Shown here: positions 1-64,000 of the stretch, in pieces | Numbering within the stretch: the stretch's first letter is position 1 | Layout: every line of letters begins with the position of its first letter | Assembly (NCBI GenBank): GCA_044892525.1 | Contig: CM097887.1 | Coordinates: forward strand, 42,966,001 to 43,030,000 | DNA: 64,000 nucleotides | Source of the DNA: Schmidtea polychroa | Taxonomy: Eukaryota | Direction of reading: 5' to 3' | The notes under the pieces: model-generated | What the model was told of the DNA's origin: nothing | The model's database searches: none | Seen by the model: only the letters and a program-made list of their open reading frames with translations | Made by a program: the position numbers and the translations under genes

Positions 1-152
1 TTTCGGTCTTCTATATATTTGTTTACTAGTCTCTCGTTTTCGTACTTCTCTTCCCGTAACTCGGCCTTTAACGTTTGTGTTTTTGTTGTTTCTGCCTCAA
101 TCTCTCCCTCTTCTACGTCGCTCGTAATTTCTATTATTTCCTCGATTTTCAT
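1..152 (-). CDS. Accessory ORF of the element, partial (MKIEEIIEITSDVEEGEIEAE...), runs off the window
   Basis: ATG at 150-152 and 50 open codons to the window edge. The upstream context (ttatagatATG) matches that of neighbouring accessory ORFs. Confidence 0.65.
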   Translation of the reverse strand, partial: MKIEEIIEITSDVEEGEIEAETTKTQTLKAELREEKYENERLVNKYIEDR

Positions 153-319
153 ATCTATAATATGTACAGTTAATGGTGCGCTATAGTGCGACTTATACAT
201 ATACATTTATATAAAATTTAATAGTTCGGGTTACAGTCCCTTGAATACTTTTATAATACTTTAATTTTTTTGTTTGGGATGTACGTCCCGATTTTTTTGT
301 TTTTATCTTTTATTCACCC

Positions 320-1375
320 TTATACGAAGGTTTCCTCCTGTCCCACATAACCTTCATCACTATCGACCGCGGGATGCAACTGTATCGCAATAGGGTCATA
401 GGGTAGGTAATATTGGGGGATTTGAGCTCTCAATTCATTAATTTCGTCTCTTAGAGCTCGAGTGATGTTCAATTCCTCGTCGAGCAGATAGGTGAGATAC
501 CTTGTCTCTTCGTCTTTCGCCTCTATTTGTTTGTCTAGGGCCTTGATTTTCTCGTCGCCCTTCCATTTTTCAATTTCTATTTCTAAGTTTTTAATATTTT
601 CGGTATACATTTTCCTCTCGTTTTCTAATTTTTTATTTTTTCCCGCTAGGACCATGTTTCTTTGTTCCAGCGATCCTTGTAATCCATTAAGGTCTCTTTT
701 CATCTCTTCGACCTGATTTACTAATTCCACAATCCGTCCTGCTTGTTGGGTTATCATCTCTTCCATTGCGGCGTTCTCGTGCTCTCTTATGTCGCATTTC
801 ATTGCCAAATGTCGCTCAAACTCCATGGCTTTTGTTTGCCAGGTTTGACTTCGGGCGGCGACCTTTCTCAACCGTTTCAATTCTTCCTTTATTATTAAAT
901 TCTCCTCCCATTTACCTTGTTCGCTTTCATATCCGAGTCTCATGGGCAATTCTTTCATCTCTTTTTTCATTTCACTGTTTTGTCTTTTCCATTTTCTCGC
1001 TTCTGCCACTAAGTGCATCATTTTCCTTCCTTCTATTTGCTTTTCCGCTTCGCGCTTGGTGTTCTCATCGGTAAGTCTCTTTCTCGCTTCCTGCACTAGC
1101 TGCTTTAAGTAGTGGCTGTGCGCTTCTTGGCGGGTATTTTCTAATGATGCCCATTTTGATGCTCTTTTACATGCTTCGGCTTCCTCTCTTAAATTGTGGA
1201 TTAGCCATTGATATTTACTGTTCTCATCTTCTCTAGCTTCTTCGATGTAGTTTCGGGTGAGGTTAGTTAGTTGGAACATTACTTTGTTCCATTTTTCGTT
1301 ATATTCTCTGGGAATTTGTGTCTTGTGGGTATTGGTTGGGGCTATCGTATTTTCGGTTATTCTCTCTTGTGTCAT
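320..1375 (-). CDS. Accessory long coiled-coil protein (351 aa)
   Basis: Intronless E/K/R-rich heptad-like sequence with the same A-rich strand bias as the polyprotein. Confidence 0.8.
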   Translation of the reverse strand: MTQERITENTIAPTNTHKTQIPREYNEKWNKVMFQLTNLTRNYIEEAREDENSKYQWLIHNLREEAEACKRASKWASLENTRQEAHSHYLKQLVQEARKRLTDENTKREAEKQIEGRKMMHLVAEARKWKRQNSEMKKEMKELPMRLGYESEQGKWEENLIIKEELKRLRKVAARSQTWQTKAMEFERHLAMKCDIREHENAAMEEMITQQAGRIVELVNQVEEMKRDLNGLQGSLEQRNMVLAGKNKKLENERKMYTENIKNLEIEIEKWKGDEKIKALDKQIEAKDEETRYLTYLLDEELNITRALRDEINELRAQIPQYYLPYDPIAIQLHPAVDSDEGYVGQEETFV

Positions 1376-1567
1376 TTCTAAATCATTGATATAGATTAAT
1401 CTCTTTTTTAAAAAAAAATTTATTTATTGGTTACTGGCCCGTTGGAAATTTTTCGCATCATTTTTGGGTTTTCGTATTTAGGGTTTTTCATACCATTATT
1501 ATATAATATTTTATTGGATATATACGCCGATATATACAGGTTATTATATACAACATTATTCGATGGG

Positions 1568-2956
1568 TTACTCCGTTCTACCCTTTCCTTCCCTTCGTAC
1601 TGTCATTTTTATATATATTGTGTCATTTCTCGTCATCTCTTCCATCTTTTGCTGCAAGATGAATGTAGGCGCTCCCGATGCTGCTCCTTCCTCATCAATA
1701 GGTCGCCGGTAACACAGCTGGGTTCCCGTCGTTTTAAAGCTTTGTTCGTGGACGCTTTGGTCATTCATCATTGCGATATCGATTTTTGCCTGGAATGGCC
1801 ATTCTATTATTTCGTCATATTCCCCTTTACATAATAGAAAAAATATCGAAAAATGTGTATTCAATCCGGTTCCATCTCCGTTGGGATATATCCTTATTTT
1901 CATCTTGTACCCATTTTTCCACGAATGGAATGCAGGACTTGTTATTCTTGTCTCTTCTCCGGTTTTTGCTTTTCGTATTCTTTCTTTTACTTCCGTTATT
2001 TTCCATATGTAGGGTGCTGTTGGTATTACTTCATTTAGATTTATTTCCCGTATTTTCTGGTGTAGCTCCTTGGCCTGATTATTACTGATTTCTATTCGGT
2101 TCATTTGCATCTTTATGTTTGCTCGGGCTTCTTCGAACGCTTCCCTTTCTTCTAGTAGTTCTTTGACTAACACTTTCAACGATGTTATCTCCATCTCCAT
2201 TTGTTTTACTTTCTCATCGCTTTCTTGTAACGCAGTCGACCACATTTCTGCGTGGGTTGAGGCATTTTCTACTAAATGATGTGGTAACTCTCCTCGGTGT
2301 TATAGTTTCTGACAGCCCCATTTACCTAGTACACATATCATCCTTTTCTTCTCACATTCTTTTAAGTGTTGGGCTATTTTTATTATTCTCCCTTCCTCGC
2401 ATCCGTTCGGGCATTCCCCACTGAACTCTGCACATACCTTTTCTTCTTGGACATTGTGATGTTTGATGGTGAGATTTTTCCACGTATCTATTTCTCCACA
2501 ATGTTCACATCTTTCTAGTCTCTCTTCACACTGGCTATGATGCTCTTTTTCTTCGCTTGCTCGAATGGTTTTATGGCACCTTTCACACTGGCCGATTCTA
2601 TACATACATTCCCCCATATGTTGCACTACCTTCCATATTACTCCTTTCCATTCGCATGGGGCATTTTTGCATCCCAGGTTGGTGTTTAACATGTCTTTCA
2701 CGGCGGCTTTATCCTCGTTAGTGTCTTCTAAACTCGATATTAGTGTCTCTTTGCACACCGGGCACCACTGCGGTCCATTCTTTATTGCTTCACTGATACA
2801 TTCCTTACATACTCTGCATCCACATAGGGTTTGGTGGGGTTCTTTTAGTAACTTTTCACATATTCCGCACATAACATGTTTGTGTATTCTGATCGTTGTA
2901 GATTTTCGGATTTGCTCGACAATCTCTCTGAACTCTTCTCTTTGTCGTTTATCCAT
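1568..2956 (-). pseudogene. TRAF: Element-borne intronless TRAF homologue (RING, TRAF zinc fingers, coiled coil, MATH/TRAF-C) with one in-frame TAA at 2300-2302
   Basis: RING CGICEKLLKEPHQTLCGCRVCKEC...CPVC; TRAF fingers CKNAPCEWKG...HMGEC and CERC...HHSQC; MATH YIWKI...SPAF...GYKMKIRIYPNGDG...THFSIFF...GEYDEIIEWPF. ORFs 2300..2956 and 1568..2245 share one frame (cag aaa cta TAA cac cga). Confidence 0.92.
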
Positions 2957-3041
2957 TCTATAATTATATGTACATATAGTTCTTATCGATACAGGTTCGA
3001 TATTTTATTTAAAATTATTTACATTTTAAGCTAGGTTTGGT

Positions 3042-3401
3042 TTAGGGTTCGGAAGAGTCGGCTTCGTGTCCGCTCTCCTCTCTATTCATTAGCCATTCCG
3101 ACCAGTCTTCTATTTCTGTCTGTTCTGCTTCCTCCATCATTCTTTCTAGTTCAATTTCCTGTCTATGGCTATATTGGGTTATCCTCTCCATTTCTCTTTG
3201 CATTTGTTCGATTTTTAACCTCTGGTCTTCAATTATCTTCAAATAACTAAATCCTCTGTTCATACTCTCGATTAGGTTTCTGTGCATCGTCAGTCCTTGT
3301 TCTTGCAAATTGGACACTAATTGTGCTAATACGGCACATTGTTGCTTCCATAATTCTTCAGTTACTGTATTGTGGTTCATTTCGTTATTTCCTTGATCCA
3401 T
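3042..3401 (-). CDS. Accessory small coiled-coil/acidic protein (119 aa from the ATG at 3401)
   Basis: ORF track 3042..3425 starts at TTG; the first ATG is at 3399-3401 (MDQGNNEM...). Confidence 0.7.
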   Translation of the reverse strand: MDQGNNEMNHNTVTEELWKQQCAVLAQLVSNLQEQGLTMHRNLIESMNRGFSYLKIIEDQRLKIEQMQREMERITQYSHRQEIELERMMEEAEQTEIEDWSEWLMNREESGHEADSSEP

Positions 3402-3561
3402 TCTTAATTTATATCCACTTTTCAACTCTTATGTAAATTTAATTTTATTTTATGATTCCCGTTATTGTATAATATTGATACCGCGCTTATATAAAGATAT
3501 AGTACTGTTATATACATAAGATATACTTACTTTTTACAATTATATACAGTCATATTCCTTT

Positions 3562-4116
3562 CTATATACGTGAGTTTGGAGGGCGCTGAACGTTCCAGGC
3601 CTCCACCCACTGTTCTTGTTTGATATCACTTGGTCGTTTCACTCGATGTTGGAAGTTTCTGATTCGGGTCATTTCTAGTTCTCCGCGATGTCGTTTGTCT
3701 TTAATTATTTTTATTGTTCCCCCCGTTATGATTAGGAATGCTCCTGTTATTATTATCCCACTGATCCACATCATCTGCTTCACGCTTATACTCTCTGGTT
3801 TTTCCTTGTTTGTTAATGTTGATATTGCTTCTGTACTTTTCTCGTTCCCTCTTTTGCCATTCCCTTTCATCATCTCTCGTATTCTTGCTATTTCCTCGTT
3901 CATACCCTCCTTTGCCATTTTTTGTATTTTTTCCATCTCTTCCTCCGAAACATAGTTGTCCTGAGCTTCCTCGCCAGTTTTCTTGTGCTTTCCTCCTTCG
4001 TCCTTTTCGTCGTGGTTTTTCCTTTTCTTTCCTCTTTTCCCCGGGTATCGTCGGCATTCTCTTTTTGATTCGTATATTCCTTCGGGGGCTGCTGCTGCGT
4101 CACATATTGATGGCAT
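3562..4116 (-). CDS. Membrane-anchor ORF overlapping the polyprotein end in the -1 frame; probably its true C-terminus
   Basis: TM helix MMWISGIIITGAFLIITGGTIKII followed by a basic tail. One extra A in the A5 run near 4016-4020 would fuse it to the polyprotein. Confidence 0.7.
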   Translation of the reverse strand: MPSICDAAAAPEGIYESKRECRRYPGKRGKKRKNHDEKDEGGKHKKTGEEAQDNYVSEEEMEKIQKMAKEGMNEEIARIREMMKGNGKRGNEKSTEAISTLTNKEKPESISVKQMMWISGIIITGAFLIITGGTIKIIKDKRHRGELEMTRIRNFQHRVKRPSDIKQEQWVEAWNVQRPPNSRI

Positions 4117-7100
4117 CTCTCACCCGGTCCTAATCTTGAAATACAGACTTTGTGCTCTTTTCTTGGTTGGAGCTGCGTTATTACTACTTCGCCACCTTTT
4201 CCGAGGTGTACCTCTTTTCCTTTAACGTTCGTTATTCTTTTCCCGTCTCGATTTCGGTATGCTTCTTGTATTCTTACTTCTGTTATTGGTTCTGTGTCCT
4301 CATTTATCAGTACTAGTTTCTGATACGCTCTAGACATGCATCTTCCTAGTATGCACCTTTCCTTTAAGTCCCATTCTTCCTTTAAATCCCACTGCTGCTC
4401 TTGTGCTTGCTTTTTCTTTTCTTGTTTTAGTTCATCCTCTTTGCTATCTTGATTCTCCGCTTCTTTGGTTTCTTTTATCGTTCTCGTCCCTCCATGAGCT
4501 GTTACTAACTCTATCATGGTAAGCATAATTATCATTAATATCATATTTGTCTCTATTTCTTTGTTAGTGAAAGGTAGGCATACCCTCTGTTTTCCATTAT
4601 TCGGTTTTTCCTCCTCTTTGGTCTTGGTTCCCGGGCTGTTTCCCTCTCTTTTCGTATCCGAATCCTTGTTTTCCGGTTTATCCTCCTCCGGTTCTCTTTT
4701 CTCTTTATCCTCCTTTCGGCCTTTTCCGTTATTGTCATCGTGTTTATCTCCCCCGCTGTCGTTTAAAATGTCGTCCTCGACATTTATATCGTTCAATAAT
4801 CTGCGATATGCTGTTAGCACTCTGTTTCTTGCTAATTTTGCTTCGAATTCAAACTCCTTTCTGCCCGTTGCAGCGTGTCTCTTTCTATTCCATTCTTTGA
4901 CTAATTCTCTTAATTGAATGCGACGATGTTTCCCAATTCTTTGTTGCTCGCTCTGATTTTGCGTGAATTTGAGGTCTTCTCTGTTTAGTACTATTAAAAT
5001 AATTTTTGGTGTCCCCCCTTTAGTTAATGTATTCTTTACCATCGCGTTTTCTCCGTTTTCGTAGAATTCGTTTATATTTATCGCATATTTATTACTTTGT
5101 GGTATTCTCCATGTTACTAATAATTTCATTGCTTCCAGATTTTTCCGTACCGTATTCCACTGAAATTGAGATGTGTTTTTGCATATATTTTCAACTTCTT
5201 CTTTTGTCGCATTTTTGCAAATGAATCTGATCATTTCTAAGTTTGGCTGTATGGTTGCCCAGTCCAAGGTGGAATTTCCTTCATTGGACCTTTCGTCTAG
5301 TCTCGATCCCGATTGATGTAGTATGTGGAGTGTTTTTGGGTGTATTTTCGTTATAGCTGCATACATCATGGCGGTTTCGCCTTGTTCATTTTTCGTGTTG
5401 GTTTCCTCGCCCATATCTCCAAGGATTCTCATGATCGTTATTGCTCTATTTTCTTTCGCTGCTAGTATTGCTTGTTGTAGGGGTGTTCTGGAATCCTTCG
5501 TTACCATCGTAAATGCTCGAGGCAAGAAGGTTTTGATTTTCCCGATATCTAAACCCGTGGTTTGATCTCTTGCGTATGTATGTACAGCTTTTATTATTTT
5601 TGACAATATTATTTCGTCTGACAACTCTAGCATTTCCTCAAAGAATACCTCTTTCGCTTTGCGTATTATTGCCTCCTGATCTATACTCATTGATTTTGTT
5701 TCGATGACGTTATTTGTGACCTTTTGGTTCGTTGTCAATTTTGGTTCCCTTGATTTCCCATACCTTATTTTCGTTTTCTTTCCGTTTGGATTATTGATTC
5801 GTTCCTCTGCTGTAAGTATTTGGATAATATCCAGGTAATTCTCGCGGATGTTATTCATTGTGTCCATCATATATAACACACTTACCGTTTCCCAATATTT
5901 ATTTCGTACTTGGTTAGTAAATTGGAATAGGGATTTTTCGAATGTGTCGATTCGCTTTTTTGCTAACTGTTCGTCTTTATGATTTGTGAATTTTATCCCT
6001 CGTTCTAGTAATTGATTCGGAATTTCGAATAAATGATGTCCTTTCATAGCTTCTCTCATCAGCGTGTTCTCTCCTCTCGTGAACGCTTCGTTTACGTTGA
6101 TCATATAATCGTTTTGAATTGGATTTCTCCATGTAATTAATATTCCGGTAATTGTTGTCAGTTTTTCTTTGATCGCTGTTAATAATCCATCATACATGTT
6201 TCCGACTTCCCGATTGTCCTCATATGATAGTAGTTCCATCAATGACGTGAACGCCTCGGTGCTTTTCCCTTCGATAGCATGATGTAGTGCATTTTTCCGC
6301 TCGTGGTCTTGTGTAGTTATTTTTGATCCAGTATCAAGTAATGCGGTTATAATGTCTTTGGTTTTTCCTGTGTTTGCTGCTATCATTAATGGTGTGTAAC
6401 CTTGGTTGTTTGTTTGTTCTGTTGATCGCTTGCAGTCGTGAAATGCTTCTATTGTTTCTAGTATTAGCTCGTTGTTACCTACTTTCATGAGTTTGTGTAA
6501 TGGTGTGTCTCCGTAATGATCTGTTATTGTAAATAATATCGGCCATTGGCTTTTGACTACTCGCAATAACGGATGTGTCCTCTCTCTGTTCGCATAATTT
6601 TCGATCATCGTCAATAATCCTCCTAATATTTCGAAATCTAATCGATCTTTTGCCCATCCAGGTATTTTAATTTTTACCTCTTTTACAATCTTTTCTGCTT
6701 CTGATGGTTGGATACCCAATCGTCCGGTGATCGGTTCTGCGAGTTGTTGCATCATGTTCATTCTGTATGTTTGCGAACGTGTGGTTAATGTTCGACCTTC
6801 TGGTTGACTGGTGGCGGTTTTTGGAATTGATTTACATCGTGCCACGTTCACGTATATTGGCCTGGTGAATGGATTATTTATCAATTTCACTCTTACATTG
6901 GTTTCGCCTACGAATAAGATCTCATATGGTCCTTTTCCGTTGCGTTGTAACTTTTTTGTGGTTCCTGGAATTAATTCCGGGGTTTCTATCATTACCCAAT
7001 CACCTGTTTGAAACGTATGTTGCTTCACGTTTTTCTTTCGATCGTGTAAATCTTTATAACTTTCCTGGTAGAACTTGATATTTAATCCCGCAATTTCCCA

Positions 7101-10100
7101 AATTTCTTGCATTCTTTCCTTGAATTTCGTAACATAATCGTCGATCTCCATATACTGCGATATCGGTGGTTGGTATTCCAGGTCCATTGGCATGTTGCAC
7201 TTTCTTCCGTACATTAATTTAAATGGGCTCATTTTCGTTGATGCATGAATTGACATTCTGTATGCCATAAGACATAGGTTTATATATTCGTCCCAATCTC
7301 GTTGGTGACGATCGACGTAGTTTGATAACATTTGTATAAGTGTTCCATTAAATCTTTCCGTCATCCCATTGGTTTGAGGGTGGTATGGAGATGTTCTTAG
7401 CTTTGCTATTTTGAAGTAATTTGTTACTTCGTTCATTATTTCACTCATAAAATTAGTTCCCTGATCGGTTAATATCTGTTTTGGTGTTCCGTATCGGCAG
7501 CATATCTCTTCTACCAAGATTCTTGCGATTGTTTTAGCTTTTTGGTCTGGCATCGCGAATGCTTCTGGAAATTTCGTAAGAAAGTCTGTGATCACCAGAA
7601 TGTAAATATTTCCTTTATCTGACTCTGGTAGTGGACCAACTACGTCCATGGATATCATTGTCATTGGTTCTATTGGTACTGGCATTGGCGTTAAAGGTGC
7701 TTTCCATTTCGATCCAGTATTCTTCCTGGTTGCACAAGTTAGACAATTTTTTACCCATTCGGTTACATCTTCAGTTAACGTAGGCCAAAAATATTTCTGC
7801 TTCATTCTTGCTAACGTCTTTTTCGATGACATATGTCCTCCCAATCTCCCATCGTGATATTGCGTTAGTAACTCTTTTCGTCGGTTTTCCGGTATACACA
7901 TTAATCGTTTTTCCCCATCCATTATCAGCAACCAATCTTTCTCTATAATATATCGGTGTCGGTGTTTATCCATATGTTCTTTTAATTTTTGGTCTTTCGC
8001 ATATACATCTGTCTTTCCGGTTTTTACATAATCGATAATTTGTTTTAATTCCGCGTCCTCTTGTTGGTCTTTTCGCAATTGACAGAAATCCAAATCTTCC
8101 GCTACTATTAAGCATATGCGTTGCATTTCGGAATCCACCAACTCTGGAAAAATAAATCTTGACATACAATCGGCGTTGGCATTTGCTCTTCCCGCTTTGA
8201 ATTTTATAAATGGGGAGTATTCTTGCAATTGCATGGCCCATCTCATCAGTCTACTGGACGCTTCTTTATGTTGCCCTAACCACACCAATGGTTGATGATC
8301 TGTGGTTATACATATCTCATGTCCCCATAGTAAATATCGGAAGTGTTTGATAGCTTGTATTATAGCCAATGCTTCCCGTTCTGTTACCGAATAGTTCTTT
8401 TCATGCTTTTTGAATGTTCGGCTGTAATACCCGATTACTCTCTCTTTTCCTTCATCGTCTAATTGTCCCAGAATCGCACCTGCCGCGTACCCGCTTGCAT
8501 CCGTTGCCAATAGAAATGGCTTCTTAAAATCTGGGTGTACTAGGATAGGTGCTTCGATTAGTTTATCTCTCAGCGTTTCAAACGCCTCTTGTTGTTCCTT
8601 CCCCCAAATGAACGAAATGTCCTTCTTTACTAATTCCTGGATTGGTTTTGCAATTCCTGCATAATTTTTGATAAATTTGCGATAGTATCCGCATAATCCT
8701 AGAAATTCCTGAACTTGGGTGACCGTTTTCGGTGCTGGACATGTTTTTATTTTCTCAATGTTTCTTGGATCTGGCTCCTTTCCTTTAGCTGACACTATGT
8801 GTCCTAAAAACGTGACTTTTTCCTTTGCCCAATCGCATTTTGATGGTTTGAGTTTGAGTTTCCACTGTCTTAATCTAATAAATACGTTTCGGATATCTTC
8901 CAGATGTTGTTCAAATGTCGCTGAATAGATTAGTAAATCATCAATATATACCATACATTGTTTGATTCCATGAGTGACAAAGTTCATACACCGTTGAAAT
9001 GATGCTGGTGCGTTGGTCAGTCCGAATGGCATTTTCCTGAATTGATATAGATTTCGTCCCAACGTGAAAGCTGTTTTCTCTTTGTCCTCATCTTTGACTT
9101 TAATCTGCCAGTATCCACTTTTTAGATCTAAAGAAGTAAAATATGCTGCCCCTTGCAACATCAATAACATCTCATTGATGTCCGGCAATGGATAGGTATC
9201 TCTCTTGGTTACTGCGTTTAACTTCCGATAATCGATACAGAATCGTTGGGTGCCATCCTTCTTTTTCACCATGACCACTGGGAATTGCCAAGGTGAGCAA
9301 CTCGGTTCGATTACTTTTGCGTCTAGCATCTTTTGTACTTCTGCTTCGGCTATTTCTTTTTGCATTTCTGCTAGCTTGTATGGTCTTAATGCAATTGGAG
9401 TTTCATCTATGAGGGGTATTGCATGTAGGGTAACATCGCATGTACCCAAATCTAAATCTGAGATGGCGAATATATCTTTATATTCCACCAACAATCGGTG
9501 CAATTTTTTCTTTTCATCATTCGTCAACAACATACTATCTATTGTCCATAATTCATCATCTTTGATCATCTCGTTGGTCACTTTCGGTAATTCTATGTCC
9601 ATCATTGGGGTCAATCTTCCCAATTTTTCGTTCTCATAAATGATTTTGTCTTCTTCTTCGAAATTCGTGATGTTGAGCGGTATCACTCCTTCTTGGTTTA
9701 TTGTTATTATTTCCCTTGCGAGTGGTAACTCTCGTCGCTTTTCGAATGATTTGCTTGGTTCAAAGATAACTTCTCCTTCCATACCCGTATCCACTTTTAT
9801 CTGACAAATCATCTGTGATTTTGCTGGTACTATTATTTTTTCTGGACATCTGATTACTGCATTCATTTTGCATATTCTACCGGTTTTGTCTTTTAGACAC
9901 ATAGTGGTTAAGTCAATTACGACTTCTTTTAACAATTCTGGCATCAGGTCCGTTCCGATTATGCATGGTACGCTAAGTTTTGGTATTACTGCCAAATACG
10001 TTTCAATTTCGTTGTCCTGGTATCTCAAAGTAGTCCACCATCTTCCGACCACGTCCACTGTTTCTTTACTACATGCTATGATGTGAATTGTTGTTGATTC

Positions 10101-13100
10101 GATATCTTTCCAGTGTTTACTGGGGATTTGATTAATCGCTATCGCTGATACATTAGCTCCTGTGTCTATCATGGCATTGGTTTCTTTACCATTGATTTGG
10201 ATCATGACTGTTACTGCTGGACCTCCAGGTAGACTCATCGCTGCGATTGTTCTTACGTCATCTGCTTGATCTACACTTTTGGTACGTCGTGTCGGCATAT
10301 AATGCATACCGGGTTGACTCAGTAATTGCGGATACATATTTTGTGTCATGGTCAAAGCTGCTTGTGGTCCCACGATATCCGGTGGTATGTAGCTTCCATT
10401 GGCGATCCAGGTATTTGTCTTTTCCTTTTCCCAATATGGTGCCGTTTCCATTGGTTTTTCGTTTGGGTTTCTGTTTGGATATAGACGTTTATCGTTCCCG
10501 TCATCATCGTCGTCACTATCGCTGTTAGATGATTGGCTTCTAAATCGGTCCAAGAATTTTGGCTTATTCTTTTTCAATTGTCGTCTTGTTGCTTCATCGT
10601 ACATTACTTTCCGGAATCGTCTGCCCACTTCCTCGTCGGTTCCTTTAATCTTCGTTAGTATTTTAATCAATCGCTTTATCCGATGAATGTCTTTTGAGTG
10701 ACCATGTAATACCATGGTTTTAGCTAAAAATGGTAAGAAACCTACTATCATTTTCCAGTTAACTTTCTTTTCCCGCTTGTATATATCGAAACAAGCTAAC
10801 ATTTGTGTTAGTATTACTCTAACTATCTGAATTATGAGTATGATCCCTAATATCCCGGCCATCATTTGTCCAAAAACTAAGAATCTTCCCCACATTGCTT
10901 TCATCATGTTTGACGTAGCTTGTTGAAAATGGTCTGGCGATAATAGCAGCTCGTAATTCGGGCCTGATTGATAGTTTGTGCCCCCAGTTATTGTTACCAT
11001 ATTAGACAAAATGGATTCTCGTCTGGCTGGGAAGAGTACGTTAAGTCGTGCTGTTTCTAGATCTTCTGGGGAATACATACCACCGTTTGACACGTCTATA
11101 GGTTTGAAATCCAGCTCTGTGGCGAGTTCTATTAATCCAAATTTCTTGGGTTCCTCGGATATGGTTTTTCCCGGTAACATCATCCATTTCCCATCGGGTC
11201 TTTCATACAAAGGTCCGTATGCATTAGAACAGTTAAAGAGATTTGGGTAGAAACCCACTGGATTCATAATTCTAGTGACTGGTTGGACGAATCGATTTTG
11301 TCCTTTATAACGAATTTCTAATTCATTTGCACATCTCTTTTCGGGTAGTATGGATTTTTCTGGCATTCGTGCATACGTCTTGGTACACTGGTATGTGTAC
11401 ATCACTTCTCCTACCATTCTACCAAAATGTCCGTCTGGTAGTGGGAGTGATGGCATCGTGTTATCGGGGTGCGTTATCGCAATAGCTAGCTTTGTTTTCA
11501 ATATTTCTTTATTCAATGAACAATCGTTTTGTATCAGATCGTAATATACTTTTTGCAGGGTCGTTTGTCCACGATGAAATAGAAAATCCATTTTATTATT
11601 TGCATATAAGTATAGTTTTACGTCCTCCGTTGCTATCTTTCCCACTGCTCTATCGATTATTTGTCTCGACATATAGATACCAGCGTAATTGGTTTTATAT
11701 ACTATACTGTCACATTTGGTGGTTTCTTTCTCTTTGATAAATCTCATACCTAGATCTAGATCGTCTGTGATTAATGCTGTTGGTGTCTTCTGCGTTGAAA
11801 GTCTCTTTTCTCTGGGAGATGGTGGCATTGGTTTTCCATTTCGCATTCTCACTCTGTCGTTTCCATCCTCGTCGTTCTCGTTCTCATAAATTTCTCCTTT
11901 TACTTCATTGAACAAAGCACTTTTTAACAGTTGGAGTCGGCATTTTTGGGTATTAGCATCATAGATTATAGTTGATACTCCTGTCCTGCATACGTTTTCT
12001 GTAGCTCTACATGCTGGGTTGGTCTTCATTTGATAATTATTTGCGTCAAATTGCGCTTCGTATTCCTTTAGTTCAACCGTATAGGACTCGATCACTACTA
12101 CTCCCGATATTACCTCGCCTCGGATCGTATACGTACCTCCGTTACATGACCCATCTGATGATTTTACTTTTCCGGATACGTAAACACTTTCGGTTTTAAT
12201 CATTCCAGTTTGTCCGTGAATCGTCACTCCGTTATGCATTTTTAGCGCTCCGGTTCTAAATAGCTCTTTACAGTCCTCTCGTTGTATTGATACGATTTCT
12301 TTATCCAGACCGGGTAGTATAAGAGTCGAATACGAATATTGTCCACAGTAATATGCGAGTACCTTTTTTGATACTACGCATTCCCTTGCTTGCGTTCTGA
12401 TGAAATCTGATTCTTGATATACATGGTAAGTAACTTTTGTTCTCACGATGTCCAATTTGTTGGGTGAGGCTTGTCTGCATTCTTCTATGTCTCTCAATGA
12501 GTATTTATCTCTCATTATCATATTATCACAATCGTAGATGGTAAAACCTGTTGCTCCACTTGTGCACAACATCCATATCATCATAGTCATCATTAACGAA
12601 TTTATTGATGCTTTTCTGCTTGCGGGATCTTTCATCGGTAGTTCCCATTCTAGTTCATTTAACAGTTTTTTCAATCTAACTTGCATCGACCTTTCTTGCT
12701 CATTTTTTCGTGGCGCTTGTATCAGTCTTTTCCATCCTCCTGCACGAATAATATGTGGTTCAATAGTATTCTCTATGATTGAAACGGTCATTTCCACATG
12801 ATTTGCAAACTGTTTATTTGGTATTTTCCTCGCAGCTAGTCCCATCAAATTATACATCAAATACGTGATTACCACTAGATGATGTTCGTCATCATTTGCA
12901 TTTGTCGTGAGCTGCTCAATCACTCTCTTTGTTTCGTCCCAATCCGTTTTGGTGGTTTTCGTTTTCTCTTTGATTAACTTTGGGATTATCCCCGAAATGG
13001 TGTGCCATAATTGTCTAGCTTCCGTGCTGGCTACTTTCCGTTGCCACAAACGTCTAAGTTGTGGGTTTGTTATTATTAACATATCTTTTAACAATTCTCG

Positions 13101-16100
13101 TATCCATTTTTCTCCTCTTTCGATCGTTGGTTGGGCTTCCTTTAGATCCCATACTATTTTATCCAATTTTTCTAATCGAACTTGCCCTTGTTCTTGCTTT
13201 AATTGTTCTTTGGTTTTGAACTCAGACTTTTCTCCTTGTTTCTTAGGTCTTCCTTTTGCCCGTTTTTCCATCATCGTTCCGGCTTCTCTGGTATTTTCGT
13301 AATTCGGATTTCTTTCGTTGTCCGTTCTGGGTAATGAGCTATCGTTATTTCTTAGCCACTCATTCCATTCGTCTATTATTTTATCGGTTTGACCTTCTGG
13401 TGTTACTTTCGTTGGTTCTCTTTGCTTCTGGAATTGTTCATCCGTTTCGGTTTCCGTAGTATTGTCGATGATTTCTTTGATGTTCAGTTTCGTTGGTTGT
13501 TGATAACTCGTTGATGGCTGGTTATTAGTCCACATTTCGGCTCCTGTCGGCCATCTCACTAATAGCGGTGATCTTTCTCCTGGTTCATCGTCACTATCTT
13601 CCAGGATTATCTCTTCAACTTCTTCAGTTTCATTAGATTTACTTGGAGCTTTGTTCGGACTTGGAGTACTCAAACTGCCTTTTGTTGGTTTAGTAATTTT
13701 ACTTTTCCTTTTTAACGGTTTCCCCAACGTTTCCGCCATTGTTAATACATTTGTCTCTTCCAATCTCATGGGTGTTATCCCGACGTCTGCATTATCGTCT
13801 AGTGATTTTCCGAACAGTTGTAGATGGAATGGAGTTTCATATGCTAATTTCTTTTTTAATTCTCTAATTTTTGTTGTTGGATGCACCTCTAGTTCTTCGA
13901 TGCTCTTGTCCGGATACTTGATTCGGATGTGATACCTCTCCTGAGTGTCTTGTGCCCATTCCTGATTTCTCCATTTTCGAATAATTTGTTCCAGCTGTTC
14001 TGGATACCATTCATTATATTGCCGGTATTCCTCTATTGCCTTTGCCATTTCTCTCAGATTGTGGATATTCTCTGATGTCTTTAGGATGATATTAGCCAAC
14101 GCTACCACCTGGCGTTTTTGATTTTTCGCTCCCATTGCTAAAATATCGCCTAATTGTTTATATCTTTCTTTCTCTTCTCGCTCTCTTGCTTCAATTGCTT
14201 CCTCGCCGTCCATATCGGCATATTCTCGTTCCTTTTTCCTCATTGCATGAATATGTCTCGCTTCATTTTCGCTTTCTGATGTGACATCCGTCTCGCCTTC
14301 GTCATCTGATGTCTGTTCCCTTGCTTCCTCTTCATATTCTGGAGGTTCCTCTTCTTCTTCCTCCGATTCACTTTCTGTCTCACCAATGTCTGTTTCTACG
14401 AAGATCCCTTTCCTGATTTCCCATTCCTTATTTTCTGCATTCCACACTCTTTCCCATGGGGTTCGTCTGCAGGATCTGGTATTTAATTTCGTGATTTTTC
14501 CTTGTAGCTCCTTTTCTTTTAACCATTGTTGGTGGATTTCAATTATTTCTGTAGATTTTTGATATAACGTTTTCATCCGGTCTCGTATTTCTTTTTGATA
14601 GGTTACATCTCTTGTTCGGAATTCATCCATTGGTACTATCCTGATTATCTGATGATTGTCCCACATACCCATTTCGCTTAACGAGGTGTCGTCCTCCGCT
14701 CGTAATATTATTTTGTCGTACATCATGACTACATCATCCACCATACCATCACTACTTTCGCTACGTACCTTTTCCGTTATCTCTTGGTTTATTTTTGATA
14801 CCAAGTCATCTACTGTACTCTGATTGCTCATTTTTATTCGTCGTTTTTCTTCGTTCGGTAACCATATGGTTATTTCCAACCTCTGTGGCTGGGTTTCTTT
14901 TAACCTTCCATATTTGTGGATCAAATTTATGGTTCTCCAATCACTCATCCGGAGCATTTCTGTATCTCGCAATCGGCTCATTAGTTCGTACATGGCTGGG
15001 GCTCGTCTGGTGATGAGTAAATCCCAGTTGTCTTCTACTTGTTCTTGAATTTGTTTGATCAGCTTATCCAGGTTTCGTCTCAGAGTACATTGTTTTATTT
15101 GTTCTAATTTCAATTTGATATTAAAATCATATTCTGCCTTGGCATCTTTAGCCCAATCGTAAAGGTTGGCTGGTTGTTTTTCTTTGTGCAACTTTAGTAT
15201 TTGCGTTTCTCCTGGCCATATTAGTGCATCTACTAAGTGCATATCTGGTTTGATCTGTTCTCCTTGGTATTGATACAGATATTCTTTCTTTCTCGAACTT
15301 CCCAAATGTTCTCGTATCCAATCGAAAAGTTCGTCGGTGACTGTATTTTTTATCCACATTCTTTCAAGTCCTCTACTCGTTCCGATTTTTATTACATACC
15401 GCGTGGTATCGGCCTGCTTCATTTTTTCCATATACTTTTTTATAATTGATTTTTCCTCGTTTGGTATTAGATCTTTCTCGTTTCTTTCCAATTTCATCAC
15501 TTTTTGCACGAATCGCCTGAATGGAATTACGTCGATGAACTCTTGGTTCCTCACTACTACTGGGAGTATTTCGGCTACCTGTTTTATCGCTTCCTCCCTT
15601 GCTTTTCTCAACTTTATCTCGATATCTTCGTCTTCACTTTCACTGGTTATCTCGTTTTCGCTTTCTTCCTCTTTGATTTCCCCTTTTGGAGGTTCGCTTA
15701 TTTCATTCAGCTGTAGTATTTCTCCACCCAAACTACTTACATAGTCTTCTTCTTCGTCTGACGATGCTACATCTTTTATCCTTTTCATCATATTGATTTG
15801 CAAGTTTCTCATCCTTGGTACTCTCTTTAGTTTCTTTCTTTCGAATATTGTTGTTTCTTCTGATTCTAATTCTTGTAGCATTTGGTGGTTTAGTTGACTG
15901 GTTTGTTCCTTGCTCTTGTTATTTTCATCTTCTGTCGCGGCTTTCGCTTTATTATGTTCTTTTTCGATTTTATCTTTTATCTTTTTCCAGAATATTTTCT
16001 GAATTCTCTGGTTTCCTTTTAAAATCGTGGTTGAATTCTCTGTTTTCATTTCCGTTGTTGTTTCTGTTACCTTTTCTGGTTCAGTCATGGGTACTACCCT

Positions 16101-17396
16101 TGGGTTTTTTCCGTAATTGTAGCAATACTGGCTTTTCATGTCTTTTACTAACTTCATCATATTAATTCGCAATGGTTGTTCTTGTCGTTGTTGGTTGCGT
16201 TCTTGTTTTATCCTCTCTTCCTCGGCCTGTAGTCTTTGCCATTCTTGTACATGTTGATGCACTTCGTAATTGTTGAGATTTTCGGTACTTCTCATCATAC
16301 GTATATTCTGGGTTTGTTGTGGTGCTGATTCGGGTCTTGGTCTCATCATTTGTTGCATCATCTGTTTCATCTGCGAAATTTCCTGCATAACGTTCATTTG
16401 TTTTCCTTCGTTAGGGTTACTTTGTCGTTGCGGATTCGCTATATAATTATTATTTCGCTGTGGTGGTCGTTGTTGTTGACCCCTTTCTCGGCAATCTCTG
16501 GAGATGTGACCTGGCTGACCACAGTTAAAACAACCTCGCAATTGGCATACATTTTCGGTATGTCCACGCCGTCCGCAACGATTACAATTTGAATTTCTAT
16601 AACAATCTCTGTCCCAGTGTCCTGGTTTACCGCATGTTCGGCACTGCTTGTTATCGTTCATATTTCGTCGATTATTGAAATTGTTCTCATTATTCGGGTT
16701 GTTACGATTACCATTATTCCCATTTGATCGTCCTTGTGGTGGTTTGAAAATTTGGTGCGCTCCTGGTATAAATTGATTCATTTTCGGTTCTTGATGGTTG
16801 TTATCTCCGTTATCCGCTTTCGCTATTGCTGTCGCTATCCTTCCCTCCTCTTGCATAATATTCATTTGAGCTGGAAGGTGGAGCTCGCATCTTGTAGCCC
16901 AATCTATGGCTTCCTCTAATGTTTTGCACATTTGACACCCTACTGAGGCTCTTACTTCTTCTCGGCGTAATCCCTCTATGAAATAACCGATCAAATTTTC
17001 TTCTGGTAATTTCCCATTCATTGCTTTCTTTGCCAATCTCCGCAATTCGCTGGCATATAACGTAATGGATTCATTTGCCCTTTGTTTCCTATTTGCTAGT
17101 TCGCCGAGTGCTTGATTTATTGGTTTGCTAGCTCCGAAAGTTTTCTTCAGGAATGTTTTGATATCTTCCCACTTCTCTAATTTCGTATCTCTCTCTTTAG
17201 CTTCTAAATATACTTCTAATGCACTATCGCACAAAAACAACGGCATCCTTTTACTAATTGCTTCGGGTGTCCATCCACACACAGTGATATAAACTTCAAA
17301 ATTAGTTATGAACGTTGCTAGCTTGTTTGCATTTCCATTGAACGGTTCTCCTCGGAACTTTTCTTTATACTCGTCGGTTTTTACGACATTCGTCAT
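3900..17396 (-). CDS. gag-pol: 4498-aa Gag-UBLx3-Bcl2-Env-PR-dUTPase-like-RT-RH-IN-ANK-FN3 polyprotein
   Basis: 13.5-kb open frame with a Retrotrans_gag-like N-terminus, 3 CCHC knuckles, MIDTGA, YIDDLL, ATDAS, H-H-C-C zinc motif, D-D-E triad and GPY motif. Confidence 0.97.
   Translation of the reverse strand: [4498 protein letters not shown]
5100..6540 (-). other. Two ankyrin-repeat modules C-terminal to integrase
   Basis: [64 protein letters not shown]. Confidence 0.9.
6765..8100 (-). other. Integrase with HHCC zinc motif, DDE core and GPY/F module
   Basis: [10 protein letters not shown]...CLTC; [36 protein letters not shown]. Confidence 0.96.
8160..9400 (-). other. Reverse transcriptase and RNase H
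   Basis: [51 protein letters not shown], YIDD (8937-8948); FLLATDASG...[11 protein letters not shown]...TDHQPL...NADCMSR. Confidence 0.97.
9870..10230 (-). other. Aspartic protease
   Basis: [19 protein letters not shown] (DTG at 10158-10166) and CIIGTDLM. Confidence 0.95.
10250..12605 (-). other. env: Env-like class III fusion glycoprotein (chuvirus/gB-like) embedded between Gag and protease
   Basis: Signal peptide [23 protein letters not shown], 14 ectodomain cysteines, motifs [26 protein letters not shown] and [13 protein letters not shown], then [30 protein letters not shown]. Confidence 0.85.
12720..13170 (-). other. Bcl-2-like domain within the polyprotein
   Basis: [19 protein letters not shown] matches the BH2 pattern (Bcl-xL YLNDHLEPWIQENGGWDTF), with a gap-free alignment back to the BH1 position. 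Confidence 0.7.
13730..15405 (-). other. Three ubiquitin-like (beta-grasp) domains (~15185-15405, ~14625-14885, ~13730-13940), each preceded by a helical block
   Basis: UBL3 [29 protein letters not shown]...[10 protein letters not shown] aligns with ubiquitin IFVKT...LEVEPSDTIENVKAKI...LIFAGKQLED. UBL1 and UBL2 keep the same pattern more loosely. Confidence 0.7.
16491..17396 (-). other. gag: Gag: capsid domain plus three CX2CX4HX4C zinc knuckles (16491-16643)
   Basis: EPFNG...FITNFE...W...[10 protein letters not shown]...[12 protein letters not shown]...[17 protein letters not shown]...FIEGL; knuckles [28 protein letters not shown] and [14 protein letters not shown]. Confidence 0.95.
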
Positions 17397-18773
17397 GATT
17401 GGTGTTCTAGGTTCGTCTGTTTCTTTTAAATTGTCTAACGATGTGACTAAACTTTGGGCTGATAATTCCTCGGTTGACGTTGCTAAACTATTAGTGATAT
17501 CGGACAGACTTTCTCTACTTCGAGATCGACTAGGGGTATATCCGAGATTTTCTTGGTCAAATATGGGTACTTGATTGGTTCTTCTTGCTCCTTGTGATAT
17601 TCCTCGTTGATGTTTAATAGATCGTCCTCTTTTGAGTTGTTGTAATTCGTCTCCTGAAAATAATACGTCTCCTGGCTTACTTGAAGATCTAAGATTGGGT
17701 TTATCCGTGATTCCTTTCTTACGCTTCTTGGTAATTAGCGGCTATTGAATTGGACGAGTTCGGTTCTGATTGTGCTTCCTTCGATAAATATTCTGTATGA
17801 ATCTGCTACTGAGATCCTGAGGAGATTTACTAATCCTTGGCAGATGGCTGCTAATACTATGAGGTTGAATATATCGATGATTCGTTCGAAGTTGGAGATG
17901 TCGCTATCTGTATCTTCTTCCGTTCTGGAGTCTTCCGGTTGCTGTGTCTCTCGGTGCGGGTTCTGAATGGATTTATCCTTGGTTGATTGTCGATTTCTTC
18001 GAATTCCTTTTGTGCAGGTTCTGGATTGTCTTGGTTGACTGGATTGGCTTGATATCTAAAATGAAAAAATGATCTCGTGTTGCATTTGCTTACACGACTT
18101 CATCATTCTTTCAACAACATTTGAACACAGACACCTTTTAGGTTCTGTTTATGCTTCCCCTATTTTTTTTTTTTTTTTTATGCAATTACTTCCGCGGGTT
18201 ATAATCTCCCATCAGCCCGTATTTTCCGTCGATTTTAAATTATCTATATGGGGTAGTAACAATTATCTATAAAGTCGTAATAATTATCTATTCGTTATCA
18301 ATTATAGTAAAAATAGGTCGTTGTCGGTCTCTGCTTATTACCCCCCTTCGTTTTCTTATTCCTTTGCGCTGTTGTCGCTGTTTTACTTTTCATATTTACT
18401 ATTATCCCACTCGGTTCTACTCTGGAACCGATAAAAATACATTTTCCCGGTTTACCCAAAAAAAAATTCCGTAGAGTTTCTCTACTTCACTGGGATCCCT
18501 TTAATTAGCTAGTTACTTTCTTCTTCTACTCATTATCTCCATTTCACCTATTCTTTATTTTCTCATTATTTCTTTAATTCATTTTCTTCTTCTCCTTCCT
18601 TTTTCATTATAATTTTATTATCTTTTCCCCGAGCTCGTTTATTTCCTCTCTAAACTCAAATTTTCGTAATTATATTCAATTTGTTTCTAGCTAGCTTTAA
18701 TATTCCCTTTCTCTATTAATTTTAAATATTATCTCATTGTAGCTTAACTGCTATTTCTCATTTTTCTAGGCCT

Positions 18774-19146
18774 TTACGACTGGCTGGCACTATTCCACAG
18801 CTCAATCTTCTTCCTTCTGATCGGTTGGACTATTCAACAACTCGATCTTACGACTGGCTGGCACTATTCAACAGCTCAATCTTCTTCCTTCTGATCGGTT
18901 GGACTATTCAACAACTCGATCTTACGACTGGCTGGCACTATTCAACAGCTCAATCTTCTTCCTTCTGATCGGTTGGACTATTCAACAACTCGATCTTACG
19001 ACTGGCTGGCACTATTCAACAGCTCAATCTTCTTCCTTCTGATCGGTTGGACTATTCAACAACTCGATCTTACGACTGGCTGGCACTATTCAACAGCTCA
19101 ATCTTCTTCCTTCTGATCGGTTGGACTATTCAACAACTCGATCTTA
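18774..19146. repeat. Tandem array: 5 copies of a 74-bp unit in the element leader
   Basis: Units start at 18774, 18848, 18922, 18996 and 19070, with a single variant base in copy 1. Each unit is a diverged dimer (ggctggcactattcaacagctcaatctt / ggttggactattcaacaactcgatctt). Confidence 0.98.
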
Positions 19147-19701
19147 ATATTCCCCGCTCTGCATGCTTCTACTTCTCTTTTCTTCTTTTACCCTAGATTA
19201 CCATTTTCTCTGTCTACTTTTAATTTGTCGACTTAATCTTTACCGCTTGAGAGTGTTTCCCCTTTCCCCCCTTGCTCGAAACGCACGACGATAGCGATGA
19301 TCCGTTTCCACATTGGTATGGTGATCAGTCATGCCGCAGAAACTTCTCATCATATGCGATGGTACCCCGCCCTACGCTTCTTACTTGGGTTGATCAGTTA
19401 TCCCCTCCCAACGGGTTCTTGCAATAAAACGTACCGCCCGAAGGTGGCTCGGTTTGTACCCCTGCAGCCTATATTGGGACTAATTCCACGTTAGTTTTAT
19501 TCTTCTCCATTCGATCTCATAACCAAAGATATAATTAAAAGAGATAAAATATCTAATTCATAACAACAAAAAAATTTTTATTTATTCTGAGACTAAAATT
19601 AAACATTAAAGTTATTTCACACTTAAAAGTACATATATTCGTATTCAAAGGTCTTTTAACAATTTAGTGCGCATATACATCACTGCATCTGGTTAGTCGT
19701 T

Positions 19702-20187
19702 TTAATCACCGTAATAAACCATATGGGTTTCTTTTATCCCATTTTTACATATTGCACATCGTTTCAGATCTTTCACGCACTCTTCACAATGACTGAGGTG
19801 TCCACAAGGTAAGAATAGTATGCGTATAGGGCGAAGATTGCAAGACAGACAGGTTCGCAATTTGGTGAGTTTCTCTTGTATCTTTTGTTCGATTGCCTCT
19901 GATATTGTATGTAGTTGATCTTTTATTCGCTCGTATTCTAGATTTAGGGCCGGGTTTTTTAGTCGTTTTAGGTACCATTGGTATACTGTTTCTTGATTTA
20001 TCTTTTCATCTGAGTGGCTTAAACCTGCGGCCAATAACACGTGATTAGGTACGACTGGTGTATGTCCGATTGCTTGGAGTAGAATGCTGTTGATTCGCTT
20101 TCTTTTTTGTATGAGTGTTCTAATAGGGTCGTTTTCTATATTAATGAAATTGACTAATTGTTGTATCTGTTCTGCGAATTCCGTCAT
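19702..20187 (-). CDS. Accessory protein with C-terminal IAP/MDM2-type C3HC4 RING (161 aa), located between PBS and gag
   Basis: CLSCNLRPIRILFLPCGHLSHCEECVKDLKRCAICKNGIKETHMVY at the extreme C-terminus. A strong acceptor-like tract precedes the ATG. Confidence 0.88.
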   Translation of the reverse strand: MTEFAEQIQQLVNFINIENDPIRTLIQKRKRINSILLQAIGHTPVVPNHVLLAAGLSHSDEKINQETVYQWYLKRLKNPALNLEYERIKDQLHTISEAIEQKIQEKLTKLRTCLSCNLRPIRILFLPCGHLSHCEECVKDLKRCAICKNGIKETHMVYYGD

Positions 20188-20459
20188 GTCTATTGGGAAA
20201 AGGGAAAAAAAAAATTTTTTTAAATAATATACAGCTAATTAATGGTTATTTCATCAAACATTTTTCTTTTTAAATCGTTATAATTTATTTTGTTTTTATT
20301 CTATTTCCCTATTATTTACTTTATTTATATCTTTAATTCTATTATTTTCTAATCGTGATTTATAATAAGATTCGATAGGCATTAGTCAATTTACATTCGC
20401 CCACTAATTGAAATCGATAATCCCGGTGAATTCACATTATTCGACAGAAATTCCATAAT

Positions 20460-20477
20460 ATCCCTGCTGAGCCCCCA
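20460..20477 (-). promoter_or_regulatory. Primer-binding site, tRNA-Pro-like
   Basis: Minus strand TGGGGGCTCAGCAGGGAT matches 15/18 positions of the MLV tRNA-Pro PBS TGGGGGCTCGTCCGGGAT. Confidence 0.75.
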
Positions 20478-22255
20478 AAAATTATGCTGGGGTAGTGCTT
20501 GGTTGACTCTGCTCAATCTACGTCCTTGTCTAGGGGGTGCGTGCCCATATCATTACGCTACATACGCCCGTGTCAACCCGGAGCAGGACCCCGCACAACT
20601 TGCCCTCCAACATAGCACCCGCGAATTGCTTCACGTTGGAAATGTGCTATGTCGGCGAGACTCCAGTAAGCAGGTGAGCCCCTACCTTAGGACTACTCCT
20701 TACTGAGGCCTCGACTTCCCTTTTCTGACGGCCGATGGAAGGACTTACGTCTGTTTACCTCATCAGATTCTCCCTCTACCCTGACCCATTATTCGGCACA
20801 AAATTGACCACTGCCTCTCGAACTCAAACTTTACTCTCGCTTTGCGAACGCTACGCTGAACCTTTGTCACAGCTAGTTAGATTTAAACAACAACAAAAAT
20901 TTAACCAAATATTTCTTTATTTTATTATCATGATACATTAGAGAATTATACACTACATAACGAGTACACTTGGTGGAGAATAGATTAAGAAGAAAAAGAG
21001 TCAAGATAGTTTATTTGTCCATTCGCACCCTGCACGGTTGCATTGTGTTGCGGCCATCACTTCTCCCACCCCGCATCCGCCAATAGCTCCTCTAGATCAA
21101 AAAACTCGGAGGCATTCTCCTCCCAAGTCACACCAGCGGCAGATATGATTCGCCCTGGGATTCCTACGGTCAGATCGATCGTTACGGGTGGATCATTCGA
21201 AGCACTTAGGTGGTTGGCAGATAGTTCTCGTTGTTTGACCATTGCTCGTTCACGTTGGCGCTTTTTACGCTCCGCTCTGGACAATTGGCGGCGCTTAGGT
21301 TTTGAGGGGTTGGCAGACAAGATTGCCGAGGACGTCGTGGCTGAATGCAATACCTTGCCAGTGCCGGTAGTAGGTACGTCCGATGGCCTGGGGGAGAGGT
21401 CGGCCTCCACACATTCCTGACAAGATCTTTTCGACAAAGGTGGCGAACTAAATGAAGGTTCATGGTGAACGGGGAAGACATTGTCCGCTTCTTTAATCGG
21501 AATACTAACAATCCTTCGGGTTGTAGCGGCTTGAACGTAAACTTTATGTAGAGCTTCGGACTGCTCTTTGATTAGGCTACGCTGAGCTCTACTTTCGCTT
21601 ATCAAAGCATCGCGACAATGCTCACTGCGGTACAATTTCTTTTGAACTTCCTTCATTTGTACTGGGCTAAACCATGTACTTTCCAGATCGTCGATCTTCT
21701 TTTTATATCGACCGACCTGGGCCTGTAATTCTCGGATTACGGTATTTTTATCCGAGCAGGAGAAGCAGGGTTTGATGGGCGATTTCGTGCTTGGCAACAT
21801 CTTTTGATAGCTGTAATGAAGAAAGAATAATGGAGATAAGACGAAAATTGGCTAGCTCTACTAATCTATCAGAGTAGCGTAATTATTTATTAAGGCTCAT
21901 AAATTCCCTACATCACATTCATGGGTTGAAATGACCGACAAGAAGAAAACGGAATGACTGTTAGCGAAACTTCCTGTTGATCGATATTACATCCGTAAAG
22001 TAATTCATAGGTTTACGGGTTAACAAATTAATTCTCCCCCCCCCCCCTTTTGCCCAACATGATAATTTGATTGCGGATTAGGAAAACTTGTCAATACATG
22101 AGCGTGACCAGATTCGACTTTACTATCAGCAAAACAATTCAGACAGGTGCAATACATCGGGATAATAAATTAATTAAAAGATTTGAGTTTATTCGCGATT
22201 ATAATACTCTAATTTGAGTTAATAGTAAATGCGTGCGATTACAAAAAACTTTACA
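20478..22255 (-). repeat. Putative 5' LTR (boundaries unverified)
   Basis: Lies immediately upstream of the PBS; AATAAA at ~20921-20926 (minus); candidate TG starts at 22025, 22243 or 22255. No second LTR is in the window for comparison. Confidence 0.45.
21057..21800 (-). CDS. 247-aa ORF inside the presumed LTR: CxxC, coiled coil, basic NLS-like stretch, acidic C-terminus
   Basis: Open frame preceded by acceptor-like ttctttcttcattacag; contains KPKRRQLSRAERKKRQRER and EFFDLEELLADAGWEK. Confidence 0.65.
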   Translation of the reverse strand: MLPSTKSPIKPCFSCSDKNTVIRELQAQVGRYKKKIDDLESTWFSPVQMKEVQKKLYRSEHCRDALISESRAQRSLIKEQSEALHKVYVQAATTRRIVSIPIKEADNVFPVHHEPSFSSPPLSKRSCQECVEADLSPRPSDVPTTGTGKVLHSATTSSAILSANPSKPKRRQLSRAERKKRQRERAMVKQRELSANHLSASNDPPVTIDLTVGIPGRIISAAGVTWEENASEFFDLEELLADAGWEK

Positions 22256-24703
22256 GTCAAATGGACTTTGCTCTGTTTGATCAATCACACTGCCGATAAG
22301 TTAGACTAGTCTAATTCCTATTCTAGTTGTATGACACGTATGATGCAAACCATCTGTTGCATGCCTCCTCGTTAACTGGCTTAGTGTTCAGATCTCTCAG
22401 AAAAGTTGGTGTTCACCATGTGTGTGCAATGGGATTCGGCTTTCTCATTATCGATGATTAAATTGTGAATTCACTGCTACCGTACCGGCAGCATGAGTAT
22501 CACATCGACTAAGCATATGCAATTGTTCGCTATTGTACATGTGATTCTACCTGCAGGTGATTGCTCAATCTCATTCACTGCATACTTACAGACAGACTAT
22601 ACCTTCTCACTGTACATGTTCATATTTTATCTATGCTGCCGAACTTGGATTACATCGATTTTTGGAATTTAATCATTCAGCTCCGATATGAATCTACTGT
22701 TTAGTTCTCAGCAAACACGAAAATTTGGAAAATTTTTTATTATACTGCCTCTCTCGCTTTACATCAGAATATCCTGTCCGGTGGAGATTTTATCAACTCG
22801 CTCAAGCCCTTCCTCATCTTGGCGACATCTATCAAGGGTAACTTCCCGAAATGATTATTATGCTCCTACTACTGGTAACTCAGAATTATAGTTTTTTAAT
22901 GAAAATAAAGAATTTTTTACGAAATTTTATCTTTTTAATTAAATACTTTTGTAAATTCTCCTTGTATGTTTACTGTGTTATGAGGCCAGAGGGTCTTTTA
23001 CTGAACGGACTTCAGATTACGGCTATTGGGGATTTCAGAAAGAGTTGAGGCGCTTTTGATAAAAACAATAACGTACTCCTCCAAATATCTTTTTAGTAAA
23101 TAAAAGCGTTCAGTGATCTTCCATATATACTTCCTATACTACTGCATAACATCAGAGTGAATGTATTAGCTCTTGGGTTCTATCAGTTAAGATGAAAATT
23201 GACATGAATTTTGACGAAAAGGGGATTTATCGCAAGATGATAGAGTATCATGGAAGTGAATAGTCGATCTAGACTAATTCATAATGTTAGACGAAAATTT
23301 CAAAGTATAGTACCTAAGAAAATGAGATTCTCATACTTGGAAGAGTTTGTAGCCACCTCAGTCATTTTCAATTCAGATTTGCTCTACTTTTCAATATTGG
23401 AATATATTCCTCTACACTTTAACCTCGTGCTTGCAGCATTTTATTTCCCTCAGCGACGGACCCGTGAGGAAGCCCCCACATTCCGGCCCACGTCAGCTGC
23501 GTGATTGAAGAGATCCACACCCGCCGGCTGAGCTCCCGAAGGCTCCTCATACCATGGCGTGGGTCTCCTCAACTCCACGTTTCTCAAAACAAATAATTTT
23601 AGCATAATCAATACATTTGATGACAAAACATAACATAAATATTTATAATTCATTGACCTGTAAATTAATTTATGAACCATAAAATCGTTAAAAGATCGAA
23701 ACCGAATGGAGAAGTTTTTATTCAAAAGTTAGGTTAATATAATAGAAATATTTAAATCCTTCAAAAACAAATTTCATAATAGCAATACATCCTTACTTTA
23801 TTATTTGAAAAATTCTGTAGTTCCAAAGGCTGAGCCGAAATATAAACTGATCTAATCGGTTATATGAATGAGTAGTCTATAGAACTGTCCCTAATAGTTG
23901 TCTGAGTATGGTTTGGTTTTCCTGATTGTCGAGTACCTATAATTGGTTTGAGTTTAACATTGATTTCATATAGTTAATACTATTCTTACCTATAATTGGT
24001 TTGAGTTTAACATTGATCATAGTGAATTTGCTGCTTACTTATATAGGTATTTTTTGTTTATGCGGACCAATCAGAATTGAGTACCGCCTTATTTTATTCA
24101 TTTAATTTATTTTCCTTGTTTTTGGGTTATTTCTTCTTATTTTCTTTATTAAAATTATGTTTTTATTTATTTTCCTTAATTTCCTTATTATCTACTACCT
24201 TTTACGTTATTTTTCGTCATTCTATTGTCCTCTTTAATTGTTCTTATTTTTATGTTTTTTGTTTTAATTCTTATTTTCTAATTATTACTTTTCTTATGTT
24301 CTATTCTATTTTATTCCTCGATCTATTTATTTTATTTTTTTTTTTATTTTTCTTTAGTTGAGTTTAACCTGATTTCCCAGCTATCTTTCGGCTCAGCCCA
24401 ACAGTACTATCGGTACAAAAGCCCAATGGCAACTAATAAATAAAATATGCATTGTCATTGCCATACCATCTAGTGTCGTCATAATCAAAAACTGTATCAA
24501 AAATAATGTTCTCATATGATAAAATATTTTAATTTGTAACAAATTACCTGCTGTCCTTTTTAAAGAACACTAGGTTTATTTTGGTTAATTTGCTTATTTT
24601 ATTCTTGAAGATGAATTAATTAAAAATAAATTTTAAAAGTAAACTAACGAGTATGATTTTGATTGGTTGTTTCATGTTTTTAAAGATTAGATATGTTCTA
24701 AAA

Positions 24704-26976
24704 CAGCGATTCTCAACCGCCGGGTCGTGGAAGATTTTGTGCGGGTCGTGAGCAAATTTGAAAAAAATTTTATTTAATGCTAAATTTTTACAATTAATCA
24801 ATAAATATAATTTAAAAATTGCTAAAAATTAATCAAGTTTTTAATAATTCTAAACTTTTTCCAATCCTAAAATGAAACGTATAAAAAGACAAGCAACATT
24901 AAACAATTTTGTTATAAAGGTTAACAATAACAATTCAACAGCTGTTATAAACAATGATGAAGAAGTTCAATGTCCACCTGAAAAAAAGAAGAGGTCAAGT
25001 TTTGTTCGCAAATACAACATTACTTTTTTAAGATTTGGATTTATTTCTTGGCCTGCATCAGATGCAAGTTGTCCCAAACCACAATGTATCATTTGTGGGG
25101 AAGTGCTGTCCAATGAAAGCATGAAAGCAAATAATTTATCACGACATTTGAACTCAAAACACAAAGAATTGGAATCAAAACCAATTGATTTCTTTGAGAG
25201 AAAAGCTTCTGAGATAAAAAGCCAAAAAAATTCATTTCAAAAGTCCCTTTTAGTCAACAAATCACTTTTAAAGGCTTCTTATTTGGTTGCTTTTCGAATT
25301 GCCGAATGTAAAAAACCATTTTCAATTGCTGAAAAACTAATAAAACCATGCTTGGTGGATGTTTGTTCAGAGATTTTGGGTTTAAAAGCTGGTGACAAAA
25401 TGAAGGCCATTCCTTTATCCAATGACACAATTGGAAGAAGGATTGAGGAATTATCGGCAGATAGTGAGGATCAACTCATCGAAAAGTTCAAGAAGTCAGA
25501 GTCATTTGCAATCCAAATGGATGAGTCAACAGATGTTGCAAACAAAGCAGTTCTTTTATGTCATGTTAGATATGTTGATTATGACAACAATGACCTCAAA
25601 GAAGACCTTTTTTGTTGCAGTGAGATTCCCTCTTACACAACCAGTTCAGAAATCTTTCGCATCATTGATGAATATGTCAAAAAAAATTCTTTGAACTGGA
25701 AATTGTGGATTGGATTGTGTACAGATGGTGCAGCAAACATGGTTGGCAGACTTTCAGGTGTAAGAACAAGAATCCAAGAAGTTGCTGGTGATACATTTAA
25801 ATTTACTCACTGTGTTATTCACCGTGAGAATTTTGCAGCAAAAAAAATGTCTCCCGAATTACATGAAGTTCTTTCAGTTTCAATTCAGATTGTTAATTTC
25901 ATCAGGAGCAACGCACTCAATTCCCGATTGTTCACAATTCTGTGTGATGAAATGGATTCAGGAAATTCACAGTTGCTACTTCACGCTGAAGTGCACTGGC
26001 TTTCCAGAGGGAGAGTTCTTACAAGGCTCTACGAGTTGCGAGATGAGGTGAAAATCTTTTTAAGTCAAAAAAATTCAGATCATGCCAAACATTTCTTTGA
26101 TGAAGAATGGATTGCAAAACTTGCTTATTTATCAGACTTCTTTTCTCTGATAAATCAGCTGAATCTGAGTCTACAAGGTCCAATGACAACTGTCTTCCAA
26201 TGTCTGGAATAAAATTGATGCTTTTAGAAAAAAATATAAACTTGGTTAAACCGCACACAAGAGCAGAATTATGAAATGCTTCCTTCATTTAACTATTTCA
26301 CAGAATCTTTTGACTTGAATTTGGATAATGTTGTTTCTTGTATCACTCAACATTTAGAAGTGCTTGCTCAAATGTTTGATAGCTACTATCCACCTAATGA
26401 CGATGTTCGATTTGGAAACATGTGGATATCCAATCCATTTCTTGATCACCAACAAAACAACCTTTCAAACACAGAAGCAGAAAAATTGATTGAGTTATCA
26501 TCAGATATGGGATTGAAATCAATGTTTAACTCAATGAGCATTACACAGTTTTGGATAAAAGTCAAGGAGGAATATCCAGCCCTCAGCAAAATTGCCATTC
26601 ACATTTTATTACCATTTTCTACAACTTAATTGTGTGAATCAGCATTTTCAGCAATGTCAATTATTAAAACGAAGCAAAGAAACAGGTTATTTACTGGCCC
26701 TGCTTTGCGACTTGCTATCACTTCTTTAAAATCAAGAATAGACAAACTGGTACGAGAGAAAGAGCAACAACAATCACGTTAATTTATAAAATAATGTTTC
26801 TAATTGTTTTGATTTCGTTATTGTTGATCCTTTTATAATAAATATTTTGTTCATCTGTTAACTTTTTTTAAAATTATTAATTTTATTAGATTGTAAAGTC
26901 AAACTGAATTTACGGGTCGTGAAAAAAAATTGAGATTATTTACGGTCCGTACTGCTTTTTGGGTTGAGAAACACTG
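24704..26976 (+). mobile_element. hAT DNA transposon (Buster/Charlie type), full length
   Basis: TIRs cagcgattctcaacc / ggttgagaaacactg; perfect 8-bp TSD ttctaaaa (24696-24703 and 26977-26984) with central TA. Confidence 0.95.
24872..26782 (+). pseudogene. hAT (Buster-type) transposase, disrupted
   Basis: BED-like PQCIICGEVL...HLNSKH, FAIQMDESTD, CTDGAANM, HCVIHRE, EVHWLSRG, PFSTT*LCESAFS. Frameshift near 26210 and stop at 26627-26629. Confidence 0.92.
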
Positions 26977-28551
26977 TTCTAAAATGTAAAATAAATTTTT
27001 AAAACTAAACTTACGTGTATATTCAATTTTGATTGGTTGTTTCGTGTTTCCATTGACAATAATTCAATAAGATCTGCAAATGTAATAATTTTTACTGAGA
27101 TCCAAAACACTTACAGAATAACAAGAACAAATCGATTACATTTCGTTACTACATCGCTGATTTCCTAATGTAAATTATAGCCTGCCATAATTTTAAAAAG
27201 AAACTACTCCAAATATTCAGAAATTTCCGTAAGTTTTCAAATATTTTCGTGTAAATTTCAGAAATACTTCAATAATTATCAAGACCTTGATAAAATTAAC
27301 AGTCTTCACAAATATTTTTCAATATTTAAGTTAAAAATGTTTTATTAAAAAGTAAGAACTTATTAAATACTCATTGAAGAAGGAAATATTCATAGGAGAA
27401 AAGATGTATTAAGAAAGATCAATTTATCAATGAAAATTTTTAAAACTATTACTAACACCATAGTTATACTCATAGTTAAACTCATAATATTCAACCCAAA
27501 ACACAACTTTAATTTATGAACGAATGATCAATAAATTTCAACTAAAAATTTATTCTAGAAATACTATAAAATCGCTAAAGAAAAGAATCAATAAAAATCA
27601 TTATTAAATATTAAAATTAATAAATTTACCTTACAAATCCTTAATTTACTTATATCAACCAATAATAATTCAATTAAAATTTATCATTAACTTTTTCATT
27701 AAAATCATTGAATTTATTTTAAATTAATTTTATTCAATTAATTTTTACTGACATACTTTAAATCACCATCTCAACTGATACCTTAAAATGTATTTTAAAT
27801 TTATGAAGTCATTTACTTAATATTTTACAATAAATGTTTAAATAGAATTAAAATATTAGAAAACTTTATTCAGTGAAGAAAGTTCTCAGATAAAATTGAA
27901 AAATTCTTATTGAAGTAAATAATGAAATACATGAATTTTCAATGTAAAGCTCATTAAAGATAGAAAAAACTTATTGAAGAGGGAATTATTTATTGAAAAA
28001 TGGATTAAGATAAAAAATCTAGTGAATAGGAAAATATCTACTAAAAAATTCGAATATCCATTGAACAAGTGACTATCCACTGCAAGTGGGAATATCTATT
28101 GAAAAGGGAAAGTGTTCCCTTTAAAAGGAAATACTCAATAAAGATGAATAATATTCTTGTTACAGTGAGGTTGTCATTAAAATAGATATAAAAACAGCTT
28201 ATAAAAAAGTTTAATGGGATTTTGGAATATTTATAAATTTTATGACTTTTCATGATTTTCTTGTTAATTTTGATTTTTCGATATATATTTCATAGATACA
28301 TAATTATATATTATTCTAAATCTTACTAACATAAAATAAAAATTATCTTTCATAAAATTCTTAGATTATTATTTAGAATACTTTTAAAGAAACTTAAAAA
28401 TAAATGATAAGACATACACACAATCTCTAAGATACCTTAATGTAATAATAATTGATAACAAACACACAAAATTAACTTTCTCATCAGAATTGTTATATTT
28501 AAAATAATAAAATAAACAGTATAAGCTTTGTGATACCCAGTGCAAACCCCA

Positions 28552-28593
28552 ATAGTAGACTTTTTTCAAGCTTTTGGCTCTCATCAGTACTAT
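28552..28593 (-). ncRNA. Degenerate minimal type I hammerhead ribozyme (Penelope-like/retrozyme type)
   Basis: Minus strand ATAGTA-CTGATGA-GAGC caaaa GCTT-GAAA-aaa-GTC-TACTAT: stem I 6 bp, stem II 4 bp and intact core, but stem III lacks the C pairing to G16.2. Confidence 0.6.
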
Positions 28594-28920
28594 GCAGGAG
28601 ACGCGAAGGTTTCTCTTCGCGCCAAGTAAGTATACAATATTGCTGATTCAACTCTATTGCATACTTTCCCTGGAACACTGGAAATCACATCACTAGCAAA
28701 TTAGCTTAGTCAGAGAAAAAATCTGTAAACTTGTAAACATGGCGTATGAAAAATCATAATCACCTCTGTGGACTAAAAAATTAGTCGATACACAGAAACG
28801 GTTTAGAAGTGCATCCAGTTACCTTTAGCATTTTAACTTATAAAGTAATGGTGTAAAATTTTTTTGTCCGATGTCTTACTTGAATAAAATAAACAGTACA
28901 AGCTTTGTGATACCCAGTGA

Positions 28921-28985
28921 AAATAATAATGAAAATAATAATAATAATAACAATAATAATAATAATTATAATAATAATATTACTA
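28921..28985. repeat. Imperfect (AAT)n microsatellite
   Basis: aataataatgaaaataataataataataacaataataataataattataataataat. Confidence 0.85.
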
Positions 28986-30609
28986 AATGTATTGACTGTT
29001 TATTACGAGTATGTGTGTCTGTGATCTACCTATTTCATATATTGTTCTAGCGGGGACTATGTTTTAATGATGATTTGACCGACCTATAATTTGAGTAATT
29101 TTGACGTGAAAAACAAAAATCGTATGAAAAACAAAAATAACAAAAACCAAGGGGTCTGTGCCAGCGGATACTTATATAATTGTTTATCAGGAATTTTCTC
29201 AAATAGAAAATTTTAAGTGGGTCAAAACCTCAGAGAAGAGTGTTTGTTGGTTAAAGGGGGCATGAATAATAATTGAAGCGATGCTTCTCTCTCCTCGTCG
29301 AAAATTGATTGCCGGCCCCGTCTTAACTCTCCAACTTAGCTATAAAACTGTTTAATGGTATCTTTAATCTCAGTACTTTTCAGCACAAGGAATTCGCTGA
29401 AACTTCGATATTCTATGCTTGACGACAAAATTGCTTTGGTCTTTTACCTAAGAAACATCACAAACACGGCGATGGTAGATATGTAGCCACTAAGGCCACC
29501 GCTATGTATAATTACCATAGAATTCATTCTATTTAACGCACCACGTATATTATTATAAAAGAAATTCACTTACCAAATAATTTAATATGAAAAAGGGCAC
29601 AAATTAGACCAAAGAGTAAAAAAGCCCACAAGTATGACCTCTCGTATCCAACGTTTTCTCTAATTTTTAAAATTGGTGTGTGTGCTAACTGCAATGTGGG
29701 CAAGTATATTAAATTAATAAAAAATTGGGCAAAATTTAATTTACTGTAGATTACTTACTTATTTATTATTTTTCTATCATATCGTGGTGTTATCTGTTAG
29801 TTAATTTTAAATTTCACATCCACATTTATTGAATTCAAAAAAGTGAACATTGACATTTAATTTCAATATTGCTAATTGAGACATACTAAAACAAATAACC
29901 CAGAATTTAGTGTGGAAATCTATACGAAATTTTCAACTGGGTGCGTTTACGCAATGAAAATGGTGACAAATAAAAAAAATTATTGTTTGCAATAATTTCT
30001 AGTGGGCGGATAGAAATGCTGAGTGGGCAAATGTCAATTTTTAACTGAGCTGCCGCCCGTTTGCCCAGCTTAGAGGGAACGTTGCTTGTATCCCACTCGA
30101 GCATGTACAAAATGGTCAGTCAGATGAGCTTATAGCTAAAGAAAATATATCGATTTGAATTTAAAATCAAGTCATTCAGCAATATAAACCTTTACTTGAG
30201 TAATAGGAGAGCGAAAGTATTGGTTTATAAGGGCTACGAATATATTCATAGAATGACTAGAATTGGAGTGAGATTTTCACTAGAGATGCAGGCAGTATAA
30301 AAATTGAGCTGTCATTCAAAAATGAGGACCAAAAATGGGGTAAATGTAAATGCAATTATCCATGGTTCATTTGAAAACTGGGTTGATTTTGATATGTATC
30401 GGCTGTTTACTTATAATATAAATGACAAATGTTAAATAATGCATGTAACCACTATCATACTTTACAACACAAATTCTTTAAAAACATAGGAAAACATTTT
30501 ACAAAATATTAAATGACATTTATTTCTTAACGTTGAAACGTTTCCATTAGGCGTCAAATAAGATGTGAATTCAAATAATCGCCAATCATTGTTCAATTAA
30601 AACAACAAT

Positions 30610-31011
30610 TTACAATACCATTGGCTTGCTATCATTTGTTTCTCTTATATAATCCGCGTCTGTCAGATTTCGACTCAAATCTCTTAAAACAGTTTCCGTG
30701 CTTTCATATTCATTGGAACTGAATAAAAATTGAAAACACATTTTCTCCAACTCGTTTCGTTGGAAATCTTTGTAAACTGATTTTGATTTGATTGTTTTCG
30801 TGACGCTTAGAATCAACTCTTCGGTGAGTTCTTTGTTGTAAAATTCTTTGCAAATGTCTATGTCATTTGTTAGGATCCATGAGATAACCATTCCCAGCTG
30901 AAATGCAATTCCATTAACTACGTTTTCACATTTCCTATAGGAATCTGAGCGTAGATTGTAATTCAAACTGTTACTCAATTCCGAGTGTGGAAATAGGTAA
31001 CAATTATACAA
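30610..31011 (-). CDS. Probable host exon, unknown helical protein
   Basis: 133 open codons with protein-like composition in very AT-rich DNA; possible GT donor near the 3' end. No motif recognised. Confidence 0.35.
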   Translation of the reverse strand: MYNCYLFPHSELSNSLNYNLRSDSYRKCENVVNGIAFQLGMVISWILTNDIDICKEFYNKELTEELILSVTKTIKSKSVYKDFQRNELEKMCFQFLFSSNEYESTETVLRDLSRNLTDADYIRETNDSKPMVL

Positions 31012-31322
31012 ATTGTCTTTGTCTTTTTCCAGCTATAATAAAAATAGTAAGTTACTAAAATATTCCAGAAAATAACATTAGGATATAGGGCTGAATCAAA
31101 GGGTTTGTCCTGTAATTGTTTAGTTCTCTCAGTGGAAATACAAATAGAATTTCTTTAGTCAGTAGTATTACGATCAGTACATGTCTACCAAATGTATATT
31201 TTATGAAAATAATTAAAAATTAATAAAAAATAGAAGTTTCTTTTGTAAAAAATATTTCGTCGTTTGTTCAGAATTTCAAAGACGTTTTGTCGTAATGATA
31301 TCTGCTAATAAATCTATTACTG

Positions 31323-31637
31323 TTGAAAGAGAGGATGTCGACCCCTGAAATGACTCCTGAGCTAAATGAAACTCTTTGCAACAGAAAAGTTACTCAAAGT
31401 ACATGCCAAAGGTGTAATTTGAATTTCAATAGCAACAAATTCACATTTGATGATTTAGAACGACCAAGACTCCGTTTACTTAATATTCATAAGGAAATAG
31501 TGCAGTATCTGGATGCAGATAAGCAAGTAACGTCAAAACGGATCACGATGAAAACCAGCCATTCGAAGACGACTGTGTGGAGACAGTTGATGAACATGGA
31601 GAAACGGAACCTAACTAATTGCTTGGTTCCACATTAG
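31323..31637 (+). pseudogene. mariner-type transposase remnant (N-terminal HTH region)
   Basis: FTFDDLERPR (cf. D..RSGRP), ITMKTSHSKTTVWRQL, LVPH (cf. WVPHEL). Confidence 0.55.
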
Positions 31638-33249
31638 CTTAGAACCATGGGTAGTAGAAATGTCTTTTTAGTTCACTCAATCTTGTTATTCAATTCAGAA
31701 AAACTTTAATATGGACATGATTACCATCTTATCATAATGAAGTATGTATGGAGAGTGATAAATGTTATTTTCATTTAACTATTTCCCTTTTTAAAGAAAA
31801 GACTTACTTATCCATGAAATTTTAATACTTAAATTGACAGAGTCATCAGATTAAATGTTTAAACACGTAAACAGCAACCATCGAACTTAGCGTCTAAACA
31901 TTTAGACGCTGTTTTGCAAAATATTTTGAATAAATAAAATAATTACTGAAATATGTAAATCAATTGGGGAAACGGATATAAGTAAATGAACCTTGTTCCA
32001 GACTTCTCAGATCTAGCAGTAAAAGAAAAAGAATAAAAGAAGAGAACACAATAGCAAAAATCAAGAAAGTTAAACAATAAAACAAGACAAGGTCATTTTT
32101 ATTTAGTAACTAAAAATTTAAAAGGAAAAGCAAAAACAAAAAACGAATTGGGAAATGAAATTATCTTATCTTGACAGCCTGTTCGAGATAACACATGGAT
32201 GATCAGAAAAATCAGAGGTTTGTGATGAAGCAATAGTAAATTGTATGTAAATGCCATTAAATGACAGAGTATAAAAGTGAAATACAAATTGATAAGGTGA
32301 CACGAGACGAGAGTAGTATTAAAGAAAACGAAACGAAAAGGCAAAGACAAAAAAAAATATTTATTGAGGAGTATGAATAAGTCGGAGAAACCATTTCGAA
32401 TCAATTTATAGTTGAAGTTGTTCATCATAATTTTTGAGTATTTTTAACTGAAGCAAGTAAAACAACTAGGTCGATATTACCAATTATTGTAATCAAAAAC
32501 AGTGGTTAAATGGTCATGAATTCCAAGTTTTTTTGAAGACGTGTTATTCTTTCCGAAGGGTTGTAATAAACACTCAATAGCCAATATTACAAAATTGTAT
32601 CATTCTTTGTCGTAATCTGTAATCAATTGTGCTGATCAATTTGTTATTGCTGCCAACTAAAACACGCTTTAAAGTCAGATCAATAATTGTAAATTTTGAA
32701 TTTCACTGACAACTCCAACAATATGAAATATTAGTCCAAATAAACAAAGACAATTATAAATTACAATAATATCCTTTTATATAAAAAACTAGAGTGTAAA
32801 TATAAAAAAAAATTTTTAAATTTAAAATAAGTCGGTAAAGTAAAAATTCAAAAATGTTACATTTTATAATTAATTTTCCAATTTCATTCGTTTGGAAGAC
32901 CTTTAAGATTGGAGGACTCTAGACATGCATCAAGTGCGCCTATGCGTAAATTTGCTGCTGACATTAAGATTAATGAATTAGTTGAAAAATAAAACAGTTA
33001 AAAATGCTTTTAAGGATTTTGTAATATCATCAGTGTATTTATTTCAAAATTTCCTTACTGATAGATAACATTTATTGAAACTTTGTAACTTTCAACTTAA
33101 TATACAAAATTTCAATTCACAATCGGGAAATCTCCAACGAAGGTGCAATGAATATGCGATATTGAGTGTTGGATAGCAGTGCTTCCTAATGTGGTGGTTC
33201 ACGTACGGCTCCGGTTCGCACCGTGGGTCAAGAAACCGGGTAAAAAACA

Positions 33250-33596
33250 ACCCCTTAGTCACAGAAATACGCATCTCGTAAGAAAAACTTATATAAATGT
33301 CATAAATTTTAACAATTTCTTAAAAGATATAAATCCGACAATGGATTATGTTACAAATTGACATTTTAGAAATAAATTCTTACCAATATATTTTCTGGTA
33401 AAAAATCTATTTGGATGTAATTGGTGTAAGGCAAAAGACATTTCACAGCTCCCATTAAATGATGCATCATTTTACGTATTTGATTTAGTGACCAGCTTGT
33501 TTTATTTTTTATTGCTGTATAAAGATCACAATCCATCTTGGAATACGAAACAAGGCAGAACCCATTTTGCAGAAGTTGCGTTGATTTATAACCCAA
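33250..33596 (-). pseudogene. Protein-kinase-like exon remnants (subdomains V-VII)
   Basis: KMDCDLYTAIK...QIDFLPENIL, then a GTAAGA donor, then AYFCD*G at the DFG/DLG position (stop at 33255-33257). Confidence 0.55.
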
Positions 33597-33938
33597 AATA
33601 TGTTGACTAGATCGAAGGATTCTTTTAAAACACAGACTGCTGACTATATTGAAGAGTACTGAAAGGATATATAGCTAAAATAATTAATTGAAGGAAATTA
33701 TTTTTTATGTTTCGACAACTCATTTTATGTAAAAACAAATATTTTATGGAATTCTTCATCAATTATTATGACCTTGAAGTTTTATAGTGTAAATTTCTAA
33801 TTTAATAGTGTTTAATTTTATCTTTTAATTATTAATAATTTGGTTCGGAAAAAAGTGATAAACAATTAATTGACATGCAATTAATCTGTGATCAAAATAT
33901 ATATTATATATTTAATATTAATGAATTATTAATATTAA

Positions 33939-34174
33939 CCCTTTCCTGGCTAATGATGCCATATGGAATCATGATATATTTCATACAGGTATAGACATCT
34001 ATGGACTGGTAGGTATAATATTTTTATTTATGATCGATAAGGAAGATCTATACTTTTAATGTAAAATCATTTAATCCCGCCTTTTACCAAATATTTTACT
34101 GTTTTTGTCATTTGAAAGAAGCAACAAGTGATTTTGGGACGCCATTTTCAACTCTTAATTCAGCCAGGAAAGGT
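33939..34174. mobile_element. piggyBac-type MITE (236 bp)
   Basis: TTAA on both sides; TIRs ccctttcctggct / agccaggaaaggt. Confidence 0.85.
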
Positions 34175-36072
34175 TTAATTACATTTAATATAAAATTAAC
34201 ATTAATAAATTAAATTAATAAAATAAATTAAATATTCGAGTGCACAATATTAAAATTCAAAATTAATCGAAAAATCAATATTTCTTGAAGTAAATATATG
34301 ATCAATTGCCAAACAAATAATAAATGTAAATATAATAATCACATATTGATGAAAGGCCTAGGAAAAGTTATTCCAAAAATACAAATTAATTAACAAGTTA
34401 AAATCTTTATGACATTAATCATTTTAATTGCTAAAAAATAATTCCGGAGCTTGACGGGCATAAAATAACAGCTGTAAAATTATTTTATTTTATTTTAGAT
34501 TACATTTAGAAAAAGAACGATAGTGCCTGAAATCGGATTGATTAATCTCGATTTGGGTCAGTATAGTGAAGGCACAGTTTGCCTAGTTTCACAATCTTTG
34601 TCGAAGAGAGACAATGTTTAAATTTTTCAAAAGAGTTTACAACACTTTGTTTTGCAATTAGTGTTGATTAGATTCGTAAAGAATAAAAGCCAGTTTCTCT
34701 TAAGAACATATGTCCTTAGTTCAAGCTATATATATCCGATCTTGGGTACAATATTTTAACATTAAGCAATTTAAATGCATTAGATCGAGAAAAAATGTCC
34801 GAAGTTTCACGTATTAGTATCGGTTTAAAGCTTCAAATTCTAGTAAAAAGACACAGATGCCTCATTAATTATCAAATGATACACCATCGTATCGATAAAA
34901 TGTGACTAAATTTTGGCACATCAGTTTCGATTGTTTCGATTTTCTTACAATTCTTATGTTTTCCTTTGAGCATTAAACAACAGCAAGGACAGTGAAGTAA
35001 ATCGGACACATATCTTCTACCAATAGTCCGTGCACCCAAAAGAACATTAGCTAATTATACATCGACAGGATGAACTCTCTTCTTACTAACATTCGCCAAA
35101 TTGACACATTGTCAACGTTGTTCATTCAATGGGTGTCAAGTGATAGGGAAGCATTTTATTCTGGGTTACGCTTTATTATTTATTTACTTTTACTCTTTTA
35201 TACAATAATTTTCATTTGCATGTCAATGTCGTGCAATCAAAATCCATAATTTATTTTATATAATAGTAATAGGACTGTAAAGTTAATATTAATATTTGGT
35301 AAAATAAAGCTTATGATCTAACCAGCCGTATTTCAAATTTCACTGATCCTAAGCGCAGATGAATCTAAAGTAAATTGCGTCGAGCAGAACAAATCTGATT
35401 TAGTTTATAATGGAAAAATCTTTCTAAAAACATTTTCTTCTAATATTCGTATTATTTTAATCGCAAGGCTTTTTTCTCTCTTCAATCGTTATCGAAACTC
35501 AACAATGCTTCCGCTTCTTTTATAAGGCTTTCTCCTCGGTAATCGTTCACTATTTAAATTACCTTTTCATGTGGAGTCCAAAATATCTTATAAAATGAAA
35601 TTAGATTTCTTATGCTTGTCAAAACTTTGGTACTTTCTTTATTATTTAAATTCATTTGTTTTTCTCAATTAATTAATTAGTTTGTATTTTTTAAATATTA
35701 TTGCCCAGGGACCATTGATCGATTTAAATTTATTATATTCATATTTGTTTTTCATTTGCTCTCTGCCTCTACTTTTTCTTCAGAAAATATCAATTTTTAA
35801 ATAATCTTTAATTAACTTTGTACTTTAATTTTTTTCGTGATTTTGTGTTAAATTTTTATTTTAATTGCTTGCACACAATGCTGTGTCTCTAATTTACATA
35901 AACCCAACATGGTTATGACAATTTAGATAGAATGATTCAATAAAAATGTTATTGAAAAGGGTTGATTAATGCTTCATGATCTGATCAACGTCAAAATTAT
36001 TAATTTTTTCAATTCAATAAAAATTGACAATAATTCATAATCAATAAAAAAAATTTAAATTATTCATTTTTA

Positions 36073-38064
36073 ATGGAAACTCACAAGATTCAATATGGTA
36101 AACCGAAGTCAGATCTCAATATTGCATGGAGAGGAGTTTATTTTGCTCCAGGTGTCGAAGCCATAAAAAGTCAACTTAAGATTAATGCCAAATCAGAGTT
36201 AACAAGGAAGCTTCAACAGGAAAACACCTCGAAAATGTATGAAATCTTTGGTTCTGGAAAAGTTAAAGAAGGTCAGCCAAAGTCTAAAGGACAATTAAAA
36301 ATACCTACACTTGTGTCTGATAGGGATTCAGAAGATTTAGACGCATTAGTTGATAAGCCAATCATAAATAAAAACATTTTAAAAAAATCAGAATCTGCGA
36401 AAACCGAAGTTCTGTTAAAGAAGAAAATGTCCACCGCAAGCATTAATCAAAGTGTTGATATAAGACTTCGTTCTGTAAAACAATCAACAGCAGTCAATGA
36501 TTTAAACATAATATTTCAACAAAACCGCCCAGTTCATTATTTCGGAATCAGAAAGCCTAAGGTTTTTGAAACAACGGATGAGAAGGAGAGTAAAGACCAT
36601 CAAAAACAGTCTGGTCAGGGTGACTTAGTGATACATTTAATGAATAAGCAGAAAATCGAATCAGAAACGAAAGAACTTTCAAGGCGTGGGTCTTCAATGT
36701 TTCAAAGACTTTCAATGCAATTAACGACAATGGCTGTTGATGAATTACGTGATAGATTGGTGAGCATCAATAAATCCAAAATGGGTTCAGTGAAACATTG
36801 TGCTTCAGTCCATGAAGATGTGCTGGAGATTTTGAATAAATTGGCAAAAGAGTCGGTCATTGACAAGTATCATTTGTTAAGTTTAGCTGGATATAATGCG
36901 ACAAAAATCCCTGATGTTGATGACAAAATGGAAAGATCAAGAATCATGGAGCTGTTTGTATTGAAATATTATAGAATGAATCACCCTCTACGAATAGAAA
37001 ATCCGGTGATTGTCCCTGAAACCGAAATTGAGAAAAATATCATGAAGCATTGCGTATTAAACACTAAAATAATAAATAAATTAATGAATAAAAAGAATTT
37101 TTATCCATACAGATTACAATTAAAAATGACAGAGATTGATGCTAGTCTAAGTGTGACTCAGGAAGATACTGCTTCTAAGGCAATAGATCAACCAATGCCC
37201 AAGATTCTATCCAAAAAAGGCAGATCCGCTTCCAAGCAGCTTTTAAAAACTCATGATATTCTTAGTGAAGTTTGTGGAGACATCAAAGAATTTAACGGCT
37301 TCTATCAGCCATTGATTGAGTATTGTATAAAGAACGTAAAGGATTTCAAAGATTTAGAAAAGGAAACTAATGCAGAAAAGATAAAGAAATACATTCAAAG
37401 TTTAGGATATACTTTGACTATTCATCGTAATCATCCTGGAAGTACAGCTAGGACTTTGACTCAACAGTTTATCAAAGCTGGAGAAGTTAATACTATCATA
37501 TTGAATGAGCTCATAAATAATGCAGATGGGTGGTTAGATCAAATTCTCAAATCTTTTCTTAGTAAATTTCCATCCATTAGACTGGAAGCTTTTGTGACTG
37601 TAGCAGTTTTATTTTCCAAGCCTCTCTATGTAAAGGCCATTCAATCTCACTTGTTTAGTGATATTATATATGATGTTCTTGCAACTATTTTGCGTTGTTT
37701 TGATTTAAAAAGTGAAGATTATGAAATGCACTATTCGTTGATTGGGGTTATCTTTCACAATGCACCCTGCCAAGAGTTGATTGACTGCTTAATTGAGAGA
37801 GCTCCTTACTCATACCATGTGGAAATTGTTTCGAAATGGCCACGTTTCCTTTATTTTGCTATGAAATACTGGGAGTCTACGAATTTCAATACAAGTAGTA
37901 TTCATTTTAAGCGAATGATAGAAACATTAGAAAGTCACTATTTGCGTGAAACTTTGTCGAGAAAATATTTAAAACAGGCCGTATTATGCATATGTGCCAG
38001 ATTTAATGTACCCTCAATCATGTTTACCTCGTGGCCAAAGCAAACCACTATTTATCCCGAGTAA
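36073..38064 (+). CDS. Single-exon 663-aa hypothetical protein
   Basis: Long intact ORF with ATG in AT-rich flanks; basic low-complexity N-half and helical C-half. No family recognised. Confidence 0.8.
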   Translation: METHKIQYGKPKSDLNIAWRGVYFAPGVEAIKSQLKINAKSELTRKLQQENTSKMYEIFGSGKVKEGQPKSKGQLKIPTLVSDRDSEDLDALVDKPIINKNILKKSESAKTEVLLKKKMSTASINQSVDIRLRSVKQSTAVNDLNIIFQQNRPVHYFGIRKPKVFETTDEKESKDHQKQSGQGDLVIHLMNKQKIESETKELSRRGSSMFQRLSMQLTTMAVDELRDRLVSINKSKMGSVKHCASVHEDVLEILNKLAKESVIDKYHLLSLAGYNATKIPDVDDKMERSRIMELFVLKYYRMNHPLRIENPVIVPETEIEKNIMKHCVLNTKIINKLMNKKNFYPYRLQLKMTEIDASLSVTQEDTASKAIDQPMPKILSKKGRSASKQLLKTHDILSEVCGDIKEFNGFYQPLIEYCIKNVKDFKDLEKETNAEKIKKYIQSLGYTLTIHRNHPGSTARTLTQQFIKAGEVNTIILNELINNADGWLDQILKSFLSKFPSIRLEAFVTVAVLFSKPLYVKAIQSHLFSDIIYDVLATILRCFDLKSEDYEMHYSLIGVIFHNAPCQELIDCLIERAPYSYHVEIVSKWPRFLYFAMKYWESTNFNTSSIHFKRMIETLESHYLRETLSRKYLKQAVLCICARFNVPSIMFTSWPKQTTIYPE

Positions 38065-39244
38065 AAATTAAAGTGATCCTATATCTTGATTGTAATATTT
38101 GATAATTTTTCCATTATTTCTAATCAGATCATTAAATTTAATAAAATTCTCTTAAATAGTCATTTTATCGGAATTCTTCATTTTCTTCTGAAAACCATTC
38201 GTTGATATGCCGATGTAAATAATAATAATATTTAATTAATTATTAAGTAATTATTAATCGACTATTCACATTGAAAAATTTTAATTTTATTTTAACTCTT
38301 AATTTTAATCGACAACGTGACATTTTTATTTCAATTTTATCTTTCTACTTCTCAAATGAGGGTTTATTTTTCTAATTTTATTAAACATGTATTTTTGATA
38401 AATATCTCATTCTCACAAAATAATTTCCATTTTTACTGTCAGATACAAACCAAAAAATATCTCGAGATCCAGAAAATAGAGAACTAAAAATAATATAGTA
38501 AAATATCCATTAACTTAAATGGATAAAGTTTTGGAGCATGAAATTTTTCAAGAATATCCAAAATGGTGAAGAATTGAAGTTAAACCTATATAATGCGCCA
38601 ATATTCCTCACTATAACTGTATTATGAAAGTACTTATATTAGACATTTGATATATTACAATAATTGACCGTTACCATATTTTAGATTTAAAAATATATAT
38701 CACATTTTAAACTTAGGGTTGATTATTTGAGACAATTCGTTTTAAGCCAGTCAATTTAATCTTCAAAAAGTATTTTTGAAATTACTGGAAGGATGTTAAC
38801 TATTGTTGACGTTTAGGTTCATTTTCTAAATATTCTTGAAAAAACATCAAAATTTTACAATTTTACAACATAGAATCTCAGAAATAAATTTGAACCTGTG
38901 TTTAAAAGCATTTAGAACCCTAGGTCCTAAATATTTAGGCTTGCCAGAATTTTCAAAATTTAAACCGGGATAGTACAAAACATTTTTTTATATTTAATTT
39001 ATTAATTTATTATGCTTATAAAAAATAAACTAAATTTAATAGGAACATAAAAATTCAAATTCATTTCATTAACTTTATATAAAATTCATTTAAGCTAACA
39101 TCACATGGAATGACTAAAATAATAAATTAAGAGAATAGCGATTATTGAATACTAAGTGCTTATGTTGATATAAAAAATATAAAAAATGTAAAAAATATAC
39201 TTCGGTGTTTGTTTTTCCTTACTTTGTAAACGGATACTCTACAG

Positions 39245-39747
39245 CAGAGGTGTGCAGTCAAAAGTGGTCAATTATTTTTATAGGGCCAGAAAAAATTTTT
39301 TAAAAAAAAACCCCGCTCAAATAAAAAAACCCAATTTCTTTTCAGCGGAATTTTTCTTAGGGTTTACCTTTTAATCTAAAAAAACAGGACACTATACGCT
39401 TAATTACTGCAGCTAGTTAGCATAGTGTACAATAATATCCGCTTTAAACTATTTAAAAAAATGAACAGATTAATTATTTTATTCTTTCTGTGACTTTGAA
39501 CTCTCCACAAGAGAATTAATGTCCGGTGAAATCCCGGATATTGCTAATCGCAAGGAACTTTCAAGGAATTTTTTTAATAAAAACATGAAAATTTTATAGG
39601 AACAATTAAAAGAAGAAGAATCGCGGAGCCTTTTAGCTATCAAAGTATAAAACTCAATTTATTCGTATGTTTTTTGATTTCCACGGGCCAGAAAAATTCG
39701 CCTCACGGGCCACATTTGGCCCACGGGCCACCATTTGCACGCCCCTG
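39245..39747. mobile_element. Non-autonomous hAT element (Charlie-like MITE)
   Basis: TIRs cagaggtgtgca / tgcacgcccctg, subterminal gggcca repeats, tctacag on both flanks. Confidence 0.75.
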
Positions 39748-42128
39748 AGTCTACAGCATATCTTTCCAAATACTGGTAAGATCTTTTTTGCATTTTCAAA
39801 CTATAGTTAAAGGTATGGCATAATTAATTAAATAATATCAAAATTTTAAATTATACTTACTACGTAAACTATAAACAATTTAATTTAAATATCCGAACTG
39901 TTAACCAAACAGTTGTGCATGCATAAAACAAACACCGAACCGATACAACTTCTATGATACTAAAAATTATAACAATTTTTTCATATTTCAGCAGGGTTCA
40001 TGCAGATTTTTAAGTTTGTTTCCGTTCAAAAATTATTTGATTATGTATTTCATAAATTTAATTTGGTTTTCTATAATAAATCTAAATCGGGACATTTTGC
40101 CGTAGCCAAGACGGGACATTCCCGATTAATCGGGACGTCTGGCAACGCTATTAACATTAAAAAATCCATTCTAGATAAAACTTTAATATTCCTCAATATT
40201 CTTTTAACTTTTTAATTTCATAAAGTCTAAATGATATAAACTTTTCCAAATAACAAGAATAAAGAAATTGATATTTTTATAATAATTTTTTAATTCAGTA
40301 ATGAGCAACCATTTTAACAACAGGCTAACTACAAATTTAAATGTTTTGTACGGGGTAAGTGTAAGAAAAGTATTAAATTGGAATATTAGATGATAAATAC
40401 ATATGATCTCTTTATTAATAAAATGATCATAAGAACACTGTAAAAATAAAGCAGTATAAAGTTATAGAGCGCAAGTACCGCTGTGTGCAACTCGCTGGTT
40501 CTTCAGGTAAAATAAACAAAACAACTTAGTCTGACTTTGGTAACACTACGAAGCTGACTCTGCGGAGCATGATTCAACAGTATTAAACCGATTATTACAG
40601 TACATTAAATGCACTTTTGTCAACCAAACAAAAGCCAACATATTACAACTGCTTTAGAATATATTTATATTATTTTGTAATTTATTGGGCATTTTTTATT
40701 TAACACAGAAATATATGTTTAAATAAATCAAAAAGTACAGGATACAAGGAAAAGTGAGCCAGGCCGCGCTTTGCTCATTCCTGTTTTAATCAATGTAGTT
40801 GAAATAATGAATTAATAAACTTACACGTCAAACTTTTTATGTTAATTTTCTTGAAAATATATTTATCATTTTCTTTTCTTTCGTAAAAATCACTATAAAA
40901 ACTATCTATTCTTTTAAATTTATTTGTTTCAACGGATGTTTCAATTTTTTGGAAGGATTTTTCAATTACTTGAATTATGAAATCCACCATCACAAGTTTT
41001 TTAAAAACATCACAACTTTCAATGGACCAATTTCGAGCCTAGAATGAAAAATAATTATCATAAAATAATTATCATAATCACTGCGTAAAATTATATTATA
41101 AATCAAGCTTAACTTTTCATTTAAGTGAAGTCTTAAAAAGGAAAGGAAGTGAAAAATTTCAAAGTTTTCAAAATAATTTCTTATCCATGGGAAGACTTAA
41201 AAAACTTGACATTGTTAATTTTTCCAGCCATCAATAAAAAGCTTAGAACTATTACTTCTTGTTACAGTGAAGTAACAGTGTTGTTCGAATGTTTTTGCCT
41301 CCATATTTTCTAAATAAACATATTGTTGGGTTTTATTAATTCAAGTCTGTAACCCCTGACTCCACGTGTCCCTTTAAATAACAAAACAATAAACTACCCA
41401 ACGTATATTTAAATCACACAAATCTCTCAAAATTCAAAGGTACAATCAAGGACAAGTTTAATCGGTTCTCCCTAGGCATTGATGCTTTGTCAAAATATAA
41501 TAACGGGATTGCTTCTATCTAATAATGGTTTGACAACCTGTTCTCCTCGAACGTTGTTTGAACCATATCGTGATTAATTGCCTTTTTTTGTCAATCCTTC
41601 GTAATAGCCCAAACTTTGTTTGTCTCCATTAATCATGCTATCATGATAATAGCCTTCCGAGATTCTCAAATTGTTTACTTTCCATGTTAATCGAGCTCGG
41701 GTTTTCTTCATCTCTCGGGTTCTCCATTGGCTCGGGTGTCCTATAAGCTCGGGTTTTCTGTTAGCCAATTAATTAATTAACGATTTTCTGTTTTAACACA
41801 TTCGAATGCCTTTTGACCCTTTCTAACCATTTTCTGATAAATCCCTAATCACCCTCTTGTTGACCGTTAACTAATCTATACCTGCCCCGTTTTTCCGATT
41901 CAATTTCGATAACTTTACAATTTATTGATTTTTTCGGATTTTTGCCTTTCGTAACTGGTTTTGTTATTTCCTACAACTGTTTCGATCATAATTTCCTTTG
42001 CTATCACTTCTGTGCATTACCAAAATTCTATTTTTCATTCGATCCACATTTTATTTAAATTTATTTTAATTTACTGACCTCAACAATATCTTAAGAATTC
42101 CTTTCTGATGTAATAATCAGTCGTGTTA

Positions 42129-44259
42129 TAAGCATTTGCATATCGACCATATTGTCATTCAAAACAATACAATATATGATGAATTTCCTATATTGAATTT
42201 CAAAACAATATTCAAAATAGCCAATATTGCATATTGAATTTCAAAACAATGTTCAATATATATTGAATTTCAAAGCAGTATTCAATATATATTGTTTTTG
42301 TCAATATATTGATTTGCTCAATAAACTGATTTGTTCAATAAACTGATATGCTCAATAAACTGAATCGTTCAATATTTTGAAATGTTCGATATATCAAAAT
42401 GTTTTCTTCACTGAAATGTTTCATTATTTGAAATATTTCTTAATGTGAAATGTTGTAAAGTAAAAATATTTTTTTAACTGTTAAGTCTGATAAACTTTTA
42501 TTTTTGACAGACTGATATATTTGATAATTCAAAATGTTTCATAAATAAATATTTGTAAACCGATATGTTTGTAAAACAATTTTAAACCATATGTACTTTT
42601 TGGCGCCAGGTACTTTTACTTTAGTAAAATATTCAATTAATTTAAGATTTAACTTAAGTTAATGAAAAAGATTTAATTTGTGTAATTGTCATAAAATAAT
42701 ATTTTTAATTGTTTAATAAATTAAATTTAAATTTTCTATAGAAGGTTTGAAACATTGATTTGTTTGAATTAAGACTAAAATTAATTTAATTTCAATAAAT
42801 GAAGACGCATTTATAAATGTAATGTACTGTTATTTTTGTATGTATTTTAGTGTTCACAATTAGGAATTGTGAATACTAAAATATAAACTGTCACCATCTG
42901 GGAAATCCAGATTTTCAAAAAAAAACTATATAGCGATAATTTACTATAGTAAATTATCGCTATAGTAAATTGAAAAATTGAAAAAAAAATCGATAGGAAA
43001 TTAAAAAGCTATTCAAGACTTCAAATCTTAAGAATCGCAAAGGACTGAAATTAACGAAGAAAATTAATTAAAAGAAGATAAAAGAATTCTTCAAAGAAAA
43101 CAAACTATTCAAGTGCCAGTTTCAAATATACAAATAAACGAATATCAAATATACAATCAAAGATACAAGTGTCGATCGTAAGAGAATTCTTCAAAGAAAA
43201 AAAAGAATCCCCCAGCTTCTAAATACAATTCAAGAGGATAGCCGAGAACAACCTTCCTAATTACTAAGGAAATAACTAAGTTTACAGTCCTATAACCAGG
43301 ATAATTAAGGTCTTTTATTTTTTTTTAATAAAGGTTGAATTAATAACTTGTTAGTTAATTTTATATTCTGGTTTTATTATTATTATTTTATTTGTCGTGA
43401 CATAGCACACACCCCGATAGTCCCAACACAATTTTTTTATCGGTGACTCTATCGGGCTCATCATACTTCTATACATAATAACATAACAATTTCATAACAT
43501 CCACAAATATATTAGGAACATATAATATAACAATAAACAACAAAAATATATAAATTATTTTATATTGTAAAATTTCTATTTGATTTGAATTTGATGTTAA
43601 ATAATGAATATTCCAAGATATTTCTTTCTTTCTTTTTATTTTGGATAAAATGTACCCTAAATTTTACATTGGGTTATAACCAAGCTCACACCTAGTCTTA
43701 GTTAACAATGGAATGTTACAAAATGTAGTTCATTTAATTTTTTAGTGAAATGCATTCAAGGATGAAAATAGGAGAGAAATGGCCTCAATAGATATTCCCT
43801 GTCAATTTTTGGAGACAAAACTCAGTTCTACTGCTGTAAATGTAACATATTTTTTATTATTGACGGATTTGTTGAAGTTATTCCATTTCAATTCTTATAT
43901 AAAAACCGCTTTTATTTTTATCCCAAATATAACTTGTTTTTGTAATTTTTTTTCAAAATAATTTTTCACAGTACTTTGAAACTCTATTTTTTAAATTATA
44001 TTTTGAATTTTTCAAAAATTTGTGAAATACTGTAAAACTTTTTCTTGAAATTCAATACGTTCAAAATAATTTTTTTTTATTTTGAATTTTTTTCAAAATA
44101 TTGTAAAAACTAGATTGAGTTTCAAAACAATATTCAAAAGTTTATTTATGTATTGAATTTCAATAGAATATTCAATAAATTCAATATTTTTCATGAAATT
44201 CAATATTTTTCATGAAATTCAATATGTTCAAAATTTTCAATTCAAAATGCAAGTGCTTA
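42129..44259. mobile_element. Non-autonomous TIR element with 8-bp TSD (hAT-like), 2131 bp
   Basis: TIRs taagcatttgca / tgcaagtgctta; perfect TSD tcgtgtta (42121-42128 and 44260-44267); subterminal tattgaatttca repeats at both ends. Confidence 0.8.
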
Positions 44260-44479
44260 TCGTGTTATTGTCAATAAAATTTTGATTATTAAAAATTTGA
44301 TTAAATATCAACTCATTGTTTATGATTTTTATAAACCAAATTCTCAAAAATTCAAAAAAAAAATAACATAATCAAATTAAAATAAAACACTTATATTAGA
44401 AATTAACAATTTAAAGAAAATTTAATATTATAAAATTTCAAGGTCGCTTTAATAAATGAATTTTTTAAATTTAAAACAT

Positions 44480-45343
44480 TTTTGGATGACTTGTAAACTG
44501 AGTATGGAGATCTGCTTTTACATAGTAACGTTCGTTGGTTAAGGGCTGGAAAGTGCTTGAGGAGATTCTTTATACTTCGAAAAGAAGTTCATCTTTTTCT
44601 TACAGAAATTGCCGTCGATGAAAATTTTACAGCAAATTTAGCTGATAAAAATTTATTTATTCACTTGCTTTCCTAACGGACATTACAAATTATTTAAATA
44701 TTTTGAATAAATCCTTGCAAAGACAAGATCAAAATTTGTGTTGCCTTTATAAATATGTTACTGAAGTTAGAAACAAATTAAAATTGTTAAGGTTTAATTT
44801 GGAGCAAAACAATTTATTTCATTTTGAATCTTGCAAAGAGATTTATGAAGAAATGAAAGAATGTAATATAGAAGCGAATTTTAAAATATTTCTACAAAAA
44901 TTGGATATGCTAATTACAGATATCAATGAAAGATTTTCTCAATTTGATGATCTTAAACCGTCTATTGATTTATTTTGTGATCCAATTAATATTGATATCA
45001 ACTCCGTTAATCTTAAATATCAAATAGAATTATGCGACCTGCAGGACGAGCCATTTATTACATCCCGTGGAGTAACCGGAATAATCAAATTTTTAGATAA
45101 AAATAAATATCCATAATTGAGAACTTCATTATTGAACTTCAAATTCTATCAATGTTCGGAAGTACATATATCTGCGAGCGTGCATACTCCGATATGAAAT
45201 ATATAAAGTCAAAATATAGAAACAATTTGAAAGATTCCACTCTTGAAGATATAATTAGACTTGCCAAAACAAATATTGACGTCGACATAAAAGATATTGT
45301 TGCTAAACAATTATGGCCACAATGTTTTAAATATAATAAATAA
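44480..45343 (+). pseudogene. hAT (SPIN/Buster-like) transposase C-terminal remnant
   Basis: YGDLLLHSNVRWLRAGKCLRRFF...LNKSLQ...MFGSTYICERAYSDMKYIKSKYRNNL, with frameshifts; possible right TIR ggtgcggccctg at 45971-45982. Confidence 0.85.
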
Positions 45344-46073
45344 AAGTTTTCCTTTAAAATGAATAAATTTTTTATTTTGTAAATATAATTTTTCTAATTA
45401 ATGAGAAGGTAATTAATAAGATGGATATAGAAACTAAGTCAAAACGGGAGTTTAAAGATAAGATTAAAGAATTAGACAAGAAGATCCAATTGGTTTTAAA
45501 AACTTCCAAAAATTTAGTAGATTTTTATGAAGTCTATAGGTAAAAAGTATTACTATTAGTTGAACGTGTTTAGTAGGAGATTTAAAAAAGGGATTTAGGG
45601 TCACCTGTACTTTTATACATATTTCCAACTAGCTCTTCTGAAATCGCTCAGTAAAATGTGAGTTTGGGGAAAAGGAAGGCATTTAAGCACACACGGCACC
45701 CGAGTGGCACGTCTTGGGGTCAGGCGGAAAATACTGGTTGTCCACTTAATGAAACAGGTAAAACTTATAAATATATTACTTGCACTTTAATAACATTGTT
45801 AGTGTTAAGATATTACTTTGCCAGTGTTGCTCCTAGAAATATAAAACGATAAAACTTATTAAAACGATGATTAATATTATTATACGTTAAACAATAAATT
45901 TAAACTAAAATAAGTTTAGTTGTTTAGGGGGGGGGGGCTTTTACCTGGTACCCGGGTGCCAACATACATTGGTGCGGCCCTGCTTACTCCATCGAAGTGT
46001 TTTTAGATAAGTGAAATAAATATATCTTTTTTTGTTTAAACGCTAACATTTTAACATTATAATTATTTAAATA

Positions 46074-47231
46074 TTATTTTACATTTTTATAAGTTTCTTG
46101 ATATCTTCGGGTAAAGAACTGAATATCTTTTTGAATGTTTTCCAATCCAAATATTGTGGTTTTAATCAGGGGTTGAATTGTTATATCATTTATCATTTCT
46201 TGGACCAACTCTCGGGCTTTGATTGGAGTTCCTCGAATGCGCCTGGCAGCAACTCGCAAAATGTCTTTATACCATTTAGTATTTCCATAGAAAATTTCCT
46301 CGGGTAAATGAATGATCAAGGGGTAATGAAATGTAATTTTCAACACTCTGAATAGATTGAAAATGTATTTGGTGAAATTGATGACTTTTCTCGCTTTGCA
46401 TATTTTATCGAATGTCTGCTCCAAATGATGAACTTCCTTAGAAATAGTTTTGTGAATTTCATCATTTAAATTAAAATCGTTTGACGTTAGGAGAATTTCT
46501 TCACAGGTTTTGATTAAATTTGGTTTGATAATGTGCACAATTTCATTCGGGTCCTCAGTTGATAGACTGGGAATGTTATCAAAGATCTTCTTTTCAAATT
46601 TCTTCAACTGCTCTTTGACAATTTTCATTGTTTCTTTATCGAGATCGGTCATTGCATACACAAAATTGTCTGTGATTATCTTTTCAGCTTTTTTTATATT
46701 CTGCATATATATGTCACTGGTGACATCTTGTGATAAAGCACTGGGAAAAATTATGTGACATAGGATTGCGTCAACGACTCCGTTAATTTGACATTTTAAT
46801 TGCAACGAGGAAGTTATTAACATCTTCTCCATCCAGGCACTGAGAAATGTGTTTAATTTGTCGAAAAATTCGTTTGATAGATTCCAGTAAAATGTTTTTT
46901 GATTATCCTCAGATTTGAAGATTTTAAAAAATTCTTTAACTGATATCTCTGAACAATAGATTGTCAGACTTTTCTCTAGAGCAAATCCTAATTTCACTAT
47001 CTGTTTTTTCGTTTTTTCAATTAGTTTTATTTGTTGTTTTTGTACATTTTCCTCAGTAAAATGCTCAAAGCTCCCATCTTCAGTAGATGTTTTGTCCGAT
47101 TCACTTTCTATGGGGCCAAAAAGTTCACGTTTCTCAGTGACACTGCCGAATTTCATACATCTATCACGAAGTAAGATATCTTTTTGAATATCCACGTGAT
47201 TTATTATAAAAAATATTGGCAGCTGCGGCAT
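46074..47231 (-). CDS. Large exon of a host dynamin-like P-loop fold protein (possibly DSTYK-like)
   Basis: PIFFIINHVD (G4-like) followed by a long helical region. Upstream exons at ~47590-47760 (VQLPHWFLKNINIY...VHIIDAS, GTAAGT donor) and ~53313-53500 (LIFTGAIKSGRSSIINMLLN, G1-like). Confidence 0.6.
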   Translation of the reverse strand: MPQLPIFFIINHVDIQKDILLRDRCMKFGSVTEKRELFGPIESESDKTSTEDGSFEHFTEENVQKQQIKLIEKTKKQIVKLGFALEKSLTIYCSEISVKEFFKIFKSEDNQKTFYWNLSNEFFDKLNTFLSAWMEKMLITSSLQLKCQINGVVDAILCHIIFPSALSQDVTSDIYMQNIKKAEKIITDNFVYAMTDLDKETMKIVKEQLKKFEKKIFDNIPSLSTEDPNEIVHIIKPNLIKTCEEILLTSNDFNLNDEIHKTISKEVHHLEQTFDKICKARKVINFTKYIFNLFRVLKITFHYPLIIHLPEEIFYGNTKWYKDILRVAARRIRGTPIKARELVQEMINDITIQPLIKTTIFGLENIQKDIQFFTRRYQETYKNVK

Positions 47232-47278
47232 TTTGTACTGTATTTTGGCAAGAAATGTCCTATCCTTAATAGTAAAAT

Positions 47279-47489
47279 NNNNNNNNNNNNNNNNNNNNNN
47301 NNNNNNNNNNNNNNNNNNNNNNNNNNNNNNNNNNNNNNNNNNNNNNNNNNNNNNNNNNNNNNNNNNNNNNNNNNNNNNNNNNNNNNNNNNNNNNNNNNNN
47401 NNNNNNNNNNNNNNNNNNNNNNNNNNNNNNNNNNNNNNNNNNNNNNNNNNNNNNNNNNNNNNNNNNNNNNNNNNNNNNNNNNNNNNNNN
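47279..47489. other. Assembly gap (N run)
   Basis: Run of n characters. Confidence 1.
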
Positions 47490-49468
47490 GTTGCTATAAT
47501 TGAAATAGTATTACAGAATATGTTTAAACAAATTATAATATTTCAATTAACAATTTCACAAAATTGTGAATAAAAATAAAATCTTCCAACTTACCCATTC
47601 CATCAAACCATTTGAAGCATCAATAATGTGCACGAGAATACAATTTTTAGATTTTCCTATGATATCAAATGGTTCATCAAATGAACTGATGCCATCAATG
47701 GGAGAGCATTTGTAAATGTTAATATTTTTTAAAAACCAATGAGGCAATTGAACCTGAATAAGTAAATAATTAAAGAAGAATAATATAAAAACGACATCTA
47801 AAAATAAATTTCTCCTTCGACTGTAATTAAAGCGCTCCTACTGCGGCAGTAGTACTGCCTATAGATAGGTGACAACTCTATGAAACTCTAAATATAAGTT
47901 GAGCAAACAATATTCATTTTGTTAGTGACAGGCTTTTACTTTTCTAGTAGAAATAATTATAAAGAAGAAAAATAAAAGATGTCTCTTAAATCAAACGTTC
48001 ACAATGAAAATTCTTAGACATTATAATATATTGTCTTTCCGAAATAAATTTTGATGGTTTCTTTCTACATTTATAAAATAAACGTTTCAGTTTTGATACA
48101 AAAATAAGTCTAATTCATTTTCTTTATCCCAAGACATTCATAGGACATTTAAAATGAAAAATATGTCGCTCAGAAACTCACCGACATCATTCAAAGTGTC
48201 CAGCCTGCAAAGTAAATTGTAGAAAGCTCAATTGATAATTGAACAGTGAAGCAGAGGAACTCAGATGCTATTTGTAAAATTTTATATACAAAAAGGGATT
48301 TCAGGTTGTTGGTTTTATAAAGTTGTTGAATATAGAATATTATTGTTGAGGTTCTGAAATCTCAACTTGATGCTCCCTATATAAATAAGAACACAAACAC
48401 TAGTTCAATAAAATGTATTTGATTATAACAATTACAAATGAAGTTAAAAATAAAATTAACAATCACCTCAAATATATTTCAATTTGTATTGTATATATAT
48501 ATATATAAATACAAGGGTGTGTGTGTATGTAAATGCTTGCAGCTTCCTGAGCTCGGCTGTGTAAAATAGGTATGCTCTAAATTATATTGCAATATCAATT
48601 TCTGAATTTGCAACTCTTCTTAGAAGCTCTTATTTTTTGGGTGATTTGACTGAGAAATCAGTCGACTTATATATGAAATTCCTGTTGACACTCCATTTCG
48701 AATGTCAATACACTCTGTTCTGTTAAAGTCAATAGAATTTCTGTTTTTAAAAGTGCAGATTTTAATTGTTACTATTTTTGGAGTCATCCCTTTATCCAGC
48801 ATCTTTGTTTATTATTATAATAAAATTTTATATAGTCCTTTGTGTCCTTTTTCAACAGAATTCATAAGAAGTACATAAGAAATACATAAGATTTAAATAA
48901 TACATTTCAAAGTCTGTATTTGGCAAAATTTTTATTTAGTTGATTTTCTTTACTTTACTTTTTCCTTTACTTTGATCGACTTATGCCCAAATTCCTGGTT
49001 AATACAATTTGAAAATGTCTTTAGTTTTATTGGGAATGAATCATCCATGTTAGTTAGAAAGTAAGCTGATCCCCATTATCATTTAAAGCAAATATGTAAT
49101 TGCAAAAAGGTGCGTGAAATAATTTTGTTTTGGATGGTAAGTGAAAGTGTGCATATAATAACAACGGTTTTGAATTTCGTCAATATCTTCGACTAAATAA
49201 GACAATCATAAATGTGATAAGTCCTCAATCTAATCTTATTTAACTTTTTTCAAGTAATTTTGCATTTTCCATTTATTAATAATCGGGATAAGTAATGTTT
49301 ATTATATATGAAAATATTAACTACAATTTATAAATTTATTATTTTCATTGAATTATATTATTTTTTTCTTTCTAATTTTGCCACTATGCAAAATAATTTT
49401 CAAACAAAAATGCACTTAGTGCAAAAATAAAACAAACATAATCAACCAGATGGTTGAAAAAGTAAATA

Positions 49469-49612
49469 NNNNNNNNNNNNNNNNNNNNNNNNNNNNNNNN
49501 NNNNNNNNNNNNNNNNNNNNNNNNNNNNNNNNNNNNNNNNNNNNNNNNNNNNNNNNNNNNNNNNNNNNNNNNNNNNNNNNNNNNNNNNNNNNNNNNNNNN
49601 NNNNNNNNNNNN
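49469..49612. other. Assembly gap (N run)
   Basis: Run of n characters next to an (AAT)n repeat. Confidence 0.95.
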
Positions 49613-50123
49613 CAATAATAATAATAACGATCACAATAACAACAATACAAATTTATTATAATGTAATCAAGAATAAATCAGTATAAATCAAATTGTTAAT
49701 AATAAGTTATCACAATAATGTTTATTCTTTTCATCGCATAGATATCATCATCATTGATCATTGTCCACATGCACATTTATTCTGTACCTTTTTTTTCCTA
49801 TTATGTATTATTTGAGCTTCAAAGTTTTAACGTTCTTCCATCTTCTAACATTATTATTAATTTTAAACTAATTTAGCTATATTCGGTTGGGTTTAAAAAT
49901 GGCTAAAGCTAGGCCTGTCAACAGGTCTCTTTTAAAGAGAATATCTTATCTTTTTAAACACAATTCTTTTGTTCTCTGTCTATTTTTGAAATATATTCAA
50001 ATTGTCCTCTTCACTAATTTCGGCAATTTTTAATTATTTCAAGTTTAAGTTATACACAAAAATCTTTATGCGCCCATAAAGTTTTGTGTAAATTTTATTC
50101 TAATATGTTTGCTTTTGCATATA

Positions 50124-52440
50124 CAGTAAAGCCTCCTACAACGCGATTTATAAATTACGGTTATTTTTCTCACAACGCCAGTTTTTTTCTTACAACGCGA
50201 TTTAAAAAAATATACGTTTTAAAAAAATTACAGTGTATAAATACAGAAATATGTGTGTGTGTGTGTGTGTTGCAGTTAAAGTAAATTTAGGATGAAAAGA
50301 AAATTTATTAAATATACTACATATAATAAATTTATAAATTTATTAATCATATAATTTTAATTTATAGGAAAAAAATCATTATACTCTTCAAAATGCCGAA
50401 TGAAAAAAAAATCGAAAATTTATTTCACTTCAAACCAAAAATCAAATTTTGGAAAGGCTTAAATATCTAGAGAAGACTACTGATGTTGCCAAATATTTAA
50501 ATTTAAATGAGTCAACAATTAGAATCAATAAAAAAACAGAAGAAAAAATTAGGAATTCGGTAGCATCCGGATCATCTGTGCTTGCCAAAATTACTGCTCG
50601 TCCGAGAGCAAATATAATGGAAAAAATGGAACAAGCCCTTATAGTATGGGTAGAAGATATGACAAAAAACGGCTACCTTTAGACGGAAATGTGATCAAAG
50701 GAAAAGCTTTAAAAATATTTAAATGTTTAAAAAATGGGAGAATCGTCAGCTGATGAACCCATCCATAAGTTTGTTGCTAGCAATGGATGGTTCGAAAAAT
50801 TCAAAAAACGGCATTCATTCCACAACATAAAACTACAGGGAGAAAAAGCATCTATTGATGTAGAAGGAGCAAAGCTGTATCCATGAGAACTTGCCTAAAA
50901 ATAATTCAAGAAAAGGCCTATTCCGCCGATCAGATGTTTAACGCCGATGAGACAGGACTATGGTGCAAAAAATGCCTTCTAGAACATATATTTCAAAAAA
51001 TGAAAAATTAGCACCTGGATCTAAGGTTGCTAAAGATCGGATCGCCTTACTTTTCTGCAGTAACGTATCTGGTGATTCTATGACTATGCCTATATTCATT
51101 AACCGATCGTTAAATCCACAAGCGTTGAAACGATGCAACAAAAACAGCGTTCCTTTGTATTGGAGGGCCAATAAAATGGCATGGATGACGGCTAATTTAT
51201 TTAACGATTGGTTCCATCATTGTTTTGTTCCGGATGTGGAAAACATTTTGAAGAAAAAGAACGTAGCATTCAAAGTTCTACTAATTTTGGATAATGCGGC
51301 CTCGCATTCATGTGATTTAAATCACCCAAATGTGCAGATATCATTTTTACTCCGTAATACAATCTCGTTATTATAGCCTTTGGACCAAGGGATCATAGTG
51401 AATTTTAAATCAATTTATATCCGTAGGTCATTTCAATTAATTTTAGACAAAATAGACACCACAGATATTGCAATAAGCGAAGTTTGGAAACAATTCTCAA
51501 TTTTGGATTGTGTCGAAATTGTTTCTTCGTCAATAAAAGAAATGCGGCAATCCACGCTAAATACTTGTTGGAAAGCATTATTACCGGAAATGGTAAATCA
51601 GAGAAGTGCTGTTGAACCAACACAGGCTGGATTTGGAAAAATACTTAATATTGCACAAGCTATAGGACGCGATGGGTTCGATGAAATAACATTGGATGAC
51701 ATACAAGAACTAGTTACGGAGGATGATTAAACGATGCAGATATGGTTACAATATTCAGTAAAACACTACTGATTGAAGATAGTAATTCTGAAGATATATC
51801 CGATGATGAAGATAAATTCAAGAAATTTACTGTAAAATATGTAGAAAAAGGTTTAGATATGGTGAAGAAGTTAGCAAATTATTTTTTAGAGAATGATCCA
51901 CTGGAGGAAAGAGCTCAAAAATTTACAAGAAATTTAGAAAATTGCTTGTCTCCTTATGACGAAATTTATAAAGATTTGGTTGCAAAAAGGAAACAATCTT
52001 TAATAACTGATTTTGTCAAGCCGATAACGATCGCAAAAGCTAACGAACATATCTATTGCTCCAGTAGTTCAGATTCAGATGTAGTACCAGCAAAACGTTC
52101 GTTGCATCATCCGCTTAGCAGTGATGAAGAAGATAAATAAAAAAATAATAATATGCATCAACATTTCTTTTTATATTTTAATTTTTATTTAGTTCTTAAT
52201 TTTTAAAAATGTGAATTATTTTGTTAAATTTTATTAATTTATTACAATTTTATTAAAGACTTCCTAATAAAATCTTGAATATTAACTTATTAAAATTTCA
52301 TTTTATTAATTTAAATGCAGTTTTTTATACTTGGAACCTAACCCCTTTTTATCTATAGAATTCATGTCTCTTACAACGCGATTTCCTACAACGCGACGTT
52401 TCCGAAGAACGTATCCGTCGCGTTGTAGGAGGGTTTACAG
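50124..52440 (+). mobile_element. Tigger/pogo-type DNA transposon with fragmented transposase (~50390-52140)
   Basis: TIRs cagtaaagcctcctacaacgcga / tcgcgttgtaggagggtttacag; TA TSD; CENP-B HTH (ASNGWFEKFKKRH), FNADETGL, WRANKMAWMT, LLILDNAASH, PLDQGII. Confidence 0.93.
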
Positions 52441-53011
52441 TACACAATTGCATAAAACCTAATAATTCATGAACAACGTTGAATGGAGTTTAACTCGGAG
52501 AATATTTCCCATGGATTGCTTAGATTATTGCTATTTATTCAAACATATAGTTGATTAGTCAATTCTCAGGCCACCTACTTAATAAAAGAACTATGTGATA
52601 AAAACCTTTGTTATTCAAACTTGGAAGCTTAATACAAGTATTAAGAACTTTATTCAATTTTCACCACTGATTTCTTTTCTATTGACATTGTATTTATTAA
52701 AAAGCTTGACTATGATATATTTACTGATTTTTACTACAAGTGTTTGCATGAAATAATAACATCTGTAATACAGGTTGGTGTACAAACCAATAGATTAGTC
52801 AAAATTTGTCAGAAAATAATTTTTTTATTCGCAAATGAATTATAAGTGCAATTTTTATATTTCCAACAATAAATTTATATAATATATTACCATTTAATTA
52901 ATCTTAATGTGAATAAAATCACTTGAAAAAAGCTGAGCCGAAAATTCATGAATATCGAAAAAACAACGACATCTTTATTTATTCATAGTCAATATTTTAA
53001 TAAATATAATT

Positions 53012-53550
53012 TCAAATGAATAAAATTGTTTTTATCACTCTTACATGCAATCGTCTTGATAATTTACGTCCTTTCTGAAACGAACTTCTTATTAATTTGC
53101 TTTGCATTTCTTGGATTTTCTTTGGCAGCTCTTCTATTTCTATGTCTGATCTTTTATCCAATTCCCAACCTTCCCAGTCGTATGTTCCAACAGAAATTTG
53201 CTTTTCAACACTTTTCGGATGAGATATTTTTACGCAACAACTACATCCAAGTACATTTATTGGCATGACTCTAAATTAATATATGCGTCATCCAAATTAA
53301 ATAAATCTCGGATTACCTTGTATTTAATAACATGTTAATGATGCTGCTTCGACCTGATTTTATTGCTCCGGTGAATATCAAATTGAGACTGATATCATCC
53401 GCTGAAATTTCGGTATCTTGTTTCGGTTCAGGGATCTCAATTTTTATCAACCTTTCAAACTCAATTTTGCATTTAAGTAATAATTCTGATTTCAAAAAGG
53501 CGTTTTCTATGGCCTTTTGGAATGTTTCATATTTAACTGTTAAAAATTAA
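53012..53550 (-). CDS. Upstream exons of the same dynamin-like gene, including the P-loop-like motif
   Basis: LNLIFTGAIKSGRSSIINMLLNT then a GT donor; next exon ...YDWEGWELDKRSDIEIEELPKKIQ. Confidence 0.5.
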
Positions 53551-55526
53551 AAAAAAATAAAAACTATTCATTGTCTTGGATTTATTTTTAGGTAAAATAA
53601 ATTAAATTATATCTTAGAGAAAAATTTATTTTTTTTGTTTTATTTAATAAAAATGATTTATAATATGGATATGCCAGACCGGTAATTAGCCGATTTCCTG
53701 ACTCTCATTAATCGGCACAATGAAACTCGGAGCTCCTGAGCGAGGAATTATAAGCCACCTTTAACAGGTGTTTTCAGATGTTTCATTTGCAATAATTTAA
53801 AAAACAAAAATCGTATTTACAAAACTAAAAAATTTATTCATTTTAAAAGAAAAATTTAATTCAATAAAAAAATATGAAAATAATGTTTAAAAAATTGAAA
53901 ATCTTGATTTTTTAGGTTATTTTTAATACATATTAATTTATAAAAAAATTATTTATTTATTATATTTATTATATAATTCATAATTATTTATAAGTGGTTA
54001 TAACGAATATCGTGGGACCCTAAGCATTAGGTCGTTATAAGCCTGAAAAAAACAGAATAGCAGGAATAAAATAGGGAAATGAACGGTGCACAAGGCTCAT
54101 TCATTTAACATTTTAAAATGATTATGTCATACATTATTAACCAATATCACTACAGCTTCCTTACATTCACTAAAACTAAAAATCTTTTTCCGAATTTTCA
54201 AATCACCGTTACACTTATTTAGATAGCTATTAAACTTCTGTGAGGTTATTCAGACTTTTTTATTTGCTTTGTATTGTTATAGTGTTATATATGGTAGATG
54301 GTAAGTGACCCGCTAACTCACATAACCACTATTTCTTTTATATTTTTGAAGAGTTATTGGGAATCTACTTTTAAAGTTAATTTGACCTACATAATTTATA
54401 TGTGCAATAGATGAGGAAATTATGTACAAATTATAACATATGAATAGAGAAAGACAATAATATTTATAAAGATATGATATGGGAAAATTGTAATATGTGC
54501 CTAATCTATGAGCAAATTACTGATGATTATAACAATTTATGTACAATAAATATTCGTGAATAACAAAGACCAATGCCGTCTTTTATTACCCTAACCCTTT
54601 CATAAATAGGTATCATAATAGTATGGTGAGCCACGTCCACTGCCAAGCCTATTTGTAATGATTCAATCCCCTTCAAAAAGCTCCTATAATGACCAGTCAA
54701 TGTCCTATTTTAATTGACATCGTTGTGGGACAAGTCAAACCTCATTTCTGATTACCGCGTGTCTTGTCAATCCCCTTTATCAGCTGGCTATAGCTTTAAG
54801 AAGGGGGGCAACATCGTCATCACATTTCACTACTGCTATAAAATAACACAAGTTTATATTTATTGATTTAGAGATATTTCTGAAAAAAGGAAAGATTTTT
54901 AAAAGTTCTTTTCGTATTGAAAATTTTACAAATCCAATACTAATAATAAGATAGATAAATTATTTAATAAATTATAAAAATGAAATTTCTGAATAATTTC
55001 TTGATATAAATAATTTGAAATACAAAATCTATCGCTGTCTCATTTAACCCTTAAATGCATGATTTTTCCAAATTCAAAAATGAATTTTATTTAAAATGTT
55101 AATATTACACGTACAGAAACTTCTATTAAAATAATTTGAAAACACAATGACTCGGCGTTTATATACAACATTAAGCATTAGAGTTCCCTTATTACATGTA
55201 TAGTGAGTTATAAGCACTTAAACAAATGGTTTCAGATATGTAACAGAATGTATTTTAGGGTAAAAATTTATTTCCACGCGAGTTTTAATTAAATTGAATT
55301 TAATGTTTAATAATATGCTGTCAACTTCACATCCACATACTTTAAAAGTATTAAATCATTAAATATTTCTAATAGTTTTCCCAATCGGTTTCTAAATTCA
55401 TAACTCCTGTAGTGCCTTTTATTGGTAATTCTAAGCAATTCTGAATATCTATCTTCATTCGTAGATCTATTAACCAAAATGTTATCTCCTACTCTGTATT
55501 TAAATTTTTTTAAAGTTTTTATTTAA

Positions 55527-55757
55527 CACTAGATTTACGGGTAAAATAGCCGTAAAAATAGGTATACCTAATTCGATAAACGAAATGAGGGAGCGGGTAG
55601 AACGAGTAATTAATATTTACCTATATTTCATGACATATCTAAAAACCAGCATATGTATTCAAAAAATAATAAATCAGTATTATATATATGTAGCAATAGA
55701 ATTTAATAGATATGAAATTTGAAACCCGTCAAATTGACGGGTTTCGTAAATCTAGTG
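55527..55757. mobile_element. piggyBac-type MITE (231 bp)
   Basis: TTAA on both sides; TIRs cactagatttacg / cgtaaatctagtg. Confidence 0.85.
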
Positions 55758-57259
55758 TTAACAGTCATATCTCTATGTATTTCTCTAGCAATGTTAAACC
55801 TAAATAGTACTTTGGTTGACTTATTATTATAAAATATTTTTAAATTTATCATTTATCGACAAATTTAGATAGACGTTTTTCTATCGAATAATACATAATT
55901 TGTCTAATTTCACCAAATATATTTGTTTAAATAAAGTCTTTAATAATAATTTAGTATATTATAATCCGGAATCACAATACTGGCAAATAAAATAGCATAC
56001 TAAATTGTAATATCTAAAGAATTTTACTCTTTAGTATAGTGTACGGACAAAATTACATGTTTATTTTTGTTTAACTTCGTCATATACATAAAAATTAAGT
56101 TTTCCTTCGCAAAATTAATTGAAAAAAATTTATTAATATAAAAACGATTAAATTAAATTAAATTATGTATTTTACTTTTTGAAAAATTTTAAAAAATAAT
56201 GCAAATGAAAAAAAAGTACCTGGGTAATTTTGAAATTCATAAGTAGATAGGTCGTTTCTGTCCAAAGAAAAACTTCGATTCAACCGAAGAGAAGTGGGAG
56301 GCTGTTCTGACATTTTTCGTTGAAAACAATTATTAAAAATTAAAAATAATATCCAAATCGGTGAAATATAAACTGAGAGAAAATTATGATTAAATTTTCG
56401 TTCGATCGATAAATATTTGTCGTAAATATTAGAAATTATTTATGAATAGCCATCACACAGGTCAAAGTTCAATTCAGTTTCAAAAGGACCAAAATGAGTC
56501 AATAAATTGAAATTGTCACTGTGAAATTATTATTAATAAATCGATAATGTTTGCAGTTATTTTTTAAAAATATTTTATGGAAAATTTCAGAGATCTTTGA
56601 AACAATATTTTATTAGAAATGTAATATAATACTAAAAAGTGGGCTATATGCCTGATTGCACGGAATAATAACATCTATAATATAAAATATCAATACTTAT
56701 TCTTATATCATGAAAACACAAACTTACATGTGTTTTGAATTTTAAGGGCTCACGAATACACCCAAAATTTAATAACCTCTATAATTCACGTTGGTGTGCA
56801 TACCAGTTGAGGTGAGTCAACATTTACGTGAAAATGAAGTTACTCAATTTCATTTATTCAATTTCTTAAAAATGGTTTTCAGGTAATTTTTTTAAAATTG
56901 TTTTCCTACAAAAGTTTTTAATAATTTCAAAATAATTATATTTTAACAATATGTTAATGGTTATTTATTTCGGAAAAAAATAGCTATAATAAATTTGAAT
57001 GGATTTTTCATTATGTGTTTTGTGTTGGTATGTTCAATTATTTTTCTCTCACCTTCACAAATCCTATAATAAAGTTATTAAATTTCGGAACAATAAATTT
57101 CTACACACAAGTAAGTTTGTGTGTTCCTATACTATAAATTTATTGATTTTTTTAGACTATAGAAGTTACTAAATTTCGGAATTGAGGTTTTTTTCATCTT
57201 GGATTTCCCTTTATTCCTCAATTTCCTTAACTTTAATTAGATAATTTTGTTGACAAAAC

Positions 57260-58818
57260 AGGTTTACCACACTACGGAGCCTGTGTCGATTAGGAAATCG
57301 GTATTGTTTGAATGCACCATGAATGCATTGTTTTTGTAACCAAAAGTTGGTGCTATCAGTGGTGAAAATTTTAGTTTTCCTAGTCTGTTTTGTGGTATAC
57401 GCAGGGTTTTACGCATTTGTATGCTTTGTCTCTAAATTTGTTATGGAAATAGCAATGTTTTTTGTTTAAAAAATTGTTTCTTGATTCTCCTTCTGGGCTG
57501 TTATTCAGTAATTGTTGTATCGGTATGGGGAATTTGTCCGGTTTCGGTAGTGATTGTTTGGGATTGACTGTGACTGTAGTTTTGTCTGTTGTTTCTCCCT
57601 AATAGTTGGTCGAAGTTTTGTCTGTTGTTTGGCTTGTGTTGTTTTTGTTTCTACTGTAAACTACTGTAGTTTGGTTTGAATTGAAATTTTGTCTGTTACA
57701 TTTCTCTGTTACATTACATTTATTTCGACCAATTCAGCTTTTATTTGTCTGTTTTTAAAAATTATTTTGTCGAATTTGCAAGTTAATGTGTTTATTAGTT
57801 GGTTTGACATTTCGTTTGATTCAGTGTTTTTGTTGTGTGTCTGATTGTTTTGACTTGTTTTGTTTCTGTTGTAGTTTTGAGTACAACAAATTGTAGGGTA
57901 GATTTCCTCATAGATTTTGTCTGCTATGTTAGCAAGTGTTTCGACATCCGCGTCACTACTAACGGCTAGAATGCGTCTGATTTTCGGTGGCATCGTACAT
58001 ATGAAGAATTCCTTAACCAATTCGTTTGAACCGGAGTTTGTTATGTTTGGTTCTAAAAACTCCAGTTTCTGTTTTAATTATCGTAGGAAATTTGTGGGCT
58101 TGTTGTCACCTAACTGTGTATTGTTGAGGCATGATTCGAGCATTTGCCTTCTGTTGACTTTGTTTTTGCTAGTGAGGATGTTGCACAGTTTTGCGAAAGG
58201 GTCCTTGTCTTTTGAGATCTCCTCTATTTGATCGGCGATTTCGTTTAATTTGTTGCTAAGGAGTGTTGCTATTATGTTGGAACATAGAGATTTGGTTGAT
58301 TTGACTCCGGATAGCGTTAAGGTTAGCTTCGCAAATTCTAACCATTTTTGCGGCGTTCCGTTATCGTCTGTAAAATATTTGGGGATATTTGTTTTGGGGT
58401 TGATTATTGAATTAATGGTGTGTGTGTTTTCTGTGCTAGTATTTGGGTTGTAATGGTAGTTAGTCTTTTTCGATGTGTGAGCATTTTCGTAGTTGTTAGG
58501 TATCTGGGTAAAGTTTGTTGGGTTTTGTTGATTGGATGCCGTTTATTTGTTTTGCTTTTGTTTTATGTTGTTTTATGTTGTTGAAAAAAATGGAGTTTGT
58601 TCAAAGGGTATGGCTTACTGTGTTCAGCCAAAAGAGTCATTATCCTTTATACTTCTATAATAAGTATTCTGAAAGGTGTAGAAAAATAGTTGAATGCGAG
58701 TGTGGTGTTTTGTATGTTCTTATCTTCTGACATCAGTTATAATGTATTTTTAAATATTGTTGGTTAAACCAATTAGTTAGTATGTGAAGAAAATTTGTAG
58801 AACCCGGTAGAGTCACCA
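57260..58818 (-). mobile_element. CsRn1-type Gypsy 5' fragment: PBS, disrupted gag, start of protease
   Basis: PBS TGGTGACTCTACCGGGTT at ~58801-58818 (tRNA-Trp-like start); gag LGDNKPTNFLR*...IRRILAVSSDADVETLANIADKI; CHCC motif CYFHNKFRDKAYKCVKPC; FLIDTGS truncated at ~57260. Confidence 0.85.
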
Positions 58819-59774
58819 GTAAAAAGTGTCGGGACAACAGGGGTGCTTGTATGTATAATGATAGAAAAGATATTAAATAACAATTAATAAAAATTACAAA
58901 TTTAATAACTAAAATCTAATACTTTGTACTATTGACAGATGGTGGTGATTCAGACCGTTATTTACAGTAGAGGTGATGCTAATATTTGGAAGAACAATTG
59001 CCTTGGAGGAACTGTTATAGTTATATAATTTCTCTCTCCTTTATAATAATCCATAGATTATCTTTTAATATATAATTCGTTATGACTTCCAATTATTTGT
59101 TCTGTTCGGCTACTTTATACCTTTTATTTTGTAAATTCTTCCTATTGATTTTTTTTGAATTTGTGATTTCTCTATAGTGAATTATTACTACAGAGAATTA
59201 CTCTATATAGTTCATTTTATTGGTTTACGAAGGATATGTCCCGAATAAAAATAATGATTACAATTTGTAATTACAATTTAAAAAATTACATTTAATAAAT
59301 TAACACTACATTAAACTTTCTATTTGTTTACTCTTTCAGCTAACTTAGATTGAGTTTTCCTTAATTGCTTGCATTTCGACTCTTTCTGAAAATATTCTGA
59401 TGAATTCATTCTCGCCACAATCTTCCCATCATCTTATCCTCATCTAACCTGTTTTTCAAATTTTAATCCGATAATTCATTGATCATGATTTTGATCTTAT
59501 GATTTTGAATTTTCCACATTCATTTTTAATTATATGATAATTTTAAATTTAACAACCCCAACATTATGACACTTTAAATCATTTTCGACTTGTGGTACCT
59601 TCTGCTGGTACCTATATCCCTTTTATCTGTAACCCACCAGTTTGAAACATTTTGATAGGGTATCTGAATGCCTTAATGGGCAGAGTGAAAAAATGTGGCG
59701 AACACATTTGCATTAGTGTCTACTGCCATTTGATTTTGCAATTTGACTTTTGCGCGATTGTTAAATTTTAATTA

Positions 59775-60110
59775 CTAGCCTACTGATAAATAGATCATAT
59801 CTTTGTAAAAAGTGTATCTGATGTTTTTGAGATTTTGCTTTACGATACATTTCATTGAGAATCTTTGAGCCATGACAAATCGCTCAGGAGAATATACAAT
59901 ATTTACTGAGAATACAATATTTTCTGATGCTTCTTGAAATGTTAAGGTTTCCAATTCCACATTTAAACTAGTTTCAGTAGGTCCTTTAACAATACATTTG
60001 TATCAAACCAAATCCTGTCTTCTCAATTCATCGAAAGTAATGCGTTCATCATTGCTAATAAATTGACTGTTCTTGTACCAAGCGTATCTGGTGTTTGCTA
60101 ATTTAGGAAT
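59775..60110 (-). pseudogene. Immunoglobulin-domain remnant
   Basis: RYAWYKNSQFIS...ITFDELRRQDLV*YKCIV, then a second domain start MKCIVK...YTFYKD. Confidence 0.5.
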
Positions 60111-60389
60111 CACATTTCATTTCATTGAATATGACTCTCATATTTTTGGGTTGTTTGAATATTCACAATTGCGATGGTACAGTCTCCATCATCCGAGTGT
60201 GATTGTTGATTTTTTCTTGACATCCATTGACTTGATATTCTGTGATCTGACGACGATTCAGAGTATAAGCAACAACTTTACAAAATAGATATTTTGTAAT
60301 GTACATTCGATATAGAAGTGAAGCATTTCGTTGATCCACAAATTATTCTAATACCAGAGTTGTGAAGGAGACGCACTGCTTGAACAATT

Positions 60390-62260
60390 CTAGTAAAACA
60401 AAAGGTAACTGAAGGATGATTTGAAAGTACGATGAACGCGTTGAATGAGACCGTTTGTCTGCGGATGATATGAGCTGGTTCTTAAATGTTTGATACTGAT
60501 GTTGGTTGTAAGATGTTCAAAAAAATCGGATTCGAATTGTGCTCCTTGGTCTGCAATGGTAGCGGTTGAGACTCCATAAAGTGAGAACCAGGTGAACACT
60601 AAAGCATGTGCGGACGGTGATGTCATGGCCAGGAAGGGCCTCAAACCAGCGTGCTTTCGGATCAATCATTATCAGAATGTAAGAGAATCCGTCGTCTGAT
60701 GGGAGTTTGCCGACTAGGTCAATGTGAAATGTGTCGAATCTCAAATACGTTGGGAAAAGGGTGATTGGTGGTTTAGTGTGTCGGTTCACTTTGTGTTGTT
60801 GGCAGCCTTCAGATTCAGGCACCCACTGTTTTACATTTTTGAATAATGAGAACCATGCTATCTTTTGGCGTAGGAGGTAATGTAGGTTGTGAATAGCGAA
60901 AAATGCTTCTTTTCGAAGCGTAGAGTCTAGGATTGGTATGAGAGTGTTTTATATATTGTATCGTAATATATAATATTTGTTGCCTGTAACAAGTCTTTGG
61001 AGTGGACGAGATCTTCTGAGGTCCGTGTGGTTGAACTAAGAACATCTTGAGTAAGAACCGAGGTCAATGAGATAAATGTCGAAATGTTTCTAGAGAGATA
61101 TTTAGCGATCACATTATCTTTTCCCGAGACATTGACAAACTTACTGTTGAAAGATAATAAGTATGTTATCTAACTGTGTACCCTGTTTGATGAATCCTTC
61201 ATTATAAGTTAGTGGATAAGAGGTTTATGCTCATTGAAGATGGTGAATTATGTGACCGAAGTGCTTAACAGCTCGAAAAATGGCAAGTAATTCTCTGTCC
61301 AATGCGCTGTACTTTGACTTTATCCATGAAATTTTCTAGAGAAAAATTCTGTTGGAAGTGAAATATTGTTTTTAATTTGATGAAGAGCTGCGTCGGAACG
61401 ATATTTGATGGGTCTGTTATGAGGGTGAATGGGAGGTCATGATACGGGTAGTAAAAAGTTGTAATCTTGGCTAGATCGTCTTGGACTGTGTTGAATGCGT
61501 CACTTTCGTATCAGTATGCGTGGTGAATAGTCACCTGATTGAGTGGAAGGTAGTCGCCACATGGTTTGAGTGAACCGTGGTTCTTTGTGATCACGTGTAT
61601 TGGTGACGTCCATAGTGACGAAGAACGGCGCATAATAACTGCCTTTGATCGGCTGATAAATTAGACTTTGACTGCGTCGAGTTTGATGGGTGGAAGAGGT
61701 CCTACTCGGTTGTGTTATAGTATGTACGGTAATGTGTGAATATAATGAGTCGACAGGGTTCTATGTGGTATTGTAGCGCATTTTGTGATGAGGTTTGGGT
61801 ATGTGGTTGAAATTAGCTCGATCATGTCGTACATTGTCTGGGTTAGTTGAGTGCTCGAAATCCGTCATGTGTTTATTGCGTTCCGTCGTGGTAGTAGATT
61901 AGATAGAGCTGAGTTGGATCATTTGTAATGTCTTCGTAGAGATTGGTATTACCCTTGTAGGTTTAGGCTTGAGATGCCGGGTTACATTGAACAATCGTCG
62001 GTTTTTACCGTCTAGCACGAGGGATTGTTCGCAGTATTGGATGAATCGTGTCTGCTGTGTGGAAGGTTTTAGTGAAAGTTGAGTTAAGTGTCGGTATCGA
62101 GAATGAAAATTTTTTCGTTTCCAAAAGTTGAATCGAAGTGCTGTTAGTTGCCAGGACGGTGAAGGGAGATTTGATGTCTAGGGTTATAGCTGTTGGGAGA
62201 ATCGAAAAGGATGAACCGCGGTCGATGAGGAAGTGAATTGATGATCTGAAATCGAAAGTT
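60390..62260 (-). pseudogene. Degenerate Gypsy (CsRn1-type) pol: PR, partly deleted RT, RNase H, integrase
   Basis: FLIDRGSSFSILP; WTSPIHV...KPCGDY..LN; KYSALDRELLAIFRAVKHF; HIDLVGKLPSDDGFSYILIMID; IADQGAQFES...SSYHPQTNGLIQRVHR. Confidence 0.88.
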
Positions 62261-64000
62261 GTTTCAACATTAAAGATGTTGTAGATCGCAAAGGCTCCTC
62301 TTAAAATCCAAAGTTGACGGACAGCGACATTAGTTTTTCTAGAGTTATTATCAGAATTAATTTTTTTTGTCCATAATTTTCTTTGTTATTATTAAAATTT
62401 ATCTCAACACACCAGACTCACAGGCGGTTGGCAACTAAATGATGCTTATTATACGATATAATCAATTCTTATATAGAAACCTACACATCTACTAACATTT
62501 AGTACAATAACTAGAGGAAAATCCAGATGGATCAAGTAAACTGATTATAAGAAACAGAAAAATACACTTTTGTGCAAAAATCAACATATGAACTCGCATA
62601 TTTTACATCCAACTACGTTATGACGGGAAATTATCCACCCGGGGATTTATTAAATAATTCCTATTTATCTTGATTCTTCTGCCATTTCATGTTAGTTTTT
62701 GGTCACTTAATTCTTAAATTTAGATACTTGGATGGCCATGATTTATTTCGCCGTTTTTATAGAATATTCTAGTTTTCTATTCGTTTCTATTATAATTTTT
62801 ATCGCTACTTCCTCTTATCACCATTTATTCAAATTTGCTTACTTCTGTTATGTGTCTATGATGCGTTAGAATAGCGTGGAATACTTCTTACTTTTGTTTC
62901 CTTTTATTTTACTAGTTTTTTGTATTAATGCATTTTTGTTTGATAAATTATTTTCAGTTGTGTTAACCTGGTGTTTCTACAGATTTCAGTCACGCTTAAC
63001 CTATGTGAGCTACAAATCAGTTTTTGCCCAACACCAATAAATAAAATGAACAGGAAAATAACAATGGTATTATCATTTTCATCATTATTATGATCATCAA
63101 TATTTTTTTTGGTTTCAGTAGTATCATTATTAAAAGATATCCCAATGGATAGGGTAATCTAAATTATTTATTATAGCCATCATCAGTGTTGTTACTGTCG
63201 TTATATTGTTATTGTTATTCTACCATTTGCCGGTCTTTTAAAAATAAGTTTTGTTATGAAGAGTCAGCATTCCTTTCAACAACCCGAGTCACCAATCAGC
63301 AGCCGGCCCACAAAACAATCGATCACAAAAGAAAACCAAATGTTGTATTTTCGCATGTCCATAAAGAAAAACAGTTTCCAAGGATTTCAATGTTGTCACC
63401 CCCGTTTGAGGTGATTGTTAACTTTATATTTTACAAAATTTGTAATTGTAATTATTAAATAAATTTATTTAACCAGTGTTTGTGTTATTATTTATATAGG
63501 AACCATCAAGTTGAGATTTGAGAACCTCAACACTTCGATGGGTAGGAGGGCCCGAACGCAGGAGTTTTCTCCGGTGACCCAGGTAATCTCTTATTATATT
63601 TCTACCATCAATCGTTAGTATATGATTGAAAAGAGTAAAATAAAACTGAGAGAATCTTACTGGGCTCCATAAGACAAAATAATTCGTTAGACTTAATTAT
63701 GAGATTGATAATTGTAGAACTCATCAAAACTCTGCTTCAGTGTGGGAGAACGGTTCTCCCTTTACTAATCCAAGAGACTGTTGCCATAAAAAGTCCATTG
63801 AAATTGGTTAATCAAGTCATCAATATCATTCCACTTTAATGTTGAGGATTGTTAACTGCCACTGATTTTCCCGTTTAGAAATATCCAGCATAGTTACAAA
63901 TTTTCAAACACAACCATATATTCCCACTATATTTTCCGATAATAAAGTGAGAGAAATCTTAAATTATTGGAAGATTAATAATTTCTTTTCAAGTTCAGCA

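What the first reader, a model, noticed from the sequence alone, without database searches (positions are those of the whole stretch)
1..22255. Giant enveloped Gypsy element carrying a death-receptor/NF-kB/apoptosis modulation toolkit: a candidate complex invertebrate retrovirus
Seen: one element combines intact PR/RT/RH/IN with a class III fusion glycoprotein, a Bcl-2-like domain, three UBLs, ankyrin modules, a full TRAF, an IAP-type RING and a type I membrane protein. Established: TRAF, IAP RINGs, Bcl-2 folds and ankyrin proteins act in TNF/TLR-NF-kB and cell-death signalling, and poxviruses and baculoviruses use this same set as host modulators. Giant (>30 kb) Gypsy 'Burro' elements are known from the planarian Schmidtea mediterranea, so relatives may already be described. 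Inference: an infectious or recently infectious retroelement that suppresses host cell death and innate signalling; this cargo combination is not typical of Metaviridae.
Basis: partly seen in the sequence, partly recalled or inferred. Interest (0 to 1): 0.96.

Follow-up and report, generated by a model that had tools for sequence, protein, structure and literature searches.

The report
Burro-type giant enveloped Gypsy element copy
The window holds most of one copy of a giant retrovirus-like "Burro"-type Gypsy element, probably in a planarian genome, whose single 4,498-codon gene also encodes a viral fusion glycoprotein and ubiquitin, TRAF and ankyrin modules; it is real and striking, but this kind of element has already been published.

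Summary
Window 1 to about 20-22 kb is the larger part of a giant Ty3/Gypsy element on the minus strand, cut at its 3' side by the window edge. One uninterrupted 4,498-codon ORF encodes Gag with three CCHC knuckles, ubiquitin-like domains, a mononegavirus/chuvirus-type fusion glycoprotein with signal peptide and membrane anchor, PR, RT, RNase H, IN and two duplicated ankyrin modules. Small ORFs on the same strand add a complete TRAF (RING, TRAF fingers, coiled coil, MATH; one in-frame stop), an IAP-type RING without BIR, and coiled-coil and membrane proteins.

Confirmed: PR/RT/RH/IN, env, ankyrins, TRAF, IAP-type RING, two of three UBLs. Not confirmed: the Bcl-2-like fold, the first UBL, a "type I membrane protein", the 22255 boundary, and any LTR.

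This architecture is published for Burro/GYPSM1 of Schmidtea mediterranea (Jurka 2007; Grohme 2018; Arkhipova & Yushenova 2019, PMC6431247). That includes env in frame between gag and pol, the apoptosis/ubiquitin cargo, and the provirus/"tinkerer" idea. This copy differs mainly in where the TRAF sits.

Infectivity and host modulation remain inference. Verdict: real and intact-looking, but already known.

The parts
1..22255 (-). Visible part of the element as the finding delimits it. The 3' side is cut by the window edge and the 5' bound is unverified; it could lie anywhere from about 20350 to about 23700.
   Evidence: G+C is 0.37-0.43 over 1-22000, with strong A-richness on the minus strand up to about 20000. 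The flank has G+C 0.24-0.33. No LTR pair lies in the window.
3900..17396 (-). ORF1: a 4,498-codon polyprotein with no stop or frameshift.
16407..17396 (-). Gag: capsid-like Retrotrans_gag domain plus three CCHC zinc knuckles (aa 1-330).
   Evidence: Pfam PF03732 E=3e-9 and PF00098 E=7e-10; three knuckles at aa 252-302.
15162..15401 (-). Candidate UBL1 (aa 666-745); unconfirmed.
   Evidence: Conserved with P0002 (34% identity over the region). The only other support is a beta-beta-alpha start in a model of pLDDT below 50.
14622..14882 (-). UBL2 (aa 839-925): a probable ubiquitin-fold domain.
   Evidence: Sub-threshold PI3K_rbd (0.0095) and UN_NPL4 (0.096) hits. Foldseek hits of the low-confidence model are nearly all ubiquitin, NEDD8, ISG15, ubiquilin or SUMO.
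13722..13937 (-). UBL3 (aa 1154-1225): a ubiquitin-like domain, conserved in the P0001 family.
   Evidence: Profile against PDB: Get5/Mdy2 UBL at E=4e-5, plus ubiquitin-like proteins. Pfam ubiquitin E=0.004; Rad60-SLD E=0.003 in the homologue. BLASTP to P0001 E=2e-5.
12702..13169 (-).
   Evidence: No Pfam or PDB hit. Model pLDDT 49, all helices, no meaningful Foldseek match. The literature reports a BCL2-like motif at this position in Burro.
10617..12605 (-). Env (aa 1598-2260): signal-like segment, 548-aa ectodomain with 14 Cys, membrane anchor (aa about 2170-2196) and cytoplasmic tail, in frame between gag and pol.
   Evidence: PF24664 Monjiviricetes_fusion E=1e-69; 39-41% identity to the P0001 env; hydropathy.
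9933..10208 (-). Aspartic protease.
   Evidence: PF00077 E=3e-9; D-T-G motif.
8793..9269 (-). Reverse transcriptase.
   Evidence: PF00078 E=1e-35; Y-I-D-D motif.
8217..8606 (-). RNase H.
   Evidence: PF17917 E=6e-39 and PF17919 E=4e-37.
7326..7895 (-). Integrase (H2C2 finger plus catalytic core).
   Evidence: PF17921 E=4e-20 and PF00665 E=2e-12.
5967..6629 (-). Ankyrin module 1 (aa 3590-3810).
   Evidence: Ank_2, Ank_5 and Ank hits; paralogue of module 2.
4944..5609 (-). Ankyrin module 2 (aa 3930-4151).
   Evidence: Ank_4 E=1e-9; 24% identity over 223 aa to module 1, E=2e-14.
3903..4556 (-). C-terminal tail of ORF1: a signal-peptide-like hydrophobic segment, then a Cys-containing and then basic region; no family match.
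   Evidence: Hydropathy 2.04 at aa 4284-4300; no significant Pfam hit.
3562..4116 (-). 184-aa ORF in another frame, overlapping the end of ORF1, with one TM segment. It may be a separate gene or a shifted continuation; I cannot tell which.
   Evidence: no Pfam hit.
3042..3425 (-). 127-aa coiled-coil ORF with no family match.
1568..2956 (-). TRAF-like gene: RING, TRAF zinc fingers, coiled coil and MATH. It is 462 same-frame codons, broken once by an in-frame stop.
   Evidence: It is 34-35% identical to the TRAF fingers and MATH that sit in frame inside relatives' polyproteins. Its base composition equals that of ORF1.
320..1375 (-). 351-aa coiled-coil ORF; no family passes threshold.
   Evidence: element-type composition.
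19702..20187 (-). 161-aa ORF upstream of gag with a C-terminal IAP-type RING and no BIR.
   Evidence: PF13920 E=6e-11; cIAP1/2 and XIAP RING E=6e-11; A-rich like ORF1; no relatives in the protein collection.
18774..19146 (.). Tandem repeat in the leader: 74-nt unit, 5 copies at 99% identity, with degenerate copies out to 18700-19220.
   Evidence: Tandem repeats are drawn in published Burro maps.
21057..21800 (-). 247-aa orphan ORF in the GC-richer block. Whether it belongs to the element is uncertain; it may lie in a long LTR or outside the element.
   Evidence: No Pfam hit and no homologues. Its composition is unlike ORF1.
20470..20800 (-). GC-rich (0.46-0.54) non-coding block, mildly structured as RNA. 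A TGG-led stretch that could be a primer-binding site follows it; this is unverified.
   Evidence: z=-2.45; no Rfam match.

Best explanation
This is a young, largely intact genomic copy of a Burro-type giant Ty3/Gypsy endogenous retrovirus-like element. It has the GAG-ENV-POL order with everything in one reading frame. The host is an AT-rich genome, most likely a dugesiid planarian such as Schmidtea. The window cuts off its 3' end.

SHOWN. One 4,498-codon ORF carries Gag-NC, at least two ubiquitin-fold domains, a mononegavirus/chuvirus-family fusion glycoprotein with its own signal-like segment and membrane anchor, PR, RT, RNase H, IN and two ankyrin modules. A TRAF gene, an IAP-type RING ORF and several coiled-coil or TM ORFs flank it on the same strand with the same A-rich composition. 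TRAF fingers and MATH are family cargo that sits inside the polyprotein in relatives.

INFERRED MECHANISM.
1. The genomic RNA is translated into one polyprotein.
2. The internal signal segment sends the Env ectodomain into the ER and the anchor stops transfer. Gag-UBL parts and PR-RT-IN-ankyrin parts therefore stay cytosolic on either side of the membrane, much as in a flavivirus-type polyprotein.
3. Signal peptidase and the element's protease cut the chain. A recurring Asn-Met-Met motif, found once just after IN, is a candidate protease site.
4. Capsids bud with Env.
5. The ubiquitin-like, TRAF, RING and ankyrin modules engage the host ubiquitin and TRAF-dependent signalling or death pathways, or serve budding.
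6. The flanking small ORFs would need spliced or internally initiated messages.

None of the inferred steps was tested.
For: Domain calls.

Intact ORF and catalytic motifs.

Env signal and anchor.

Same architecture in the only database relative: the P0001 family has 4,026-4,029 aa, pol 43% and env 39-41% identical, a conserved UBL before env, and its own 3' accessory ORFs.

TRAF as family cargo: P0002 carries MATH, and P0003 carries TRAF fingers, in frame after the same polyprotein segment. They are 34-35% identical to the 3' TRAF gene here.

Composition: TRAF, the RING ORF and the 3' ORFs match ORF1, not the flank.

Asn-Met-Met motif: 4 observed against 0.37 expected.

Literature: Burro/GYPSM1 has the same layout, including in-frame env, three CCHC knuckles, tandem repeats and accessory ORFs that alternate with polyprotein subdomains (PMC6431247). 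Platyhelminth GAG-ENV-POL elements carry gB-type class III ENV (PMC13524379). Chuvirus glycoproteins are class III by structure prediction. BURRO1 is transcribed and PIWI-controlled (PMC8532177).
Against: No LTR, PBS, PPT or target-site duplication could be shown. The 3' end is outside the window and no other genomic copy was reachable.

I could not compare the element with a named Burro sequence. The host species is inferred only from composition and the literature.

The Bcl-2-like fold, a dUTPase-like region between PR and RT, and BIR are all reported for Burro1. None was detected here.

The TRAF gene has one in-frame stop. The 247-aa upstream ORF has a foreign composition and no relatives.

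The class III fold of Env rests on a Pfam family and on papers, not on a structure made here (searches found no PDB sequence match).

All functional steps are inference.
Confidence: 0.85

Rival explanations
1. Only ORF1 is the element. The flanking small ORFs (TRAF, IAP-type RING, 247-aa ORF, coiled-coil ORFs) are host genes, pseudogenes or debris of other elements that happen to lie beside it.
For: No LTRs could be found to bracket them. The 247-aa ORF has a different composition and no relatives. The RING ORF has no relatives in the collection. The TRAF has a stop.
Against: All are on the element's strand, are intronless and follow one another closely. TRAF, the RING ORF and the 3' ORFs share ORF1's unusual A-rich composition, not the flank's. 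TRAF fingers and MATH occur in frame inside relatives' polyproteins. Published Burro relatives carry MATH_TRAF in an accessory ORF. The P0001 family also has 3' accessory ORFs.
Confidence: 0.12
2. The element is a dead fossil: an endogenous copy with no recent activity, whose cargo domains are decaying relics without function.
For: There is one stop in the TRAF gene. The end of ORF1 overlaps an ORF in another frame, which could be a shift. No BIR and no detectable dUTPase or Bcl-2 signal was found, unlike the Burro1 description.
Against: A 13.5-kb frame without a single stop in an AT-rich genome argues for recent insertion or continuing selection. The catalytic motifs are intact. The leader tandem repeat copies are 99% identical. 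BURRO1 is described as abundant, active and transcribed (PMC8532177).
Confidence: 0.2
3. The ubiquitin-like, RING and TRAF modules serve the element's own assembly and budding rather than immune or death modulation. They would supply ubiquitin signals and E3 recruitment for ESCRT-type release.
For: The UBLs lie in the Gag-proximal half and are conserved even in the P0001 family, which lacks TRAF and ankyrin. A single PPxY motif lies in the acidic linker after UBL2. From general retrovirology, retroviral budding depends on ubiquitin and on late domains.
Against: The PPxY count is not significant (1 observed against 0.23 expected). TRAF MATH, an IAP-type RING and ankyrins are classic signalling modules. 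Nothing here separates the two roles, and they are not exclusive.
Confidence: 0.25
4. The locus is an assembly chimera of several repeats, not one element.
For: Giant repeats are hard to assemble in planarian genomes (PMC11410931). Composition changes near 20350.
Against: Gag through ankyrin is one continuous frame. The same order is found in an independent relative and in the literature. The N runs lie far away, at 47-50 kb.
Confidence: 0.03

Closest known systems
[quoted passage not shown] 2018; Arkhipova & Yushenova 2019, PMC6431247)
   Same: A giant single ORF1 with Gag plus three CCHC knuckles, a Ubi/SUMO-like domain, env in frame between gag and pol with mononegavirus-glycoprotein homology, PR-RT-RH-IN, ankyrin repeats, TRAF-type MATH, coiled-coil ('Smc') stretches, tandem repeats and an AT-rich host.
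   Different: ORF1 is 4,498 aa here against 4,873 aa. MATH is not in ORF1; it belongs to a complete 3' TRAF gene with RING and fingers. An acidic linker sits where relatives have the TRAF insert. There is an IAP-type RING but no BIR. No dUTPase-like or BCL2-like signal was detectable with my tools. Sequence identity to the named entries could not be measured. The likely Burro-type fragments P0002 and P0003 are only 34-54% identical.
Burro-like element of Dugesia (Girardia) tigrina (PMC6431247)
   Same: MATH_TRAF is encoded by an accessory ORF rather than inside ORF1, and the layout is otherwise the same.
   Different: There the accessory ORF is upstream, ORF1 is 5,140 aa with midasin homology, and there are two CCHC knuckles. 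Here the TRAF is downstream and there are three knuckles.
GAG-ENV-POL 'errantiviruses' with HSV gB-type class III ENV in Platyhelminthes, Nematoda and Bryozoa (PMC13524379)
   Same: A Ty3/Gypsy backbone, with env placed between gag and pol and belonging to the class III fusogen group.
   Different: That survey does not describe giant size or signalling cargo. Whether its flatworm elements include this family is unknown, because no supplement is held.
P0001 family (ENA ERZ2271605, ERZ2271892 and others; Logan ERR3573160; contigs of 14.5-18.4 kb)
   Same: A single gag, UBL, env, PR-RT-RH-IN ORF of about 4,030 aa with pol 43% and env 39-41% identical, followed by 3' accessory ORFs.
   Different: Its cargo is an extra aspartic protease after IN and RNase_T-type exonuclease ORFs. 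It has no ankyrin, TRAF or RING by Pfam. Its host is unknown.
Mosquito BEL/Pao elements with captured chuvirus glycoprotein (PMC7642597)
   Same: A retrotransposon that acquired a Jingchuvirales/Monjiviricetes-type glycoprotein.
   Different: It belongs to a different superfamily, its env is a separate ORF, and it has no signalling cargo.
Host-modulator sets of large DNA viruses (poxvirus ankyrin and Bcl-2-like proteins, baculovirus IAPs)
   Same: The same protein families appear as viral cargo. This is an analogy from general knowledge only.
   Different: There is no homology of the elements themselves. Here no BIR and no confirmed Bcl-2 fold were found, and function is untested.

Membership tests
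Ty3/Gypsy (Metaviridae) LTR retroelement | pol domain order PR-RT-RNase H-IN | tested here: met
   Pfam positions along ORF1.
Ty3/Gypsy (Metaviridae) LTR retroelement | Gag with capsid-like domain and CCHC nucleocapsid knuckles | tested here: met
   PF03732 and PF00098; three knuckles.
Ty3/Gypsy (Metaviridae) LTR retroelement | Two long terminal repeats, a PBS after the 5' LTR, a PPT before the 3' LTR, and a target-site duplication | tested here: inconclusive
   No repeat pair lies in the window because the 3' end is cut. The terminal inverted-repeat search gave only chance-level pairs. The PBS candidate is unverified.
Burro/GYPSM1 giant Gypsy elements | Giant ORF1 of more than 4,000 aa joining gag, accessory domains and pol in one frame | tested here: met
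   4,498 codons without a stop.
Burro/GYPSM1 giant Gypsy elements | env homologous to mononegavirus fusion glycoproteins, in frame between gag and pol | tested here: met
   PF24664 E=1e-69 at aa about 1600-2207, upstream of PR at aa 2397.
Burro/GYPSM1 giant Gypsy elements | Ubi2/SUMO-like domain upstream of env | tested here: met
   UBL3 profile hits UBL structures at E=4e-5. Rad60-SLD E=0.003 in the homologue.
Burro/GYPSM1 giant Gypsy elements | BCL2-like motif just before env | tested here: inconclusive
   A helical region lies at the right place, but it has no Pfam, PDB or Foldseek support.
Burro/GYPSM1 giant Gypsy elements | MATH_TRAF_C cargo, in ORF1 or in an accessory ORF | tested here: met
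   The 3' TRAF gene, homologous to the in-ORF1 MATH of P0002.
Burro/GYPSM1 giant Gypsy elements | Ankyrin repeats after IN | tested here: met
Burro/GYPSM1 giant Gypsy elements | BIR motif | tested here: not met
   No BIR by Pfam in any ORF and no BIR-type Cys/His pattern in six frames of 1-24000. Only an IAP-type RING is present.
Burro/GYPSM1 giant Gypsy elements | dUTPase-like region between PR and RT | tested here: not met
   Zero Pfam families at E<=10 for aa 2490-2710. The published call came from HHpred, which is more sensitive.
Burro/GYPSM1 giant Gypsy elements | Sequence relatedness to the named consensus entries (RT/IN clade); dugesiid planarian host | not testable with these tools
   No Burro or Repbase sequence and no planarian assembly is reachable. 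Indirect evidence only: UniParc fragments P0002 and P0003, and host A+T above 70%.
Class III viral fusion glycoprotein | Homology to a class III family; signal peptide, ectodomain with conserved cysteines, C-terminal anchor | tested here: met
   PF24664; signal-like segment and anchor, 14 Cys. Chuvirus and flatworm-element glycoproteins are class III in papers.
Class III viral fusion glycoprotein | The class III fold itself (gB/G/gp64-like domains, internal fusion loops) | not tested
No PDB sequence match was found, even with a profile.
TRAF | RING, TRAF zinc fingers, coiled coil and C-terminal MATH (TRAF-C) | tested here: met
   The gene has one in-frame stop in this copy. The fourth RING ligand is Cys rather than His.
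IAP | At least one BIR domain | tested here: not met
   The 161-aa ORF has only the C-terminal RING. It is an IAP-type RING protein, not an IAP.
Bcl-2 family | Eight-helix bundle with BH motifs | tested here: inconclusive
   The region is all-helical, but no match reached significance.

The most novel reading that the evidence does not exclude
This may be a distinct Burro lineage, not one of the described Burro-1 to -4. In it a complete TRAF E3 ligase and an IAP-type RING protein would have become separately expressed accessory genes around a membrane-spanning Gag-Env-Pol polyprotein. That would make it an invertebrate counterpart of a 'complex' retrovirus, with cargo modules that shuttle between polyprotein and accessory-gene positions.
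Probability: 0.2. Interest if true: 0.65.

Novelty: already known. Interest (0 to 1): 0.35.

Why it matters
Burro-type elements are the largest known LTR retroelements and fill a sizeable share of planarian genomes. They are transcribed in differentiated tissues and held down by PIWI. They are also the clearest case of a retroelement that carries an RNA-virus fusion glycoprotein together with ubiquitin, TRAF, RING and ankyrin modules.

A copy with an unbroken 13.5-kb reading frame is a good specimen for descriptive work. It can show how such a polyprotein is laid across membranes and cut. It can also show how host signalling domains are captured and moved within an element.

The idea itself, an enveloped provirus that tinkers with apoptosis and ubiquitination, is already in print. 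The finding therefore adds a specimen and a few details: a 3' full-length TRAF gene, the TRAF position varying among relatives, a duplicated ankyrin module, and a candidate protease-site motif. It does not add a new kind of thing.

Tried and rejected
1. Other genomic copies. None of the window's ORFs is in the protein collection. P0002 and P0003 have no contig on record. Env-based scans of viral and metagenome contigs found nothing. Copies, LTRs and TSD therefore could not be compared.

2. LTR in the window. Repeat search and blastn of the left end against 17.4-26 kb found nothing. The TG...CA inverted-terminal search gave at best a 10-nt pair at about 22473/20427, which is about what chance gives. 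I rejected it as evidence.

3. Bcl-2. Pfam at E<=1, PDB phmmer at E<=10, a single-sequence AlphaFold model (pLDDT 49), and Foldseek against PDB and BFVD all gave nothing significant. An adintovirus Bcl2 appeared only at rank 28, E=1.7.

4. Env against PDB by sequence and by a two-sequence profile gave no match.

5. phmmer of aa 640-1600 against 1.84 billion representatives gave only two hits. No deep alignment could be built for structure prediction.

6. Rfam and tRNA scans of 1-24000 and of the whole window were empty. GC-rich leader block A is mildly structured (z=-2.45) and block B is not (z=0.06).

7. Homologue searches for the RING ORF and the 247-aa ORF were empty.

8. Late-domain motifs. 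One PPxY was found and is not significant.

9. The Grohme et al. 2018 paper is not held. The supplements of PMC13524379 are not held.

Slip to report. My first notebook entry lists the bounds of the two ORF pieces of the TRAF-like gene. I wrote it before I recognised them as one gene, and those bounds in effect bracket its stop. In this report the gene is given as one part.

Alignment tools printed consensus lines on their own.

Full report
WHAT IS THERE

The window has 38-42% G+C and a very strong excess of T over A on the plus strand from position 1 to about 20 kb. The remaining 40 kb has 24-33% G+C without such skew. The skewed part is therefore read on the minus strand.

It holds one open reading frame, 3900-17396, of 4,498 codons with no stop. 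Pfam places these domains along it, in order: a retrotransposon Gag domain; CCHC zinc knuckles; a 'Monjiviricetes_fusion' viral fusion glycoprotein (PF24664, E=1e-69); a retroviral aspartic protease; reverse transcriptase (E=1e-35); RNase H (E=6e-39); the integrase zinc finger and core; and ankyrin repeats in two places. There are three knuckles.

The PR D-T-G and RT Y-I-D-D motifs are present. The two ankyrin modules are an internal duplication: 24% identity over 223 residues, E=2e-14.

The glycoprotein part begins with a moderately hydrophobic signal-like segment (aa about 1598-1618). It has a 548-residue ectodomain with 14 cysteines and a strong membrane anchor at aa about 2170-2196. A tail of roughly 200 residues then leads to the protease.

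Gag, Env and Pol are therefore one frame, in the order GAG-ENV-POL.

SMALL ORFS ON THE SAME STRAND

Downstream of ORF1 lie four features:
- A 184-aa ORF in another frame that overlaps the end of ORF1 and has one transmembrane segment.
- A 127-aa coiled-coil ORF.
- A TRAF-like gene.
- A 351-aa coiled-coil ORF.

The TRAF-like gene (1568-2956) has 462 codons in a single frame, interrupted once by an in-frame stop. I searched its two pieces apart. One matches the RING-zinc-finger structures of TRAF5 and TRAF6 (E=1e-14). The other matches the coiled-coil and TRAF-C structures of TRAF2, 3, 1 and 5 (E=6e-30; Pfam MATH E=2e-26).

Upstream of gag lie, in order towards gag:
- A 247-aa orphan ORF (21057-21800).
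- A GC-rich non-coding block.
- A 161-aa ORF (19702-20187). Its last 50 residues are an IAP-type RING (PF13920 E=6e-11; cIAP1/2 and XIAP RING E=6e-11).
- A second GC-rich block.
- A 74-nt tandem repeat of five 99%-identical copies.
- A 1.3-kb A-rich leader.

No BIR is present anywhere in 1-24000.

PR/RT/RH/IN, the fusion glycoprotein, the ankyrin modules, the TRAF and the IAP-type RING are confirmed, with the qualifications above.

The three ubiquitin-like domains fare differently:
- UBL3 (aa 1154-1225) is supported. It is conserved in the P0001 family. A three-sequence profile hits the UBL of Get5/Mdy2 at E=4e-5, followed by ubiquitin variants, ubiquilin, ISG15 and NEDD8. Pfam gives ubiquitin E=0.004, and Rad60-SLD E=0.003 for the homologue.
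- UBL2 (aa 839-925) has only sub-threshold beta-grasp hits (PI3K_rbd, UN_NPL4) and a low-confidence model (mean pLDDT 42; 55-66 in that part). Foldseek hits for that model are nevertheless almost all ubiquitin-fold proteins (E about 2-8e-3, target TM-score mostly 0.5-0.68). I count it as probable.
- UBL1 has no support.

The 'Bcl-2-like' region (aa 1410-1565) is all-helical in the model. It has no Pfam hit at E<=1 and no PDB hit at E<=10. Its model has pLDDT 49, and Foldseek finds nothing meaningful in PDB or BFVD. The call is unconfirmed here.

No ORF other than Env has both a signal peptide and a later membrane anchor. The signal-like segment at the end of ORF1 and the only other anchor lie in different frames.

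DO THE FLANKING GENES BELONG TO THE ELEMENT?

The window cuts the element at its 3' side. No LTR pair, PBS or target duplication can be shown. No other genomic copy could be reached: the window's proteins are not in the protein collection, and scans of viral and metagenome contigs found nothing.

Three lines of indirect evidence remain.

First, composition. The TRAF gene (A 0.41, C 0.16, G 0.24, T 0.18), the RING ORF and the other 3' ORFs match ORF1 (0.41/0.17/0.22/0.20). They do not match the flank (0.37/0.14/0.14/0.34). The 247-aa ORF does not match ORF1.

Second, relatives. A search of aa 640-1600 against 1.84 billion representative proteins returned only two proteins. Both are UniParc entries.
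- P0002 aligns with the UBL1-UBL2 region at 34% identity. It then carries a MATH domain in frame, and then realigns with the segment before UBL3.
- P0003 aligns with aa 944-1011 at 54% identity and then carries TRAF zinc fingers in frame.
- The 3' TRAF gene here is 35% identical to those fingers (E=6e-31) and 34% identical to that MATH (E=3e-31).

TRAF is therefore cargo of the family, placed inside the polyprotein in some members and in a separate gene here. Here an acidic linker (aa 985-1052) sits where relatives have the insert.

For the RING ORF only strand, position and composition speak. For the 247-aa ORF nothing does. It may lie in a long 5' LTR or outside the element. The 22255 boundary is not supported by any test. 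Element-type composition ends near 20350, and a GC-richer block runs to about 23700.

WHAT IS KNOWN

Arkhipova and Yushenova (PMC6431247) summarise Jurka (2007) and Grohme et al. (2018) and add HHpred analyses. Burro1/GYPSM1 of Schmidtea mediterranea is more than 30 kb long. Its 4,873-aa ORF1 holds:
- Gag and three CCHC knuckles.
- MATH_TRAF_C, a Ubi2/SUMO-like domain and a BCL2-like motif.
- An env 'in-frame between gag and pol' with hits to mononegavirus fusion glycoproteins.
- PR, a dUTPase-like region, RT, RH, IN, ankyrin repeats and BIR.

Burro-2 to -4 share these motifs. A Dugesia tigrina relative encodes MATH_TRAF in an accessory ORF. The authors propose that Burro elements are integrated proviruses that meddle with apoptosis and ubiquitination.

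A 2026 survey finds GAG-ENV-POL Ty3/Gypsy elements with gB-type class III ENV in Platyhelminthes, Nematoda and Bryozoa (PMC13524379). Chuvirus glycoproteins are class III by structure prediction. BURRO1 is transcribed, enriched in gut and repressed by SMEDWI-2 (PMC8532177). Planarian genomes have more than 70% A+T (PMC11410931), as does the flank here.

The finding's element thus fits the published family feature by feature. It differs in four respects:
- ORF1 is shorter.
- The TRAF is a full-length 3' gene.
- An IAP-type RING occurs without BIR.
- I detected no dUTPase-like or BCL2-like signal.

Whether it is one of Burro-2 to -4 could not be tested, because no named Burro sequence is reachable.

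A WIDER RELATIVE

The only full-length database relative is the P0001 family. It has twenty near-identical proteins of 4,026-4,029 aa on 14.5-18.4-kb contigs from ENA and Logan assemblies.

It shares the single gag-UBL-env-PR-RT-RH-IN frame, with pol 43% and env 39-41% identical. Its cargo is different: an extra aspartic protease after IN and 3' exonuclease ORFs.

So the frame plan and a UBL before env are older than the TRAF and ankyrin cargo.

HOW IT MOST LIKELY WORKS (INFERENCE)

The polyprotein is translated from the genomic RNA. The internal signal segment inserts the Env ectodomain into the ER and the anchor stops transfer. Gag-UBL parts and PR-RT-IN-ankyrin parts thus remain cytosolic.

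Signal peptidase and the element's protease then separate the products. The tripeptide Asn-Met-Met occurs four times against 0.37 expected (P about 0.001). Three occurrences share a similar context: two after the nucleocapsid region and one just after integrase. I propose these as protease sites.

The cargo modules would act on ubiquitin- and TRAF-dependent pathways, or on budding. The flanking ORFs would need spliced or internally initiated messages. None of this was tested.

VERDICT

It is the published reading of a published family, however, and its functional core is untested. Novelty: already known; at most a new member if it falls outside Burro-1 to -4.

Noticed in passing
window 24872-26629 (+): hAT-type transposon remnant in two ORFs: zf-BED, DUF4371 and the hAT dimerisation domain.
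   Followed up: partly
window 36073-38064 (+): Intact 663-aa ORF in AT-rich DNA. Its only Pfam signal is a sub-threshold HAP2-GCS1 gamete-fusogen hit (E=1e-3, 17.9 bits against a cutoff of 27.4). Unexplained.
   Followed up: no
window 50960-51730 (+): pogo/Tigger-type DDE_1 transposase split over adjoining ORFs.
   Followed up: no
window about 60408-60578 (-), within the GC-richer stretch 60-62 kb: Integrase-core fragment, 40% identical to the element's IN (tblastn E=2e-8). It is debris of another Gypsy-type element.
   Followed up: no
window 48344-48472 and 63405-63532: Inverted repeat arms of about 130 nt (84-91% complementary), 15 kb apart. They may be termini of a DNA transposon. N runs at 47279-47489 and 49469-49612 were left alone.
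   Followed up: no
L001, L002, L003 (ENA ERZ2271605, ERZ2271892; Logan ERR3573160): A family of about 4,030-aa gag-UBL-env-pol single-ORF elements with 3' RNase_T-type exonuclease ORFs. It was recovered as 14.5-18.4-kb contigs in about 20 assemblies, once as the longest contig of its assembly (NODE_1). No terminal repeats were found in the longest contig. Host and nature (DNA or transcript) are unknown.
   Followed up: partly
window 20470-20800 and 19270-19510 (-): Two GC-rich non-coding blocks in the region upstream of gag. The first folds better than shuffles (z=-2.45) and the second does not (z=0.06). Neither matches Rfam.
   Followed up: partly
ORF1 aa 985-1052 (window about 14241-14444, -): Acidic linker with a single PPxY motif, at the spot where relatives carry the TRAF insert. 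The motif count is not significant.
   Followed up: partly

Follow-up and report, generated by a model that had tools for sequence, protein, structure and literature searches.

Giant Gypsy-like elements of planarians, described as Burro or GYPSM1 (Jurka 2007 and Grohme 2018, as summarised in parts of a 2019 review, PMC6431247), are already listed with MATH_TRAF_C, BIR, Bcl-2-like and ankyrin cargo, so that TRAF/MATH cargo in Burro-group elements has been published. Burro1 carries its MATH domain inside the polyprotein, and an element of Dugesia tigrina has it in an upstream ORF. The same parts of the review do not settle whether Burro cargo interferes with the apoptosis and ubiquitin machinery of the host. 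Burro1 also bears B-IAP, a host-derived cell-death regulator with BIR and RING domains and with reported functional tests, which is reported to guard stem cells against apoptosis (Lee et al. 2026, Dev Cell, as relayed in passages of PMC13465017). Outside retroelements, a TRAF homologue borne by a genetic parasite is ORF111L of the fish DNA virus ISKNV, which is reported to bind TRADD and to promote caspase-8 apoptosis (passages of PMC3352826). As for the hosts themselves, 121 MATH domains were counted in planarian (excerpts of PMC6109357).

Here we describe a 462-codon TRAF gene of Schmidtea polychroa which sits between the two 3.9-kb LTRs of a 29,807-bp Gypsy LTR element, on the minus strand of the 64,000-nt stretch that was analysed (the window). 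In contrast to Burro1 and to the D. tigrina element, the full-length TRAF is a separate gene downstream of pol, and no MATH domain was found by Pfam in the 4,613-residue polyprotein frame. Since MATH lies outside the polyprotein, the element is not Burro1. The gene resembles Burro1 B-IAP as host-derived cargo of a Burro element, but it is a different protein, known from sequence alone; its likeness to ISKNV ORF111L is one of description. We found no paper that describes a Burro family with a complete TRAF behind pol, or selection on such a gene, Grohme 2018 and Lee 2026, the likeliest sources, lying outside that search.

The TRAF gene and its carrier element

The TRAF frame starts at an ATG at 2956 and ends with a stop at 1568-1570 (Table 1). 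A sequence-only reading had placed RING, zinc fingers, coiled coil and MATH in a single 462-codon frame interrupted by one TAA, with a CGCRVC motif in the RING. Translation gave the same picture, motif included. That reading had named no strand; the minus strand is the real orientation, the plus strand of 1568-2956 being riddled with stops. In a Pfam scan where the break at codon 219 was read as X, MATH was matched with E 8e-26, and the RING with E 5e-4 and 20.3 bits, slightly short of the cut-off of 21. The top solved-structure matches of MATH were TRAF2, TRAF3 and TRAF1 (E 2e-29 to 4e-28), and the RING and zinc-finger part matched pieces of TRAF5 and TRAF6 (E 4e-14 and 7e-14). Cysteine ligands of the fingers were kept in 29-30 of 30 copies. 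The putative coil region, assigned by position and make-up, can be aligned with the coil of TRAF2/TRAF3, and E, K, L and M abound in it.

Table 1. Features of the element and of its TRAF gene (window positions, except for the 3' LTR, which lies left of the window)
Feature	Position	Strand	Basis or occurrence
5' LTR, 3,919 bp, TG...CA ends	20485..24403	-	LTR comparison
Upstream accessory ORF, cIAP-like C-terminal RING, no BIR	19702..20187	-	sequence matches
Leader tandem repeat of 74 nt in about five copies	18774..19146	.	sequence
4,613-codon polyprotein frame	3900..17741	-	Pfam
Polyprotein tail, out of frame in the window copy, indel in the 4050-4100 bin	3562..4119	-	continuous with main frame in 27/30 copies
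Small accessory ORF upstream of TRAF, without Pfam match	3042..3401	-	ORF list, Pfam
AG just before ATG, possible splice acceptor	2958..2959	-	in 30/30 and 40/40 copies and 6/6 family-B genes
Accessory TRAF gene of 462 codons, with a break at codon 219 in the window copy	1568..2956	-	translation, Pfam, structure matches
RING finger, residues 30-68, eight Cys ligands	2753..2869	-	Pfam
Five TRAF-type zinc-finger modules, residues 96-235	2252..2671	-	alignment with host TRAFs
Nonsense codon TAA, codon 219, inside fifth zinc finger	2300..2302	-	private to the window copy
Putative coiled-coil (TRAF-N) region, residues 236-312	2021..2251	-	position and make-up
MATH / TRAF-C domain, residues 316-453	1598..2011	-	Pfam, structure matches
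AATAAA, possible poly(A) signal, 52 nt after stop	1510..1515	-	in 27/30 copies
Accessory ORF downstream of TRAF, rich in coiled coil, without significant Pfam match	320..1375	-	ORF list, Pfam
3' LTR, 3,917 bp, left of window	G000:C3:42960597-42964513	-	LTR comparison

The two LTRs differ by 0 substitutions and 3 small indels, and a 4-bp target-site duplication flanks the element; with no substitutions between the LTRs, the insertion must be very young. Placing the TRAF gene between them bears out the link to a retroelement proposed earlier. The gene order is RING ORF, 74-nt repeat, polyprotein, small ORF and TRAF, followed by two coiled-coil ORFs and one that probably encodes a membrane protein, where the coiled-coil and membrane-protein labels of the last ORFs come from reading the sequence by eye. 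Within the polyprotein frame we identified Gag, three CCHC knuckles, a fusion glycoprotein, protease, RT, RNase H, integrase and ankyrin repeats. The glycoprotein is mononegavirus-like (Monjiviricetes_fusion, E 1e-69) and lies in frame between Gag and protease. The same frame holds a weak Bcl-2-like match (E 0.087), for which sequence search matched no Bcl-2 structures, and weak matches to ubiquitin-like folds (E 0.02-0.04). No BIR was detected in the 8 element ORFs scanned; beside these, the element has a 254-codon coiled-coil ORF at the window edge. No tRNA gene was found within the window. A 264-codon open frame with no Pfam match is found inside both LTRs (21057-21851, minus strand, in the window). 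A 219-codon ORF, also without Pfam match, lies left of the window before the 3' LTR (L031:8745-9401, minus strand) and has an apparent signal peptide and transmembrane stretch.

We assign this element to the Burro group of giant planarian Gypsy elements by the published description of that group. The common features are the length of about 30 kb, long LTRs, MATH/TRAF cargo and a single giant polyprotein, which comprises Gag, three CCHC knuckles, an env-like protein before the protease and ankyrin repeats. As to cell-death and ubiquitin cargo, TRAF and an IAP-type RING are clear here, and the Bcl-2-like and ubiquitin-like matches are weak. Burro polyproteins measure about 4,900-5,100 residues, compared to a 4,613-codon frame whose tail is out of frame in the window element. 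Burro1 has a BIR, and this element none among the ORFs scanned.

For all 4 accessory ORFs tested (320-20238, minus strand), an AG occurs within 4 nt before the first ATG, against a background of 0.24, and three of them have an AATAAA within 60 nt after the stop. This pattern hints at a spliced or trans-spliced scheme for Burro accessory genes, cis and trans being indistinguishable from it. No splice joint was seen in the contigs of four public runs over parts of the TRAF gene; as the RNA status of these runs is a guess, their contigs speak neither for nor against expression.

Origin of the element TRAF

A genome search for MATH returned 1,551 candidates, of which the best 150 were scored. These comprise host genes and two further Burro families, B and C, beside the window's own family, A. 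Family B (L063-L065, L068, L079, L080) has a full-length TRAF downstream of pol, 30% identical to the window TRAF, whereas the pol regions of A and B are 58-79% identical. One family-B copy (L065) carries a BIR ORF directly behind the TRAF, and the RING ORF of the window shows no match to it. Family C (L071, L072) has MATH only, inside a 4,791-codon polyprotein as in the Burro1 layout. Counted by eye, about 80 of the best 150 matches show the family-B pattern and about 93 look element-borne, with pol homology nearby in 7 of the 8 inspected; 13 of the 150 lie in frames longer than 2,000 codons. Host MATH genes also occur in clusters (G000:C2, at about 110-124 Mb and 1-5 Mb; L039, L041, L043, L045-L062) with open frames of about 180-210 codons. 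They form a clade apart from the element TRAFs, showing that a genuine host expansion exists too.

Planarian host TRAFs (Smed-TRAF-2A/B, PMC7586133; Dendrocoelum lacteum TRAF-2 and TRAF-4; and the loci L033-L036 of this genome) share with the window TRAF the domain order, the length, the five fingers and the all-Cys RING. They differ from it by lying outside elements, with a host-like base composition and a conserved MATH loop. Identity of the A and B TRAFs to the nearest host TRAF is only about 29-31% (31% for the window's), and the closest host TRAFs have no DNA match to the element. No Burro polyprotein was found in the 10-kb flanks of host TRAFs, where short and distant RT- or integrase-like pieces occur near 2 of 9 loci. 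Third codon positions of the window TRAF (A/T frequencies 0.45/0.15) resemble those of the polyprotein (0.45/0.18) and not those of five host genes (0.31-0.38/0.30-0.44).

Database homologues for phylogeny were taken from a full HMMER search, a word-indexed search having given 2 matches. The A and B TRAFs, together with unnamed database proteins that may themselves be element-borne, form one clade among flatworm-type TRAFs, with support of 97 in a quick tree of 41 rows, 96/90 in a pruned tree with a simpler model and 97/88 in a 23-row tree with a mixture model. The polyprotein MATH of family C was unplaced in the quick tree. A clade of A, B and C obtained 97/93 when 15 of the 41 rows were dropped under the simpler model, and 92/91 on the 23 rows under the mixture model. 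In a MATH-only tree, A and B grouped at 89/61 and the polyprotein MATH was again unplaced. These groupings are to be read with the odd amino-acid make-up of the element rows, by which mutual attraction is possible.

Both the position between LTRs and the trees thus uphold the earlier proposal of a host-derived gene carried as LTR-element cargo. The trees place the element TRAFs inside flatworm-type TRAFs and pick out no single donor. The 31% identity to the nearest host TRAF, the element-like base composition and the presence of a 30%-identical family-B TRAF in the same clade together suggest that the capture is old. One old capture for A and B, which C might share, is the best reading of these comparisons.

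The sequence-only reading had singled out the replacement of the RING His by Cys. This Cys is present in 70/70 element copies and 6/6 family-B genes, but also at the same position in 8/8 host TRAF frames of this genome which have a RING (three other host frames have none in the open frame), as well as in D. lacteum TRAF-2 and TRAF-4. In a set of 150 database representatives the residue is His in 78, Cys in 21 and a different one in 15, and the remaining 36 lack the motif. Cys is itself a zinc ligand, and the all-Cys RING is probably intact. As judged by this distribution, the change is ancestral and was not born in the element; the host TRAF that was captured already possessed an all-Cys RING. 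It is no special property of the element gene, and the His-to-Cys change as the mark of a decoy was rejected on the same host and D. lacteum sequences.

Absence of introns had likewise been taken to indicate a captured mRNA. The closest host TRAFs, themselves single-frame genes like the loci L033-L036, run open from RING to MATH over 454-473 codons. Since they also have no coding introns, an intronless copy is no proof of mRNA capture and this argument was dropped. Template-switch capture of RNA is the usual route for LTR elements.

Selection on the gene and lesions of the window copy

Two sets of copies were collected. A DNA search gave 363 candidates, the best 40 of which were scored and 30 taken (the window and 29 others); all 29 others retain element flanks, one being truncated at one side. 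A 28-nt start context was found in at least 150 genomic places, and 40 more copies were taken from 100 among the matches listed, in roughly coordinate order and from two contigs. A full-length TRAF frame (450-475 codons) is present in 23 of the first 30 and 33 of the further 40, i.e. 56/70 copies, in a sample biased towards whole genes, since copies had been picked for their similarity or for an unbroken start context.

Codon 219 is open in all 29 other copies of the first set and in the 38 further copies that span it, so that the TAA occurs in 0/67 others. The stop was seen in 1 of 31 genomic places with identical flanks around the codon, and its exact 37-nt context occurs once in the genome. 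Alignment of paralogous copies at 2300-2302 thus supports the earlier suggestion that the stop is specific to one copy.

Ratios of dN/dS were estimated by the pairwise Nei-Gojobori method, on pairs which share ancestry and are therefore not independent. Between the window and 38 further copies the median was 0.12 (0.11-0.14), with dS of 0.33-0.54. Among the 38 copies the ratio was 0.17 overall (RING 0.12, fingers 0.12, coil 0.26, MATH 0.19); in the first set, young copies compared with older ones gave 0.16. Shared variants gave 0.17 and private ones 0.35 (Fisher p 0.002). Within the 15 youngest copies it was 0.55, as expected of unselected new mutations, a value that gives no support by itself.

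These estimates, about 0.12-0.17 and far under 1, argue that the whole TRAF protein, with all four domains, is under purifying selection across the element family. Together with the private nature of the stop and the 56/70 full-length copies, they suggest that the TRAF cargo is functional and not dead. Dead hitch-hiking cargo, or an ordinary host gene beside the element, could be imagined from the broken window copy and had been named in the sequence-only reading as what a stop fixed in all copies with dN/dS near 1, or an intron-bearing host locus without link to the element, would indicate; with the low dN/dS, the integrity of most copies, the position between LTRs and a start context repeated in at least 150 places, both were rejected as extremely improbable. 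A retrotransposon family keeps a complete four-domain TRAF under purifying selection in at least 150 places, and the TRAF retained by its sister family is very different.

The window copy itself has two lesions. Its predicted product up to the stop has 218 residues, with RING and four fingers and without coiled coil or MATH. The stop is an ordinary lesion of a single copy, and the frameshift of the polyprotein tail is a second one. The TRAF gene of the window has 3 private codon states in 1.4 kb, compared to 0-3 in sister copies. Other broken copies have stops at other codons and break at unrelated sites. If the private TRAF changes were younger than the insertion, the LTRs should have gathered about 17 differences, and they show 0 substitutions; the private changes therefore probably predate or accompany the last copying round. 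As they were probably in place at insertion, the TRAF gene is probably dispensable in cis.

An error of assembly in the window copy, rather than a true mutation, is an unlikely source of the stop. The uniqueness of the stop would fit an error, as would the small inter-LTR indels and the polyprotein frameshift of the same copy, and in three public runs spanning 2301 the window's letter is in none of their contigs. However, contigs lose rare variants, so a single-copy allele would go missing from them; private changes are about as numerous in sister copies, and other copies have stops of their own at different codons. A functional stop (programmed readthrough, or a selected RING-finger-only product), to which a single in-frame stop with frames open on either side could point, was rejected as hardly credible since none of the 67 other copies spanning the codon shares it and other broken copies are disrupted elsewhere.

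Possible roles of the element TRAF

The reading we favour, with a probability of about 0.5, is that of a trans-acting TRAF adaptor or E3 ligase which would bias host stress signalling towards survival, beside the IAP-type RING and the Bcl-2-like cargo. The TRAF would be read off its own processed RNA, given the acceptor-like AG ahead of the ATG and the AATAAA past the stop. The protein may trimerise via coiled coil and MATH, as TRAFs do, and enter the TRAF/TAK1/p38-JNK stress signalling of the host, where it would serve as adaptor or ubiquitin ligase. With the IAP-type RING and the Bcl-2-like domain, it could let element-expressing cells survive long enough for new insertions. Acting in trans, it might be missing from a lone insertion without harm to that insertion. 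A survival role is suggested by the IAP-type RING aboard, by the BIR gene behind the family-B TRAF, by the pro-survival report on Burro1 IAP and by host TRAF knockdown in S. mediterranea, which causes cell death and lethality (sections of PMC7586133). Weighing on it are the altered MATH loop described below, the missing BIR in the ORFs scanned of the window's family and the weak Bcl-2 match. The apoptosis-promoting ISKNV ORF111L also counts against it, being the only viral TRAF we found in print (in the passages of PMC3352826 cited above). 

Possible, though on the doubtful side, is a decoy or dominant negative, by which the element TRAF would enter host TRAF trimers or take their partners and so damp innate-immune or RNA-sensing signalling against the element. 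A planarian traf2-1 acted as an inhibitor of infection pathology (parts of PMC4993586), which is in line with such an effect. Divergence of the A and B TRAFs well beyond that of their pol regions is what is expected of a host-facing protein. In the alignment, the window's family has a diverged MATH binding loop and family B a shortened one, whereas host TRAFs and the polyprotein MATH retain it. In TRAF2 this loop bears the receptor-binding serines, and its alteration would be as compatible with a changed partner as with a decoy. On the other hand, purifying selection on all four domains, RING and zinc fingers included, goes beyond the needs of a simple decoy, and the His-to-Cys change once proposed as its mark is ancestral.

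Use inside the element cycle seems rather improbable. The TRAF would here be a ubiquitin ligase or scaffold in particle assembly or release, protein turnover or removal of restriction factors, with host signalling left behind. The fusion glycoprotein, the weak ubiquitin-like matches and the second RING are consistent with it, as is the MATH embedded within the Gag-Pol polyprotein of the related family C; purifying selection at the level of the element also fits a benefit to the element itself. Yet the window copy was probably inserted with its private changes present, which makes a requirement for the gene in cis improbable, and the theme of the cargo (TRAF, IAP, Bcl-2) points to cell-death control.

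The earlier placement of TRAFs below TNF receptors and TLRs is drawn from vertebrates, and a review reports no TLR orthologues in planarians (passages of PMC7958881). A genome profile search for NF-kB (PF00554) and TNFR (PF00020) returned no matches, but its control gave no signal either. It is a speculative extension, which we regard as doubtful, that hundreds of intact, full-length element-borne TRAF genes, contributed by two or more Burro families, account for a real share of the TRAF protein in planarians, and that the host has come to depend on them for survival under stress, as is reported for the IAP of Burro1. If so, a small survival module of TRAF, IAP and Bcl-2 would travel with the element and be expressed from spliced sub-element RNAs, and some of the published 'planarian TRAF expansion' would be retrotransposon cargo. 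More practically, counts and knockdowns of planarian 'TRAF genes' may take in element cargo. The TRAF of the window's family would be a clean family-specific RNAi target for the question of Burro interference with apoptosis and ubiquitin systems.

Beyond the element, a BED-finger transposase, hAT-like by reading and split across two frames, adjoins it (24854-26629, plus strand). A 676-codon single-frame ORF (36034-38064, plus strand) gave a weak HAP2-GCS1 match only (E 0.0013, below cut-off). From their sequence appearance, we take three further regions to be fragments of a hAT transposase (44649-45116), a DDE transposase (50951-52140) and a decayed LTR element (57709-62385).

What the first reader, a model, noticed from the sequence alone, without database searches (positions are those of the whole stretch)
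12720..13170. Bcl-2-fold domain in a retrotransposon polyprotein
Seen: the 53 residues DEHHLVVITYL...IIENTIEPHIIRAGGW align without gaps to Bcl-xL NWGRIVAFF...YLNDHLEPWIQENGGW (aligned from memory). BH2 is retained, but the BH1 NWGR is replaced by DEHH. Established: poxvirus Bcl-2-like proteins lacking a canonical groove (A46, A52, B14, K7) block TLR/TRAF/IKK signalling, while others block apoptosis. Inference: a viral-type Bcl-2 mimic; I know of no such domain as standard LTR-element cargo.
Basis: partly seen in the sequence, partly recalled or inferred. Interest (0 to 1): 0.85.

Follow-up and report, generated by a model that had tools for sequence, protein, structure and literature searches.

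The report
Bcl-2-like domain in Burro retroelement
The flagged stretch is probably a diverged Bcl-2-like helical domain inside the 4,498-residue polyprotein of a giant, Burro-type retrovirus-like element of a planarian-like genome; this cargo domain has already been published for Burro elements, so it is unusual but not new.

Summary
The quoted residues are there, on the minus strand, at residues 1503-1555 of one uninterrupted 4,498-codon ORF (window 3900-17396). The ORF reads Gag, three CCHC knuckles, ubiquitin-like stretches, the candidate domain, an in-frame class III-type viral fusion glycoprotein, PR, RT, RNase H, IN, ankyrin repeats. Accessory ORFs encode a TRAF-like protein and an IAP-type RING.

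This matches the published giant Burro LTR elements of the planarian Schmidtea mediterranea. A BCL2-like motif between a SUMO-like domain and env is already reported for them (PMC6431247, citing Grohme 2018 and Jurka 2007).

My own tests of the Bcl-2 fold all point the same way, but each is below significance:
- Pfam Bcl-2 is the best family hit (E 0.028, 15.4 bits against a cut-off of 31.4).
- A single-sequence AlphaFold model (pLDDT 57) has eight helices.
- 43 of its 50 best PDB matches are Bcl-2-family entries, nearly all Mcl-1, but the best E is 0.22 and TM stays below 0.5.
- No PDB chain matches by sequence, and no homologues were found to build a profile.

Verdict: probably a real Bcl-2-like cargo domain. 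Its function is inferred only (cell-death or signalling control, possibly membrane-anchored by the env signal peptide). Already known.

The parts
320..23800 (-). Visible part of a giant Burro-type Ty3/gypsy retrovirus-like element. The 5' side fades into AT-rich host DNA near 23.8 kb. The 3' side probably runs off the start of the window, and no LTR pair lies within it.
   Evidence: About 39% GC with a strongly A-rich minus strand, against 26-30% GC in the flank. No long direct repeats in 1-30000. Domain content.
3900..17396 (-). Single uninterrupted 4,498-codon polyprotein ORF: Gag, CCHC x3, ubiquitin-like stretches, Bcl-2-like domain, Env, PR, RT, RNase H, IN, ankyrin repeats.
   Evidence: the ORF listing; Pfam.
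16962..17243 (-). Retrotrans_gag domain (residues 52-145).
   Evidence: Pfam PF03732, E 3e-9.
16491..16643 (-). Three CCHC zinc knuckles (residues 252-302).
   Evidence: Pfam zf-CCHC, E 7e-10; pattern count.
13824..14900 (-). Stretch containing ubiquitin-like (beta-grasp) looking segments (about residues 833-1191).
   Evidence: Weak Pfam hits only: PI3K_rbd E 0.0024, ubiquitin E 0.02-0.06. A Ubi2/SUMO-like motif is reported at this position in Burro.
12717..13190 (-). Candidate Bcl-2-like domain (residues 1403-1560), modelled as eight helices. DEHH is at 12879-12890, the central hydrophobic helix at 12831-12890, and GGW at 12732-12740.
   Evidence: Pfam Bcl-2 E 0.028, below threshold. AlphaFold models. 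Foldseek list led by Mcl-1. Hydropathy.
12543..12599 (-). Moderately hydrophobic segment (residues 1600-1618) read as the internal signal peptide of Env. It lies 44 residues after the GGW motif and is a possible membrane anchor for the preceding domain.
   Evidence: Hydropathy maximum. It aligns with the hydrophobic segments that precede the conserved YDC motif in relatives P0002-P0004. The Pfam fusion-protein profile starts here.
10776..12599 (-). Env: a mononegavirus-type (Monjiviricetes) fusion glycoprotein, in frame between gag and pol. Its hydrophobic anchor is at residues 2169-2206.
   Evidence: Pfam PF24664, E 1.2e-69 and E 1e-26 for the N-terminal part; hydropathy.
9933..10208 (-). Retroviral aspartyl protease.
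   Evidence: Pfam RVP, E 2.8e-9.
8793..9269 (-). Reverse transcriptase.
   Evidence: Pfam RVT_1, E 1e-35.
8217..8606 (-). RNase H.
   Evidence: Pfam RT_RNaseH / RT_RNaseH_2, E 6e-39 / 4e-37.
7377..7895 (-). Integrase (H2C2 zinc-binding domain plus catalytic core).
   Evidence: Pfam Integrase_H2C2 E 4e-20, rve E 2e-12.
5223..6458 (-). Two blocks of ankyrin repeats in the post-integrase tail.
   Evidence: Pfam Ank_2 E 2.6e-16, Ank_4 E 1e-6.
1568..2956 (-). TRAF-like accessory gene (RING, Cys-rich region, coiled coil, MATH). It is read as two same-frame pieces with one in-frame stop.
   Evidence: Pfam zf-C3HC4 E 1.7e-4; TRAF-mep_MATH E 2.3e-26.
19702..20187 (-). Accessory ORF upstream of gag with an IAP-type C-terminal RING.
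   Evidence: Pfam zf-C3HC4_3, E 6e-11.
18700..19220 (.). 74-bp tandem repeat array in the leader between the RING ORF and gag.
   Evidence: the repeat finder family D1. Tandem repeats are drawn in published Burro maps.

Best explanation
The stretch is the BCL2-like cargo domain of a Burro-type giant Ty3/gypsy retrovirus-like element. It is a diverged, roughly 158-residue all-helical domain (residues 1403-1560), most likely derived long ago from a cellular Bcl-2-family gene, and now a fixed part of a Gag-cargo-Env-Pol polyprotein.

Shown here:
- its position in the ORF;
- an intact reading frame;
- base composition matching the rest of the element;
- an eight-helix prediction with a central hydrophobic helix;
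- Bcl-2 family as both the best sequence family and the best structural family, though neither is significant.

Inferred:
- The domain is made on the cytosolic side, directly before the internal signal peptide of Env.
- Cleavage of that signal on the lumenal side would leave the domain held at the ER membrane by a C-terminal hydrophobic segment. That is the same topology as tail-anchored cellular Bcl-2 proteins, and is analogous to the capsid-anchor arrangement of flavivirus polyproteins.
- There it would modulate host cell-death decisions in cells that express the element, alongside the element's other host-like cargo (TRAF-like gene, IAP-type RING, ubiquitin-like and ankyrin domains).
For: Architecture identical in kind to published Burro elements:
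- one ORF of 4,498 codons with Gag, three CCHC knuckles, an in-frame mononegavirus-type Env (E 1e-69), PR-RT-RH-IN and ankyrin repeats;
- MATH/TRAF and RING accessory ORFs;
- AT-rich host flank;
- PMC6431247 reports a BCL2-like motif between the Ubi2/SUMO-like motif and env in Burro elements.

Support for the fold:
- Pfam Bcl-2 is the top family for the piece. It covers 74 residues on 74 profile positions and ends at GGW.
- The trimmed single-sequence AlphaFold model has eight helices and pTM 0.50.
- 43 of its 50 best PDB matches are Bcl-2-family entries, nearly all Mcl-1. The best has probability 0.85, and alignments span 114-151 columns.
- The first, poorer model also drew Mcl-1, Bax and Bcl-xL into its top 50.

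Support for age and topology:
- Composition equals the rest of the ORF: A 41%, third-position A 45%.
- The two hydrophobic maxima in residues 1381-1640 are the central helix and the signal segment.
Against: No single test is significant.
- Pfam scores 15.4 bits against a cut-off of 31.4, and noise hits of similar E occur nearby.
- No Bcl-2 chain was found by sequence in the PDB.
- Foldseek's best E is 0.22, TM is 0.38-0.49 and rmsd 6-8 A. The models have low confidence (pLDDT 50 and 57).
- The many Mcl-1 entries in the PDB amount to one resemblance counted many times.
- The viral structure library gave nothing.
- No homologue of the domain was found among 1.84 billion representatives, so no profile or alignment-based model could be made.
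- The three related polyproteins have an acidic low-complexity spacer where this domain sits.
- Cleavage, anchoring and any effect on cell death are inference only.
Confidence: 0.7

Rival explanations
1. The domain has the Bcl-2 fold but no working BH3-binding groove. It acts like the poxvirus Bcl-2-like signalling inhibitors, interfering with TRAF- or NF-kB-type innate signalling rather than with the mitochondrial death pathway.
For: The same element carries a TRAF-like gene, an IAP-type RING ORF and ankyrin repeats, which suggests a signalling-directed cargo set.
Against: I could not verify the column equivalence of DEHH with BH1. The retained GGW and the Pfam match to the cellular family profile point to a cellular-type origin. 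The best structural matches are cellular Mcl-1, not poxvirus proteins, and the viral structure library gave no match. There are no data on partners.
Confidence: 0.12
2. Chance resemblance: the stretch is a lineage-specific helical spacer between the Gag-side cargo and Env. It is not related to Bcl-2 and does not share its fold.
For: Every statistic is below threshold. Ribosomal_L17 hits the same piece at E 0.045. Relatives P0002-P0004 have a non-homologous acidic spacer at this place. Low-confidence helical models tend to match helical bundles.
Against: Two different methods pick the same family as their best match. The Pfam match is co-linear over 74 positions and ends at GGW. Domain length, helix count and a buried central helix all fit. 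Independent published annotation reports a BCL2-like motif at this place in several Burro families.
Confidence: 0.15
3. The domain is a Bax/Bak-like, membrane-permeabilising Bcl-2-fold domain that promotes, rather than prevents, the death or lysis of expressing cells.
For: There is a hydrophobic central helix and a downstream hydrophobic segment.
Against: The best matches are to pro-survival Mcl-1. An integrated element with an Env for budding gains little from killing its cell. Burro1 RNA is described in live differentiated cells (PMC8532177).
Confidence: 0.03

Closest known systems
Burro elements (Burro1 = GYPSM1; Burro-2, -3, -4) of the planarian Schmidtea mediterranea, and Burro-like elements of other Dugesiidae (Grohme et al. 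2018; Jurka 2007; Arkhipova & Yushenova 2019, PMC6431247)
   Same: Giant gypsy-like element with one enormous ORF. Gag with three CCHC knuckles. A BCL2-like motif just before an in-frame mononegavirus-type env placed between gag and pol. Ubiquitin/SUMO-like, ankyrin, MATH_TRAF and RING-type cargo. Tandem repeats. An AT-rich host genome.
   Different: The ORF here has 4,498 residues, against 4,873 reported for Burro1. MATH/TRAF lies in a downstream accessory gene here, not inside ORF1. I found no BIR and no dUTPase-like match. Which Burro family or species this copy belongs to could not be tested, because no reference sequence was available.
Cellular Bcl-2 family (best structural match: Mcl-1)
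   Same: A helical domain of about 150-160 residues with a central hydrophobic helix, a GGW motif near the C-terminal end, a downstream hydrophobic segment, and the best Pfam and Foldseek family matches.
   Different: It is below every significance threshold. The BH1 signature is not recognisable. The domain is embedded in a polyprotein rather than being a free tail-anchored protein. Groove and BH3 binding are unknown.
Viral Bcl-2 homologues of large DNA viruses (herpesviruses, poxviruses, asfarvirus and others)
   Same: A host-derived or host-like Bcl-2-fold domain carried by a mobile or viral genome, alongside other host-manipulating cargo such as ankyrin repeats and RING/IAP-like proteins.
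   Different: The carrier here is a reverse-transcribing LTR element and the domain is part of the Gag-Env-Pol polyprotein. No match to viral structures was found.
GAG-ENV-POL errantivirus-like Ty3/gypsy elements of Platyhelminthes, Nematoda and Bryozoa with class III fusogens (PMC13524379)
   Same: Env placed between gag and pol, with a class III-type fusion glycoprotein.
   Different: That paper, as searched, does not mention Bcl-2-like or other apoptosis-related cargo. The element here is several times larger.
Flavivirus/hepacivirus capsid followed by an internal signal peptide (a works-like comparison only)
   Same: A cytosolic polyprotein domain directly followed by the signal peptide of the next, lumenal glycoprotein, which can serve as a transient C-terminal membrane anchor.
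   Different: There is no homology. Cleavage here is inferred from sequence alone.

Membership tests
Bcl-2 family (Pfam PF00452) | Match to the family profile at or above the curated gathering score. | tested here: not met
   15.4 bits, E 0.028, against a cut-off of 31.4. It is the best family for the piece but at noise level.
Bcl-2 family / Bcl-2-like fold | Globular bundle of about eight helices around a central hydrophobic helical hairpin, superposable on solved family members. | tested here: inconclusive
   Single-sequence AlphaFold gives eight helices, pLDDT 57, pTM 0.50. In Foldseek against the PDB, 43 of the top 50 matches are Bcl-2-family (Mcl-1) entries, but the best E is 0.22, TM is 0.38-0.49 and rmsd 6-8 A.
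Bcl-2 family | BH1 signature at the start of the central helix. | tested here: inconclusive
   The residues capping the central hydrophobic helix read DEHH, so no canonical signature is visible. Column equivalence could not be checked because no profile alignment is printed.
Bcl-2 family | BH2 signature containing GGW near the end of the domain. | tested here: met
   GGW lies at residues 1553-1555 and coincides with the last positions of the Pfam profile match. A three-residue motif is weak evidence by itself.
Bcl-2 family | Hydrophobic groove that binds BH3 helices. | not testable with these tools
   The models are too uncertain and there are no homologues for a conservation analysis.
Bcl-2 family | C-terminal membrane anchor. 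| tested here: inconclusive
   A hydrophobic segment 44 residues downstream (residues 1600-1618) is also the Env signal peptide. Whether it stays attached is unknown.
Burro-type giant LTR elements | A single giant ORF (more than 4,000 residues) beginning with Gag and CCHC knuckles and containing PR-RT-RH-IN of Ty3/gypsy type. | tested here: met
   4,498 codons without a stop; the Pfam domains in that order; three knuckles.
Burro-type giant LTR elements | A mononegavirus-type env in frame between gag and pol, preceded by the BCL2-like motif. | tested here: met
   Monjiviricetes_fusion, E 1.2e-69, at residues 1600-2207, directly after the candidate domain. Description in PMC6431247.
Burro-type giant LTR elements | Apoptosis/ubiquitin-type cargo: MATH_TRAF, RING/BIR, ubiquitin/SUMO-like, ankyrin. 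| tested here: met
   MATH E 2e-26, RINGs, ankyrin E 3e-16, weak ubiquitin-like hits. BIR and dUTPase-like domains were not found.
Burro-type giant LTR elements | Long terminal repeats, total length above 30 kb, and nucleotide identity to a named Burro reference. | not testable with these tools
   Only one side of the element is in the window and there is no repeat pair. No Burro reference sequence was available.

The most novel reading that the evidence does not exclude
The Bcl-2-like domain is a working, tail-anchored cell-death regulator. It would be produced co-translationally when host signal peptidase cuts the Env signal peptide out of a retroelement polyprotein. It would act together with the TRAF-like, IAP-RING, ubiquitin-like and ankyrin cargo as a host-manipulation module of the kind otherwise known only from large DNA viruses. 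As far as I could find, the anchoring-by-signal-peptide mechanism has not been proposed in the papers read here.
Probability: 0.25. Interest if true: 0.6.

Novelty: already known. Interest (0 to 1): 0.3.

Why it matters
Reverse-transcribing elements normally carry only gag, pol and sometimes env. A retroelement that carries a Bcl-2-like domain together with TRAF-, IAP-, ubiquitin- and ankyrin-type cargo shows that LTR elements can collect host cell-death and signalling genes as large DNA viruses do. That bears on how planarian cells, including stem-cell progeny, tolerate thousands of such copies. The existence of the domain is already in the literature. What remains open is whether it really has the fold, how it is released from the polyprotein, and what it binds.

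Tried and rejected
- **Pairwise sequence search of the PDB** with three piece sizes found no Bcl-2-family chain.
- **Exhaustive phmmer** of the domain against 1.84 billion representatives found only a repetitive bacterial protein, P0001. Its score sums nine repeats, so I rejected it as spurious.
- **Search for relatives through the Env region** found three long polyproteins from ENA contigs, P0002-P0004. Their pre-Env regions are acidic and low-complexity, give no Bcl-2 hit and do not align to the domain. They were useless for a profile.
- **The same search with a Bcl-2-plus-Env piece** among shorter proteins found nothing.
- **Metagenome and viral contig scans** found nothing.
- **A second copy in the window** was sought; only a 57-residue integrase fragment turned up.
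- **The viral structure library** gave nothing.
- **Grohme 2018 and the primer tables for BURRO1** are not held, so I could not confirm identity at the DNA level.
- **A dUTPase-like domain between PR and RT** was not found.
- **A recent host capture or an assembly chimera** was considered and rejected. The stretch has the same A-rich composition as the whole ORF and is in frame.


Full report
**What is at the coordinates.** The finding lies on the minus strand, inside one uninterrupted ORF of 4,498 codons (window 3900-17396).
- In that frame, DEHH occupies residues 1503-1506 and GGW residues 1553-1555.
- The first 22-24 kb of the window are about 39% GC, with a strongly A-rich minus strand. 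The rest is 24-33% GC. The ORF therefore sits in a compositionally distinct insertion in very AT-rich host DNA.

**What the ORF is.** Pfam places these domains in order:
- Retrotrans_gag at residues 52-145;
- CCHC knuckles, three by pattern, at residues 252-302;
- a long stretch without strong hits;
- a Monjiviricetes-type viral fusion glycoprotein at residues 1600-2207 (E 1.2e-69);
- retroviral protease, reverse transcriptase, RNase H and integrase;
- two blocks of ankyrin repeats.

Env has a hydrophobic segment at its start and a strong one at residues 2169-2206.

Further ORFs lie on the same strand:
- Downstream is a TRAF-like gene: RING, Cys-rich region, coiled coil, and MATH at E 2e-26. 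It reads as two same-frame pieces with one in-frame stop.
- Also downstream is a 351-residue coiled-coil ORF.
- Upstream of gag is a 161-residue ORF with an IAP-type RING (E 6e-11) and a 74-bp tandem array.
- No LTR pair lies in the window, so the element probably runs off the window start.

**It is a known kind of element.** Arkhipova and Yushenova (PMC6431247) summarise the giant gypsy-like Burro elements of the planarian Schmidtea mediterranea (Grohme et al. 2018; Burro1 = Jurka's GYPSM1). They describe:
- an ORF1 of 4,873 residues;
- Gag with three CCHC knuckles;
- MATH_TRAF_C, BIR and ankyrin motifs;
- an env with homology to mononegavirus fusion glycoproteins 'between BCL2 and PR', in frame between gag and pol.

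They state that a BCL2-like motif was noted in Burro-2, -3 and -4. The planarian genome is more than 70% A/T (PMC11410931). A GAG-ENV-POL order with class III fusogens is also reported for flatworm errantivirus-like elements (PMC13524379).

The window's element matches this description in kind. It differs in ORF length and in having MATH/TRAF in an accessory gene, and I found no BIR or dUTPase-like hit. I could not test identity to a named Burro family, because no reference sequence or primer table was available.

**Testing the Bcl-2 claim by sequence.**
- Pfam Bcl-2 (PF00452) is the best family for the 171-residue piece. Residues 1482-1555 match profile positions 27-100 of 100, co-linear, ending at the W of GGW.
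- The score is E 0.028 and 15.4 bits, against a cut-off of 31.4.
- Obviously spurious families reach E 0.017-0.05 on neighbouring pieces, and Ribosomal_L17 reaches E 0.045 on this very piece. The hit is therefore not significant by itself.
- phmmer against all PDB sequences gave no Bcl-2-family chain at E <= 10 for pieces of 401, 181 or 83 residues.

**Looking for homologues to build a profile.**
- An exhaustive phmmer search of 1.84 billion representative proteins found only a repetitive bacterial protein, which I reject as spurious.
- A search seeded on Env found three related polyproteins of 3,771-4,029 residues from ENA contigs. They are 37-39% identical in Env and about 43% in Pol.
- Where the window has the candidate domain, these relatives have an acidic, low-complexity spacer with no Bcl-2 hit and no alignable similarity.
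- A further protein search and scans of metagenome and viral contigs found nothing.
- The domain is therefore a lineage-specific insertion of the Burro lineage, and no alignment-based test could be run here.

**Testing by structure.** Only single-sequence AlphaFold was possible.
- Residues 1400-1580 gave pLDDT 49.7 and pTM 0.37. Its PDB matches were all non-significant, but Mcl-1, Bax and Bcl-xL chains appeared at ranks 3, 20, 22, 27, 30, 32, 39 and 41. The viral library gave nothing.
- Trimming to residues 1402-1562 gave pLDDT 57.3, pTM 0.50 and eight helices. DEHH caps the helix at residues 1503-1522, which is the hydrophobic maximum of the region.
- In Foldseek against the PDB, 43 of the 50 best matches were then Bcl-2-family entries, nearly all Mcl-1. 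Rank 1 had probability 0.85, and alignments spanned 114-151 columns.
- Even so, the best E was 0.22, TM was 0.38-0.49 and rmsd 6-8 A, with no match at E <= 0.001.
- Because the PDB holds very many Mcl-1 constructs, this is one weak resemblance counted many times.

**Weighing it.** Each line is weak. Two different methods choose the same family. Domain length, helix count, central hydrophobic helix and terminal GGW all fit. An independent published annotation places a BCL2-like motif at this exact position in several Burro families. I put the probability of a genuine Bcl-2-like fold at about 0.75-0.8. It is not shown to be a member of the Bcl-2 family in the Pfam sense, because that test was not met.

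**How it most likely works (inference).**
- The composition of the stretch equals that of the whole ORF, so it is an old, integrated part of the element.
- Gag and the cargo up to residue 1560 would be cytosolic.
- The segment at residues 1600-1618 has small residues at -3 and -1 before the mature Env start, and aligns with the signal-like segments of the relatives. It would insert into the ER membrane.
- Env would be lumenal up to its anchor, and Pol cytosolic again.
- Signal-peptidase cleavage would leave the Bcl-2-like domain with a basic 44-residue linker and a C-terminal hydrophobic segment. That is the topology of tail-anchored cellular Bcl-2 proteins.
- Together with the TRAF-like, IAP-RING, ubiquitin-like and ankyrin cargo, the likeliest role is control of host cell-death or stress signalling in expressing cells. 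Burro1 RNA is reported in live differentiated cells (PMC8532177).

**Verdict.** The feature is real and unusual for LTR elements in general, but it is already described for Burro elements, so its novelty is low.

- In my private reasoning I once began writing a short stretch of a human Bcl-2-family protein from memory.
- Also in my reasoning, I worked out where the single stop between the two pieces of the TRAF-like gene lies. That place is not listed in this report or in my notes.

Noticed in passing
window 1568-2956 (-): TRAF-like accessory gene of the element (RING, Cys-rich region, coiled coil, MATH E 2e-26). It reads as two same-frame pieces with one in-frame stop. In published Burro1 the MATH_TRAF motif lies inside ORF1 instead.
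   Followed up: partly
window 19702-20187 (-): 161-residue ORF upstream of gag with an IAP-type C-terminal RING (zf-C3HC4_3, E 6e-11). No BIR domain was found near it.
   Followed up: partly
window 320-1375 (-) and 21057-21800 (-): A 351-residue coiled-coil ORF and a 247-residue ORF, both without family hits and both within the compositionally distinct element.
   Followed up: no
window 18700-19220: Tandem array of a 74-bp unit (up to 99% identity between copies) in the leader region between the RING ORF and gag.
   Followed up: no
window 3900-7376 (-), residues 3341-4498 of the ORF: A tail of about 1,150 residues after integrase, with two ankyrin blocks, a hydrophobic segment (residues 4280-4304) and a very basic C-terminus. 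Most of it has no family hit.
   Followed up: partly
window 13824-14900 (-): Ubiquitin-like looking stretches between Gag and the Bcl-2-like domain (weak Pfam PI3K_rbd and ubiquitin hits). One region, residues 1092-1211, is shared with relative P0002.
   Followed up: partly
L001:1458-16390 and L002:144-12911 (ENA contigs ERZ2271605 NODE_44, ERZ2271731 NODE_53): Related Gag-Env-Pol polyproteins of about 3,900-4,000 residues. They lack Bcl-2-like, ankyrin and TRAF cargo, but carry extra aspartyl-protease-like domains and downstream RNase_T-type exonuclease ORFs. Their host is unknown.
   Followed up: partly
window 24872-26212 (+): 446-residue ORF with zf-BED and DUF4371 hits, probably derived from a hAT-type transposase, in the AT-rich flank.
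   Followed up: no
window 36073-38064 (+) and 46074-47231 (-): Long ORFs (663 and 385 residues) in the AT-rich flank with no Pfam family.
   Followed up: no
window 60408-60578 (-): A 57-residue fragment 40% identical to the element's integrase, in a locally GC-richer patch. It is probably the remnant of another gypsy-like element.
   Followed up: no
window 47279-47489 and 49469-49612: Two runs of N. They were left as they are.
   Followed up: no
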